38,278 nt of DNA from assembly GCA_002780235.1 (NCBI GenBank), contig PEVO01000026.1:1-38278 (forward strand). The letters are read 5' to 3'. This stretch comes from Candidatus Berkelbacteria bacterium CG06_land_8_20_14_3_00_43_10 (GTDB taxonomy: Bacteria; Patescibacteriota; UBA1384; GWA2-35-9; CG2-30-43-20). A program made the position numbers and the translations under genes. Shown piece after piece: positions 1 to 38,278 of this stretch. The notes beneath the pieces are model-generated. The model saw nothing but the letters and a program-made list of their open reading frames with translations. It had not been told where the DNA came from and made no database searches. Numbering within the stretch: position 1 is the first letter of the stretch; every line of letters starts with the position of its first letter.

Positions 1-458
1 GTCGATGGTCCATATGTCGGTCGGTATGGTTCTGGAGGCGGTGTTCCCATACCGCCCGCTATAGGTATGACTGTATCGCGCGTTAAGCGGTCTGATGGTA
101 ATATTATACCTGCGGGTACCACATCTGGTGCTGGCGTGGGAACGGGGGGTGCGACAACGACAGGAGGTGTCGGAATAGAATCAGGAGTTGGTTTACTCCC
201 AAAATCAAAAGATCCCTCTGCAGGCGGTGTATCCGGGTGCGCACTTTCCGCAATTGTATCTTCTGCTGATTTTAGAACTCCCGCTTTTTCGTCTGGTGCG
301 GGTACATCGGGTACTGTTGGTTTTGGTCCTAAACCAGAAGCTGTTACCATATACGCCAAACCGGCTTTTTCTAGATCAGTCGCAATCGCATCGGGGTGCG
401 GACTCCGCGCAATACGTTCTTCTGCAGATTCGAGAAATCCTGGCTTAGACTCCGCCAT
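1..458 (-). CDS. hypothetical Pro/Ala-rich protein, partial (3-prime end runs off the left window edge)
   Basis: Not in the supplied ORF track because there is no stop in the window. The reverse strand is open for 152 codons from the ATG at 458 (MAESKPGFLESAEERIARSPHPDAIATDLEKAGLAYMVTASGLGPKP...). It has an internal repeat (ESAEERIARSPHPD / KSAEDTIAESAHPD). GGGGAG lies just upstream, and the ATG overlaps the upstream gene's stop (445) by 14 nt. The listed + ORF 67..498 is its low-complexity shadow. Confidence 0.55.
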   Translation of the reverse strand, partial: MAESKPGFLESAEERIARSPHPDAIATDLEKAGLAYMVTASGLGPKPTVPDVPAPDEKAGVLKSAEDTIAESAHPDTPPAEGSFDFGSKPTPDSIPTPPVVVAPPVPTPAPDVVPAGIILPSDRLTRDTVIPIAGGMGTPPPEPYRPTYGPS

Positions 459-810
459 TGCTCCCCTGTGGTTGTGGCTGTTCATCTTTAAGCGATGACA
501 GCATCGTTAGATAATTGTTTTTTTGTAACAATGCTTCTTCTGCGGTAATCTGTTGAATGTTGATGCTTTTATTCTGTAAAAATGCATCAATAGCGGTATC
601 ATCTGCTGATTGGATCAACTGCTGAAAGTGTGTTTTATCAGCATCTTCAAGCAAATCATCGATACGAATCAGAACCTTATCACGCAAACCATCAAGGATC
701 TTCCCCATAAGTGTTTCTTTTTCTTCTTCTGATATGTTTTGCAGACCTGCTAACTCAAAAAAATCGCCCTCTATGAGTTCTTGTGGTGTAAGTAATGCGT
801 CTTGTGCCAT
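445..810 (-). CDS. hypothetical acidic helical protein (121 aa)
   Basis: ORF 445..849, trimmed to MAQDALLTPQELIEG... because AAGGAGGA sits 2 nt upstream of the ATG at 810. The composition is protein-like with no family recognised. The earlier ATG at 849 lies inside the promoter region. Confidence 0.7.
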   Translation of the reverse strand: MAQDALLTPQELIEGDFFELAGLQNISEEEKETLMGKILDGLRDKVLIRIDDLLEDADKTHFQQLIQSADDTAIDAFLQNKSINIQQITAEEALLQKNNYLTMLSSLKDEQPQPQGSNGGV

Positions 811-832
811 TGTCCTCCTTGTATACATCTCA

Positions 833-879
833 ATTATGCGCGTACGCATCTTGACATGTCAAGAGATATATAGTATAGT
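833..879. promoter_or_regulatory. back-to-back divergent promoters sharing a palindromic -35 (TTGACATGTCAA)
   Basis: Plus strand: TTGACA (851-856), N17, TATAGT (874-879), feeding 947..2056. Minus strand: TTGACA (862-857), N18, CATAAT (838-833), feeding 445..810. The 12-bp perfect palindrome at 851-862 supplies both -35 hexamers. Confidence 0.5.
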
Positions 880-946
880 AAGCCGTTACAACTTGTATCA
901 TTTCAAACTCGAATGTGAGGATTTTAGAAAGGGAGGTGGTGCCTTA

Positions 947-2056
947 ATGGCACAGGACAGTCAGGTAATTGTCGGACAATGGTGGTGCGTCGGGTCGTTC
1001 CCGGAGGACCATACACGGACGTATGGTCCCGAGACGGGGAATCTCTGCGACACGCACCAAGGTGTCGACGGTGAGGTGGATTGGTCCATGGCGCCCATGG
1101 AATGGGCGACCGAATGGGTCAAAAACCTTGCCGCAAGATTTGCCGAGCTCGGGCAACGGACCGAGCACTGTAGCGCCTTTGCGCGCAGTACACTGGTTGT
1201 TCCGGAACCCACGTGGGTGCGATTTTGTCTGGAATATGATGACGCGCTCCGTATGTGGGTAAACGGTACTTTGCTCTACGAAGGGCTCGATTACCGATGG
1301 ATCGGGTATGGACAGGATACGGTCGAGATACACCTTCCTAAAGGTGAATCGACGGTTATCCTTCAAGTCCTACAGGGAGAAGAGGCATGGGGATTCACGT
1401 TCGACGTAGAAGCCATCGACGATCCGCCCGTATCCGCAGTAATGATTGACGAACTGGCTCGGGAAAACGAAGAGTTGCGACAGGTACGCGAAGGAGCGCA
1501 GGCGCGGGAACGCGCACTGGGCGATGAGATCGCGGTACTGGAACGGAAACTGGAGGATGCGCACCATCACATCAAGGTGCGCGAGGAAGATGGTCCATCA
1601 TGGGATCTAGTAAATGACTGCATCTACGAACTCTCACGAACCGCGTTGGCGGTTGTTGGGTTCGGTAGGATGCCGGCTAAAGATCAAGAAAAGATTCGCG
1701 ACATCAACAGAGCGTTTCGCAATAACGAGATTGAGGCGGACAGTGTTCGCGACGCCATCATCGAGGCACGGCGTCTCATCAAAGAAGCGGTCCCGTGTAT
1801 TCGGTTTGTCGGCAGATTCGGCTACGGAGAGCGCCAGCAGACAACGCAAAACCCCGCCTACGAACAGGCACTCGTCGAGACCATGGAGATCGCACGCAAG
1901 TGCGGGTACGTCGATGCTGTTAGCGCCGATACAGAAGACATCAACACCTTCGCCCGGCAGTTAGCGACTGCCGAAGCAGCGGACAAGGAACGGGTGAAGA
2001 ACGCGGCACAAATGCTTTTCACCTCAGCAGTAACCAACCTGAAAGCAATTCAGTAA
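947..2056 (+). CDS. hypothetical protein, GC-rich gene 1: N-terminal beta-sandwich-like region, coiled coil, helical C-terminus
   Basis: ORF 734..2056 trimmed to the ATG at 947 (MAQDSQVIVGQWW...), preceded by GGGAGGTGG 7 nt upstream. The motif run VRFCLEYDDALRMWVNGTLLYEG...VILQVLQGEEAWGFTFDV resembles sugar-binding jelly-roll domains. ELARENEELRQVREGAQARERALGDEIAVLERKLEDAHHH is coiled-coil-like. No catalytic motif recognised. Confidence 0.7.
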   Translation: MAQDSQVIVGQWWCVGSFPEDHTRTYGPETGNLCDTHQGVDGEVDWSMAPMEWATEWVKNLAARFAELGQRTEHCSAFARSTLVVPEPTWVRFCLEYDDALRMWVNGTLLYEGLDYRWIGYGQDTVEIHLPKGESTVILQVLQGEEAWGFTFDVEAIDDPPVSAVMIDELARENEELRQVREGAQARERALGDEIAVLERKLEDAHHHIKVREEDGPSWDLVNDCIYELSRTALAVVGFGRMPAKDQEKIRDINRAFRNNEIEADSVRDAIIEARRLIKEAVPCIRFVGRFGYGERQQTTQNPAYEQALVETMEIARKCGYVDAVSADTEDINTFARQLATAEAADKERVKNAAQMLFTSAVTNLKAIQ

Positions 2057-2074
2057 TCGAAAGGAAGTGTATTG

Positions 2075-3418
2075 ATGAGAAGAGGACGGGGTCAGAGGGC
2101 AGAGCGGAGGACGCAACGCTACTCGCAAGAGTGGTACAGGCGTCTATGTCAGTGGAATGAGAACGGGACGGTGCTTCATCTGATGATATCACCGAATTCC
2201 CGTGACCTGGTGTCGCCCTGTATCAACTTGGGCGACATTCAGATTCCTTTACACGCTGCGTGGGGGAAAGCGCCTGTCGGCGCCATGCGGCATGTCAAGC
2301 TATTCCAAACGTCCAGTGGGCAATTCTACTTTGTCCCAGCTGGCGAAAGGCAGGAGGACGGTTCCATCAAGTTCCAAGACGATCTTCTGCCCGATGAGTT
2401 CGACCCGGCGCGTCAGGAAAACTTCCGAGCGCGTCTTTCGAGAGGAAATAATGGTCGTTTTTCCTTCAAACTGGAATCTGGACTCCGGCTGATCCCCTTG
2501 GGCATCGCCCAGTGGATCGAAGCAGGCATTGAAGGATTTGTCGGGAAGGTCATTGACTTGACCGGCTGGCCGAGAGCGACCTCGTTTGTCGTCATTCCCA
2601 AGTTCGGTTTCGACAACATTGGCATGACAGATGCCGTCGGACGCAAGCCGGACGAAAACGTACGGGCCAAGAAAGCACAGGAGCGGGCCATCGCTCACGA
2701 GAAAACTATTGGCATCATCCGCATCGCGGCAGGTGACGACTTTCTGCCAATCGCGGCCACCGTAGTTCTTGGCATCGCTTCTGATGCGAAGCTGACGAGA
2801 GAGATCATCAAATTCGCTTCAAAGCGAAGGATGAAGGAATTGCAGAGCGGCGATGAGTTCGTGGCGACTCCGATTGGTTTGGTAGAGAAAGAACGGATGG
2901 TCACGGCCTGTCAAGATGCCCGTGAACTGCTCTATCACTTGGTCGATCAGGGTGTCGGCTCTTTCGCCGCACAGGCAGATGAAGACGACACCAACGGCGA
3001 CAGGCACGATCAAGAAGCCCCACCCGGGCCCGAGATCATCTCCTGCCAGGTCTGCGGAGAGAAAAACCGGGTTGACTCGAACAAGGGTCCACGAGAACTC
3101 GCCGTTTGCGGAAAGTGCAGGCTTTCTCTCTTCCCCGTAAACCACTGGGCAGAAGAGGTTGCTCTGCAGGCGATCGAAGAGGGCTACCAAGGAAGCAAGA
3201 TCGGTGGCGTAGATGCGCTCGAAGAGTTGCTGCGTGCGAACTTCGACTTCCTCAAACAACTCTCCAACAACGGGAGTCTGAATGAGCGGGCGTCGGTCGG
3301 CGCTGAAAAGCTTGGTTCCACCAAGATCGACGGCAGGCGGGTCGCCACCGCCGCGGAGAAAGTCTGGTGTGTTCGGCTGAAAGCCGATCGCACCAAGCAA
3401 CGCAAACCCGCATCCTAA
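2075..3418 (+). CDS. hypothetical protein, GC-rich gene 2, with C-terminal CxxC-N17-CxxC zinc-ribbon
   Basis: Long ORF 2072..3418. The ATG at 2075 is preferred over the TTG at 2072 because of its spacing to AAGGAAG at 2061-2067. It contains CQVCGEKNRVDSNKGPRELAVCGKC. It shares the elevated GC of the upstream gene and starts 18 nt after it. No family recognised. Confidence 0.7.
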   Translation: MRRGRGQRAERRTQRYSQEWYRRLCQWNENGTVLHLMISPNSRDLVSPCINLGDIQIPLHAAWGKAPVGAMRHVKLFQTSSGQFYFVPAGERQEDGSIKFQDDLLPDEFDPARQENFRARLSRGNNGRFSFKLESGLRLIPLGIAQWIEAGIEGFVGKVIDLTGWPRATSFVVIPKFGFDNIGMTDAVGRKPDENVRAKKAQERAIAHEKTIGIIRIAAGDDFLPIAATVVLGIASDAKLTREIIKFASKRRMKELQSGDEFVATPIGLVEKERMVTACQDARELLYHLVDQGVGSFAAQADEDDTNGDRHDQEAPPGPEIISCQVCGEKNRVDSNKGPRELAVCGKCRLSLFPVNHWAEEVALQAIEEGYQGSKIGGVDALEELLRANFDFLKQLSNNGSLNERASVGAEKLGSTKIDGRRVATAAEKVWCVRLKADRTKQRKPAS

Positions 3419-3569
3419 CCGGAGGTATGCAGGTAAGAACTAATATCCGGAAACGAAACCGCTGAGGTATCAACTCGTCGCTTATGCACGTGTTGTGCCC
3501 CAGCGGTTTTCAGTTATAATCGCTATTCATCAAAAAAATAATATCGATACCGTCAGCGATAGTACCGTC

Positions 3570-3609
3570 TGGGTCTGTCGAAAAATACCATTTTAGCTAT
3601 AAATTGACA
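3570..3609 (+). repeat. copy of a 40-bp intergenic module (TGGGTCTGTCG-N20-AAATTGACA)
   Basis: tgggtctgtcgaaaaataccattttagctataaattgaca matches the reverse complement of 34448..34487 at 36/40 positions. It shares both end motifs with 34322..34363. Confidence 0.6.
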
Positions 3610-3623
3610 GACCCTGTCTCAAC

Positions 3624-3659
3624 ATCACGATCTTTGACAAATTTGACAAAGATCGTGAT
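3624..3659. repeat. 13-bp perfect inverted repeat (hairpin) with 10-nt loop
   Basis: ATCACGATCTTTG (3624-3636) pairs with CAAAGATCGTGAT (3647-3659). The loop and arms contain two TTGACA hexamers (3634-3639 and 3643-3648). Confidence 0.6.
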
Positions 3660-3662
3660 AAA

Positions 3663-3700
3663 TTACACCACTAGTGCGCATATGAACATTAGTGGTGTAA
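3663..3700. promoter_or_regulatory. imperfect second copy of the 36-bp palindrome found at 4383..4418
   Basis: ttacaccactagtgcgcatatgaacattagtggtgtaa has outer arms identical to the 4383 copy, with 3 substitutions in the right inner half (gcgcac to gaacat). Confidence 0.5.
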
Positions 3701-3820
3701 TACCACTCGTTTAATCGAAAGGTGGGCGTAATGTATCAAGAAGCTTGCGTGAACTACACGCAGTAGATATGTGCGCTCATATATTCGAAAAATGCAACTC
3801 AAACCGTGCTATCGCGTTTA

Positions 3821-4372
3821 TTACTTGGTAACACCAAAAATAGTGATAAGCCTTTCTTGCATCGGCACTGTGTCGGTCGACATGTAGATGACATAGGAGG
3901 CGATATCCAAGGAATGTGCAAGAGCAGATATTTCATCAGAGCACTCCCACGGGAAGACCCACAAACTTTTTTGGACCAAACAAAACCCCCATGCTTTAAG
4001 CGTGCGCCGAAACGTATTTCTCTGCGCAGATTTTTCTACTGGAATATCATACGATACCAACCGCCATCGTCCATCCCATGCACCATGAGAAAGAGTGACA
4101 TCATGCACTTTAAACTGTTTCACAAGTGCTTTTCCCTGTGCTGTTAACCGATATTCATGTTCCCAGAGCTCGATAATACCGCCGTGCTCGAGTTGACGAA
4201 TTCTACTGCGTAACCGATACTGCGTGCTGCGTGAGTTGGCGCGCATCGCACGATAGAGTTTATTCCAACTCGACCTCTGGCTATGTGGCGCAATCGCCAC
4301 ATTAAAACCAACAAAACCAAGAGCGATTTGATTAAGCAAAAGTTCGAGTTTAAGCGAACGTCGCAGTGACAT
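3821..4372 (-). CDS. PaaX-like / Cas2-fold winged-helix transcriptional regulator (family common in CPR genomes)
   Basis: ORF 3821..4408 trimmed to MSLRRSLKLELLL... (ATG 4372), because the earlier ATG lies inside the palindrome and -10 region. The C-terminal motif WDGRWRLVSYDIPVEKSAQRNTFRRTLKAWGFCLVQKSLWVFPWEC matches the PaaX C-terminal / Cas2-like pattern WDGKWR..FDIPE..R..R..LK..GF..LQKSV as I remember it. Confidence 0.8.
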   Translation of the reverse strand: MSLRRSLKLELLLNQIALGFVGFNVAIAPHSQRSSWNKLYRAMRANSRSTQYRLRSRIRQLEHGGIIELWEHEYRLTAQGKALVKQFKVHDVTLSHGAWDGRWRLVSYDIPVEKSAQRNTFRRTLKAWGFCLVQKSLWVFPWECSDEISALAHSLDIASYVIYMSTDTVPMQERLITIFGVTK

Positions 4373-4382
4373 AGTATTATTA

Positions 4383-4418
4383 TACACCACTAGTGCGCAT
4401 ATGCGCACTAGTGGTGTA
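4383..4418. promoter_or_regulatory. perfect 36-bp palindrome, candidate operator overlapping the regulator's promoter
   Basis: TACACCACTAGTGCGCATATGCGCACTAGTGGTGTA is its own reverse complement, centred at 4400/4401. On the minus strand a TATAAT -10 (4384-4379) abuts it and ends 6 nt before the ATG at 4372. Confidence 0.6.
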
Positions 4419-4483
4419 ATTGCTTACACGATTCTGAAAAAGAGGTATGTTACACATGGTCTTACAATATTTGATAACGGCAT

Positions 4484-4513
4484 TTGACAACGATTGGTGT
4501 TGCGCCGTATGAT
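4484..4513 (+). promoter_or_regulatory. sigma70-type promoter for 4562..7003 operon
   Basis: TTGACA (4484-4489), N18, TATGAT (4508-4513), about 50 nt upstream of an AAAGGAGGAG Shine-Dalgarno and the ATG at 4562. Confidence 0.5.
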
Positions 4514-4561
4514 AGAGAAGATATAATAATATCATAGATGTTGTGTGTATAAAGGAGGAGT

Positions 4562-6559
4562 ATGACAGGAGGTGGGAACTTGTTTAAAAGTGCAGATCAG
4601 ATGATTAATAATAGCAATCACCCAGAAGGACAAGCTGGAACTCATTTAATTACTACCGAAGATCTCAATACGATGCAAAAAGGTGCAACGAAGCCGCTTG
4701 AAACTGCATTAGGAGTCGCCGATACGCCGGTAACACAGACGGAAACTCTACAACCAACGATCGCATCGACTCCTACTGCTGAAGTTGCTCCACACACAAG
4801 TATTGATGGTGACGATGATCTCATGTTCCCTGGTACGAGAAACTTAGAGGAATCAAATGCAAACGAAGCTAAACCCCTAACATCGCCGACTGTTCCCGGT
4901 GAAACCACGCCTTTTGATGCGTATATCGATACGAAAAATAAGCCAGAAGCTGAACGGACTAATCCAGATATGGGACCACAACTAGCGGCGGAAGTTGTTG
5001 AACTACAAACGAACGGTGGATCAAGAGAAAAGATTAAGGCTATCCGGGATCAGATAGATGCGCTCCTGCAAGAGTCGATTAAACAAGAACGTGCGCAGAA
5101 ACGGGACCAGCGCAGGCAAGAACATGCGCAAGCGGTTGCTGATTTTAAACAAAATGTTGCCGATGGAGTCCACAACAATATCGATGCAGCGAAGGCAAAT
5201 GTCGATCTCGTAACTGGCGGAGTAAAAATGGGCGCAGAAAAGTATCTCATTAATCCACTCGCCAATGCGGGCGACAAGGCAAAAGAAGTTATTGAAATCG
5301 GGAAAGGCTCATTTGCAGAAGCAAAAGCATTTGTAGAAAAATCGCGAGCCGAACGAACGCTTCGCCGTGAAGCGCAACGCATTGCGAATAGAAATGAGGC
5401 GATGAAAGCAAATCTTGCCGAATCTAAACTCATCAAACAGAATATCGATACGTTTACCAAACATATTAAAGAAAATATTGCCGGTCTCCTCCAAGATGGA
5501 ACGCTCAAAAGCTTTATGGACCAATTGAGCCAAGCACAAGAGAATCTCCGCATACGACTCGAACCATACGGCGAGTCGCTCGATGAACATGCAAAACAAA
5601 ATATCCTCGCTGGTCAAGAACGGTTACAGATTAACAGGCGATACACAAAAGAACATCCCGATGGTCCCATTGATACGTTGGCGTCACTCAAAGCTCTGCT
5701 AAAAAGTAAAGTTGAACAACTTAAAGGTGTATTTGCGAGCAAGGACTCAGGGGAAGTAACAAAGTCGGTTGATACTCTCGAAAAAGAGCACGATGAAGAA
5801 CAAAAAAAGGGTATTATGAGTGCCGTGCGCGAACGGTTAACTAAAGCGCGCGAAACGGTCGGTAATTTTATCAAAAACAATAAGGTGAAAACCATTGCGG
5901 CTATCGGGATTGCTATGGGGCTTGTCATGAGTCTGATGCGAACCAGTCCTGATCACAGACCAAATATTATTCGAAATAATGAAACTATAGCCAAAAAAGC
6001 TGACGATCTGGTCCATGGGATGAGGGCACCCCAAGCACCAGATTCAACGCCAACACCAAATGTTGCCCCAACTCCTGCGGACGAACCATCACTGGGTCAG
6101 CACGCCGAAACAGCACCCAAACCTAAAGAAAATCTCACACCGGAAGAAAAAAGCTACCTTGATAAAATTAAAGGGATCTACGATACCATGGTTGCAAAAA
6201 ACCAAGGTAACAATGAGGTGATCGGACATCTGACACGGATTTACGATCAGATAAAAGCGAACCCATCAACCCATGAATGGAGCTTGACGGGGCTTGATGA
6301 GGCACAGTTTAATAATTTTGTGGATAGATATTTTACATACGAAAATATGCCAGCAGGTCCCACAAAAGATGCTGAAAAAAGTGATTTTAAGGAATTACTT
6401 GATCAGCATAATATTAAACTTGGCGGTATTAACGGACCGCTTAAGGCGCCTACCGGGTTCATTGACCCAAGCGCAGGAATGACCAAAGAAAAAGCGCAAC
6501 ATTCTATGAGCGTTGCTAACAATATCGCGCAATACGTACTAAACCCCAATATCGCCTAA
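4562..6559 (+). CDS. hypothetical 665-aa protein, charged coiled-coil-like middle, one predicted TM helix
   Basis: Strong SD (AAAGGAGGAG) before the ATG. It has a long K/E/Q/A-rich helical region and a hydrophobic segment TIAAIGIAMGLVMSLM. No family recognised. Confidence 0.75.
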   Translation: MTGGGNLFKSADQMINNSNHPEGQAGTHLITTEDLNTMQKGATKPLETALGVADTPVTQTETLQPTIASTPTAEVAPHTSIDGDDDLMFPGTRNLEESNANEAKPLTSPTVPGETTPFDAYIDTKNKPEAERTNPDMGPQLAAEVVELQTNGGSREKIKAIRDQIDALLQESIKQERAQKRDQRRQEHAQAVADFKQNVADGVHNNIDAAKANVDLVTGGVKMGAEKYLINPLANAGDKAKEVIEIGKGSFAEAKAFVEKSRAERTLRREAQRIANRNEAMKANLAESKLIKQNIDTFTKHIKENIAGLLQDGTLKSFMDQLSQAQENLRIRLEPYGESLDEHAKQNILAGQERLQINRRYTKEHPDGPIDTLASLKALLKSKVEQLKGVFASKDSGEVTKSVDTLEKEHDEEQKKGIMSAVRERLTKARETVGNFIKNNKVKTIAAIGIAMGLVMSLMRTSPDHRPNIIRNNETIAKKADDLVHGMRAPQAPDSTPTPNVAPTPADEPSLGQHAETAPKPKENLTPEEKSYLDKIKGIYDTMVAKNQGNNEVIGHLTRIYDQIKANPSTHEWSLTGLDEAQFNNFVDRYFTYENMPAGPTKDAEKSDFKELLDQHNIKLGGINGPLKAPTGFIDPSAGMTKEKAQHSMSVANNIAQYVLNPNIA

Positions 6560-6568
6560 GGAGGATCC

Positions 6569-7003
6569 ATGATGACATATGAAGAAGTATTAGATGTAAT
6601 CGCTGAATCGGAGATATCAGACGACGAGCGCACACAGTGGTTAGATCTTTTGCCGGAGCTCGATGATGAACAGCTCAATTCCGTGGGCGAGATGTTCGAA
6701 AAGCAGATCGTAGAAAAAGAAGCGCTCACCCAGCGCCAAGAGTTAGAGTTGCTTGCCATGATTAAAAAAGTAGAAGACGAATCGCAGAAAACTGCAGACA
6801 CACCCAAAGAGGTGAAACCAGAACCGCAGGTATCCCAACCAGATACGTCTACTCCACCAGCTCCCGCTATAGAAACTCCGTCTACGCCCCCTGCACCAAC
6901 AGTTGCACCCGCTCCCACACCGGCACCACCATCGGCACCATTTTCTGTTGACGGCGTGTCTGCATCACAATCTCAACCGACTGCCGCACCGTCCGCTGCG
7001 TAA
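6569..7003 (+). CDS. hypothetical acidic protein with Pro-rich C-terminal tail
   Basis: AAGGAGGA SD sits 3 nt before the ATG, 9 nt after the upstream stop. The N-terminal acidic helical part is followed by PEPQVSQPDTSTPPAPAIETPSTPPAPTVAPAPTPAPP. Confidence 0.65.
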   Translation: MMTYEEVLDVIAESEISDDERTQWLDLLPELDDEQLNSVGEMFEKQIVEKEALTQRQELELLAMIKKVEDESQKTADTPKEVKPEPQVSQPDTSTPPAPAIETPSTPPAPTVAPAPTPAPPSAPFSVDGVSASQSQPTAAPSAA

Positions 7004-7056
7004 CACTGGCGTGCTTGCATATCTCCAGAACCCGTTTGAAAAAACTACTTTTGTGG

Positions 7057-7185
7057 TCATTGCGAGCCTCTCGGCAGGACCGGCGAAGCAATCTGTTTAA
7101 GATCGCCACGGACTGAGTCCTCGCGACGACAAGCGAATCGCCACGTCACGTTCTCTCGCCCGCTCGGGCAATGCTTCGAAGTGAC
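7057..7185. repeat. imperfect palindromic intergenic element (cattgcgagc ... gcgaagcaatc ... gctcgggcaatg)
   Basis: The ends cattgcgagc (7059-7068) and gctcgggcaatg (7162-7173) are inverted. gcgaagcaatc (7083-7093) roughly pairs with gcaatgcttcg (7169-7179). atcgccacg occurs twice (7102-7110 and 7137-7145). It resembles the cattgcgag/gaagcaatc palindromic repeats that yield spurious small ORFs in many environmental genomes (from memory). Confidence 0.45.
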
Positions 7186-7267
7186 ATATGGGTGTTATTA
7201 ATTGGTTTTACTACGCATCCACGCACGTTTGCAAAAACGTGAGTTTTAAGGTATACATAAAGATACT

Positions 7268-8209
7268 ATGAACACTAAACAAATTTTTACTTGCGCACTC
7301 GATATGGGAAAAGCTGCCGATCCACGCGGAAAAGCGGGGGTTGCACGGTGGTTAAAAATAATGAAACGCAACTGGGACGATGCAACGCCAGCACGCAAAA
7401 AAGAACTCGACGCCGAACGCCTTACTAACCCGTATATGGATAGTCGCATCCATTTTGACAGTGGCAAAAAGGTGACCAAAGCGCTTGTGGGTATCGATAT
7501 CGGGTCTGCGGAGATGTTGCTTGCCGATACACTCGGCGCAGATTTGGTTATTTCTCACCACCCACACGGCAATGGGCTGGCACAACTTGATGAGGTGATG
7601 CATCTGCAAGCCGATCTTTTGCACGCGACTGCCGATGTGCCCATCAACGTCGCAGAAGCGATTATCCGCACCCGTTCCCAAGAGATTGCGCGCAAATTGA
7701 GCCCTTTAAATCACCATCAAAGTGTAGACACGGCGCGCCTACTCAATATTTCGCTCATCAGCATGCACACGCCTGCCGATAATATCGTCTGGAAGCATGT
7801 GCACGATCTCCTCGCAAAAACAAAGCCCGATACGGTGGGTGATGTTGTCGACGCACTCAAAAAAATACCTGAATATCAAGAAGGTTTACGCCGTGGCGAA
7901 GGTCCTACTATTTTTGCAGGCGAACGCACCAACCGCGCAGGAAAGGTTGTTGCAAGCGAATTTACCGGCGGGACAGAGCTCGGAAAAGAGTTATATCTGC
8001 ATTTAGCACGCGCCGGTGTAGGCACCGTTGTGGGCATGCACGTTGCAGAAGACGCCCGTGTGCAAGCCCAGAAACATCATATAAACATTGTGATCGCCGG
8101 GCACATGAGCTCCGATTCGCTCGGCATGAACCCGATACTCGACGCAATCGAGTCAAAAGGAATTGAAATTATCCCGTGCTCGGGGTTGATTAGGGTCAAG
8201 CGGACATAA
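7268..8209 (+). CDS. NIF3 (DUF34/YbgI) family dinuclear-metal-centre protein
   Basis: Family motifs DLVISHHPHG near the N-terminal third and VIAGHMSSDSLG near the C-terminus. The length of 313 aa is typical for the family. Confidence 0.8.
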   Translation: MNTKQIFTCALDMGKAADPRGKAGVARWLKIMKRNWDDATPARKKELDAERLTNPYMDSRIHFDSGKKVTKALVGIDIGSAEMLLADTLGADLVISHHPHGNGLAQLDEVMHLQADLLHATADVPINVAEAIIRTRSQEIARKLSPLNHHQSVDTARLLNISLISMHTPADNIVWKHVHDLLAKTKPDTVGDVVDALKKIPEYQEGLRRGEGPTIFAGERTNRAGKVVASEFTGGTELGKELYLHLARAGVGTVVGMHVAEDARVQAQKHHINIVIAGHMSSDSLGMNPILDAIESKGIEIIPCSGLIRVKRT

Positions 8210-8214
8210 TTTCC

Positions 8215-8916
8215 ATGAACGAGACCCAACTTATTAAGAAACTTAAGAAAATAAAATCAATGGGTTTTGTAAAAACTCATAGGGCACACGATACAGGGAT
8301 CGGGAAAACGCTTGAAGACCTTCTTGGAGTTAAGGAAAATAACTTTCGATTACCCGATATTGGCACAATCGAACTTAAAGCAAAAAGGCTTGATTCTGCA
8401 AGTATGCTCACGCTTGCAACTAAATCCCCTGAACCACGTGGGGTGAACCGGATACTATTTGAAAACTACAAGTATGTAGACGAAAATAGTTGTTTCTGCT
8501 TACATTCAACAGTTTGTGGGTCAAAAGCAAACCCACAAGGTTTTAAGCTCTCTCTTGGTAATGGAAAATTGATTTTAGAAAACAAAAACAACATTAACGC
8601 GTATTGGTTACTTACCATTTTTGATACCGTTTTGCTATCTAAATCAGGTAAGATAGTGCTAGTATTCGCCGAAACAAAGGGGGACAGAAAAACTCCAAGT
8701 GAACACTTTCATTATTGCGAAGCGTATGTATTATCAGATTTAAACAAAGAAAAGTTTCATACAGCGATCAGGACTGACAAGCTTAAGGTTGATATACGCA
8801 TTGGAATGTATCGAAGCGGTAAATCGATCGGTAAATACCATGATCACGGCACGGGCTTGAGAATAGATAAGCGTAATTTCCTCGCTCTCTTTGACACATA
8901 TAGAAAACTTATCTAA
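8215..8916 (+). CDS. Type IIP restriction endonuclease, MvaI/BcnI family
   Basis: HDTGIGKTLEDLLGVKENNFRLPDIGTIELKAKR, KIVLVFAETKGDRKTPSEHFHYCEAYVL and HDHGTGLRIDKRNFLALF parallel the BcnI sequence blocks as I recall them (..LVLVFAET.G....EEQFHF..AY.L, HDRGPHLRI). The gene is AT-rich and convergent with a DNA methyltransferase. Confidence 0.75.
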   Translation: MNETQLIKKLKKIKSMGFVKTHRAHDTGIGKTLEDLLGVKENNFRLPDIGTIELKAKRLDSASMLTLATKSPEPRGVNRILFENYKYVDENSCFCLHSTVCGSKANPQGFKLSLGNGKLILENKNNINAYWLLTIFDTVLLSKSGKIVLVFAETKGDRKTPSEHFHYCEAYVLSDLNKEKFHTAIRTDKLKVDIRIGMYRSGKSIGKYHDHGTGLRIDKRNFLALFDTYRKLI

Positions 8917-8924
8917 GAGCCTGT

Positions 8925-10790
8925 TTAATCTTTTCTCAAAATTACAATACTCTCCTTATTCATAGTTTCTTCGAGTTCACCTGTAACGTTTGTTGGAGAA
9001 TTTTTAGTTGGCATTCTTTTGCCAGGAATATTCCTCACGATAATATCTTCACATACAAAACCTATATTTTCTCCTAATTCTGCGATAATGAAGTCCGTTG
9101 GTATTCTGACTTGTTTCACCTGTCTATTACCAATCACGAGGCAGAAGTAACTATTCTTTTTAAGTATTTTATAAGCATGTTTCATACAATCGTTGAGCCC
9201 GATATTAAAACTTAATACTTCCCGCGCACGTTTTTCATCTTTTAGAGCTATCTTTGATAATGCATCTGTTAAGTAGTACGATTTGAGTGGATTATCTAAC
9301 TGCGCGACTGGATGTCCTCCTAAAAGCTCATTATCAACTCCTGATGCCGTGTTTGGATCGTCAAAAATATCGACCCACTGCGCTGAAAGTCGTGAAAACT
9401 GCCCATATGCAACCGTTGTGCGACTGTCGCCATATGGTGGAGATGTGATAATGCAGTCTACTGAATCTTTTTGTATACCATTATCACCCGAGGAATCACC
9501 TAAAATTATTGTTACCTTTGTATTAGTATCAACGTTTTCAAAATATGACGTCATCCCTATAATATTTGACTCTGTTTTTTTTGTGAAAAAGCCCAGCACG
9601 TCTGGATTGTGTGTATCGAGTTTTTCTTTTTTCATTCTCACTAATTTGAACTCTCCATTTTTTGTATTTGATGAGAATCTCACTGTTTCGCTTAACCCCA
9701 CCATAAAGAAGTTCCGAACATTATTATTATCAATGCCTTGGATCGCTTTTTTTATCTTTGCGAGCATAATGATAACTTTTTCGTTAAACCAAAAATCGCA
9801 ATTGTTAAACGTTGGCTTACTGATATCTGTTTCTTTAACTCGAGATATTCGGTCAAGGAGCGAAAAATATGCCGTTCGTATCTCTCGAGGATTAATTTCT
9901 GTTGTTTTTGCGCGCGCAAGAAACAATGCGAACGGGTTAAGATCAATCCCTACTACATTCCGTCCTAAAATGCGACTCTCGACCAATGCTGTTCCTGAAC
10001 CACAGAATATGTCGCACACCGTATCTCCTTTTTTACTATACTTTTGTAACAAGCGGTTTGCGACTTGCGGAATAAACATTGCTGGATATGTATGCAAACC
10101 ATGCGTATATGATTTTGTTTTCTCCCCTCTGAAGTCCCATGAGAAATCAATACGTCTTTGATAGTGAGAATCACGTGCGATCTCCCGTTCGACAGGATAG
10201 TCAAGGCTTCGTATGATTTTTACAACAACACCTCTCACCTCAACTTCTTGTCGGTAGAGTGGAAATAGCTCTGGATTTGCTGGTTGTAGCCGTATACGAT
10301 TATTTTCTCGGTATAGCTTTTTTAAGGTTGCCTGATTGTCATCTATGATAGCGACGACCGTTTGCCCATTATGTGCATATTCTTGTTTTCTTAAAACCAC
10401 AGTATCGCCGTCAAAAATCCCTTCATCTATCATGCTATTACCAACCACTTGCAGAGCATAAAAGTTTCCGAACTTTCCTACCTCATTTCTTGATAAAGTT
10501 ATGGTTTGGTCAGGGATCTCTATAGCTTCTATCGGTTGACCTGCAGCAATGGTCCCAACGAGTGGAATCTGAATGACTTCTTTTTCTTGCGTGGTGGTAA
10601 CTCCACGTGGTTGGTTATACTCTTTAAGTAAGTAGCCCGCTTCTTGCAGTTTTTTAACATGATAATGTGCTGTTGAGACTGATGCGAGCCCAAAATGATC
10701 TTTAACTTCATCGAGTGACGGTGAATACTTTTTAGTTTTAATGAAGTTTTTAATAAACTCAAATACTTCTTTCTGCCGTTTTGAGATCAT
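8925..10790 (-). CDS. LexA repressor (wHTH + S24 autopeptidase) fused to an SPPY-type (probably N4-cytosine) DNA methyltransferase
   Basis: ORF trimmed to MISKRQKEVFEFI... (ATG 10790, AAGGAGGGGG upstream). The N-terminal ~215 aa align to LexA landmarks: the wHTH, the cleavage site VGTIAAGQP, the catalytic Ser in VVGNSMIDEGIFDGD and the Lys in ATLKKL. The C-terminal ~400 aa carry MTase motif I (DIFCGSGTALVES), then after ~180 aa motif IV (IITSPPYGDSRT). This order is alpha-like (I - TRD - IV). Confidence 0.85.
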   Translation of the reverse strand: MISKRQKEVFEFIKNFIKTKKYSPSLDEVKDHFGLASVSTAHYHVKKLQEAGYLLKEYNQPRGVTTTQEKEVIQIPLVGTIAAGQPIEAIEIPDQTITLSRNEVGKFGNFYALQVVGNSMIDEGIFDGDTVVLRKQEYAHNGQTVVAIIDDNQATLKKLYRENNRIRLQPANPELFPLYRQEVEVRGVVVKIIRSLDYPVEREIARDSHYQRRIDFSWDFRGEKTKSYTHGLHTYPAMFIPQVANRLLQKYSKKGDTVCDIFCGSGTALVESRILGRNVVGIDLNPFALFLARAKTTEINPREIRTAYFSLLDRISRVKETDISKPTFNNCDFWFNEKVIIMLAKIKKAIQGIDNNNVRNFFMVGLSETVRFSSNTKNGEFKLVRMKKEKLDTHNPDVLGFFTKKTESNIIGMTSYFENVDTNTKVTIILGDSSGDNGIQKDSVDCIITSPPYGDSRTTVAYGQFSRLSAQWVDIFDDPNTASGVDNELLGGHPVAQLDNPLKSYYLTDALSKIALKDEKRAREVLSFNIGLNDCMKHAYKILKKNSYFCLVIGNRQVKQVRIPTDFIIAELGENIGFVCEDIIVRNIPGKRMPTKNSPTNVTGELEETMNKESIVILRKD

Positions 10791-10826
10791 AGTTTCCCCC
10801 TCCTTATATCTTCTTATTATATACAT

Positions 10827-10856
10827 AGTATATCGAAAGTAAATAGAAAGTGTCAA
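10827..10856 (-). promoter_or_regulatory. promoter of the LexA-methyltransferase gene
   Basis: Minus strand TTGACA (10856-10851), N18, TATACT (10832-10827). The palindrome ATATAC-ATA-GTATAT (10819-10833) overlaps the -10. Confidence 0.55.
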
Positions 10857-10947
10857 GGGTTTGTATCCCTCTTTATTGTACCTTTCTTAGCAAACTCTCA
10901 TTGATGCTTTACGCACCTTTCATTGTGCGGTATTCTAGTAGTGGACT

Positions 10948-10966
10948 GTGTTACGGTGTGTAACAC
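10948..10966. promoter_or_regulatory. 7-bp inverted repeat GTGTTAC-N5-GTAACAC just upstream of the Clp-like gene's SD
   Basis: Perfect arms at 10948-10954 and 10960-10966. It ends 5 nt before AAGGAGGGGA (10971-10980) and the GTG start at 10982. It could be an operator or a 5-prime-UTR hairpin. Confidence 0.4.
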
Positions 10967-10981
10967 ATCAAAGGAGGGGAC

Positions 10982-13672
10982 GTGCTCCCAGGATTTTTGG
11001 AGTGGATGTATAAAGAAGGGCTCACGCAAACGATAGCGATGTATCGGTCGGTTGTTCTGTTAACGTTTGACTTTTTTTCTGTAAAACTACTCCTGCGGAC
11101 ACTTTTTGCACCGTGGAAGCGCGATGAGGTAGAACCAGAAACGCCATCGCTCCAACTTATTATGCAAGCGTTCTGGAACAACCTTATTGCGCGCGGTATC
11201 GGTATGTGTGTGCGCGCGATCACCATCTGTATGGGTTTGGCGGCAACTGTATCTGTTGTTGTCGGCGGTGCGTTGTTTGTCGGTATAACTGCCACATACC
11301 CTGCCAGTGTGCCGTTGCTTATTGTCGTTGGCGTGATCGTGATGACCAACCAGACGTTTGTACTTCTGACCACAGGGCTTCTTTTAGTTATCGCGGGAGC
11401 AAGTGTGGGTATCGCATCGTATCGTGCATATCTTAAAAACAGATGGCGAGACACAGTGCCCGCAACGCCACTTGCGACAGCGCTCACCCGCAACGCAGGC
11501 TTATCACCATGGCTCACCCGCAAGGCGACTAATGCGATGGATGTCACACTCCCCGTCAGTGCGATTAAAAAAGAACTGGCGCTCACGCGCGAGGGGATGT
11601 TTATCATCAACCGCGCAGGGTTAACCAACCAAGAATACACCGGCGCCGACCTGCCTGCATCGGTCACCAAAGAGTTGCTTTACCTAGCAGCAGCACAAAG
11701 TGCGATTACGGCGAAAAGAGATCGCATCGGCATCGGCGATATTATCTACGCAACGTGCGCACTCGACCCCACGCTCCAATCTATTATGACCCAGCATGAA
11801 CTCACGCTCGCCGATATCGCCAGCGTCGTTGCATGGCAAGAGCATTTCTGGACACTTCTGGAACCACCATCGGCGCTTCTTGACCCAAAAAATCTCAAAT
11901 TTACAGGAGGTATTGGCAAAGACTGGGCGTCCGGCTATACATCGTTTCTCAACAGATTTTCATATGATCTTACCGAGGAGGTGACCAACCCGCTGTATGA
12001 TTTGCAGTTTGTTGCACACAAGCAGCAGATCGCGGAGATAGAACGTGTTTTGGCACGTTCTGGCAAACACAACGTCATTCTTGTGGGCGAAACGGGCGTG
12101 GGCAAAAAGACTCTCGTGTATGGGTTGGCACGCCAAGTTTTAGTGGGCAAAACACTGGGACCGCTTGCGCATAAACATCTTATCGAACTCGATCTTACCT
12201 CGCTTTTGGCATCGAGCGGATCGACCCAAGAGCTGGAATCAAACCTAGTCAAGCTGATGAACGAGGCAACGCGATCGGGTAACACTATTCTTTTTGTCGA
12301 CGAGATCGCACGGTTGCTTTCTTCCCACGACGAAGGGTTAGGGACAACAAACGCGGTGCAGATATTAGTGCCGTATCTGCAATCATCACAGCTGCAACTG
12401 ATCACCACTACCACACCGCCGGAATATCATAAAGATATAGAACACCAACCAAATTTGGCTGCAACGTTTGAAAAGATCGATGTGGTAGAACCATCGCCAG
12501 AAGAGGTGCTCCAAGTGCTCCAGGAGATCGCGCCATCAATAGAGGCAAAACACCATGTATTAGTTACCTACCAAGCGCTGCGCCATCTCATCAAACAAGC
12601 AACGCGCTACATGGGTAACCGTAAGTTCCCCGAAAAGGGGATCGACTTACTCGATGAAGTTGCGGTAGAAACATCGACGCAAACACCCGGCGCAACCATA
12701 ACGTCTCAAACGATAGACGCGCTCATATCGCAGAAAACACATACTCCGGTGGGAACGGCAGACCAAGCGGAGAAAACATCGCTTTTGCAACTGGAAGACG
12801 CGCTGCATAAGCGTGTGGTTAACCAAGTAGCGGCGATCAGCGCTATATCCAATGCGCTGCGCCGGTCGCGTGCCGGGGTGGGGTCACAGAACAAACCGGT
12901 TGGGTCGTTCTTGTTTCTTGGACCAACTGGTGTGGGCAAAACAGAAACCGCAAAAGCACTCTCCGAAGTGATCTTTGGGTCTGACCAAGCGATGATCCGC
13001 ATCGATATGAGTGAATATCAAGAGATTAGCGCGATTCGCCGACTTATCGGCGATGAAACGCAGGCAACCGGCGGGATGTTGACCGACCAAATTAGAGAAC
13101 ATCCGTTTGCCGTGGTGCTCCTCGATGAGATAGAAAAAGCGCACCCCAAGATACTTGATATCTTTTTACAGGTGCTCGATGATGGTCGGCTGACCGATGC
13201 GTTGGGGCAAGTTGCCGATTTTCGCAACGCCATTATTATTGCAACGTCAAACGCAGGGTCAAACCTTATCCGTCAGACCATACAAAGTCAAACGACCGCA
13301 ACCGATATGGAAGTACTCTCCAAACAGTTGCTGGACCTTGTGCAAAACGAAGGCACGTTTCGCCCCGAATTTTTGAACCGATTTGACGCCGTGGTTGCCT
13401 ACCGCCCACTGACCGTAGACGAGTTGATGAGCGTGGTCGACAGACAGCTGGCACTTATCAACAAACGCATGGAAGAGCGCCATATGACCGTGGTGATGCA
13501 AGCGCCCGCAAAACAAAAACTGGCGCAACTTGGGTTTGACCCCGCGTTTGGCGCCCGTGCACTGGTGCGCGCAATGACCCAAACGGTAGAGAATCAACTG
13601 GCACAAGCGATACTTGGCGGCAGCGTGAAAAGTGGGGGGAGTTTCGAGGTGACGCAAGAGATGATACAATGA
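10982..13672 (+). CDS. membrane-anchored double-AAA+ Clp/Hsp100-family ATPase
   Basis: GTG start follows a strong SD. The N-terminal ~170 aa hold several hydrophobic helices. D1 has Walker A GETGVGKKT and Walker B ILFVDEIA. D2 has Walker A GPTGVGKTE and Walker B VVLLDEIEKAHP with FLQVLDDGRLTD and PEFLNRFD. There is no long M-domain between D1 and D2, and I saw no IGF/IGL ClpP-docking tripeptide. Confidence 0.85.
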   Translation: MLPGFLEWMYKEGLTQTIAMYRSVVLLTFDFFSVKLLLRTLFAPWKRDEVEPETPSLQLIMQAFWNNLIARGIGMCVRAITICMGLAATVSVVVGGALFVGITATYPASVPLLIVVGVIVMTNQTFVLLTTGLLLVIAGASVGIASYRAYLKNRWRDTVPATPLATALTRNAGLSPWLTRKATNAMDVTLPVSAIKKELALTREGMFIINRAGLTNQEYTGADLPASVTKELLYLAAAQSAITAKRDRIGIGDIIYATCALDPTLQSIMTQHELTLADIASVVAWQEHFWTLLEPPSALLDPKNLKFTGGIGKDWASGYTSFLNRFSYDLTEEVTNPLYDLQFVAHKQQIAEIERVLARSGKHNVILVGETGVGKKTLVYGLARQVLVGKTLGPLAHKHLIELDLTSLLASSGSTQELESNLVKLMNEATRSGNTILFVDEIARLLSSHDEGLGTTNAVQILVPYLQSSQLQLITTTTPPEYHKDIEHQPNLAATFEKIDVVEPSPEEVLQVLQEIAPSIEAKHHVLVTYQALRHLIKQATRYMGNRKFPEKGIDLLDEVAVETSTQTPGATITSQTIDALISQKTHTPVGTADQAEKTSLLQLEDALHKRVVNQVAAISAISNALRRSRAGVGSQNKPVGSFLFLGPTGVGKTETAKALSEVIFGSDQAMIRIDMSEYQEISAIRRLIGDETQATGGMLTDQIREHPFAVVLLDEIEKAHPKILDIFLQVLDDGRLTDALGQVADFRNAIIIATSNAGSNLIRQTIQSQTTATDMEVLSKQLLDLVQNEGTFRPEFLNRFDAVVAYRPLTVDELMSVVDRQLALINKRMEERHMTVVMQAPAKQKLAQLGFDPAFGARALVRAMTQTVENQLAQAILGGSVKSGGSFEVTQEMIQ

Positions 13673-13674
13673 AT

Positions 13675-13767
13675 AAAGTCCGTAAAGTCAAAAGTCCGTA
13701 AAGTTTTAAAGTCCAAAAGGGATTCCATGGTTTTCACTTTATAGACTTTATGAACTTTATAGACTTT
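13675..13767. repeat. iteron-like palindromic intergenic element, copy A
   Basis: Left arm: AAAGTCCGTAAAGT x2 plus a degenerate third copy (13675-13719). Core: GGATTCCATGGTTTTCACTTTA (13720-13741), identical to 33421-33442. Right arm: ACTTTATAGACTTT x2 (13736-13749 and 13754-13767), the approximate reverse complement of the left-arm units. Confidence 0.7.
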
Positions 13768-13778
13768 CAACTAAATAT

Positions 13779-14180
13779 ATGAGCCAATACAAAGTTCCCC
13801 AAAATGTTGATATGCAAGATAAGATCGTTGGACCGCTCACAATGTTCCAATTTTTGTATCTGTTAGCCGGCGGGATGATCTTTTATTCTACATTTAAAGC
13901 AGGGCAAACTGTGTTGACGATTTTGGTCGGCATCCCCGCCGCACTTGTTGGACTCGCATTTGCCTTTGTCAAAGTTAACGACCAACCGTTTAATAAATTT
14001 GTCGTCTCGTTTGCGTTCTTTTTAACGCACCCCAAATCGCGTGTTTGGCATCAAGGCGGGAGCACACCAAGCGTGCTGGTAACACAGGACCCCAACAAAA
14101 AAGATGCGCATGTGACACCAAAGGCGCTTGATAAACAAAAGCTCGCAACCGTTGCGCGCACGCTGGACGAAGCATCATGA
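13779..14180 (+). CDS. PrgI / VirB3-like small membrane protein of a T4SS-like locus
   Basis: The N-terminus YKVPQNVDMQDKIVGPLTMFQFLYLLAGG, followed by two TM helices, matches the PrgI family pattern (from memory). The stop overlaps the next start (ATGA). Confidence 0.65.
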   Translation: MSQYKVPQNVDMQDKIVGPLTMFQFLYLLAGGMIFYSTFKAGQTVLTILVGIPAALVGLAFAFVKVNDQPFNKFVVSFAFFLTHPKSRVWHQGGSTPSVLVTQDPNKKDAHVTPKALDKQKLATVARTLDEAS

Positions 14181-15040
14181 CTAAAAAACCAACGAAACCA
14201 CAAGCGCCCTCGACACAGCAACACGTCAACGTGGTGCAAGTAAAGCAAGGGATCATTGTGACGCGTACCGGGTCGCTGCGCCAGGTGCTTAAAGTTGAAC
14301 CCGTCAACTTTGCGCTCAAATCTGACCAAGACAAAGAGGTGATGATCGGGCAATATCAAAACTTTATCAACTCGCTTACTTTTCCTATCCAAATTGTCAT
14401 TCACTCGCGCCGACTCGACGTCACGCCCTATCTGCACCGTTTATCGCAGAGGGTTGCGCAAGAGCCCAACGAACTACTCCAACTACACGCGTATGAATAT
14501 ATCGATTTTGTATCGGAACTGACATCGATGACCAATATTATGGATAAAAAGTTTTATGTTGTGGTCGGCTACGAACCACCACCGACCGCGCGTAAAGGGT
14601 TTTTGAGTAATCTGTTTGGAAAAAAGCAAGACATTATTTCATTTACGGAAACCGATTGGCAAAAACATGCAGCAGAGATGGGACAACACGTGGGCACTAT
14701 CGCCGGCGGGCTTGCAGGGCTTGGGCTCAAAGTTGACACCCTTGATACGCAAGAGGCGATCGAACTGCTCTACGGCGTATATAACCCAGAAGAGGCGACC
14801 AGCGAAAAGCTAACCGAGGTTGAGTCGATGCAGTCATCGGTCGTATCGCTCACGGCGCAAGGCGCGCCGACGCAACCAGCAGGCACACCGGTGACGACCC
14901 CGCCAGCTACTGCGCAACCCACTGGGCAAGGCGCAGGAGTACCCGTAACAGCTCCACCACAACCCGCACCACCGGCACAACCAGCGCAACCATTACCAAT
15001 AAAACAACCCCAAGGAGGGTCTGATGCCCCCAAACAGTAG
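14177..15040 (+). CDS. T4SS-associated protein resembling the extreme N-terminal domain of Gram-positive VirB4 (TrsE/PrgJ) ATPases; Pro-rich tail
   Basis: VQVKQGIIVTRTGSLRQVLKVEPVNFALKSDQDKEVMIGQYQNFINSLTFPIQIVIHSRRLD follows the pattern that opens many VirB4-type proteins (from memory). The C-terminal ~60 aa are P/A/Q/T-rich. It overlaps the VirB4 ORF by 17 nt. Confidence 0.6.
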   Translation: MTKKPTKPQAPSTQQHVNVVQVKQGIIVTRTGSLRQVLKVEPVNFALKSDQDKEVMIGQYQNFINSLTFPIQIVIHSRRLDVTPYLHRLSQRVAQEPNELLQLHAYEYIDFVSELTSMTNIMDKKFYVVVGYEPPPTARKGFLSNLFGKKQDIISFTETDWQKHAAEMGQHVGTIAGGLAGLGLKVDTLDTQEAIELLYGVYNPEEATSEKLTEVESMQSSVVSLTAQGAPTQPAGTPVTTPPATAQPTGQGAGVPVTAPPQPAPPAQPAQPLPIKQPQGGSDAPKQ

Positions 15041-17012
15041 CACGCCTCCACCAGCACAAAGCCCACTCTCGCCAACGCAACCCACCGTTGCGCCTATTAC
15101 GGGTGCGTCACCTCCAAAAGTGCAGGCACCACTTGCAAGCATACCGTTAATGCAACGTCCTTTACCCGGTGTTGCGCATACCGATAGCAAAAAACAACCA
15201 TCCGCCACCGATGCGATGACAAAAAAAATGTTAGAAGGGCGCACGGGGCTTTTAGATATCATTGCCCCTGCAGCGTTTGTGGTCACCCCCAACTTTTTAC
15301 AGCTCAACAACACCTATCTTAAATCGTTCTTTGTCTATACTTACCCACGGTTTTTAAACACCAACTGGCTGTCACCCGTTATCAACTTTGATATGACCAT
15401 AGATATCACCATGTTTGTCTACCCCATCGCAACCAACGAGGTGATGAGTCAACTGCGCCGCAGACAATCACAGCTCGAATCGACCAATATGATGCAACAA
15501 GAAAAGGGGATGGTGCGCGATCCAGAACTGCAAACCGCGATAGAAGATATCGATTCGATGCGCGATGCGCTCCAAAAAGGCGAGTCGCGGTTGTTCCAAT
15601 TTTCGCTCTACTTTATCTTATACGCAACCACGCATGAAGAGCTTGCGACGCTCACCCATACGCTCGAATCGGCTCTGGGCGGGATGCTCATTTACACCAA
15701 ACAATCATTTTTGCAGATGGAACAAGGGTTTAATTCCACGCTCCCGCTTGGCACCGACGAGTTGCGCATTATGCGCAACATGGACACGGGGTCGCTGTCG
15801 ACAACGTTCCCGTTTACATCGGCTACGCTATCGAGTAACGAAGGGATACTCTACGGGATCAATCGTCATAATTCATCGCTTATTCTCTTTGATCGGTTTA
15901 AACTAGAAAACGCAAATACCGTTGTGTTTGCACGCTCTGGTGCAGGTAAATCGTATACCGTTAAGCTAGAAGCGATCCGCTATTTGATGGTGGGCACCGA
16001 TATTATTGTCATCGACCCAGAAAATGAATACGAAAAATTAGCTGAAGCGCTCGGCGGGAGTTTTATCCCCATCTCGCTTAACTCCGATAAGCGCATCAAC
16101 CCGTTTGACCTACCGCCCGTGCCAGAAGGGGAAGACGGCGAAACGGTGTTGCGCAGCAATATCGCCATGGCGACCGGTTTAATTGCACTGATGGTCGGCA
16201 CGATTACGCCAGAAGAATCGGGGCTCATCGACAAGGCGCTCTACCAAACATATGCGCTCAAAGACATCACCACCGACCCGGCAACGTTTTCTAACCCCCC
16301 ACCGCTGTTGCAAGATTTTGTCGGCGTGTTGCGCAATATGTCGGGCACCGAGTCGCTGACCCAACGGCTCAACAAATATATCGATGGGTCGTTTGCGGGG
16401 CTGTTTACCCAACCGACTAACATTGATTTGGGGCGGGGGCTGATCGCCTTTTCTATCCGCGATTTAGAAGAACAGTTGCGCCCCATCGGAATGTATCTTA
16501 TCTTGACCTATATTTGGAACAAAGTCCGCCACAAACTGCGTAGGCGCATACTGATTCTCGATGAGGCGTGGATTTTGATGCAACACGAAGACAGTGCGCG
16601 GTTTGTCAACGCGCTGGTTAAACGCGCTCGTAAGTATTATTTGGGCGTTACGGTGATATCGCAAGATGTAGAAGACTTTCTTGGCTCGCAGTATGGGCGG
16701 TCGATATTAAACAACGCATCTATGCAGATTTTACTTAAGCAATCTACCACGACGGTAGAAAAGTTAGCGGAAGCGTTTAAACTAACGGACGGGGAAAAGT
16801 TTCTCCTGCTGGAATCGGGTGTGGGAGAGGGTCTGTTCTTTGCAGGGCAAAACCATGTGGCGATAAAGATTGTCGCAAGTTATACAGAAGATCAGATTAT
16901 CACCACTAACCCACAACAGCTACTCGCGCTCAAAGAGGCGGCAAAGGTGCAGCTTGCAGCACGTAATTCTGCTCCCCAACCTGCTCCCCAGAACATGCCG
17001 GAGAAGAGTTAG
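15024..17012 (+). CDS. virB4: VirB4/TrsE-type T4SS ATPase
   Basis: Walker A VVFARSGAGKSYT, Walker B RRILILDEAWILM, downstream VTVISQDVEDF, and the N-terminal block DIIAPAAFVVTPNFLQLNNTYLKSFFVYTYPRFLNTNWL typical of VirB4. AAGGAGGG lies 5 nt before the ATG. Confidence 0.9.
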   Translation: MPPNSSTPPPAQSPLSPTQPTVAPITGASPPKVQAPLASIPLMQRPLPGVAHTDSKKQPSATDAMTKKMLEGRTGLLDIIAPAAFVVTPNFLQLNNTYLKSFFVYTYPRFLNTNWLSPVINFDMTIDITMFVYPIATNEVMSQLRRRQSQLESTNMMQQEKGMVRDPELQTAIEDIDSMRDALQKGESRLFQFSLYFILYATTHEELATLTHTLESALGGMLIYTKQSFLQMEQGFNSTLPLGTDELRIMRNMDTGSLSTTFPFTSATLSSNEGILYGINRHNSSLILFDRFKLENANTVVFARSGAGKSYTVKLEAIRYLMVGTDIIVIDPENEYEKLAEALGGSFIPISLNSDKRINPFDLPPVPEGEDGETVLRSNIAMATGLIALMVGTITPEESGLIDKALYQTYALKDITTDPATFSNPPPLLQDFVGVLRNMSGTESLTQRLNKYIDGSFAGLFTQPTNIDLGRGLIAFSIRDLEEQLRPIGMYLILTYIWNKVRHKLRRRILILDEAWILMQHEDSARFVNALVKRARKYYLGVTVISQDVEDFLGSQYGRSILNNASMQILLKQSTTTVEKLAEAFKLTDGEKFLLLESGVGEGLFFAGQNHVAIKIVASYTEDQIITTNPQQLLALKEAAKVQLAARNSAPQPAPQNMPEKS

Positions 17013-17035
17013 GGGGATTAGGGGGATTAGGGGGA
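17009..17035 (+). repeat. tandem repeat (TTAGGGGGA)x3
   Basis: Three perfect 9-bp units. The first contains the VirB4 stop codon (17010-17012). A further GGGG run lies at 17046-17049. Confidence 0.85.
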
Positions 17036-17053
17036 ATTTGAAAATGGGGAAAT

Positions 17054-18328
17054 ATGGAAGATAAACAAAAAAACACCCTCCTTGTTGGTCTCGTTATTGC
17101 GATCGTGATCTTTTTGTTTCTCCTGCCCATTATGATCATTGCATTTGCGACATTCGGTAAAGGGCAAGGGGAGTTGGGGGATAGCGGAGTTCCTGGATTA
17201 GGAAACTCCGGAACAACTGGTCAAATTACAAGTACTGTGATCTCCTGCATAATTGATAAAGGGAATGGCAAGCTTAATTCCGCTACGGTTGCTAGTTTGC
17301 AAACGAAGCAGCCCGTATATGAAGCTGGTGCGGCTCAAGCAGGTATTCCGTGGGATGTGCTTGCTGCACTTCATATGCGTGAGACTGGGTTAAACGCATC
17401 GGGGGACAATCCATTCCAAATAACAGGATATCATGGCACGTTTTCAGCCAATGCTGCAGCTACCGCGGCAAAGTTTCTTGTTCACAAAGGAAAATCTGTT
17501 TACGGTGTCGATATTAGCAAAAATCCTTCTGATGAAAATATCCAACTTGCATATTTGGCATACAATCGGGGCTCAAGCTATAAGTCAAAAGGGCTTACTC
17601 CAAATGACTCTCCATATGTTTTTAATTTTTATGACTCAGCGCATCAAAATATGAAATGGCCACCCGGAGATATCGGAAGCGTCGGCGGTGTGAGTATCGC
17701 GGGAAAAGTTGATCGCAATCTAGGCGCATTTACATTTCTCTCTATTATGCGTAGTTGTGGTGGTACTGCTCCTCCGTCAAATATTCAAGGTACGGTATTG
17801 CCCCTCAAACAAGCTGAAATGAAAAATACTTTTAATTCGACTCTCCATAATTGCTCAATTAGTTCGCCACCAGGATGTAGTGATGGGGGGCACCGTCCAG
17901 TTCTTGGATCACTCAATTCACTCGGGACAAATATTCCTACAAAACGGAGTAGTGGTGAAGCGTCAGACGTTATGACTATACATGGCGCTACGGTATACGC
18001 ACCATTTAGTGGTACAATTACCTATAATGGACATGTCAGTAGAAGTGATGCGTCGATGGGGCAGATGTTGACAGTTCAGTCCACCGATGGTAGAATGACT
18101 GCAGCGCTACTCCACCTTAACAAATCCGGTATCATCGCAAAGAAGACAGTAAAAGCCGGGGAGCCGGTTGGAACGGTCATCACTATGATTAGTAGTCGCG
18201 GTAACGATATCACACATCTTCACTTTGAGTTATGGATAGACGGAAAGGCTATCAACGCCGGTGGTCCAGGATCAGGTGTAAGTGGGGGGAAAGTCTGGAA
18301 AGCGCAAAAACATGCGCTAGGTTATTAA
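17054..18328 (+). CDS. membrane-anchored peptidoglycan hydrolase-like protein with C-terminal M23/LytM-like domain
   Basis: The N-terminal TM is LLVGLVIAIVIFLFLLPIMIIAF. The central block GIPWDVLAALHMRETGLNASGDNPFQITGY is transglycosylase-like (weak call). The C-terminus has ATVYAPFSGTITY...GQMLTVQSTDGRMTAALLHL...VKAGEPVGTV...ITHLHFELWIDGKAIN, the M23 pattern. The first HxxxD metal motif is not evident. Confidence 0.75.
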   Translation: MEDKQKNTLLVGLVIAIVIFLFLLPIMIIAFATFGKGQGELGDSGVPGLGNSGTTGQITSTVISCIIDKGNGKLNSATVASLQTKQPVYEAGAAQAGIPWDVLAALHMRETGLNASGDNPFQITGYHGTFSANAAATAAKFLVHKGKSVYGVDISKNPSDENIQLAYLAYNRGSSYKSKGLTPNDSPYVFNFYDSAHQNMKWPPGDIGSVGGVSIAGKVDRNLGAFTFLSIMRSCGGTAPPSNIQGTVLPLKQAEMKNTFNSTLHNCSISSPPGCSDGGHRPVLGSLNSLGTNIPTKRSSGEASDVMTIHGATVYAPFSGTITYNGHVSRSDASMGQMLTVQSTDGRMTAALLHLNKSGIIAKKTVKAGEPVGTVITMISSRGNDITHLHFELWIDGKAINAGGPGSGVSGGKVWKAQKHALGY

Positions 18329-18340
18329 GGAGTAACTACA

Positions 18341-19027
18341 ATGAAAAAGAAATATCTGACCACATTATTGCTTTCTATACTCGTCGTTGGGCTTCTGTTC
18401 GTTTTTCTGGTCTATAATAATAAATCGGTAAGCAAGACATACTACATTGCATACACCGATCCCGCCGACAATGCGACTGCGGTTATCATGGACCCTACAC
18501 TCGTTGTAAGTTTTGTAGGTAAACCACCAAAAGTATCCGCACTTTCTGTGTTGTTAGATCCTGCAACAAAGTTTACCACTTCAACCGATGGCTCATTTCT
18601 TGAAGTCAAACCTTCAGATGGGTTAATGCGAAACACATCCTATAAGCTTAGCTTGACTTTGAAGACCGGTGACTTCATTCTCCCTGATGGTAAAACTCGT
18701 TCGAATAAAGTAATCATCAACTTTCAGACTGGAGAACAAAGCGGAGCGGACTTTGAGGAAAAAGAAATATTCTCGGGAGATCCAATACAAGACCTTAACG
18801 CACAGCTTCCCTATAGTACCGAGCATTATGTTATCAATCCTCCTAACGACAAAGGCGAATACGTCGTCCAGCTTAATATTCCTATAAACTCTAGCGTCAA
18901 CATACCTCAGTCGGTTCAGGATAAAGAGCTTGTCGCGCGTGTTAGCCAATACAAGAAAGAGTCTTTGGATTGGATTGCGAGTTTTAAGGTTGATCTTAGT
19001 AAAATCACAACTCGGTTTGAGTTTTGA
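18341..19027 (+). CDS. membrane-anchored protein with Ig-like (SbsA/Big_5-type) domain
   Basis: TAAGGAG SD. N-terminal TM LTTLLLSILVVGLLFVFLVY, then YTDPADNATAVIMDPTLVVSFVGKP...YKLSLTLKTG, typical of bacterial Ig-like domains. Confidence 0.7.
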   Translation: MKKKYLTTLLLSILVVGLLFVFLVYNNKSVSKTYYIAYTDPADNATAVIMDPTLVVSFVGKPPKVSALSVLLDPATKFTTSTDGSFLEVKPSDGLMRNTSYKLSLTLKTGDFILPDGKTRSNKVIINFQTGEQSGADFEEKEIFSGDPIQDLNAQLPYSTEHYVINPPNDKGEYVVQLNIPINSSVNIPQSVQDKELVARVSQYKKESLDWIASFKVDLSKITTRFEF

Positions 19028-19049
19028 TACTACATCTCCTGTATACTTA

Positions 19050-19080
19050 AGACGCCCCCGTGGCGTCTCGTTCTTTTTTT
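19050..19080 (+). terminator. rho-independent terminator
   Basis: AGACGCC (19050-19056) pairs with GGCGTCT (19062-19068) across a 5-nt loop, followed by CGTTCTTTTTTT. It lies 22 nt after the stop at 19027. Confidence 0.75.
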
Positions 19081-19098
19081 ATTGCGCTTTTAATGATA

Positions 19099-19107
19099 TG
19101 ATATAAA
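19099..19107 (+). promoter_or_regulatory. possible extended -10 promoter (TGaTATAAA) for the second T4SS-like operon
   Basis: TG at 19099-19100 and TATAAA at 19102-19107, about 10 nt upstream of GGGAGGGG (19117-19124). There is no good -35. Confidence 0.3.
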
Positions 19108-19127
19108 TAGAATCGTGGGAGGGGACA

Positions 19128-20594
19128 CTGGACGACCAACAAACCGATACCTATCCACAAGGAATACAAGCTGGTGAGACATCCAGTGCTTTTTCGTATA
19201 CTCAACCTGACCCTCCTCCCGAATCTCCCCAACTACCCCAATCTCCCCAACCCCTCCCACATTTTCCCGATCCCAACCACAAACCATCGCCTATTCGCAT
19301 ACTTCTTGCCGGTATCGGCGTGACGGTTGTTATCATCGCCGGTGTTGCGCTCTTTTTGTATAAACCGATGGTTACTATTCAATCGGATATGCCCGACGCA
19401 AGTATTACTATCGATGAGGTTGTGTATAGTAAACCAACACGTGTCACACCGGGTGCACATACCGTTATCGTCGCGCGCGACGGGTATGTGCCGTATACCT
19501 ATGCTGGCGATATTGGCGCGTTTTCATCGCTTAATCTGTCTACTACACTGCGCCCACTGTCGACAACACAGTCTATCGTATCGGATAACGCGTTTGCGGC
19601 GAGTTTTGGCAGTGACGGCAAACAGCTCTACTACTTTGCCAGCGATAAAAATACGCTCTATAAATTGAGTTTGACGGACAACCCGCAAGATACTAAAAAA
19701 GTCTATTTTACCCCAGAAAAAATATCGCCCGATAATTTGGTCAAACTTAATAAAGTTGTCTTTGCACCTGATTTTTCTGTCGCAATATTTAAGCGCGTGG
19801 ACGGCGATACCGGGCTCTACGATTTTAAGCGCTACAATTTATTAAACCAAGAATACACCAGCTGGGGCAAAGACATTGGCGATGCCGTATGGAACAGCAC
19901 CAGCGTGCAAGACGATGCGCGTGTCATCTATTACTACGCCCCACCAACGGGGGAACGGTTGCTTATGAAAAGTAACCGCAAACACGACAGCGTAACCAAC
20001 ATTATGGATCTCAAAGAAAAAGCCGGCATCACCGTTTCTGCCGATAGTCCTGTCGCGCCACAGCTGTCGTGGTCGCGCGATAACCAAGCGCTCCTTGTTG
20101 TTGCGCAAGGCAAACTACTTGCAATGAACGTTATCACGCAAACAATAACCTACATCGCCCAAACCGGCGTCACATCGGCACAGTTTGCGCCCGATAGCCA
20201 CCATATTATCTATACGCAAAACGGTCAGTTGGTGTGGCAACGCTTTGAAGTAGTCAATGGGCTGTCGGGTAACGAAGAGGATCAAAAAAATGTCGGCCGC
20301 ATTAAAATCGCCCCGCCGGAACCTTACGATGTGTCTGCAAACGCATTAAAAGGGATATTCACTGCCGATGGGAAAAGGTTCATCGTTATCAACGATGCAA
20401 ACGCCATCGTCCAGATAGATCTTGTCAAAAAGATGGTATCACCATTTTATTTGCAAAATGACCCGCGGCTTAAGGCGATTACATCGCTTGGGCTTTCTGG
20501 CGATGGGCGCATGCTCTATGGGCTCACCGGCACGACCATTCTTGCAATTCCGCTCGATGACGGGTCGTATACTCAAACACAGGAGAAAAAGTAA
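19128..20594 (+). CDS. membrane protein with PEGA domain and TolB-like beta-propeller repeats (start codon uncertain)
   Basis: The track ORF starts at GTG 19320, in the middle of a TM helix. The frame is open back to 19107 and encodes a Pro-rich cytoplasmic segment plus KPSPIRILLAGIGVTVVIIAGVALFLY. The only SD-preceded candidate start is CTG 19128. The PEGA-like block is ITIDEVVYSKPTRVTPGAHTVIVARDGYVPY. Propeller-like repeats include DGKQLYYFASDKNTLYKLS. Confidence 0.7.
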   Translation: MDDQQTDTYPQGIQAGETSSAFSYTQPDPPPESPQLPQSPQPLPHFPDPNHKPSPIRILLAGIGVTVVIIAGVALFLYKPMVTIQSDMPDASITIDEVVYSKPTRVTPGAHTVIVARDGYVPYTYAGDIGAFSSLNLSTTLRPLSTTQSIVSDNAFAASFGSDGKQLYYFASDKNTLYKLSLTDNPQDTKKVYFTPEKISPDNLVKLNKVVFAPDFSVAIFKRVDGDTGLYDFKRYNLLNQEYTSWGKDIGDAVWNSTSVQDDARVIYYYAPPTGERLLMKSNRKHDSVTNIMDLKEKAGITVSADSPVAPQLSWSRDNQALLVVAQGKLLAMNVITQTITYIAQTGVTSAQFAPDSHHIIYTQNGQLVWQRFEVVNGLSGNEEDQKNVGRIKIAPPEPYDVSANALKGIFTADGKRFIVINDANAIVQIDLVKKMVSPFYLQNDPRLKAITSLGLSGDGRMLYGLTGTTILAIPLDDGSYTQTQEKK

Positions 20595-21898
20595 TGGCAG
20601 ACGATAAGTCAACATGGCGACGTAAAAGTTCTGGGACATCGCGTTACGCAAAGATGCTCGCGCTTGGCGCAAGTCTAATTACGGGTGCGCCCAAATCAAA
20701 CCCAGCAAACCCGGATGCAACTAACGCGCCACAAGAAAAGATACAAAATATTGCGCAAAAACCGACCGATGGCATGCGTGCGCCAGCACTCCCCGATGCG
20801 CCGTCTACTGGTGCTGACCAAATCAAACAAGGTATGCCACAAGCGATGCCTCACGATGAGGTTGATGATGTGCTCCAAGGTGTTGATAATAACGATGACG
20901 GGAGCGGTGATGTGTATGATGCGCTAAGGCGTGAGCAAAAAGACAAACAAAAAAATCAAAACGATAACCAAAACGTTACCAACAAAAATGATCCAAATAC
21001 ATCTCCTAAATCTCCCAAGTCCCCTAAAGGTTCCCAACTCCCCACCACGCAACCTGCCCCGGGCAGTGGTGTAAAGGGAGCCGAGCAAGCAGTCAAAAGT
21101 GAAGCAAAAAATGCGGTCAAGAAAGCAGTAAGTAAGGTTGTAAAAGAGGCGGTCAAGCAAGCCGCCAAAGCGATCTGGCTGTTTATTCTTGCGAACCTCG
21201 AATGGATAATCCCTGTTGTCGTGGGACTTATAGTCGCGCTCGCGTTCATCGCCTTTGTTGTCTACGTCTATTGTCTCTTCCCGCCAAGCCCGTGTGGAAA
21301 AGCCGGGAATTTGATGTCGGATGTAAATAAAATTGGTGACTCTCTGCGAACCAGCGGGGTCGCTGATCGAGCCGGAGTGATGGGCGATATCCAACCATCA
21401 TCAGGTTCGCACGGTGTCCCTCTCTATAAACAAAATAATTATAAAAACGTTTCATATGGCTGTGGTGGCACAACAATCGCATCGGGTGGATGCGGTATTG
21501 CGGCGACCGCTATGGTATTACAGTTTTACGGTAAAAAAGATGCAACACCTCCGACCCTTGCAAAGTTTTCTCTTAAAAACGGAGGGCGCACATGCAACGC
21601 AGGAACAAATCATGGTTTTTTCCCAAAGGTTGCCAAGTCGTATGGCATGAACAACCAAAATGGTATCTCATGGGATGCAGCCATGTCTCACTTAAAAAAG
21701 GGACATCCAGTTATTGTTTCTGGCAAAGGTCCACCACCATTTACATCAGGCGGGCATTACGTTGTTATGACGGGGTTTGAACCCAATAACTATATCGCTG
21801 TTAATGATTCTGCGGGTGGTAAATCGCGCGACGGCAAGGCATACCCCAAAGGATATATTAAGTCGCATCAACATTTCTTAACGGTTATCTACCCATGA
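20594..21898 (+). CDS. membrane protein with C-terminal peptidase C39-like (papain-fold) domain
   Basis: The start overlaps the upstream stop (TAATG). TM LFILANLEWIIPVVVGLIVALAFIAFVVYVY. The C39_2-like pattern is PLYKQNNY...SGGCGIAATAMVLQFYG...KKGHPVIVSG...GGHYVVMTGFEPNNYIAVNDS (Cys/His/Asp candidates). Confidence 0.8.
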   Translation: MADDKSTWRRKSSGTSRYAKMLALGASLITGAPKSNPANPDATNAPQEKIQNIAQKPTDGMRAPALPDAPSTGADQIKQGMPQAMPHDEVDDVLQGVDNNDDGSGDVYDALRREQKDKQKNQNDNQNVTNKNDPNTSPKSPKSPKGSQLPTTQPAPGSGVKGAEQAVKSEAKNAVKKAVSKVVKEAVKQAAKAIWLFILANLEWIIPVVVGLIVALAFIAFVVYVYCLFPPSPCGKAGNLMSDVNKIGDSLRTSGVADRAGVMGDIQPSSGSHGVPLYKQNNYKNVSYGCGGTTIASGGCGIAATAMVLQFYGKKDATPPTLAKFSLKNGGRTCNAGTNHGFFPKVAKSYGMNNQNGISWDAAMSHLKKGHPVIVSGKGPPPFTSGGHYVVMTGFEPNNYIAVNDSAGGKSRDGKAYPKGYIKSHQHFLTVIYP

Positions 21899-22227
21899 CA
21901 CGCAAACCTATTACATACCAAGTTTTTGCTGTATCTGTCGTTCTAGTCGTCTGTGCTGGAATTGGAGTTTGGGCTTCACTTATATTTTCGCGAGCACATA
22001 TTACTATCAAGACTGACCCTGCTGGTGGAGAAATTTGGGTAGACAATAAAGGATACTCATCTCCTGCATCAGTCTATCTTCTCCAAGGATCTTATGACGT
22101 TTGGGCGATACAAGATGGATATCTCCCCTTAAGTAAAACGGTGATTGCGAGGCGTGGTCAATCACAGAATGTTATACTTACACTTGAGGTTGACCCCAAC
22201 CAACCCCCGGAAGGAGCGCCACTATGA
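21895..22227 (+). CDS. small membrane-anchored PEGA-domain protein
   Basis: ATGA overlap at both ends. TM VFAVSVVLVVCAGIGVWASLIF, then ITIKTDPAGGEIWVDNKGYSSPASVYLLQGSYDVWAIQDGYLP (PEGA pattern). Confidence 0.75.
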   Translation: MTRKPITYQVFAVSVVLVVCAGIGVWASLIFSRAHITIKTDPAGGEIWVDNKGYSSPASVYLLQGSYDVWAIQDGYLPLSKTVIARRGQSQNVILTLEVDPNQPPEGAPL

Positions 22228-25200
22228 CGCAACGTAAATACTGGAGATCTTTTATTGTGTTTCTGACTGCAGGTATGCTGTTTATGAACCCCTTAATAGT
22301 CTTTGCGCAAACAACCACGTCAGATACTTCCGGTGAAGGCGAGCAAGTCGAACAAGATACGGGCGGGGATGAAAACGACCTCGTTATACCGCCGGTTGCA
22401 ACAGGCGGAGAGTGGGAAAAGCCGGCACTTAAAATGTCGGGTATCGACCTAGGCGCGATCATGCAAGGAAAGGTTGATGCACGTGTCCCAAAATTACTTC
22501 TCTATCTGACAAGCAAAAAGGATGATGGTGGCGCCGGTCACTGGTATATCCGCGTGCAACGGGTGATCAAAAACTATCGGGGCAAAAAGGATCTCTCCAA
22601 AGAAACAGATTACGATGCGCTCTCCGATTCATCGGGAGTCCAACTCGACCCTAACGAGTCGGCGCATGCAGAAGATATCGCCCAGGCGCTTGATATCAGC
22701 GAAATAGATACCTACCAATGCGTCATAAAAGGCAAACCGGGGGAGGAAGACAAAAAGACACCGCCGATGCCGATTTTGGTCAAATGGCAGGATAAAGCGC
22801 CGGGGACAACGGTAGGCGATGAGGGTGGCGGGGGCGGGTTTCATGGCGATAATCTGTTTGATCTGGGCGCATCGTTTTTCTCAAGTGGCTTACTCACCGG
22901 CTTAAGCGATAATGCCGATTTTACCATCGGCGACTATCTGCCGACCGATAACAGTATTATGGGCGCGATTACCGGCATGGGACAGGCAGCGCTTAAAGAC
23001 GAACTCGGCATACCATTCCCCACACAAGGCACGCTTGGCGATACGCTCACTGCCATGGGCGCACAAGTTATGGCAGACCAAACGGGGCTCCCCGCAGAAA
23101 CATTTTCTGGCAGTAATAAAAATGAGTGGCTGGGCAATATCGTCAAGGGGAGTATCACGAAAGAGCTCAAACTTCCCGATGGGTCGCTCCAAGGTGATTC
23201 CATCGATGCATGGGTAGAATCGACCGGCAAACGTGTGATAGAACACGATCTTATGTTGCGCGAGGGGATCCTCGATTCCATTCCAACAACCGGGGGGATC
23301 AACGCACTTGCGCAAGCAAAATTCGAGACGATCGCCGATCTGCCCGGCGGCGCGCTCACTACTCTCAAAGATGGTGTCATACAGTCAACCGGACAATCGA
23401 TTGTCCCGCTTCTTGCCAACGCATCGCATATCGATGAGCGACTCGGTATTCCTGTTGGGTCAACGCAGGCGCTGGCGCAGGGCAAAACATCGGTTAAAGA
23501 CTTTACCACAAAAGTTGCCGAGCCGATTAAAGCAGATTACATAACACGCTTTAGCCAGTGGGACCGGTCAAACCCCATCATTGCACCCACGCTCACAAGC
23601 GTGAAACCAACCGATTTTCCCGAGTGGAAGGGTCCAGACAAAGCATGGGGGATACCCAGTGGCGCACTCGAAAACTTGCTTGCCAACAAACCACAACTGT
23701 TTTACCGAATGACCGGCGCAGATAGATTGGCGCAGGTGTTTGGACTCCCTAAAGACGATGCTGATAATCTGGTGCGCAATACAAAATTTGGTCCGGTCAA
23801 ATCTATTGATGTCGCCAAGGGTCACGGCAACCCTGCAAGCATCACATCGGAAGATTGGGTAAAACTCTTTAAGGGGACCGACCAAGACCGCCAAGAGATC
23901 TTTGAACGTGTTGGTAACGACATCTTTACCACCAAAATAGCACCAAACGTCAAATCAAATCTCTACTTCGACTTTACTAAAAAGAATCTGCAAAGTGTGT
24001 TTGACGGAAACGGCGATATTAGTGCATACGCCCTGCAGCTTGGTGGGAGTGCGCTTGACTCTAGTTTTGATATCCCCGACAACACATTTGTCAATGCGCT
24101 TAAGGCAAACCCAAGCAATCCTATCGAGGCGGTTGACACGGCAATTATCACAAGCATAACCGATACCCTTAATATGGATACCGGTTTATCGAGCCAATAT
24201 GCGCTCCCCGGGGGATACCAGATTACCGACGATGATGTGAAGGGTTTGTTCCAAGGGCAAGCAACCGCACTCTTTAACAAGCTCGGCGGCAAAGAATATG
24301 ATGCATCCATCCAGGCGCTTCCGGGGAACTCCTTCGATTACGCGCAGGGCAAACTGTCTGCATCCTCACTCTTTGGAAACGCCGGCATCTATAGAGTCGC
24401 GCTTGGGTTAGGGCTCAAACAGACCGACCCCAAGCTCCGTGACAACGGTGTAACGGGTGGAGCCGACGCGCGCGGCACGTATCTTGCCAAAATAATCTCT
24501 GATAACGCAAGCCGCATCAACCAACCGTTTCTTGAATACACATTTAACGCCGATGCCGATCTATCAAAGATCTACATGTTTAATTTTGAGGATGTGCAAA
24601 AAAGCCTCCAAAACATTACAAAAGACGCTAAAAACGCGGTGGGCAACGCATCGCTTCTTCTTGCAGAATCCGTGTCTGCAGCAAGCGGTTTCCCGTCCGG
24701 AACGCTCACCAGCGTATTACTGTCACCGCAAAACGCATCCAAAATAATGATTGACACAGGGATCAGCATGCTGTCGCGCGCCATTGGGCTAGAAGATCCC
24801 GAATCACCGTTTGGCGAAAATAAACTGTTGCAAACCTATCTTAACCCAGAAAAGTTTATCGATTTTGGGTCGTTTACCCCCATGTTTGGCGATCCATCGA
24901 TGAATATGAAAAGCATCAACGCGGCAGCAAATACCGCGATACAAGGTCTTACAGGAAGTATCGCAACCGCAACGGGAATCACGAACATCGACCACGCCGC
25001 ATCGTTTTTGACTGGTGATACATCGACCGGTATCACTGCGTGGGGGTTGTCACTTTTTGCCAAAAATACTAACGAGGGACTCACCAACCCGGCGGCGCTC
25101 ATCGATTACGATACGATCGCAAAATCAGTTTTTGGCGATGCGGGGGCGCTTGCGACCACAACATCCGACGCGACCAAAAACTTTGCCTCAAACGCTAAGA

Positions 25201-26123
25201 TAGCCGAGGAAAACACAATTGATGGCTACGTAAACGCATCGGTACGCGAAACAATGGGTGATTTTAAAGATATCGCCAACGCTAAGGTTCTCGATGCGGG
25301 GCTTATTAAAAAAGACCCTAACATCCCCGTCGGGTTTTCCGCAGCGATGCTTATGGGGACAGACGACCAACGTAGCGCGGTGCTTGGTGAATATGTAAAA
25401 AACGCTGGGTTTACCGATGCGGCGCTCGGCGACACGCTGGGGTTTGATGTCCCCGGTGGCACGGTTGACGGGCTTCTTAAAGGAGTTACAACCGGCGATT
25501 TTGGCGATATATTGAGTACAGAAAATATAAGCAGTATGGCGTTTTCATTTGCAGATTCTGAATTTGGTTTTGAAGCAGGCACAACATCGCAACTTAGCGA
25601 TATATTCTCTGGCAAAGAAGATATGTCGTCCATGTTTGCATCGGGTGATATTGGTTCTACGGAGATGCAACAAAATCAAACGATGATGGCGATCCAAGCG
25701 GCAGATATGATCACCGGTGGCGCTATTAGCGACGTCACATCATCGGTGGATGATTCTCTGGGACTTCCTGCGGGTACAACAATGGCAGTCGTGGTGTTTC
25801 TTGTGACGGGAGATCCGACACAGCTGATAAATATCGCGCTTGGAGAGATATTTGGGTGGGGCAAGATGGAGTGTCCCGACCTTAAAAAACTTGCGCAAGG
25901 AAAGGTGCACGATCTGTTAAACGAGGTAACGCAATATGCGCTCGATGAACAAAAAAATAACAGTGATAGACCGGTTATCCCCTCGCAGATCATGACATGG
26001 CGCGATGAGGACATTAAGGGATTACTGCCTTTATCTGAAAAGTTGTTCGGTCCGGGTGGGCGACGCAGCAAGGGAGGGGTGGTCAAAGGGCTCAATCCGG
26101 ATTATATTCATATAGGGTTCTAA
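22224..26123 (+). CDS. 1299-aa secreted/surface protein of unknown function with recurrent short G(I/L)PxG motifs
   Basis: Signal-peptide-like N-terminus (RSFIVFLTAGMLFMNPLIVFAQTTTSD). There are about 14 occurrences of a (L/I/V)P-x-G-type motif, for example LGIPFPTQGT, LGIPVGSTQA, WGIPSGALEN, SGFPSGTLTS, LGLPAGTTMA. A hydrophobic segment lies near the C-terminus (MAVVVFLVTG...INIALGEIFGW). Confidence 0.85.
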   Translation: MTQRKYWRSFIVFLTAGMLFMNPLIVFAQTTTSDTSGEGEQVEQDTGGDENDLVIPPVATGGEWEKPALKMSGIDLGAIMQGKVDARVPKLLLYLTSKKDDGGAGHWYIRVQRVIKNYRGKKDLSKETDYDALSDSSGVQLDPNESAHAEDIAQALDISEIDTYQCVIKGKPGEEDKKTPPMPILVKWQDKAPGTTVGDEGGGGGFHGDNLFDLGASFFSSGLLTGLSDNADFTIGDYLPTDNSIMGAITGMGQAALKDELGIPFPTQGTLGDTLTAMGAQVMADQTGLPAETFSGSNKNEWLGNIVKGSITKELKLPDGSLQGDSIDAWVESTGKRVIEHDLMLREGILDSIPTTGGINALAQAKFETIADLPGGALTTLKDGVIQSTGQSIVPLLANASHIDERLGIPVGSTQALAQGKTSVKDFTTKVAEPIKADYITRFSQWDRSNPIIAPTLTSVKPTDFPEWKGPDKAWGIPSGALENLLANKPQLFYRMTGADRLAQVFGLPKDDADNLVRNTKFGPVKSIDVAKGHGNPASITSEDWVKLFKGTDQDRQEIFERVGNDIFTTKIAPNVKSNLYFDFTKKNLQSVFDGNGDISAYALQLGGSALDSSFDIPDNTFVNALKANPSNPIEAVDTAIITSITDTLNMDTGLSSQYALPGGYQITDDDVKGLFQGQATALFNKLGGKEYDASIQALPGNSFDYAQGKLSASSLFGNAGIYRVALGLGLKQTDPKLRDNGVTGGADARGTYLAKIISDNASRINQPFLEYTFNADADLSKIYMFNFEDVQKSLQNITKDAKNAVGNASLLLAESVSAASGFPSGTLTSVLLSPQNASKIMIDTGISMLSRAIGLEDPESPFGENKLLQTYLNPEKFIDFGSFTPMFGDPSMNMKSINAAANTAIQGLTGSIATATGITNIDHAASFLTGDTSTGITAWGLSLFAKNTNEGLTNPAALIDYDTIAKSVFGDAGALATTTSDATKNFASNAKIAEENTIDGYVNASVRETMGDFKDIANAKVLDAGLIKKDPNIPVGFSAAMLMGTDDQRSAVLGEYVKNAGFTDAALGDTLGFDVPGGTVDGLLKGVTTGDFGDILSTENISSMAFSFADSEFGFEAGTTSQLSDIFSGKEDMSSMFASGDIGSTEMQQNQTMMAIQAADMITGGAISDVTSSVDDSLGLPAGTTMAVVVFLVTGDPTQLINIALGEIFGWGKMECPDLKKLAQGKVHDLLNEVTQYALDEQKNNSDRPVIPSQIMTWRDEDIKGLLPLSEKLFGPGGRRSKGGVVKGLNPDYIHIGF

Positions 26124-26136
26124 AAATACATATATT

Positions 26137-27045
26137 ATGAAAAAACTATATATATTTGGTATCATTGTCGCATCACTGACAGTTTTGTATCTGCCGTTTG
26201 TTGCGCACGCTCAGATCGGCGCACAGTATCCCAATGGGTTTAACCGAGTCCAAGGAAAAGGCGACTTTGATAAATACAGTTACGATTACTCTGTTTGGTG
26301 TAATGTCGCAAGCGACGTTGGAGGCATCCTTTCCATTGACAGATCAAGCGCGAGCACCGATACATATACGTGCGCGCCGGCAAGCGCGTCCACATATTAT
26401 TCTGCGAAGCAATTCCCTTCTTCATATTTTGCGCAAAAAGAAAATTCGAGTCGTATACTTTGTAATTACGAAAATGGGGGAACCGGGGGGGTCTATTCGA
26501 CAAAACGCGACCAGTATATCGACCATTACTATTGTAAGAAGTCGGGGTCATCATCGAGTGGAGGCACCGGTTCTGGGGGGACAACAAGCTCGGGCGGATC
26601 AACAGGAACGGGAACAAGCCCGAGCACGGGGAGCGGGTCGAGCAGCGGAACGGGTGGGCTCGGCAACAAATCGCTCGCAGAGATGACCGTCACCGTGCCG
26701 AGTCTAGGTGTTTTTAGCGATATCGGCACCTATTTGAGCACCCTTATCACGCGCTACGGCATCCCGTTTGCGGTGATGGCGGCGCTCATTCTTATTATGT
26801 ATGCCGGGTGGCACTACATCCACTCCGGTGGGTCACCAGAAGGACAAAAACTCGCAAAAGAGTTGATTGTTGGTGCGCTTTTAGGGCTTCTTGTCCTGTT
26901 TATGATCGGCTACGCACTAACGGTGATTATCCCGCAAGAAGAACTTAATAGTAGCGGCACTACCGGACAAGCTAATGGAGCAACCATAACCGTCAAACTG
27001 CCCGCCCAAATTAAATCTTTAAAAGGTAAATTGAGTGGTAACTAA
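26137..27045 (+). CDS. VirB2/TrbC-like pilin domain fused to an N-terminal Cys-containing domain and a Gly/Ser/Thr linker
   Basis: Signal peptide LYIFGIIVASLTVLYLPFVAHAQ. Four Cys lie in the first ~130 aa, followed by the linker SSSSGGTGSGGTTSSGGSTGTGTSPSTGSGSSSGTGG. The C-terminus IPFAVMAALILIMYAGWHYIHSGGSPEGQKLAKELIVGALLGLLVLFMIGYAL matches the two-helix TrbC/VirB2 pattern seen in CPR pilin-like proteins (from memory). Confidence 0.7.
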   Translation: MKKLYIFGIIVASLTVLYLPFVAHAQIGAQYPNGFNRVQGKGDFDKYSYDYSVWCNVASDVGGILSIDRSSASTDTYTCAPASASTYYSAKQFPSSYFAQKENSSRILCNYENGGTGGVYSTKRDQYIDHYYCKKSGSSSSGGTGSGGTTSSGGSTGTGTSPSTGSGSSSGTGGLGNKSLAEMTVTVPSLGVFSDIGTYLSTLITRYGIPFAVMAALILIMYAGWHYIHSGGSPEGQKLAKELIVGALLGLLVLFMIGYALTVIIPQEELNSSGTTGQANGATITVKLPAQIKSLKGKLSGN

Positions 27046-27065
27046 GGTCAATACTTCCCAAGCTT

Positions 27066-27347
27066 ATGAAAAACACATCGCAAAAAAAATCCGAAAATAT
27101 TCTTTTCATCGCGGGCATACTGAAAAATATCAGTATTAAAAATCGTCAGGTGGCAGTCAGCCTTTTTATACTTGTAATTGTTTTGGTCTTGGTGTTGATA
27201 CTCGTCAAGGAAAATATAGCTAAAGCGGATACCCAATGGGAGGCGAGTCAGAATGCTGAAATACCCGGCGACCAAAGAGTTATTAATATTGCGAAGGAAG
27301 TAGCCGACGCAAAAGTTGCACCCTATAAGCCGATCAATTGCGGGTAA
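27066..27347 (+). CDS. small single-pass membrane protein, hypothetical
   Basis: 93-aa ORF with TM VAVSLFILVIVLVLVLILV and no clear SD. It is in series with the operon. Confidence 0.5.
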   Translation: MKNTSQKKSENILFIAGILKNISIKNRQVAVSLFILVIVLVLVLILVKENIAKADTQWEASQNAEIPGDQRVINIAKEVADAKVAPYKPINCG

Positions 27348-27377
27348 AAATTACCATTATATAAATATCCGAAAAAT

Positions 27378-28454
27378 TTGCAGATTAACTCAACTAAAAT
27401 GACTTTGTTCCAGTCAAAAATACAAGGGTTGTTTTATCAAGTTTGTATTTACGAAAAACAATACGACCCGAGCTATCGTCTCAACTTAAATTCTGTTATT
27501 ATTTTGGACGAAAATATTATTAATCAAGATCCAGCCAACGCCGAGATGTCACAATTTGATATTTATTCCGGTAATATTTTAGTCGGTTCCGATCTATTTG
27601 ATAAAACAGACTTGCTTGACTTTACCTTGACCGTGCAATTAGTTGAAGCCTTCCAGTATGGGGGAAAAGAGCCTAATAGACCAAGCTATCCTATATACGG
27701 CGTTATGATGGATGCGAAAGTTTATTATATGAAAGATAGCGTTAACAGGTATACCTCTGCAAAGATTTTGCCCAACAACTCTGTCGCCACTAGCAAAGTT
27801 GGCAAAGAAGAAAGAGACATAATAAGTGCTATGATTGAGGCAATGAAGAGAATTCAACCGGAGAAAAGAGATACGGCAGAAAAATTGGCGATCAGCACCA
27901 TCAATAAAGAATTTGATGGGGGCGAATTAGGCAAAAAAGTATTTGATCCTATTTTTAAACCATATATGGATTCTTTAGGACCGTATACCGGCAAAAAACC
28001 TGGTGCTGGAGAACCGGAAGACTTCAAAAAAAATATGAATAGTCCATATTACAGAATCTCTGAATCTGTAAAGGCGGCTGGTCAAATTGAGTCGGGTTGG
28101 AAAGGTTGGAGACAAGAGGATACTGTGGATTGGTTAAACTCCATTGAAAATCCAGATTATATACGTCACCCAAGAATAATTACATCAGCGGGCACAACCG
28201 CAAATACATCCGTCGCGCTGCCAAAAAGCTTTAACCTCACTGACGGTCATAGCGCTACTGTAGAACCGGGGACTTACTCTTTAACCGCAACCCTAACCAC
28301 GGGCGGAACAAAGGATTGTGGGAAAGTCAATGTTGATGCTAGTGGTAATGTCAATATTTCCTATACTGGCGGTCAATGTAGCGCGCAACCCTCCACCGTA
28401 TCTAATGGAAAATTAACGGAAGCCAATAACACCAGGGCTAACTCCCTACCCTAA
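27378..28454 (+). CDS. hypothetical protein (start uncertain: TTG 27378 or ATG 27399)
   Basis: 358-aa ORF that is AT-richer than its neighbours, with no signal peptide or SD. The C-terminal region is Thr/Gly/Ser-rich and beta-like. Its 3-prime end overlaps the convergent DUF721 ORF by 17 nt. Confidence 0.55.
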   Translation: MQINSTKMTLFQSKIQGLFYQVCIYEKQYDPSYRLNLNSVIILDENIINQDPANAEMSQFDIYSGNILVGSDLFDKTDLLDFTLTVQLVEAFQYGGKEPNRPSYPIYGVMMDAKVYYMKDSVNRYTSAKILPNNSVATSKVGKEERDIISAMIEAMKRIQPEKRDTAEKLAISTINKEFDGGELGKKVFDPIFKPYMDSLGPYTGKKPGAGEPEDFKKNMNSPYYRISESVKAAGQIESGWKGWRQEDTVDWLNSIENPDYIRHPRIITSAGTTANTSVALPKSFNLTDGHSATVEPGTYSLTATLTTGGTKDCGKVNVDASGNVNISYTGGQCSAQPSTVSNGKLTEANNTRANSLP

Positions 28455-28704
28455 AATAAATCTTTTTAACCAGTGCTCGCCCAAGCTCCTGGTTGATTTT
28501 TTCTATTAGCGCGGTTTGGTTGATTTTTATTTGATTGGCGGCGACAGACGATTTGACGCTGAGGCGCAGATTGCCGTTTTTGAAGGTTAAAACCTGCCCA
28601 TCGCCCCCAACTACCTTTTGGGCTTCATAAACGATCTGCGCTGCACCTATGGCGCGTTGGTGTGCTTTGTGTGCAAAGATCGATGTGAGTGAGGTGAAAG
28701 ACAT
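28438..28704 (-). CDS. DUF721 (DciA-like) family protein
   Basis: The position directly after recF is canonical. LRLSVKSSVAANQIKINQTALIEKINQELGRALVKKIYFRVG matches the DUF721 pattern (L.v.v.ss.wa.eL......il.kln..lg...v..i.f). Confidence 0.65.
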   Translation of the reverse strand: MSFTSLTSIFAHKAHQRAIGAAQIVYEAQKVVGGDGQVLTFKNGNLRLSVKSSVAANQIKINQTALIEKINQELGRALVKKIYFRVGS

Positions 28705-28730
28705 TGGTAATTAGTAATTGGTAATTAGTA
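28703..28730. repeat. perfect 14-bp tandem duplication (ATTGGTAATTAGTA x2) between recF and DUF721
   Basis: Units at 28703-28716 and 28717-28730, with a degenerate third unit following. The first unit includes the DUF721 start codon. Confidence 0.7.
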
Positions 28731-28738
28731 AGTAGCAA

Positions 28739-29785
28739 TTAGTTTAGTTCTATAGTATATGGATTAAGTGCTGCGAGTTTTGTAGGGAGCGACGTCGATG
28801 TAACTATTGTCTGTTGTTTGGAAAAAAGTGTCAAAAGAGTATCTTGGCGTTTGTGATCGAGTTCAGAAAAGACATCGTCAAGAAGTAAAATCGGTGTATC
28901 ATCGCCATCTGTTAATATATGCACCTCTGCTTTTTTTATTGCAAGCACAGCAAGCCGCCGTTCGCCACGCGACCCATAGTCTGCAAGTGAGCGACCATCA
29001 AGCGTAATTATACAGTCATCCCTGTGTGGACCGATATTTGTCGCACGGATACGTAGATCTTGATTGCGTGATCGCACAAGGAGTGTTTTTGATATATCAC
29101 TTGGACAATATGTAATTGTGAGTTTTCTTGGATCTCCTGTCAGGTCGCTATATTCACGCGCAATATGGGTTTGAAGTGTCGCGCAAAGGTGAGCACGTTC
29201 TTTTTGAATGATTTGAGAAACATCACACAACTGCGCATCCCACACACTCAATTCGTCTTCTTGCGCAAACCCCTGCGCCATACGCTCCAGTGTTGCATTG
29301 CGCCTACGCAGTATACGGCGCATATCAAGGAGTGCCCGCACATAGACTTTTGATTGCTGACCGATGCATTGATCTAAAAACTGTCGCCGGTGTTGCGGTG
29401 GTCCGTTGATAAAATCAAGATCATCAAGTGCGAATATCACCGTTTTAATGCTTCCGATAATGTGCGAAAACGGGTGCTTTACACCGTTTAGTGTTATCTG
29501 TTTTTTGTCATGGGTAAGCGCACACGTGATATAGGTAACCCCGCCGCTCCCTGCGACAGTTGCAATAATACGCGCTGCGGGCGCATCAAAAGTAATAACC
29601 TCTCTGTCTCGATGCGCTCTAAAACTCTTTCCCAGCGATAAAAAACGAATCGCTTCTATTATATTTGTTTTGCCGACACCGTTATCGCCAAGCAATACCG
29701 TGATCGGTTCAAAAACGATTGTTTTATGTGTATGATTTCTAAAATTTTCGAGGGTAAGTTCTGTAAGAGAACTCATATGTCTCAA
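28739..29785 (-). CDS. recF: DNA replication and repair protein RecF
   Basis: LENFRNHTHKTIVFEPITVLLGDNGVGKTNIIEAIRFLSLGKSFRA (Walker A) and C-terminal GERRLAVLAIKKAE...LLLDDVFSELD. It overlaps dnaN by 4 nt. Confidence 0.95.
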   Translation of the reverse strand: MRHMSSLTELTLENFRNHTHKTIVFEPITVLLGDNGVGKTNIIEAIRFLSLGKSFRAHRDREVITFDAPAARIIATVAGSGGVTYITCALTHDKKQITLNGVKHPFSHIIGSIKTVIFALDDLDFINGPPQHRRQFLDQCIGQQSKVYVRALLDMRRILRRRNATLERMAQGFAQEDELSVWDAQLCDVSQIIQKERAHLCATLQTHIAREYSDLTGDPRKLTITYCPSDISKTLLVRSRNQDLRIRATNIGPHRDDCIITLDGRSLADYGSRGERRLAVLAIKKAEVHILTDGDDTPILLLDDVFSELDHKRQDTLLTLFSKQQTIVTSTSLPTKLAALNPYTIELN

Positions 29786-30888
29786 TCGTCGAGTTTAAGG
29801 GGCATAACAAGGGTTCTGTAATCGACCCGTGATGAAGGGATGAGCATAAGAGGGGATACCTTTCCCGCACATTTAATGGTCACACTATCCCCGGGCATCA
29901 CCGCTAATATATCCAGTATAAACTTAGCATTACACGCTATTTCTAATGTTTCTCCTGTTGTTGTGCCTTCGACCGTATTAGATGTATCACCCATATTTGC
30001 CGATGTTGCAGAAATGGTGGTGGGGCTGTCGGGGATAAAGACGATACGAATATTATGTGATATATCGCGCGAAAAACTACTCGCTAATTTAAGGGCTGAT
30101 TGGAGAGCGCCGATAGAAACCTGCGCTGTGGTTGTTGCCTTTTTAGGTATAATCTGCTCGTAATCAGGGTATGTCCCCTCAAGAATACGCGAGATAAGTG
30201 TGCAGTTGCCAAACGAAAAACTTACCTGTGTTTGGGCGATGGTGAGCGTTACACTCTCGAGCGAGAGCTCTAACAGTCGCCCTACCTCTGAAAGTGTGCG
30301 CGCAGGAATAATACATGACACATCTTTTGGAGCGGGTTTCATAAGGGGGATCGTCCGTTCTGCAAGCCGGTAACTATCCGTTGCAACAAGAGTAAGTGTT
30401 GACCCATGAATAACACACAAAACTCCCGTTAATACGGGGCGGGTTTCATCAAGCGCGGTGGCAAAAACAACTTGATTAATCACTTCTTTTAAATCACTTG
30501 GTTTTATTTGATACGACTCGTCACTTGTCACATCGGGAATTAATGGGAAATCTTCTGCGTCAAGCCCGTGTAAGTGCGCGGTGACATGGTCGCTCTTCGC
30601 AGTTATTTGTGTGTTTTCTACTAAGAGATTGATCGTTTTATCCTGATTTGACGATACAAAATCAGCAAGAAGCCGTGCGGGGACCGTAATCGACCCTTCT
30701 TTTTCTACTTTTGCGCCGATAAAAACAACAAGCGCGATCTCAAGATCGGTCCCTGCTATTTTGAGCCGACCTTTATCCGTCGACAACAGCATATTAGAGA
30801 GTATAGGGAGTGTCGACCGAACACCCACAATACGACTCACCGCAGAAACCCCTTTTGCTAAATTTTCTTGCATACATGATATGTGCAT
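29782..30888 (-). CDS. dnaN: DNA polymerase III beta sliding clamp
   Basis: The N-terminus ...QENLAKGVSAVSRIVGVRSTLPILSNMLLSTDKGRLKIAGTDLEIAL and the C-terminus ...SPLMLIP....YRTLVMPLKL are typical DnaN. Synteny is dnaA-dnaN-recF. Confidence 0.95.
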   Translation of the reverse strand: MHISCMQENLAKGVSAVSRIVGVRSTLPILSNMLLSTDKGRLKIAGTDLEIALVVFIGAKVEKEGSITVPARLLADFVSSNQDKTINLLVENTQITAKSDHVTAHLHGLDAEDFPLIPDVTSDESYQIKPSDLKEVINQVVFATALDETRPVLTGVLCVIHGSTLTLVATDSYRLAERTIPLMKPAPKDVSCIIPARTLSEVGRLLELSLESVTLTIAQTQVSFSFGNCTLISRILEGTYPDYEQIIPKKATTTAQVSIGALQSALKLASSFSRDISHNIRIVFIPDSPTTISATSANMGDTSNTVEGTTTGETLEIACNAKFILDILAVMPGDSVTIKCAGKVSPLMLIPSSRVDYRTLVMPLKLDD

Positions 30889-31164
30889 ATATTTTTTCCT
30901 TTCTTGTTCCTTTATTATTTTATTTCTATATTATCCACACCATCGCCTCTTTCCTCTTTAATTATCTATATATAAAGAAAGAAAGAGTAGTAGTAGTAAG
31001 GACTGTGAATATGTGAATAAACTGGTGTGTGTGGTGTGGATTTCTTGAGGAAAACCTGTGTGTTGGGGTGGATAGTCTGTGTATAAAAATACGTCCATAT
31101 TATATTACCGCGCGTTATCCACATTCTTTCCACAACTTATCCACATGTTTTCCACAAGCACCGG
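30889..31164. promoter_or_regulatory. dnaA-dnaN intergenic oriC segment: phased DnaA boxes, trio-like repeats, AT-rich tract
   Basis: Four direct boxes at exact 11-bp spacing: TTATCCACA 31115, cTtTCCACA 31126, TTATCCACA 31137 and TTtTCCACA 31148. Opposite-orientation box-like sites: TGTGaATAt 31004, TGTGaATAA 31012, TGTGGATtt 31035 and gGTGGATAg 31067. There is also TTATCCACA at 30931, TAGTAGTAGTAA at 30988-30999, and AT-rich sequence from 30889 to 30985. Confidence 0.65.
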
Positions 31165-32550
31165 TTATTTAGCGTAAAGTATCGTTCGGATACTCCCCAA
31201 CTCTTCGCGCAACTCATCATCGCGCCCCAACTCTTTTTCTATCACGCCAGATCCATGCATAATAGTGGTGTGATCTTTTCCCCCAAGCGCATCACCAATC
31301 TGGGGAAAAGACATCCCACACTCTAGGCGCATAAGATACATAAGGATATGGCGGGGGTGGACAAAGCGGCGATTGCGCTGTTTCCCCATAATCTCTTCTT
31401 TTGTGATGGAAAAATGACGCGTAACAATATCAATAAGTTTATCCGGCGTTGTCGCACCTTTCTTTGCACCTGCGCCTAATTGGTCTTTGAGCGCCGCGCG
31501 TGCAAGGTCGAGTGTTGGTTGTTCACCTTGGAGTTGGCAGTATGCGATAACTTTATTGAGCGCTCCTTCTAGTTCGCGGATGTTACTCATAAAACTTTCC
31601 GCGATGAAAGAGAGAACATCGGGATCTATATCCATACCCGCCCGTGTTGCCTTTTCTTGCACAATAGCGAGGCGCGTTTCGAGGTCGGGGGGTTGAATAT
31701 CAGCGACCATCCCCATCCCAAACCTACTTGAAAGACGACCCTCAAGATCAGGGATAGCGGTGGGGATGCGGTCAGAGGTCATCACAATCTGTCGATCGTT
31801 TTGATGAAGCGCGTTAAAAGTGTGGAAGAACTCTTCTTGCGTCCCTTCTTTGCGTGAGAGAAATTGTATATCATCAACCAAAAAAACATCTATCGAACGG
31901 TATTTTTTCTTAAATGATTCAGATTTTTTGCTTTGTATCGATTGCACAAAATCGTTCGCAAAATCCTCGCACGATGTATACAGGAGCTTAAGTTTTGGAT
32001 TGTGCGCAAGCAGAGTGTTCCCAATAGCATGGATAAGGTGGGTTTTGCCGAGCCCCACACCACCGTAGACAACAAGGGGGTTATGCATCTTCCCCGGCGT
32101 TTGCGCAACCGCTTGACATGCGGCGTAGGCAAGCCGGTTGTTTGACCCAACAATAAAGCTGTCAAATGTATATTCGGGTCGGAGGCGCAGGGTCGTCATG
32201 GTGTTTGGCGGTGTCAGATCGATAGACGCCTGTGCGTTTTGAGAAACAGGAGACGGCGCGTGCGTCGTTGGTTGAGGGGTGGTAGTGTGCGCGCGTGGCA
32301 GTGGCGCACCGATCATATAGGTGATATGAGTGACGGCGCCATCGGTGAGTTTTTTGAGCGTTTTGAGGATCTCTTGGTCGTAGCGCTTTTCAAACCATTT
32401 TTTGACAAATGCACTCGGCACAGAGATAACTGCCTGTGGCGGTTGAATATCAACAAGTCTAGTTCCCCGAAACCAGGTGGTGTAGTTTGCTTTGGAGAGT
32501 GCGACTTCTAGCTCTCCTAACGCGGCTTGCCAGATATCATCGAGTTCCAT
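31165..32550 (-). CDS. dnaA: chromosomal replication initiator DnaA
   Basis: Walker A VVYGGVGLGKTHL, Walker B VFLVDDIQFL, sensor and box VII blocks (SDRIP..L..RL.SRF..G), and the C-terminal DNA-binding helix HTTIMHG. AGGAGA SD. Confidence 0.97.
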   Translation of the reverse strand: MELDDIWQAALGELEVALSKANYTTWFRGTRLVDIQPPQAVISVPSAFVKKWFEKRYDQEILKTLKKLTDGAVTHITYMIGAPLPRAHTTTPQPTTHAPSPVSQNAQASIDLTPPNTMTTLRLRPEYTFDSFIVGSNNRLAYAACQAVAQTPGKMHNPLVVYGGVGLGKTHLIHAIGNTLLAHNPKLKLLYTSCEDFANDFVQSIQSKKSESFKKKYRSIDVFLVDDIQFLSRKEGTQEEFFHTFNALHQNDRQIVMTSDRIPTAIPDLEGRLSSRFGMGMVADIQPPDLETRLAIVQEKATRAGMDIDPDVLSFIAESFMSNIRELEGALNKVIAYCQLQGEQPTLDLARAALKDQLGAGAKKGATTPDKLIDIVTRHFSITKEEIMGKQRNRRFVHPRHILMYLMRLECGMSFPQIGDALGGKDHTTIMHGSGVIEKELGRDDELREELGSIRTILYAK

Positions 32551-32712
32551 TTTTCTCCTATCGCCATCCTAGCACATCGAGTTATCCACAGTTAATGGTA
32601 TGGCTGTGGATAATTGTAGCACAAACTGTTAAGACTGTGGATAAGTGGGGTGGACACATATTTTCGCTTTACATATATATATATATAAGATACACTATCC
32701 ACAGGAGATCGC
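32551..32712. promoter_or_regulatory. rpmH/dnaA intergenic region with DnaA boxes and (AT)n tract (second oriC segment / dnaA autoregulatory region)
   Basis: TTATCCACA 32582-32590, TGTGGATAA 32605-32613, TGTGGATAA 32636-32644 and cTATCCACA 32695-32703. There is an alternating AT run at 32673-32687. Confidence 0.65.
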
Positions 32713-32850
32713 ATGAAACGGACATTCCAAGGCAACAATACAAAAAAGAAAAATGATCACGGCTTTCTCAAAAAGATGACAACAGAAGGTGGACGCGCAA
32801 CGCTTAAGCGCCGGCGCGCACGTGGTCGTGCACGCCTCACAACAGTGTAG
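32713..32850 (+). CDS. rpmH: 50S ribosomal protein L34
   Basis: Not in the ORF track (45 aa). My translation is [45 protein letters not shown], the classic L34 pattern. AGGAGA SD at 32703-32708. The position between dnaA and rnpA is canonical. Confidence 0.9.
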
Positions 32851-32858
32851 GCGGTTGC

Positions 32859-33176
32859 ATGATCCCTCGCTCACACCGCCTCCCTGCCAAGCAGATTGTT
32901 AAATTAGTGCGGAGCGCCCACCGGCACCATAGCCCATCTCTGGTGCTTTTTTGGCGCACATCGACCTACCCGCAGACACGGATCGCAATAATGGTATCGC
33001 GCAAAGTAAACACGCGGGCAACGGTGCGCAATCTCATGCGGCGGCGCGTTGCGCAGATATGCATGACGAATACGCAGAAAATAGGGTCGCGCGACGTTAT
33101 TATATCGGTCAAAAAACAAGCGACCCAAGAGATATATGAAAAAGAGATACTCCAATGGCTCGGCGCATCGCGTTAG
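32859..33176 (+). CDS. rnpA: ribonuclease P protein component
   Basis: A 105-aa basic protein (RIAIMVSRKVNTRATVRNLMRRRV) immediately downstream of rpmH. Confidence 0.85.
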   Translation: MIPRSHRLPAKQIVKLVRSAHRHHSPSLVLFWRTSTYPQTRIAIMVSRKVNTRATVRNLMRRRVAQICMTNTQKIGSRDVIISVKKQATQEIYEKEILQWLGASR

Positions 33177-33391
33177 CAAGTATACGTCTGTATCAAAAAA
33201 CCCTGTCACCCGATCATGGATGGTTTAAACACAGATATTCGGCAGGGTATTGTAAGTATGAGCCGACGTGTTCCGAGTATACCTATCAAGCGATCAAAAG
33301 ATATGGTATTATAAAGGGCGCTGTCAAGGGCGCACACCGAATAGTGCGGTGCAACCCATGGAGTAAGGGGGGAGAAGATCCTGTGAAGTAA
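33155..33391 (+). CDS. yidD: membrane protein insertion efficiency factor YidD
   Basis: IRLYQKTLSP....CKYEPTCSEYTYQAIKRYGIIKGAVKGAHRIVRCNPWSKGGEDPV is the YidD signature. It overlaps the end of rnpA. Confidence 0.9.
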   Translation: MARRIALASIRLYQKTLSPDHGWFKHRYSAGYCKYEPTCSEYTYQAIKRYGIIKGAVKGAHRIVRCNPWSKGGEDPVK

Positions 33392-33474
33392 AAAGTCACA
33401 AAGTTCATAAAGTCTAAAACGGATTCCATGGTTTTCACTTTACAAACTTTATAGACTTTCGACTTTATAGACTA
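33392..33474. repeat. iteron-like palindromic intergenic element, copy B
   Basis: The core GGATTCCATGGTTTTCACTTTA (33421-33442) is identical to 13720-13741. It is flanked by AAAGTC-type units on the left (33392-33414) and ACTTTACAAACTTT / ATAGACTTT units on the right (33437-33474). Confidence 0.7.
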
Positions 33475-33480
33475 ATAATC

Positions 33481-34308
33481 ATGAAAGAATTTTTTAAAAT
33501 CATTCTCTACAAACCACTCTACAACATCTTAATGGTGCTTATTTTACTGACCCCACAACACTCACTTGCGGTCGGTGTGGTTGCTTTGACTGTTCTTATC
33601 CGCATTGCGTTGCTACCTGCAACAAAATCGATAACCCGCCAGCAAGCGCTGATGGCAAAGGTCAAACCAGAACTCGATGAACTGCAAAAGAAGCATAAAG
33701 GTGACCAGGCAACGCTCGCGCGCGAAACGATGGCGTTTTACAAAAGGCACCACGTGAGTCCGTGGGGGTCATGTCTGCCGATGATCTTACAGTTGGTTAT
33801 TCTTATTATCCTTTATCGAGTATTTATCGCTGGCGTTGCGACGGTGCGCACCGATCTGCTCTACTCATTTATTCCCAACCCCGGCACCATCAACCCATTC
33901 TTCTTTGGTATTGATCTATCCAAGCCTGATCTGTGGATATTACCGGTCATTACGGGTTTGTTGCAGTTTGTGCAGACATGGCAGATGATGCCAAAAAGTA
34001 AAAAAGGGACAACAAACGCAAACGATCCGTCTGCCATGATACAAAAGCAGATGGTGTATGTGTTGCCAGTCTTTACTGTGGTCATCGCGCGCAGTTTCCC
34101 TGCAGCGCTGCCACTGTATTGGGCGATATCAAGTGTTATCTCTATCATCCAACAAACCTATATCTTGCGCGCAACGGCAAAAATTAGTCTTAAACAAGCA
34201 GATGCGTTGCTGGGAAGTGGCGCCGATGATGTGACGGTAACCGAAACCAAAGAAGTTATTACTAAAAAAGATGTCGAAATAACAGTGCGTAAAAAGAAAA
34301 GCGAATAG
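33481..34308 (+). CDS. yidC: membrane protein insertase YidC (short, Gram-positive/Oxa1-like form)
   Basis: YKPLYNILMVL...LTVLIRIALLPATKSITRQQALMAKVKPELDELQKKHKGDQATLARETMAFYKRHHVSPWGSCLPMILQL are the conserved YidC/Oxa1 blocks. Synteny with yidD. Confidence 0.9.
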   Translation: MKEFFKIILYKPLYNILMVLILLTPQHSLAVGVVALTVLIRIALLPATKSITRQQALMAKVKPELDELQKKHKGDQATLARETMAFYKRHHVSPWGSCLPMILQLVILIILYRVFIAGVATVRTDLLYSFIPNPGTINPFFFGIDLSKPDLWILPVITGLLQFVQTWQMMPKSKKGTTNANDPSAMIQKQMVYVLPVFTVVIARSFPAALPLYWAISSVISIIQQTYILRATAKISLKQADALLGSGADDVTVTETKEVITKKDVEITVRKKKSE

Positions 34309-34317
34309 TCAGCTCGC

Positions 34318-34490
34318 ATTATGGGTCTGTCGGCAAATGCGCTTTTGAAAGCGAAAATTGACAATACGTAGTCGAAAACTTCTAAAAGCGACGACGCCTA
34401 ACAGGTTTGTTAAGCGGAGGAGCTTTTGGGAATTTGCAGACAGTAGTGTCAATTTGCAGCCAAAATGGTATTTGTCGACAGACCCATTAT
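34318..34490. repeat. 173-bp long imperfect inverted repeat built from two inverted copies of the TGGGTCTGTCG...AAATTGACA module (MITE-like or structured RNA)
   Basis: The ends ATTATGGGTCTGTCGGCAAAT (34318-34338) and ATTTGTCGACAGACCCATTAT (34470-34490) match as an inverted repeat at 18/21 positions. The inner pair is AAATTGACA (34355-34363) and TGTCAATTT (34448-34456). A related copy lies at 3570-3609. Confidence 0.65.
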
Positions 34491-34528
34491 AGGCTTTTCT
34501 TTTGGCTGAAATTATTATCAATTATGCA

Positions 34529-35317
34529 TTATGAATTTTCAATTTCTTCCCCGTACTCCTTAATTTCCGCCCCTTTCCAGGCAAGTTCGAAGATGGCTTT
34601 TTGTCCATTGGCAATGCTTTCTGATTCGATCACGACCGCTACCAACTCATCTTCCAGTGAAATAATGGCAACTTTGTTGCGATAGATGTTAATCTCGTTG
34701 GTAAAGGGGAAGAGCTCTGGCGCTACTAAGCGAGTTTGGCGTAATTGCTGGGGGTCTTTATCAGTGTAAAAACGAGTATTTTGCGTGTCTGGAGCTATCG
34801 CACGAACGGATATATTTTGCTCAATTCTTCTTTTAATATACTCAATTTGAAACTCGTTACTTGGCATATTGATGCCTTCGCCCGAGGAATAGGACAGGAT
34901 CTCGCTTCCCTTGGGAATGCGCAAAGAATCGTTCATCGCTGAGATAATGCCTTTTTCTCCCTCAAAAAACTGGACTTTGGGACGAGTTTTAGATCTCTTT
35001 TGAATAGTATGGAATATGGGTAAGGCGCTTTCAAAACGTTTAATCTTTTCTAGCTGGCTGGTGTAGAAGTTATCAGGTTCAACCGCCGAATATCTACTAA
35101 CTCCTTTGGTCTCAATTTCTGATACCAACCCCTTATCGATCAGTTTACCCAGTACGCCATAGACATAGGTCCTCTGGACACCCGATTCTTGACCGATCTG
35201 GGTAACGCCGGTTTGCCCTAAAGCGAGACATGCGAGATAGACTGCACTCTCTTTTTCGTTTAACCCAAAATCCGATAGAAGGGTAGTTGGGTTAATATTT
35301 GTTCTTTTACTACTCAT
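34529..35317 (-). CDS. TrmB-family transcriptional regulator
   Basis: ORF trimmed to MSSKRTNINP... (ATG 35317), because the ATG at 35335 lies inside the promoter spacer. LSDFGLNEKESAVYLACLALGQTGVTQIGQESGVQRTYVYGVLGKLIDKGLVS is the TrmB wHTH pattern. Confidence 0.8.
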   Translation of the reverse strand: MSSKRTNINPTTLLSDFGLNEKESAVYLACLALGQTGVTQIGQESGVQRTYVYGVLGKLIDKGLVSEIETKGVSRYSAVEPDNFYTSQLEKIKRFESALPIFHTIQKRSKTRPKVQFFEGEKGIISAMNDSLRIPKGSEILSYSSGEGINMPSNEFQIEYIKRRIEQNISVRAIAPDTQNTRFYTDKDPQQLRQTRLVAPELFPFTNEINIYRNKVAIISLEDELVAVVIESESIANGQKAIFELAWKGAEIKEYGEEIENS

Positions 35318-35323
35318 GAATAA

Positions 35324-35352
35324 ATTGTAACACATTTACAACAAAATGTCAA
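35324..35352 (-). promoter_or_regulatory. promoter of the TrmB gene, geometry implies a leaderless mRNA
   Basis: Minus strand TTGACA (35352-35347), N17, TACAAT (35329-35324). Only 6 nt separate the -10 from the ATG at 35317, and there is no SD. Confidence 0.6.
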
Positions 35353-35378
35353 TATACCACACATAAAGTAATAAACTA

Positions 35379-35407
35379 TTGACAAAAGTATATTTTTGTG
35401 CTATACT
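35379..35407 (+). promoter_or_regulatory. consensus-like promoter for 35546..36115
   Basis: TTGACA (35379-35384), N17, TATACT (35402-35407). The predicted leader is about 130 nt. Confidence 0.65.
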
Positions 35408-35545
35408 ATACAAGTCAAACTGGAAATTCGAAAGAACTACAGGGCGACGAAATTTGACAATTTGAACCCTCAACTCTTACCCAAAAGGTAAGAGGACACC
35501 GCAACCTTAAATATGGGCGGAATACAGAGAGGGTTTGGAGAAAAA

Positions 35546-36115
35546 ATGTACGAGAATATTGGCAATGTATGCATTGTCAGCTTATTGCTGGCATTGTTGG
35601 CAGGCTTTGCCCTGCTCACATTGTTTCTAGTAGATGGTGCGACCCGCGCGGCGGTGGCCGGTGTGTTGACCCTCCTGGTGGCAGGATGGATAACGGTAAT
35701 CGTGCAAAATGATTTCGGCAAGGTCGAAATCGTGACAGGGAGATACGGCTCCCTGATCGATGTGACAAACGACAGGAGGGTATACGGGATTGAGACGAAG
35801 TGTCTCAAAAAGATTCAGCCGGGCTTATATAGGGTTGGTGGAACCCGATACTATCGGGTGATACCGGCTCGGGAAGAGTACGAGCTGGTGGTTGAAACAA
35901 CGCCAGACAGCAAGCTGTTCTGGCTAGCAGGCGAAAAGAAAGCCCGCAAAAACGACAAACCCGTCGTTATAGCGGCGGGCTCGCGGGACAATGTCCTGCA
36001 CGGTACATCAATTAGTTGGGTCACCGCCCTGTGGCGGTGGGATCCCAACACCTGGAAAGGAGAGGAAAAGTCAGGGATAGAGAATGGTCAGCTAATTCTC
36101 GTCCAATACAAGTAG
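35546..36115 (+). CDS. hypothetical membrane protein (two N-terminal TM helices)
   Basis: ORF 35513..36115. The ATG at 35546 is preferred because GGAG lies 5 nt upstream. TM segments are VCIVSLLLALLAGFALLTLFLV and AVAGVLTLLVAGWITVIV. GC is higher than in neighbouring genes. No family recognised. Confidence 0.6.
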   Translation: MYENIGNVCIVSLLLALLAGFALLTLFLVDGATRAAVAGVLTLLVAGWITVIVQNDFGKVEIVTGRYGSLIDVTNDRRVYGIETKCLKKIQPGLYRVGGTRYYRVIPAREEYELVVETTPDSKLFWLAGEKKARKNDKPVVIAAGSRDNVLHGTSISWVTALWRWDPNTWKGEEKSGIENGQLILVQYK

Positions 36116-36230
36116 ATAATAAACAATTAAACAGTTCGTCTGCTCTGAGGCAAAATCAGACCGAGTCACCTGCGTAGTGGTGAGCCATGGGAAGCAGTGC
36201 CCAATCAACCCCGCGGGCTTGTCCCGCACC

Positions 36231-36267
36231 CCCCATTTCGACCGCGAATCGAGATGGGGATTTTTTT
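36231..36267 (+). terminator. rho-independent terminator
   Basis: CCCCATTTCGA (36231-36241) pairs with TCGAGATGGGG (36249-36259) with one mismatch, followed by ATTTTTTT. Confidence 0.6.
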
Positions 36268-36309
36268 ATCTAAAATGATCATAAAATGACTGTATATAGT
36301 ATATAACAC

Positions 36310-36339
36310 TTGACAATATATGTAGTTATATTGTATAGT
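36310..36339 (+). promoter_or_regulatory. promoter of the AAA/DUF4143 ATPase gene (near-leaderless)
   Basis: TTGACA (36310-36315), N18, TATAGT (36334-36339). The ATG at 36349 is 9 nt after the -10, with no SD. The TTG start given in the ORF track is the -35 hexamer itself. Confidence 0.55.
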
Positions 36340-36348
36340 ATAAACACT

Positions 36349-37512
36349 ATGTATATCAAAAGAAATGCCGAGGATGTTGTGGTGCGCTACCTTAAATCAA
36401 ACAAGATAGTGCTTGTTTTTGGTGCCCGCCAGGTTGGGAAAACGACGTTAATTAAACAAATACTCAAAAGAAAAGGTGTACTCTTCCTTAACCTTGATAA
36501 TGAATCGGACAAGCAAAGGTTAATAAGCTCGTCTTCATTGCCCCCACAAGACGCTATAAAAGCTCTCGGCGGTCACAAGATAATCGTTATTGATGAGGCG
36601 CAACGTTTGTCGGAAACGGCGCGTATTGTCAAAGGTTGGTATGATGCCCAACTGCCGGTAAAAATGATCTTGCTTGGTTCGTCTAGTTTAAATCTGCTTA
36701 ACCAGTCAGCAGAAGCGCTTACAGGAAGAAACGAGAAGCTATTTTTGCCTCCATTGCTGTTTTCAGAAATTATTACAAACCAATCTTGGTATTCAGATGT
36801 CTACAGCAACGAGAAGCTTGAGAAAAACTTTCCCCCGCAACTGCAGGAACTGCTTTTACAGACGTTAGTTTTCGGTATGTATCCAGAAACAGTAACCACA
36901 ACGGACAAACCTGGTTATCTCTTAAACTTGGTTTCCGATTACCTCCTCAAGGATATTTTACAAATTGGTCTAGTTAAAGATCCGGATACAATTAAAAGAT
37001 TGCTCACCTTGTTAGCATATCAAGCAGGTAGCGAAGTGTCGGTCAACGAGTTGGCAAACTCTCTGCGGATTTCACGGATAACGGTCGATCGCTACCTTGA
37101 TTTATTAGAGCAGACGTTTGTTATCTTTCGCCTGCCAGCACTGAGTACAAATCAAAGAAAAGAGATAAGCAAAAATAACAAGATCTATTTTTGGGACACC
37201 GGCATTCGTAATGCGTTGCTTGGCGAACTCTCGCTTAACCCGCTCCGATCTGATATTGGCATATTATGGGAAAATTGGGTGGTCGCCGAGTTCGCTAAAG
37301 AAAATATGCTCTCCGGAATGAAAAAAAAGCTTTATTTTTGGCGATCGCGCGCCGGCGGGGAAGTGGATTTAGTTGTGAAAAATAGTGAGGGAACAATGGC
37401 AGCGTACGAAATAAAATGGGGGAATAAAAAAATTACAACCCCTCGGTTATTCAAAGAAAAATACAGCACCCAAGCAAAACTCATCGACAGAAGCCATCTG
37501 TTATTTATTTGA
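36349..37512 (+). CDS. AAA-family ATPase with DUF4143-type C-terminal domain
   Basis: Walker A VFGARQVGKTTLI, Walker B IIVIDEAQRL, and the C-terminal LYFWRSRAGGEVDLVV typical of the AAA_14/DUF4143 family. Confidence 0.85.
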   Translation: MYIKRNAEDVVVRYLKSNKIVLVFGARQVGKTTLIKQILKRKGVLFLNLDNESDKQRLISSSSLPPQDAIKALGGHKIIVIDEAQRLSETARIVKGWYDAQLPVKMILLGSSSLNLLNQSAEALTGRNEKLFLPPLLFSEIITNQSWYSDVYSNEKLEKNFPPQLQELLLQTLVFGMYPETVTTTDKPGYLLNLVSDYLLKDILQIGLVKDPDTIKRLLTLLAYQAGSEVSVNELANSLRISRITVDRYLDLLEQTFVIFRLPALSTNQRKEISKNNKIYFWDTGIRNALLGELSLNPLRSDIGILWENWVVAEFAKENMLSGMKKKLYFWRSRAGGEVDLVVKNSEGTMAAYEIKWGNKKITTPRLFKEKYSTQAKLIDRSHLLFI

Positions 37513-37553
37513 TACGGTGCCTTTCCATGCGAGTTCGAAGTATGATAAAAGAA

Positions 37554-37952
37554 CTATGATAAACTTCTCCAAGCCAAACTATGGAATAACCGAAGGATCT
37601 CGGATATATGGGCATCCTCAATAATTACGGTCTTCAACTCATTCCCATACGAAATCATTCCTAACTTATTCCCATACACAATAATTGTCCCGCCCAAAAT
37701 AGTTGGTTCTGGCAGGATTTTTATTTGTCTAAAATCTGCTTCTCCTTGGTTAATCAACTTTTGCGAAAAAGAAGAGCTATCGGCAATGATATATGACATC
37801 GTTTTTTTCATGCGTTTTCTACGATGAGTTATTTTTTGGAAATAATCTATTTCGGTGATGATTTTATCAAACGGTGTGTACGTGCCGGCGATCCAAAACG
37901 AATCTTTTCTGTAGTAGAGAACCTTTCCAAGAAGATCTGAAACTGGTATACT
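37554..37952 (-). pseudogene. TrmB-family gene remnant (C-terminal ~130 codons only, no HTH)
   Basis: The frame is open from a TAG at 37955-37953 down to the stop at 37554. The translation ...VLYYRKDSFWIAGTY...DYFQKITHRRKRMKKTMSYIIADSSS...TIIVYGNKLGMISYGNELKTVIIEDAHISEILRLFHSLAWRS parallels the C-terminal half of the intact paralogue 34529..35317 (VQFFEGEKGII...EYIKRRIEQNISVRAIAPDTQ...EINIYRNKVAIISLEDELVAVVIESE...IFELAWKGA). A second out-of-frame tail copy (SYFELAWKGTVSNK) lies at 37501-37545. Confidence 0.5.
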
Positions 37953-38013
37953 CTACCCATTGGAGAGGTCATGTCATTCGACATGATCCTATCGGATGAT
38001 AGGATCGCATATT

Positions 38014-38278
38014 ATGTATTACGCCTATATTCTTAAGCTGTCAAACGGTAACTTATACACCGGTTCTTCAAGTAATATTAAGCAAAGACTTTTAGAACAT
38101 ACCTCTGAAAAAGTAAAATCGACAGCTCATAAAAGACCCGTAAAGCTACTTCATTTTGAGGTATATACATTAAAGTCAGATGCGCAAAGAAGAGAAAGGT
38201 TCCTTAAAACAACGGAAGGGAAAAGATTGTTACGACAACAAATACGAGATATATTAAAAAAGGAAAAGTTAATAATTA
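38014..38278 (+). CDS. small GIY-YIG nuclease-family protein (partial, runs off the right edge)
   Basis: Not in the ORF track because there is no stop in the window. My translation is MYYAYILKLSNGNLYTGSSSNIKQRLLEHTSEKVKSTAHKRPVKLLHFEVYTLKSDAQRRERFLKTTEGKRLLRQQI..., which matches the stand-alone GIY-YIG (YhbQ/UPF0213-like) pattern YVYIL.c.dg.lYtG.t.dl.rRl.eH..g....t....PvkLvy.e....sea..rE...K. Confidence 0.8.
   Translation, partial: MYYAYILKLSNGNLYTGSSSNIKQRLLEHTSEKVKSTAHKRPVKLLHFEVYTLKSDAQRRERFLKTTEGKRLLRQQIRDILKKEKLII

Follow-up and report, generated by a model that had tools for sequence, protein, structure and literature searches.

A LexA repressor fused in frame to a Type II DNA methyltransferase, with a predicted operator in its own promoter and a convergent MvaI/BcnI-family endonuclease

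Organization of the locus

The stretch of DNA analyzed here (the window, 38,278 nt) contains a restriction–modification (R-M) pair on an island of low GC content, flanked by a NIF3-like gene on one side and a ClpB-like gene on the other, as assigned by Pfam. The pair consists of a gene encoding a LexA repressor joined to a DNA methyltransferase (M) and a restriction endonuclease gene (R), which converge tail to tail with 8 nt between them (Table 1). No terminator was found in this 8-nt gap. R starts 5 nt past the end of the NIF3-like host gene, and no operator was found upstream of it in the window. A controller (C) gene or XRE ORF is likewise missing upstream of R in the window, unlike in approximately half of the related loci. 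Neither recA nor any second lexA lies within the 38-kb window. The best explanation is that this Type II system, of the MvaI/BcnI kind, was acquired horizontally.

Table 1 Features of the R-M island, with positions in the window
Feature	Position	Strand	Basis
Low-GC island with the R-M pair	8210..10900		GC ~0.38 vs ~0.50 in flanks (composition profile)
Restriction endonuclease gene, MvaI/BcnI family, 233 aa	8215..8916	+	PF15515, 3.4e-41; PADLOC REase_II
LexA–methyltransferase fusion gene, 621 aa + stop	8925..10790	-	Profile matches; >180 distinct full-length homologues
Type II DNA methyltransferase, residues ~205–621	8928..10178	-	PADLOC MTase_II; PF01555
Methyltransferase motif IV, SPPY	9432-9443	-	Invariant in 51- and 60-sequence alignments
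Methyltransferase motif I, FCGSGT	9990-10007	-	Invariant in 51- and 60-sequence alignments
Peptidase S24 C-terminal dimerisation/catalytic domain, residues 76–196	10203..10565	-	PF00717, full-length match
Lys157 codon	10320-10322	-	Aligned to E. coli K156
Ser119 codon	10434-10436	-	Aligned to E. coli S119
Ala83-Gly84 self-cleavage codons (..GTIAA/GQP.., cut between A and G)	10539..10544	-	E. coli alignment; conservation
Winged-helix LexA DNA-binding domain, residues 1–65	10596..10790	-	PF01726
Fusion-gene promoter: -35 TTGACA (10856-10851), 18-nt spacer, -10 TATACT (10832-10827)	10827..10856	-	
Predicted LexA operator, direct repeat: TTTCTAT (10849-10843) + TTTCGAT (10838-10832)	10832..10849	-	

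The ORF list gives the fusion gene as 8925..10856 (-) with TTG as its first codon. An ATG at 10790 is preceded, 6 nt upstream, by a ribosome-binding site, AGGAGGGGG, and the N-termini of all homologues agree with a start at this codon, confirming the boundaries proposed in the initial annotation (8925-10790). The reading frame from this ATG encodes 621 aa without a single internal stop or frameshift. An artificial junction of separate lexA and methyltransferase genes, created by an assembly or frameshift error, could be argued only from the general prior that MAG contigs may be chimeric. The best 120 protein clusters, drawn from NCBI, JGI, ENA and Logan assemblies, are all 619–633 aa long with 100% coverage and the identical three domains, and each of 80 fetched genome loci carries either a continuous fusion ORF or one interrupted by a contig end or N run. 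The interval 10140-10200, which the initial annotation had singled out for a possible frameshift or stop, lies within a single continuous ORF in independent assemblies as well. These assemblies already refute an artificial junction, to which we assign virtually no probability.

The LexA module

On profile and alignment evidence, residues 1–196 are confirmed as a full LexA repressor with its cleavage site and Ser/Lys dyad. LexA_DNA_bind (PF01726) matches residues 3–63 (8.6e-14) and Peptidase_S24 (PF00717) residues 76–190 over its entire profile (1.2e-26) in Pfam searches, while the NCBIfam equivalog TIGR00498 'lexA' scores 176 bits against a cut-off of 111, aligning residues 2–196 to positions 4–202 of its 203. 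In a HMMER alignment with E. coli LexA (7b5g), A83-G84, S119 and K157 fall on A84-G85, S119 and K156. The recognition helix reads S39-T-A-H-Y43-H-V. Top Foldseek matches of this part are all LexA structures (3k2z, 3jso, 1jhh and 8trg); the AlphaFold model is of moderate quality (pLDDT 75.5), and its domain arrangement was not used as evidence. The initial annotation had called a complete LexA from the winged helix and the peptides VGTIAAGQP, GNSM and ATLKKL, followed in frame by a methyltransferase with FCGSGT and then SPPY, opposite a convergent MvaI/BcnI-type endonuclease. All of these peptides are present in the translation, the four profiles it had named for checking (LexA_DNA_bind, Peptidase_S24, N6_N4_Mtase and MvaI_BcnI) all match, and the catalytic Ser and Lys, which it had wanted verified in a proper alignment, are in register with those of E. 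coli.

Of 181 distinct fusion sequences, 180 have Gly84, Ser119 and Lys157, and the other one is gapped there; Ala83 is invariant in alignments of 51 and 60 sequences. In 55 more distant LexA–methyltransferase fusions, G84, S119 and K157 again never vary, and A83 is almost constant. Within the protein, conservation is highest in the S24 domain, with a mean column value of 0.856 against 0.733 for the HTH across the 181 distinct homologues. RecA-stimulated self-cleavage of the fusion is apparently retained; it is inferred, and residue conservation supports it only indirectly.

This conservation bears on whether the LexA module might be no more than a borrowed dimeric autorepressor, its self-cleavage without physiological role. 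Such a module would set the methylase level and allow full-rate M synthesis before R on entering a repressor-free cell, as C proteins and N-terminal HTHs do. Autorepression of a methyltransferase through an N-terminal HTH is an established R-M control (PMC3874152), and approximately half of the relatives additionally possess a separate C gene with C-boxes before R, the classical establishment circuit. However, a module used solely for binding and dimerisation needs neither cleavage site nor dyad, yet these residues are preserved in this family and in fusions of other families, and the S24 domain is the best-conserved part. We therefore regard pure autorepression as unlikely, although it cannot be dismissed.

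The methyltransferase module and its endonuclease partner

The remainder of the fusion protein is assigned to a DNA methyltransferase by the PADLOC Type II MTase model, which aligns residues 215–620 to positions 22–442 of its 446 (4.7e-129). N6_N4_Mtase (PF01555) also matches in Pfam (2.6e-20), split over two permuted stretches, and motif I precedes motif IV with approximately 185 aa between them. This part is 35–45% identical to unfused methyltransferases encoded on plasmids. Against solved structures, sequence comparison yielded only motif-I-level matches to beta-class N4/N6 enzymes, and fold comparison nothing nearer than distant Rossmann methyltransferases (Trm11 and PNMT among them).

The endonuclease is closest, among solved structures, to R.MvaI (2oa9, 1.7e-30) and then to R.BcnI (2odh, 8.6e-20), and its PD...ExK motif (LPDIGTIELK) aligns with those of both enzymes. 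In the window, CCWGG and CCSGG occur at 0.52 and 0.71 of expectation, respectively; the control word GCWGC is also low, at 0.65. An SPPY motif is typical of N4-cytosine enzymes. An m4C product and a CCWGG/CCSGG specificity are plausible, as inferred from the invariant SPPY and from the proximity of R to MvaI.

Promoter and predicted operator

The promoter of the fusion gene is the best sigma-70-type match in 7900-11100, agreeing at 11 of 12 positions, and related loci share its layout. Its spacer is filled by the predicted operator TTTCTAT-N4-TTTCGAT, a direct repeat with an 11-bp period that touches the -10 element. The pattern TTC(TA|GA|GG)-N6-TTC(TA|GA|GG) has a single match in the 38-kb window, at this very promoter. 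Across 773 kb of related loci it occurs 106 times, against approximately 16 in shuffles, and M promoters, in 65 loci, account for 75 of the 106. The 11-bp period holds in nearly all cases, and a perfect DnaA box (TGTGGATAA) adjoins the -35 element in most relatives. A palindrome overlapping the -10 element, ATATAC-TAT-GTATAT (10830-10816), had also been considered as an operator; since it is conserved in no relative, it was dropped in favor of the direct repeat.

Among the related loci, the two half-sites of an operator vary jointly, and they co-vary with position 43 of the LexA recognition helix: Y, H or F accompanies TTC(T/G)A, E or Q accompanies TTCGG (12/12), and K accompanies TTCGC. Where the helix is E. 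coli-like (TAVxDH), a canonical CTGT-N8-ACAG box occupies the equivalent promoter position. Linkage may account for part of this co-variation, since the promoter lies next to the N-terminal codons and is inherited with them in a few clades. Outside the fusions, chromosomal stand-alone lexA genes of Dojkabacteria (CPR) carry TTCGG-N6-TTCGG between -35 and -10.

LexA dimers normally bind palindromic sites. According to PMC7739468, direct-repeat motifs arose several times in LexA evolution, a point for which it lists a Patescibacteria study among its three references. Direct-repeat binding by LexA rests on that cited study (Sanchez-Osuna 2017). With this qualification, the LexA part most likely represses the fusion's own promoter, DNA binding being an inference from these patterns.

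The confinement of the operator to one promoter also addresses whether the fusion could be the master SOS repressor of the cell, or whether its LexA domain could deliver methylation to LexA boxes throughout the genome, an idea close to the initial annotation's alternative of a methylase tethered to such boxes. NCBI labels these fusions 'transcriptional repressor LexA', and the window holds no other lexA. Nevertheless, no operator is present at recF, dnaA or dnaN, and sites outside LexA-fusion promoters remain near chance level in the 773 kb. A search for host SOS genes with the same operator found none beyond chance in the flanks of 80 loci, and none at the recA that adjoins the fusion in one CPR contig (L040). 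The low-GC island, the shuffling of M and R among relatives, the existence of stand-alone LexAs in CPR and the four loci with two LexA modules each (L024, L032, L038 and L071) likewise speak against a cell-wide role. The tethering alternative has no support in the window, with its one operator, and we consider both versions of this idea very improbable.

Distribution of LexA–methyltransferase fusions

The survey of phylogenetic distribution that the initial annotation had recommended recovered more than 180 distinct full-length homologues of the fusion (56–83% identity), mostly from Patescibacteria MAGs and nearly always paired with the same convergent endonuclease. Of 503 candidate stretches for this family, the 80 best all hold the fusion, either in full length or truncated at a contig end, and many species-level genomes carry the family. 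The arrangement, initially described as unusual, is accordingly not rare: it is widespread in CPR and belongs to a whole class of LexA–methyltransferase fusions. The fusion is absent from the 50,697 phage and 72,556 plasmid records searched. A phage origin was considered and is not supported: the three IMG/VR contigs matched did so in the LexA part only, two of them encoding a stand-alone LexA (56% identity) and the third matching weakly in S24 alone. No description of a natural LexA–methyltransferase fusion was found in full-text literature searches, whose reach did not extend to the Patescibacteria LexA-motif study (Environ Microbiol 2017).

An R homologue that begins close to its N-terminus could be placed in 65 related loci, and in these it adjoins M. 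It is convergent and 2–50 nt from M in 62 of the 65, lies approximately 780 nt away in L068, and in L062 and L080 is on the same strand as M, 17 and 28 nt past its end, with the LexA box ahead of both genes. By a strict pattern, 24 of the 65 loci have a C gene of 73 aa (HTH_3) with C-boxes in front of R, and the number rises to approximately 35 when the variant motifs ..SE.GERR.. and ..IERG.RN.. are added by eye.

Beyond this family, the closest LexA domains occur in fusions with five or more families of DNA methyltransferase, and dozens of further LexA–methyltransferase families are present. We scanned 55 long LexA representatives, chosen by length among the best 150 matches. All 55 contain LexA_DNA_bind and Peptidase_S24, and their methyltransferase matches comprise N6_N4_Mtase (31), Eco57I (7), D12 (5), N6_Mtase (5) and C5 (3), counts that may overlap within one protein. 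LexA is joined to beta-class N6/N4, D12 and C5 enzymes. TaqI-like and EcoRV-like partner endonucleases, again convergent, are documented for the beta-class N6/N4 and D12 fusions. In L071, a free LexA is encoded 4 nt upstream of a methyltransferase gene. The same type of promoter operator accompanies this arrangement and each of these three kinds of fusion, and all 52 fused LexA domains fall in a single clade of a neighbor-joining tree.

Proposed function

Building on the established architecture, catalytic residues, endonuclease partner and wide distribution, and on the position, conservation and co-variation of the operator, we propose an autorepressing methylase that RecA-stimulated cleavage probably sets free, with more methylation after DNA damage as the outcome. 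We consider this reading reasonably likely, with DNA binding, cleavage and the direction of the effect all inferred. The LexA part would dimerise via its S24 domain, and the dimer would bind the direct repeat between -35 and -10; since the operator lies inside its own promoter, the methylase would limit its own synthesis and be held at a low set level, following the autorepression logic of known methyltransferases with an N-terminal HTH. Cleavage at Ala83-Gly84 would be set off by RecA filaments forming on damaged DNA, which includes breaks that the partner endonuclease makes where methylation is incomplete. Release of the DNA-binding domain would then de-repress the promoter and yield more methylase. 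Because the genes converge at 8 nt without a terminator, stronger transcription of M might also read through into R in antisense. Overall, damage would tip the balance to protection, amounting to a form of restriction alleviation hard-wired into a Type II system. The coupling of M to DNA damage through RecA-dependent cleavage, already put forward in the initial annotation, is supported insofar as the residues and the promoter operator fit it; the cleavage and its effect remain inferential.

Cleavage might equally be imagined to remove protection. If the cleaved methylase were degraded, persistent SOS would lower methylation and the endonuclease would kill the cell, as in abortive infection or addiction, and R-M systems are indeed known as addiction modules (PMC3874152). 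The predicted cut would also bare a C-terminal ..IAA on the N-terminal fragment. The similar ..VAA end in E. coli is a ClpX degradation signal. The methylase, however, stays on the S24 fragment rather than on the one with the bared ..IAA, and the data hold no sign of instability. Moreover, cleavage takes the repressor off its own promoter, so new methylase synthesis should rise. Loss of protection appears improbable to us on these grounds.

Several qualifications apply to the preferred reading, in which damage raises methylation. Both cleavage fragments of E. coli LexA are degraded; were this to extend to the S24–methylase fragment, the effect on methylation could be the reverse of that proposed. 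A rise in methylase during phage-induced SOS would favor the phage, which leaves the selective advantage less than obvious. If M and R are co-transcribed in L062 and L080, both enzymes would increase under SOS in these loci.

As a possible generalization, which we advance tentatively and do not yet favor, LexA–methyltransferase fusions may form a large, undescribed class of CPR R-M systems. In this class, a lexA gene would have been captured along with its self-regulated promoter and fused to methyltransferases of at least five families, its operators diversifying into TTCTA, TTCGA, TTCGG, TTCGC and CTGT-N8-ACAG. Feedback from RecA-sensed DNA damage, whether external or caused by the system itself, would adjust methylation, and the DnaA box would provide a replication-linked input in most relatives.

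Biological significance

In R-M systems, a toxic endonuclease must be balanced by a protective methylase. To our knowledge, none of the known controls (C proteins, short methylase HTHs, promoter methylation and antisense RNA) senses DNA damage, and we know of damage-linked restriction alleviation only for Type I enzymes. Through a methylase carried on a self-cleaving SOS repressor, a Type II system would be able to register DNA breaks directly, those of its own autoimmunity among them. CPR bacteria are largely without CRISPR and depend on R-M. Given the wide fusion family and the dozens of further LexA–methyltransferase families, this may therefore be a main principle of defense regulation across a large section of bacterial diversity. 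Furthermore, the label 'transcriptional repressor LexA' on these fusions can mislead reconstructions of SOS regulons, and the matched helix–operator pairs offer a naturally occurring set of LexA specificities in which to examine how repressors change their DNA code.

Comparison with known systems

Methyltransferases of the M.SsoII, M.Ecl18kI, M.EcoRII and M.MspI type (PMC3874152) resemble the fusion in design, with an N-terminal DNA-binding domain and an operator overlapping the M promoter, so that the gene itself senses the concentration of its enzyme. Their DNA-binding part is a short HTH, whereas the fusion carries a whole LexA of approximately 200 aa with a winged helix and a self-cleaving S24 domain, and therefore an additional predicted signal input, RecA on damaged DNA. 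Furthermore, divergent R and M share a control region in the SsoII type and M binding stimulates R, whereas R and M are convergent here. In convergence, the locus resembles the AhdI and PvuII C-protein systems (PMC2275141, PMC2175313), whose M and (C-)R units likewise converge and form independent loops. Approximately half of the fusion relatives share with these systems a C gene and C-boxes before R, and the same holds for an unfused relative carried by a Lactococcus plasmid; the copy in the window has no C gene, and its M would be controlled by the fused LexA rather than by C or promoter methylation.

Compared with LexA/SOS of Patescibacteria (Sanchez-Osuna et al. 2017, cited in PMC7739468), the fusion shares the domain set, the catalytic residues and a predicted autoregulatory promoter box; it differs in the diverged helix (STAHYH) and the half-sites TTCTA/TTCGA of the class found in the window. 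Stand-alone CPR lexA genes have the direct-repeat design TTCGG-N6-TTCGG in common with the fusion, which differs from them in being covalently tied to an enzyme, in apparently acting on its own promoter only, and in residing on a mobile R-M island.

With the MvaI and BcnI systems (2oa9, 2odh), the locus shares an endonuclease of the same family and aligned catalytic motif, and the methyltransferase in the window contains SPPY. The unfused plasmid relatives we found are methyltransferases without LexA. We know of no methyltransferase with LexA in the characterized systems of the MvaI/BcnI kind.

A functional parallel is EcoKI, whose restriction subunit is proteolysed in ClpXP-dependent restriction alleviation after DNA damage or recombination (PMC11109961). 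The proposed outcome is alike, with unmodified self-DNA protected upon damage or repair; the mechanism is entirely unlike, resting here on the predicted self-cleavage of a repressor that is part of the methylase protein.

Architecture of the fusion protein

The LexA-methyltransferase gene (M) forms a single unbroken open reading frame of 621 aa on the minus strand, running from an ATG at 10790 to a stop codon at 8925-8927. Because AGGAGGGGG lies 6 nt before this ATG and all homologues begin at the equivalent Met, a longer, TTG-started reading extending up to 10856 is unlikely. The initial annotation had described a complete LexA repressor, with cleavage site and Ser/Lys dyad, fused in-frame to the methyltransferase of a restriction-modification (R-M) system, and this description was borne out: both LexA Pfam domains, the lexA equivalog and a Type II methyltransferase profile were recovered within the one frame (see table). 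HMMER alignment matches Ala83-Gly84, Ser119 and Lys157 of the fusion to Ala84-Gly85, Ser119 and Lys156 of Escherichia coli LexA, and in the methyltransferase motif I (FCGSGT, residues 262-267) precedes motif IV (SPPY, residues 450-453). The AlphaFold model has a mean pLDDT of 75.5; its top Foldseek matches are LexA crystal and cryo-EM structures, and its methylase half matches only remote Rossmann methyltransferases.

Features of the window, domains of the fusion protein and additional LexA genes in related loci
Feature	Location	Strand	Evidence or remarks
R endonuclease, MvaI/BcnI family	8215..8916	+	PF15515, 3.4e-41
LexA_DNA_bind	fusion residues 3-63		profile search
Peptidase_S24, entire profile	fusion residues 76-190		profile search
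NCBIfam lexA equivalog	fusion residues 2-196		176 bits vs cut-off 111
Type II methyltransferase, complete	fusion residues 215-620		PADLOC PDLC03322, 4.7e-129, profile positions 22-442 of 446
M promoter, TTGACA-18-TATACT	10856..10827	-	best promoter in region
Predicted LexA operator, TTTCTAT-N4-TTTCGAT	10849..10832	-	direct half-sites, 11 bp apart, filling promoter spacer
recF-like gene	28739..29785	-	
dnaN	29782..30888	-	
dnaA	31165..32550	-	
yidC	33481..34308	+	
LexA + beta-class N6/N4 enzyme	L024		convergent TaqI-like endonuclease
LexA + D12 enzyme	L032		convergent EcoRV-like endonuclease
LexA + C5 enzyme	L038		
Free 196-aa LexA	L071		4 nt upstream of C5/Eco57I-type double methyltransferase

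Distribution and conservation

The best 120 clusters in a 5.8-billion-protein collection are 619-633 aa long, show 100% query coverage at 67-83% identity and contain the same three Pfam domains. Their source names read 'transcriptional repressor LexA' or 'cytosine-N4-specific methyltransferase', and the taxa named are Patescibacteria, Gribaldobacteria, Howlettbacteria and Paceibacterota. In a one-genome-per-species collection, at least 503 candidate stretches encode a relative of the fusion, some possibly matching one protein part only; the best 80 of these loci (L001-L080) carry full-length or contig-end-cut fusions at 56-82% identity. They are labeled mostly as lineages of the candidate phyla radiation (CPR), with a minority of Omnitrophota, WOR-3, Elusimicrobia, Bdellovibrio-like and others, labels that are uncertain given the caveats of MAG binning; the best homologues come from Saccharibacteria-labelled MAGs. 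The arrangement, initially considered unusual, is thus common, mostly in CPR lineages, and an assembly artefact is excluded, as independent assemblies carry the fusion. No fusion was found in 72,556 plasmid and 50,697 phage records; in these, the matches to the methylase part are unfused enzymes of 35-45% identity, one of which, on a Lactococcus plasmid, is accompanied by an HTH gene and a convergent MvaI/BcnI endonuclease.

Gly84, Ser119 and Lys157 are kept in 180 of 181 distinct fusion sequences, the last being gapped at these positions, and no segment is better conserved across this set than the S24 domain. Ala83 is invariant in alignments of 51 and 60 sequences. The LexA module could be a plain autorepressor whose cleavage has no physiological role; the invariance of the dyad argues against this.

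Endonuclease partner and genomic island

The convergent neighbour of M had been assigned to the MvaI/BcnI family of endonucleases, an assignment upheld by its Pfam match and by a PD..ExK motif in register; this gene (R) is nearer to R.MvaI than to R.BcnI. Only 8 nt separate the two stop codons, with no terminator in this gap in the window. GC content is ~38% in the stretch holding the pair vs ~50% in the host genes on either side, and the flanking genes are NIF3-like and ClpB-like. Among 65 loci whose R homologue begins close to its N-terminus, an MvaI/BcnI-type gene adjoins M in every one and is convergent at 2-50 nt in 62; R is ~780 nt off in L068, and in L062 and L080 it lies behind M on M's strand. 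As an R-M system of the MvaI/BcnI kind, the window's pair is ordinary.

Roughly half of the relatives possess a 73-aa HTH_3 controller-type (C) gene 1-2 nt upstream of R (L007, L017, L020, L042 and ~30 further loci), preceded by repeated GGAATAT/TATTCCA boxes. In these relatives, a classical C-protein loop is joined to the LexA-methylase loop, giving two independent loops. A C gene is missing upstream of the window's R.

In a comparison that covered L001-L004 and L047, M of the window shares 80-82% identity with M of L001-L004; the R genes of these four loci reach only ~40% identity with the window copy. At loci whose M is 64-71% identical to that of the window, R shares 65-71% identity with the window copy. 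Judged from these identities, M and R have different histories, and two R subtypes have been swapped between closely similar M genes. Additionally, the R end of the island adjoins a tRNA 3' end (..GGTTCAAATCC..CGCCA) in L019, L021, L029, L060 and L071, suggesting a putative tRNA-adjacent insertion there.

Elsewhere, the window contains a type IV secretion-like cluster (13779-18328) encoding a PrgI family protein, a VirB4/TraG-type P-loop ATPase and an M23 peptidase, as well as a chromosomal origin region (28739-34308) ~20 kb from the R-M island, with six exact DnaA boxes (TTATCCACA/TGTGGATAA) around dnaA at 30931, 31115, 31137, 32582, 32605 and 32636. Taken with the Saccharibacteria labels of the best homologues, the secretion-like cluster suggests that the host resembles Saccharibacteria.

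Promoter and predicted operator

The pattern TTC(TA/GA/GG)-N6-TTC(TA/GA/GG) occurs once in the window, at the M promoter. Across the window and 80 loci (773 kb), this direct repeat has 106 sites, vs ~16 in shuffles; 75 of them, spread over 65 loci, fall in the 150 nt before a fusion gene, and the other 30 comprise promoters of additional LexA genes in the loci plus a near-chance number. The 11-bp period has almost no exceptions. Some relatives carry an extra inverted half-site pair 3' of the -10, or that pair alone, and repression would be possible from any of these positions.

The single operator in the window scan, located at the fusion's own promoter, and the island context argue against the fusion being a master SOS regulator. 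They likewise speak against targeted methylation, which the initial annotation had raised as a methylase tethered to LexA boxes. In a related contig, recA lies 3.7 kb from the fusion and has no matching box.

In the window, the fusion gene is preceded by a leader of 36 nt that contains a strong RBS. In many relatives (L011-type loci, e.g. L011, L017 and L027), the ATG lies ~6-8 nt past the -10 TATAAT without an RBS, which implies a predicted leaderless mRNA. Furthermore, the exact DnaA-box 9-mer TGTGGATAA stands beside the -35 in 35 of 77 upstream regions (including L011, L017 and L028) and a one-mismatch box in 16 more, the chance expectations being 0.1 and 2.75, respectively; these 35 belong to the 48 exact boxes that the 735 kb of locus sequence contain. 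In L024 the second LexA fusion also has a DnaA box at its promoter, as has the free LexA in L071, and none is present at 10857-10900, upstream of the fusion -35 in the window. These boxes suggest a replication-linked input to methylase expression in the relatives that have them.

Recognition helix and half-site

The half-site differs among loci, both copies within a locus changing together and tracking the recognition helix (S39-T-A-H-Y43-H in window numbering). Y, H or F at position 43 accompanies TTC(T/G)A, E or Q accompanies TTCGG (12/12) and K accompanies TTCGC. As promoter and N-terminal codons are linked, this correlation may derive partly from shared ancestry. L062 and L080, the most distant fusions having upstream sequence and a full-length protein, combine an E. 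coli-like helix (TAVxDH) with a textbook CTGT-N8-ACAG SOS box at the equivalent promoter place; since the E. coli-type specificity is experimentally established, they provide an independent calibration point. L078, in which the contig end truncates the gene, has this box too. L062 (3701-6287), L080 (6001-8595) and L078 are the most divergent fusions (56-63% identity), from WOR-3, Elusimicrobia and an unclassified MAG. R lies 17 nt behind M on M's strand in L062 and 28 nt behind it in L080; if M and R share a transcript there, the LexA box would govern the entire R-M pair.

The nearest non-fused relatives are stand-alone chromosomal lexA genes of Dojkabacteria (CPR), at 43-46% identity, whose promoters have the same layout as the fusion promoter (e.g. 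TTTGATcTTTCGGCttgaATTCGGTATACT). Our conclusion, in the absence of binding data, is that the fusion operator represents a LexA box and that lexA was captured along with its own self-regulated promoter. A passage of PMC7739468 states that direct-repeat LexA motifs arose several times, with a Patescibacteria study among the three references it gives.

A wider class of LexA-methyltransferase genes

Each additional LexA gene in the loci has a direct-repeat operator in its promoter (L024, L032, L038 and L071). Because the operators of the two co-resident LexA modules are unlike in L024 and L038 and similar in L032 and L071, insulation between such systems is possible, although not general.

When the LexA part alone was searched against 1.84 billion representatives, nearly all of the ~40 closest clusters (46-64% identity) measured 270-890 aa; LexAs of the ordinary 200 aa begin at ~46% identity, and short near-top entries are contig-end fragments. 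Both LexA domains were present in all 55 long representatives picked by length among the best 150 matches, together with N6_N4_Mtase (31), Eco57I-type (7), D12 (5), N6_Mtase (5) or C5 (3) domains, counts that may overlap within one protein. G84, S119 and K157 are invariant in these 55 and A83 nearly so, and taxon names, where given, are again Patescibacteria. A neighbour-joining tree built from 138 LexA domains groups all 52 fused domains within one 66-leaf clade. Two IMG/VR viral contigs (L081, 1-600, and L082) each have, at a contig end, a gene for an unfused LexA of 199 aa that belongs to the same clade, shares 56% identity and has an STVHEH helix; this LexA may be the repressor of a CPR phage.

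Proposed regulatory circuit

The observed basis for a circuit is a complete LexA on the methylase, a LexA-type operator in its own promoter, strictly conserved cleavage machinery and a terminator-less convergent R. Methyltransferases with N-terminal HTHs repress their own promoter (PMC3874152), and the fusion is inferred to do the same, without a binding experiment. RecA filaments would set off cleavage at Ala83-Gly84, opening the promoter and raising methylase levels, steps for which neither a cleavage nor an induction experiment exists. Transcription of M into the antisense strand of R may also reduce endonuclease synthesis. Double-strand breaks from self-restriction at under-methylated sites would feed back via RecA, and so the circuit could act as a homeostat against autoimmunity. 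Damage-triggered loss of protection is a rival to this homeostat.

Comparison with known systems

A full-text literature search found no description of a LexA-methyltransferase fusion, although prior notice in a 2017 Patescibacteria SOS paper is not excluded, and a 2013 review of R-M regulation gives no such mechanism (PMC3874152). AhdI has two independent loops (PMC2275141), as do the relatives bearing a C gene, whereas the window's copy lacks that gene. Restriction alleviation is known for EcoKI (PMC11109961), and the proposed circuit would be its Type II analogue. Methylase-borne self-repression is already known from methyltransferases with N-terminal HTHs; the fusion instead carries a full self-cleaving SOS repressor, its cleavage being inferred, and the novelty lies in this repressor, with a CPR-type direct-repeat box, recurring on many methyltransferase families.

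Follow-up and report, generated by a model that had tools for sequence, protein, structure and literature searches.

Which function does a type IV secretion system (T4SS) serve when no coupling protein (T4CP), relaxase, or VirB6 is encoded nearby? A locus of Candidatus Berkelbacteria bacterium CG06_land_8_20_14_3_00_43_10, an uncultivated organism known only from groundwater or aquifer metagenomes, raises this question, and we analyzed the whole stretch of 38,278 nucleotides that carries it (contig PEVO01000026.1; the 38-kb window). The lack of these components favors a purpose other than conjugation. The best explanation, which we hold with moderate confidence, is a Patescibacteria-clade T4SS that is vertically inherited, lies near the origin, descends from the MPF-FATA conjugation machines of monoderms, and serves this groundwater CPR bacterium as a host attachment or exchange machine. 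The idea is not new, as it corresponds to the published Patescibacteria T4SS (Wang et al. 2023, Quinonero-Coronel et al. 2025, and a 2025 FEMS review; PMC10633639, PMC12102498, PMC12857230).

Layout of the locus

The locus consists of 12 co-directional open reading frames (g1 to g12) on the plus strand, the first starting at 13779 and the last ending at 28454. The initial annotation placed it at exactly this span, but counted 13 genes, although its own list also sums to 12. The five start/stop overlaps that it described were recovered at g1/g2 (4 nt), g2/g3 (17 nt), g6/g7 (1 nt), g7/g8 (4 nt), and g8/g9 (4 nt). The remaining junctions are gaps of 41, 12, 13, 20, and 30 nt plus the g5/g6 gap, which measures 292 nt with a g6 start at GTG 19320 and 100 nt with a start at CTG 19128. 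The initial annotation had evidently assumed the CTG start.

The g5/g6 gap contains an intrinsic-terminator-like hairpin with a T-run, followed by a TATAAT-like box (19050..19080, plus strand). The hairpin (19050-19068; 7 bp, of which 5 are GC) is the best terminator-like candidate of the region and is kept in the relative L084. The predicted terminator after g5 would divide the locus into g1-g5 and g6-g12 rather than leaving one operon, and because of it the functional unity of the two parts rests on conserved synteny only; a search for RNA sequencing runs containing the locus found none. Upstream of g1, an intergenic repeat array without assigned strand (13675..13767) is composed of two copies of AAAGTCCGTAAAGT and three copies of ACTTTATAGACTTT, which jointly form an imperfect 30-nt inverted repeat. 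The array is a candidate promoter/operator or ClpB terminator.

Motor core

The g1 gene (13779..14180) encodes a PrgI/VirB3-like protein of 133 aa with two transmembrane (TM) helices. Its Pfam PrgI match (PF12666; E 2.6e-10, 41 bits) scores above the gathering cutoff of 27, in agreement with the initial PrgI call. BLASTP finds a g1 homologue in 69 of 80 related loci, and g1 lies directly 5' of g2-g3 in every gene map inspected; the protein is a putative membrane partner of VirB4.

The "split VirB4" noted before corresponds to g2, the TrsD-like first half, and g3, the VirB4 ATPase, both being supported by profiles. The g2 protein (14177..15040, 287 aa) matches TrsD (NF041427, E 2.3e-4) and only the N-terminal positions 10-118, about 110 residues, of the VirB4 profiles (NCBIfam VirB4_plasma at E 2.4e-8; CD1110 positions 10-118). 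It has a Pro/Ala/Gln-rich tail, its homologues carry PF26593 (TraC-like), and it is present in 79 of the 80 related loci. The g3 protein (15024..17012, 662 aa) is of the MPF-FATA/CD1110 type and spans VirB4 profile positions 179-734, with a Pro-rich N-terminus and a predicted soluble topology. It matches the TraG P-loop (Pfam, E 2.8e-24) and the NCBIfam CD1110 VirB4 family (374 bits, cutoff 325).

The row g1-g2-g3 is detected in 69 to 80 of the 80 genome loci, and its order does not change among the gene maps inspected. The best of 7995 VirB4 homologues are all from Patescibacteria (60 to 82% identity), the best named ones being labeled Patescibacteria group or Berkelbacteria, and the best plasmid VirB4s reach 29 to 37% and at most 37%. 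Best matches, identities, and the CD1110 score point to a place of the g3 VirB4 in the Patescibacteria clade. Quinonero-Coronel et al. (2025, PMC12102498) have already described this clade, the sister of MPF-FATA, in which TrsD, PrgI, and pilins are encoded near dnaA.

Wall hydrolases

Hydrolases of the M23, SLT, and CHAP types are the usual VirB1 analogues in Gram-positive T4SSs. The VirB1-analogue g4 (17054..18328, 424 aa) is composed of an N-terminal TM segment, a lysozyme-like domain (GIPW..H.RE..NP..Q, AYNRG), and an M23/LytM domain, the latter with a Pfam E value of 1.4e-12, which upholds the M23-like hydrolase call. In alignments, two residues are missing from the M23 domain, the His of HxxxD and the central His, and the domain therefore may be non-catalytic. 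The protein resembles the Saccharibacteria SEML1_0006-like cluster (hhalign probability 96.6), and its best PDB match is DipM.

The g7 protein (20594..21898) combines a conserved N-terminal anchor (residues 1-190 plus a TM segment) with a papain-like Peptidase_C39_2 domain at residues 274-407. The domain has the motifs SGGCG and GGHYVV and a Pfam E value of 1.5e-24, as expected from the initial C39-like peptidase call. Close relatives have M23 or CHAP in place of the C39-like domain of g7. The hydrolase modules are exchanged like cassettes between close relatives and have a lower GC3.

Exported surface proteins

All proteins of the locus except g2, g3, and g12 have a predicted signal peptide or TM segment. 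The single-pass exported protein g5 (18341..19027, 228 aa) had been called Ig-like; its N-domain does match Big_5 at E 1.7e-3, but with a score below the Pfam gathering cutoff, and its C-domain has no assignment. With a TM segment and about 200 aa, g5 is, next to g11, the only candidate for a VirB8-like protein (NTF2-fold, bitopic), and neither gives a sequence signal for it.

The g6 protein (19128..20594, 488 aa with the CTG start) consists of a Pro-rich cytoplasmic N-terminal tail, a TM segment, a PEGA domain, and a TolB/WD40-like beta-propeller. CTG 19128 is its probable start codon, located 5 nt after a GGAGG, whereas GTG 19320, the first canonical start, falls within the TM helix. The PEGA domain is found by Pfam above the cutoff (E 1e-4), and a family profile run against the PDB retrieves WD40 and TolB propellers (E 1.3e-4 and 6.7e-3), so that the earlier description as PEGA plus beta-propeller holds. 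The second PEGA protein, g8 (21895..22227, 110 aa, single-pass), likewise named as such initially, is above the Pfam cutoff (E 2.2e-7) and matches the cluster-6 HMM at E 2.8e-5. The PEGA family alignment built from g6 aligns to the Saccharibacteria PEGA cluster with an hhalign probability of 99.5. By these matches, g8 belongs to the family of essential SEML1_0005-type PEGA proteins of the Saccharibacteria T4SS loci.

The largest protein, g9 (22224..26123, 1299 aa), has a signal peptide and about 12 LG(I/L)PxG(S/T) motifs; a single weak hydrophobic segment is found on the C-terminal side, and conservation is strong in the C-terminal 120 aa or so. Its family is clade-restricted and always positioned just 5' of the pilin gene. 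Homology to any T4SS protein was not found, and two AlphaFold2 predictions have a pLDDT of 43.

Pilin and the genes that follow it

The g10 protein (26137..27045, 302 aa) is a VirB2-like pilin fusion composed of a signal peptide (1-25), a 115-aa Cys-containing domain, a Gly/Ser linker, and a two-helix pilin core with predicted TM helices at 202-226 and 238-268 and the interhelix loop HSGGSPEGQKLAKE. Signal peptide, two hydrophobic helices, a short charged loop, and a core of about 70 aa correspond to the VirB2/TrbC pilin pattern. The pilin call is weak on public pilin profiles (E 0.01 to 0.02, below threshold) and solid with a custom HMM, which we built from Saccharibacteria pilin arrays and which matches the C-terminal two-helix domain at E 7.6e-13. 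One strain has two copies of the N-domain, and in a near relative there is an extra region of about 290 aa. N-terminally extended pilins make up about 10% of the 239 pilin-family ORFs in related loci, which stem mostly from Saccharibacteria arrays.

The species-specific g11 (93 aa, one TM segment) and g12 (358 aa, no TM segment or signal peptide), together at 27066..28454, have a low GC content and are absent from the relatives, where dciA directly succeeds the pilin. The ORFan g12 is under purifying selection. Both are probably not core parts of the T4SS.

Missing components and chromosomal context

Among the main ORFs of the 38-kb window, we found no relaxase, T4CP, or integrase, as the initial annotation had stated, and the window has no tRNA or Rfam match. 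The reported lack of VirB6 was also confirmed for the window: the HMM of an about 930-aa Saccharibacteria family, which sits 5' of PrgI, matches nothing, and at least three TM segments are predicted only for YidC, the ClpB-like protein, and the pilin. A monoderm would not be expected to encode VirB9 or VirB10. The genome could have a T4CP, VirB6, or relaxase gene at another site, and most Patescibacteria T4CP genes are located far from virB4 in a 2025 survey (PMC12102498).

The locus is flanked by NIF3/ClpB on one side and on the other by the core genes dciA-recF-dnaN-dnaA-rpmH-rnpA-yidD-yidC, which follow g12 at a distance of 0 nt. The same layout beside the origin is found again in relatives and in Saccharibacteria, and recF-dnaN-dnaA lie 3' of g1-g2-g3 in about 49 of the 80 loci. 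The order in close relatives is NIF3-ClpB-PrgI-TrsD-VirB4-hydrolases-PEGA/propeller-giant protein-pilin-DciA. The identity to the L084 orthologues is 81% for VirB4, 52% for g6, 51% for g9, 32% for g7, and 29% for g5; evolution is far more rapid in the exported parts than in the motor.

The dnaA-adjacent core context, the position kept from close relatives to Saccharibacteria, and the lack of T4CP and relaxase in 38 kb support two of the initial proposals, namely that the locus is unlikely to be a conjugative element and that it looks more like a dedicated pilus, adhesion, or effector machine.

Comparison with known systems

The closest described system is the T4SS cluster of Southlakia epibionticum ML1, which is essential and also has no recognizable T4CP or relaxase (Wang et al. 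2023 Cell, PMC10633639). The two loci share the PrgI-TrsD-VirB4 order, the recF-dnaN-dnaA adjacency, VirB2-like pilins of the same family, PEGA proteins, membrane-anchored lysozyme/peptidase hydrolases after virB4, and a cluster free of T4CP and relaxase (SEML1_0004-0019 in Southlakia). The initial statement that most components have no assigned role in any characterized T4SS holds only in part, as the PEGA proteins, hydrolases, and pilins have Southlakia counterparts that scored as essential; g11 and g12 are probably outside the machine. In contrast to the divergent array of 6 to 7 pilins of the Southlakia/Saccharibacteria type, this locus has one N-terminally extended pilin at its 3' end. 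It has neither the large polytopic VirB6-like proteins of the SEML1_0011/0013 type nor the about 1000-aa proteins of the SEML1_0007 type, and it differs in its clade-specific 1299-aa protein, PEGA plus propeller protein, C39-like hydrolase, and ClpB-like and NIF3-like genes on the 5' side. The Southlakia cluster includes an essential VirB6-like polytopic protein, but some classes have few or none of these proteins, which are not treated as universal (PMC12102498).

The Gram-positive conjugative plasmid systems of the MPF-FATA class, pGO1/pSK41 trs (TrsC-TrsD-TrsE-TrsG) and pCF10 prg (PrgI, PrgJ, PrgK), have in common with this locus a row of VirB3-like, TrsD-like, and VirB4 proteins followed by a multidomain wall hydrolase. 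PrgK combines LytM, SLT, and CHAP domains. These systems are plasmid- or ICE-borne, have T4CP and relaxase, and use surface adhesins and not a VirB2-type pilin, whereas this locus is chromosomal, has neither T4CP nor relaxase, and has a pilin. According to the 2025 paper, no subclass other than that of pGO1 is known to have TrsD, and the pGO1 subclass also lacks a recognizable VirB6 (PMC12102498).

The two closest non-CPR VirB4s to g3 are those of Pontibacillus (37.5% identity) and Priestia megaterium H1 (37.4%). The cluster of Pontibacillus sp. ALD_SL1 is located on an 898-kb replicon (NZ_CP062975.1, about 351.8-361.4 kb) typed as non-mobilizable, with the order pilin-PrgI-TrsD-VirB4-M23. It encodes two pilins of the CPR pilin family (E 1.4e-26 and 7.3e-19), PrgI (E 5.6e-9), TrsD (E 7e-24), VirB4 (E 4.7e-128), and a 1050-aa M23 hydrolase, with no adjacent T4CP or relaxase. 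Unlike this locus, it encodes a 779-aa VirB6-like protein with 7 TM segments, placed after the pilins and before PrgI, and is not near dnaA; PEGA, propeller, and giant g9-like proteins are missing from it.

Helicobacter ComB is a T4SS without coupling protein or relaxase, importing DNA rather than exporting it. Bordetella Ptl and Brucella VirB are T4SSs without a T4CP as well (PMC12857230). All three resemble this locus in having no coupling protein or relaxase, and a VirB4-based machine can therefore function without a conjugation module. However, they belong to diderms and are built around a VirB6-10 core complex, and only their VirB4, VirB3, and VirB2 are related in sequence to parts of this locus.

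Proposed mechanism and alternatives

The homologies, predicted topologies, synteny, and mosaic evolution of the exported parts described above form the frame of the proposed mechanism, for which we infer assembly, cargo, and transport direction from VirB4/VirB2 biology and from the Southlakia and OT8 studies. A soluble VirB4 hexamer (g3) would dock at the membrane via g1, the PrgI/VirB3 protein, and g2, the TrsD-like protein with the VirB4 N-domain. Driven by ATP, VirB4 would pull the two-helix pilin g10 out of the membrane and polymerize a VirB2-type pilus or conduit. The pilin N-terminus would face outward, so that the variable N-domain and the Gly/Ser linker would be exposed all over the filament. 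Two anchored hydrolases, g4 with its lysozyme-like and degenerate LytM domains and the C39/papain-like g7, would open the cell's own wall and possibly that of the host, and the single-pass g5, g6, and g8 (Ig-like, TolB-like propeller, PEGA) together with g9 would form the wall-spanning, host-contact part. Such a machine would be used to attach to or penetrate the host and to exchange macromolecules, and not for conjugation. We favor a pilus conduit through which host material is acquired; the alternative is protein export. In a cultivated relative, tubes connecting to the host have been observed, which were suggested to be T4SS pili (bioRxiv 10.64898/2026.06.21.733656).

Protein export, where the apparatus injects or releases hydrolases, g9, or distant effectors into the host with a T4CP encoded elsewhere, appears unlikely to us. 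It is a common T4SS activity, Wang et al. suggest that the Southlakia system "may instead export proteins" (PMC10633639), many Patescibacteria genomes have T4CP homologues far from virB4, and fast-evolving, cassette-like hydrolase domains would fit host-directed enzymes. However, no T4CP lies within 38 kb, the distal T4CP of Southlakia is non-essential while its T4SS genes are essential (PMC12102498), and g4, g7, and g9 have TM anchors or Sec signals, with the surface of a monoderm being reachable without a T4SS. The essentiality in Southlakia also suggests more than adhesion and bears on a slightly less likely alternative, a pilus without transport, in which VirB3/TrsD/VirB4 are reduced to a pilin dislocase and polymerase for an adhesin-decorated filament. 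The nearby absence of a VirB6-like channel protein, T4CP, and VirB11, the variable display domain with copy number polymorphism on the sole pilin, and the constant adjacency of g9 and pilin speak for such a filament, whereas the Saccharibacteria versions retain large VirB6-like polytopic proteins beside PrgI, and Saccharibacteria adhesion is already ascribed to type IV pili.

It is improbable that the neighborhood is composite, with a T4SS of g1-g4, possibly with g10, next to unrelated envelope, cell wall, or surface genes (g5-g9, g11-g12). The conserved terminator and promoter-like box between g5 and g6, the absence of g11 and g12 from all relatives, and the lack of T4SS homology of g9 would fit a composite, but the order PEGA/propeller-hydrolase-giant protein-pilin 3' of virB4 is kept despite 30 to 50% protein divergence in every close relative with a long enough locus (the pilin end being visible in L081, L083, L001, and L090). 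Moreover, the pilin at the far end brackets g6-g9, and PEGA and hydrolase genes accompany virB4 in Saccharibacteria and are essential along with it. Least credible by far is an ordinary ICE, intact or decayed, whose relaxase, T4CP, and integrase genes would lie just beyond the window. The g3 VirB4 does belong to the CD1110/MPF-FATA family of Gram-positive ICEs and plasmids, its best plasmid matches being 29 to 37% identical, but both flanks are core genes (ClpB and NIF3; the dciA to yidC row) without tRNA, integrase, or repeats, the position is shared from close relatives to Saccharibacteria, and a truly conjugative relative, the Embleya plasmid, has a T4CP and a relaxase-like gene immediately after virB4. 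ICE identity was rejected on the core-gene flanks, the kept position, and the lack of relaxase, T4CP, integrase, and tRNA in 38 kb.

Specific features of the locus

Within the published kind of T4SS, the single decorated pilin, g9, the PEGA plus TolB-like propeller protein, the swappable hydrolases, the conserved terminator, the probable CTG start, and g11/g12 are specific to this locus, and the groundwater lineage that supplies this compact variant is uncultivated. Among T4SSs, that of the Patescibacteria was the first to be shown essential for the cell that carries it. Its invariant set comprises PrgI-TrsD-VirB4, a pilin, a wall hydrolase, a PEGA protein, and the origin-proximal position, and its plastic set the VirB6-like proteins, pilin number and decoration, hydrolase chemistry, and giant surface proteins.

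A tentative and rather doubtful extension is that the T4SS of this clade became a VirB6-less, single-pilin machine with a host-contact surface of exchangeable modules, namely the pilin N-domain, g9, and the hydrolase slots. The outward N-domain of the pilin would then vary between strains in copy number and content, and the slots would be conserved membrane anchors receiving C39, M23, CHAP, or SLT by recombination. If true, the epibiont would use the locus as a cassette system for host range, and its pilus would be the first known T4SS pilus with an adhesin domain on every subunit. The swapped hydrolase and pilin display domains are concrete candidates for host specificity determinants. Judging from the Pontibacillus cluster, the pilin-bearing version appears to exist outside CPR as well, which bears on its acquisition by CPR.

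Locus layout and start of g6

Twelve co-directional ORFs (g1 to g12) lie on the forward strand from 13779 to 28454 and form a genuine, well-delimited locus for a type IV secretion system (T4SS) of the kind already known from Patescibacteria. The initial annotation counted thirteen genes, which is a miscount, since its own list also adds up to 12. A 13th gene in the gap at 19028-19319 was considered and rejected; the gap offers only antisense ORFs and one out-of-frame ORF of 49 aa, and an in-frame extension of g6 fits better.

Five junctions overlap (g1/g2, g2/g3, g6/g7, g7/g8, and g8/g9), and the remaining ones are 12 to 41 nt long, g5/g6 excepted. Of the intrinsic-terminator-like sites in the region, the best lies in the g5/g6 spacer (19050-19080; AGACGCC-CCCGT-GGCGTCT, then a T-run), with a TATAAT-like box downstream of the hairpin. 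The related locus L084 has the same hairpin, T-run, and TATAAT-like box at the equivalent place, and the locus therefore probably comprises two transcription units, g1-g5 and g6-g12.

The first ATG, GTG, or TTG in the g6 reading frame is the GTG at 19320, which falls within the transmembrane (TM) helix, so that gene callers truncate the protein inside this helix. An ATG upstream of g6 is followed by a TAA two codons on, and the L084 orthologue also has no in-frame canonical start. The homologues align from residue 11 of the version begun at CTG 19128, and the window, L084, and the close relative L090 share a GGAGGGG box 3 to 5 nt before the in-frame CTG, whereas the sequence farther upstream diverges. 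We therefore annotate g6 as 19128-20594, with CTG as the probable, inferred start codon.

The spacer between the upstream ClpB-like gene and g1 (13675-13767) contains two copies of AAAGTCCGTAAAGT and three copies of ACTTTATAGACTTT. Each motif is approximately the reverse complement of the other, and together they make a 30-nt imperfect inverted repeat, a candidate operator or terminator. The locus is present in none of the RNA runs searched for expression.

Secretion motor and cell wall hydrolases

All locus proteins but g2, g3, and g12 are predicted to be exported or membrane anchored. The g1 protein is PrgI/VirB3-like with two TM helices. The g2 protein matches the TrsD family and only the first ~110 to 125 positions of VirB4 profiles, and g3 covers positions 179 to 734 of the CD1110 VirB4 family with 374 bits (NCBI cutoff, 325), in agreement with the split VirB4 described initially. 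TrsD is the literature name for the first half of the split VirB4 (PMC12102498). In 79 of 80 related loci, g2 and g3 are likewise encoded separately, indicating that the split is ancient.

The g4 protein has an N-terminal TM helix and a lysozyme-like domain, which aligns with the Saccharibacteria hydrolases of the SEML1_0006 type (hhalign probability, 96.6). Its M23 domain, which is expected to be inactive, lacks two of the four conserved histidines, and in the PDB this domain matches best to DipM, a LytM factor without activity; a search of the PDB with a mixed-family g4 profile gives no match. The g5 protein has one membrane pass and an Ig-like match that falls below threshold. TM, PEGA, and propeller regions make up g6, whose family profile matches WD40 and TolB propellers, and g8 is a small PEGA protein. 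The g7 protein combines a conserved N-terminal anchor with a Peptidase_C39_2 domain (E value, 1.5e-24) in which the Cys and His motifs are both present; the C39 domain alone has no match in the PDB.

Giant protein, pilin, and terminal genes

The 1299-aa g9 protein begins with a signal peptide, contains some twelve copies of the motif LG(I/L)PxG(S/T), and is strongly conserved at its C-terminus. Neither Pfam nor the PDB sequences give a match, and large protein searches yield only 4 family members. AlphaFold2 runs on residues 40 to 330 and 100 to 1299, with four sequences in the alignment, gave unusable models (pLDDT 43). Two candidate relatives were rejected, namely, the ~1000-aa protein that follows VirB4 in Saccharibacteria (SEML1_0007-like) and the Saccharibacteria VirB6-like family, both with hhalign probabilities of at most 1%; the only higher score is 15.5% over 25 columns to the cluster of SEML1_0006-like hydrolases. 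The N-terminal motif “SAHAED...D” gives rise to the idea of a candidate M15/LAS peptidase mark. Because the g9 gene always adjoins the pilin gene, and overlaps it in relatives, g9 is a candidate pilus-associated protein and may be an adhesin or a base component.

The sole pilin of the locus is g10, in which a signal peptide is followed by a Cys-containing domain of 115 aa, a Gly/Ser linker, and the two helices of the pilin core. Its E values are 0.01 to 0.02 against public pilin profiles and 7.6e-13 against an HMM for which 60 of the 218 clustered pilin ORFs of Saccharibacteria were used. Of the 239 pilin-family ORFs in related loci (mostly Saccharibacteria arrays), about 10% also have N-terminal extensions, and the g10-type fusion is therefore not unique.

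No homologues at all were found for the last two proteins, g11 (93 aa, one TM helix) and g12 (358 aa, soluble); among 1.84 billion representative proteins, an HMMER search with g12 recovered nothing but a fragment of this same protein. Both genes are low in GC (0.40) and restricted to contigs of the same species; they are missing from all close relatives, where the pilin gene directly abuts dciA. The g12 gene (27378-28454), whose 3' end overlaps the convergent dciA by 17 nt, is nonetheless a real gene; it has four polymorphic sites among strains, all of them synonymous.

Relatives and mosaic evolution

VirB4 has thousands of homologues in Patescibacteria, the best named ones being from Berkelbacteria and the nearest overall being 82% identical. 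Among 80 genome loci fetched with VirB4, the g1-g2-g3 arrangement is near-universal, and recF-dnaN-dnaA lie within 10 kb downstream in about 49. Close relatives (71 to 82% VirB4 identity) share the order NIF3, ClpB, PrgI, TrsD, VirB4, hydrolases, PEGA/propeller, hydrolase, giant protein, pilin, and DciA. The organism itself recurs in groundwater and aquifer metagenomes, and more than 24 aquifer metagenomes contain the locus.

The exported parts are a lineage-specific, modular set. Identity to L084 is 81% for VirB4, 52% for g6, 51% for g9, 32% for g7, and 29% for g5. In L090, VirB4 is 97% and g9 90% identical to the window proteins; there, g4 and g5 are exchanged for an SLT protein plus a protein of 338 aa, and the g7 C39 domain and g8 for a CHAP domain plus a protein of 324 aa, with blastn breakpoints at 16966/19118 and 21322/22398. 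The GC3 of the swapped segments is below that of the backbone. The anchor of g7 (residues 1 to 190) is conserved, and the enzyme domain is C39 in the window, M23 in L084, and CHAP in L090 and the related locus L085. Similarly, in the g4 family a single lysozyme-like domain is joined to an M23, a CHAP, or a C39 domain. The pilin also varies in length: in one population, its N-terminal domain (129 aa) is duplicated exactly and in frame, giving 431 aa (L093, 4373-5668), and the L090 pilin (10822-12621) has about 290 extra residues (599 aa). The pilin core is near-identical across these variants and the window (26137-27045).

Comparison with known systems and possible function

The T4SS of the saccharibacterium Southlakia epibionticum adjoins dnaA-dnaN-recF, is essential by Tn-seq, and has a pilin array but no recognizable coupling protein (T4CP) or relaxase (PMC10633639). 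The tables of that study list a prealbumin-like protein (SEML1_0004), a PEGA protein (0005), a lysozyme-like protein with a Cys protease (0006), a 1113-aa protein with a DD-peptidase domain (0007), VirB4 (0008), TrsD (0009), PrgI (0010), a 998-aa protein (0011), an NTF2-like protein (0012), a VirB6-like protein (0013), and pilins (0014 to 0019). A 2025 survey (PMC12102498) places the Patescibacteria VirB4 clade as sister to MPF-FATA and describes TrsD and PrgI adjoining virB4, VirB2-like pilins nearby, hydrolases other than VirB1, scarce VirB6 in some classes, almost no relaxases, and proximity to dnaA, dnaN, and rnpA; a 2025 FEMS review (PMC12857230) summarizes these systems. The main text of the survey does not mention PEGA, propeller, C39, or ClpB, but PEGA does feature in the tables of PMC10633639.

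Outside the CPR, an Embleya plasmid has the order VirB6-like, PrgI, VirB4, T4CP, relaxase-like, and NlpC/P60, the pattern of a conjugative relative, whereas the window locus lacks the T4CP and the relaxase. No integrase, relaxase, or coupling protein is found in the 38 kb, as the initial annotation stated for its reading, and tRNA and Rfam scans for integration sites and riboswitches have no match there. HMMs of the Saccharibacteria VirB6-like family do not match the window, and at least three TM segments are predicted only for YidC, the pilin, and the ClpB-like protein. That no T4CP, relaxase, or VirB6 is encoded nearby argues against conjugation and fits a pilus or conduit. The non-conjugative reading proposed initially is thus right, yet had already been published for Patescibacteria (PMC10633639, PMC12102498).

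The ClpB-like ATPase (10982-13672) was weighed as a substitute coupling protein or T4SS part. A conserved N-terminal domain with 3 to 4 TM helices (motif TYDFFS..LLKTLFxPWKxD) replaces its Clp_N domain, the long middle domain is missing, and the gene is syntenic with PrgI in the loci L081, L083, and L001. The family is, however, widespread (256 relatives in a metagenome scan, often as two adjacent ORFs) and never followed by virB4 (0 of 36 metagenome loci with at least 3.5 kb downstream), and this role is therefore ruled out.

For a pilus or conduit, VirB4/VirB3/VirB2 biology suggests by analogy that g1-g3 would form a membrane-docked ATPase dislocating and polymerizing the pilin, that g4 and g7 would cut the cell wall, and that g5, g6, g8, and g9 would provide a wall-spanning, host-contact scaffold. 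The assembly would serve host contact and exchange, with both cargo and direction inferred. A 2026 preprint (bioRxiv 10.64898/2026.06.21.733656) reports tubes that connect parasite and host, with the suggestion that they are T4SS pili, and proposes that host RNA is taken up.

A similar cluster is found on an 898-kb replicon of Pontibacillus sp. ALD_SL1 (NZ_CP062975.1; L176, 7504-17057), with two CPR-type pilins, a 7-TM protein, PrgI, TrsD, VirB4, and a 1050-aa M23 protein. The replicon is typed as non-mobilizable, and the cluster, like the window locus, has no T4CP or relaxase. The pilin-bearing, relaxase-less version of the machine therefore also occurs in Bacillota, and VirB2-like pilins among monoderm T4SSs are not exclusive to Patescibacteria.

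Flanking regions

Downstream of the locus and convergent with g12 are dciA, recF, dnaN, and dnaA, followed by rpmH, rnpA, yidD, and yidC; together, these genes identify this part of the chromosome as the origin region. On its upstream side, the locus is preceded by a NIF3-like gene, a restriction-modification island of low GC (0.38; 8215-10856), and the ClpB-like gene. The first 3500 nt of the window are higher in GC (0.53 to 0.56) and may be foreign DNA; two ~440-aa ORFs (734-2056 and 2072-3418) are without any Pfam match, and a PaaX/Cas2-like regulator (3821-4408) lies on the opposite strand to them.

The island, which is missing from L081 and L083, encodes an endonuclease of the MvaI/BcnI family. 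On the other strand, a single ORF of 643 aa fuses a LexA DNA-binding domain with S24 autopeptidase and N6/N4 DNA methylase domains. Of the four other strain contigs that cover the endonuclease, L087 has it intact, and in L086, L088, and L089 a change at 8607 (G>A, W>*) introduces a premature stop.
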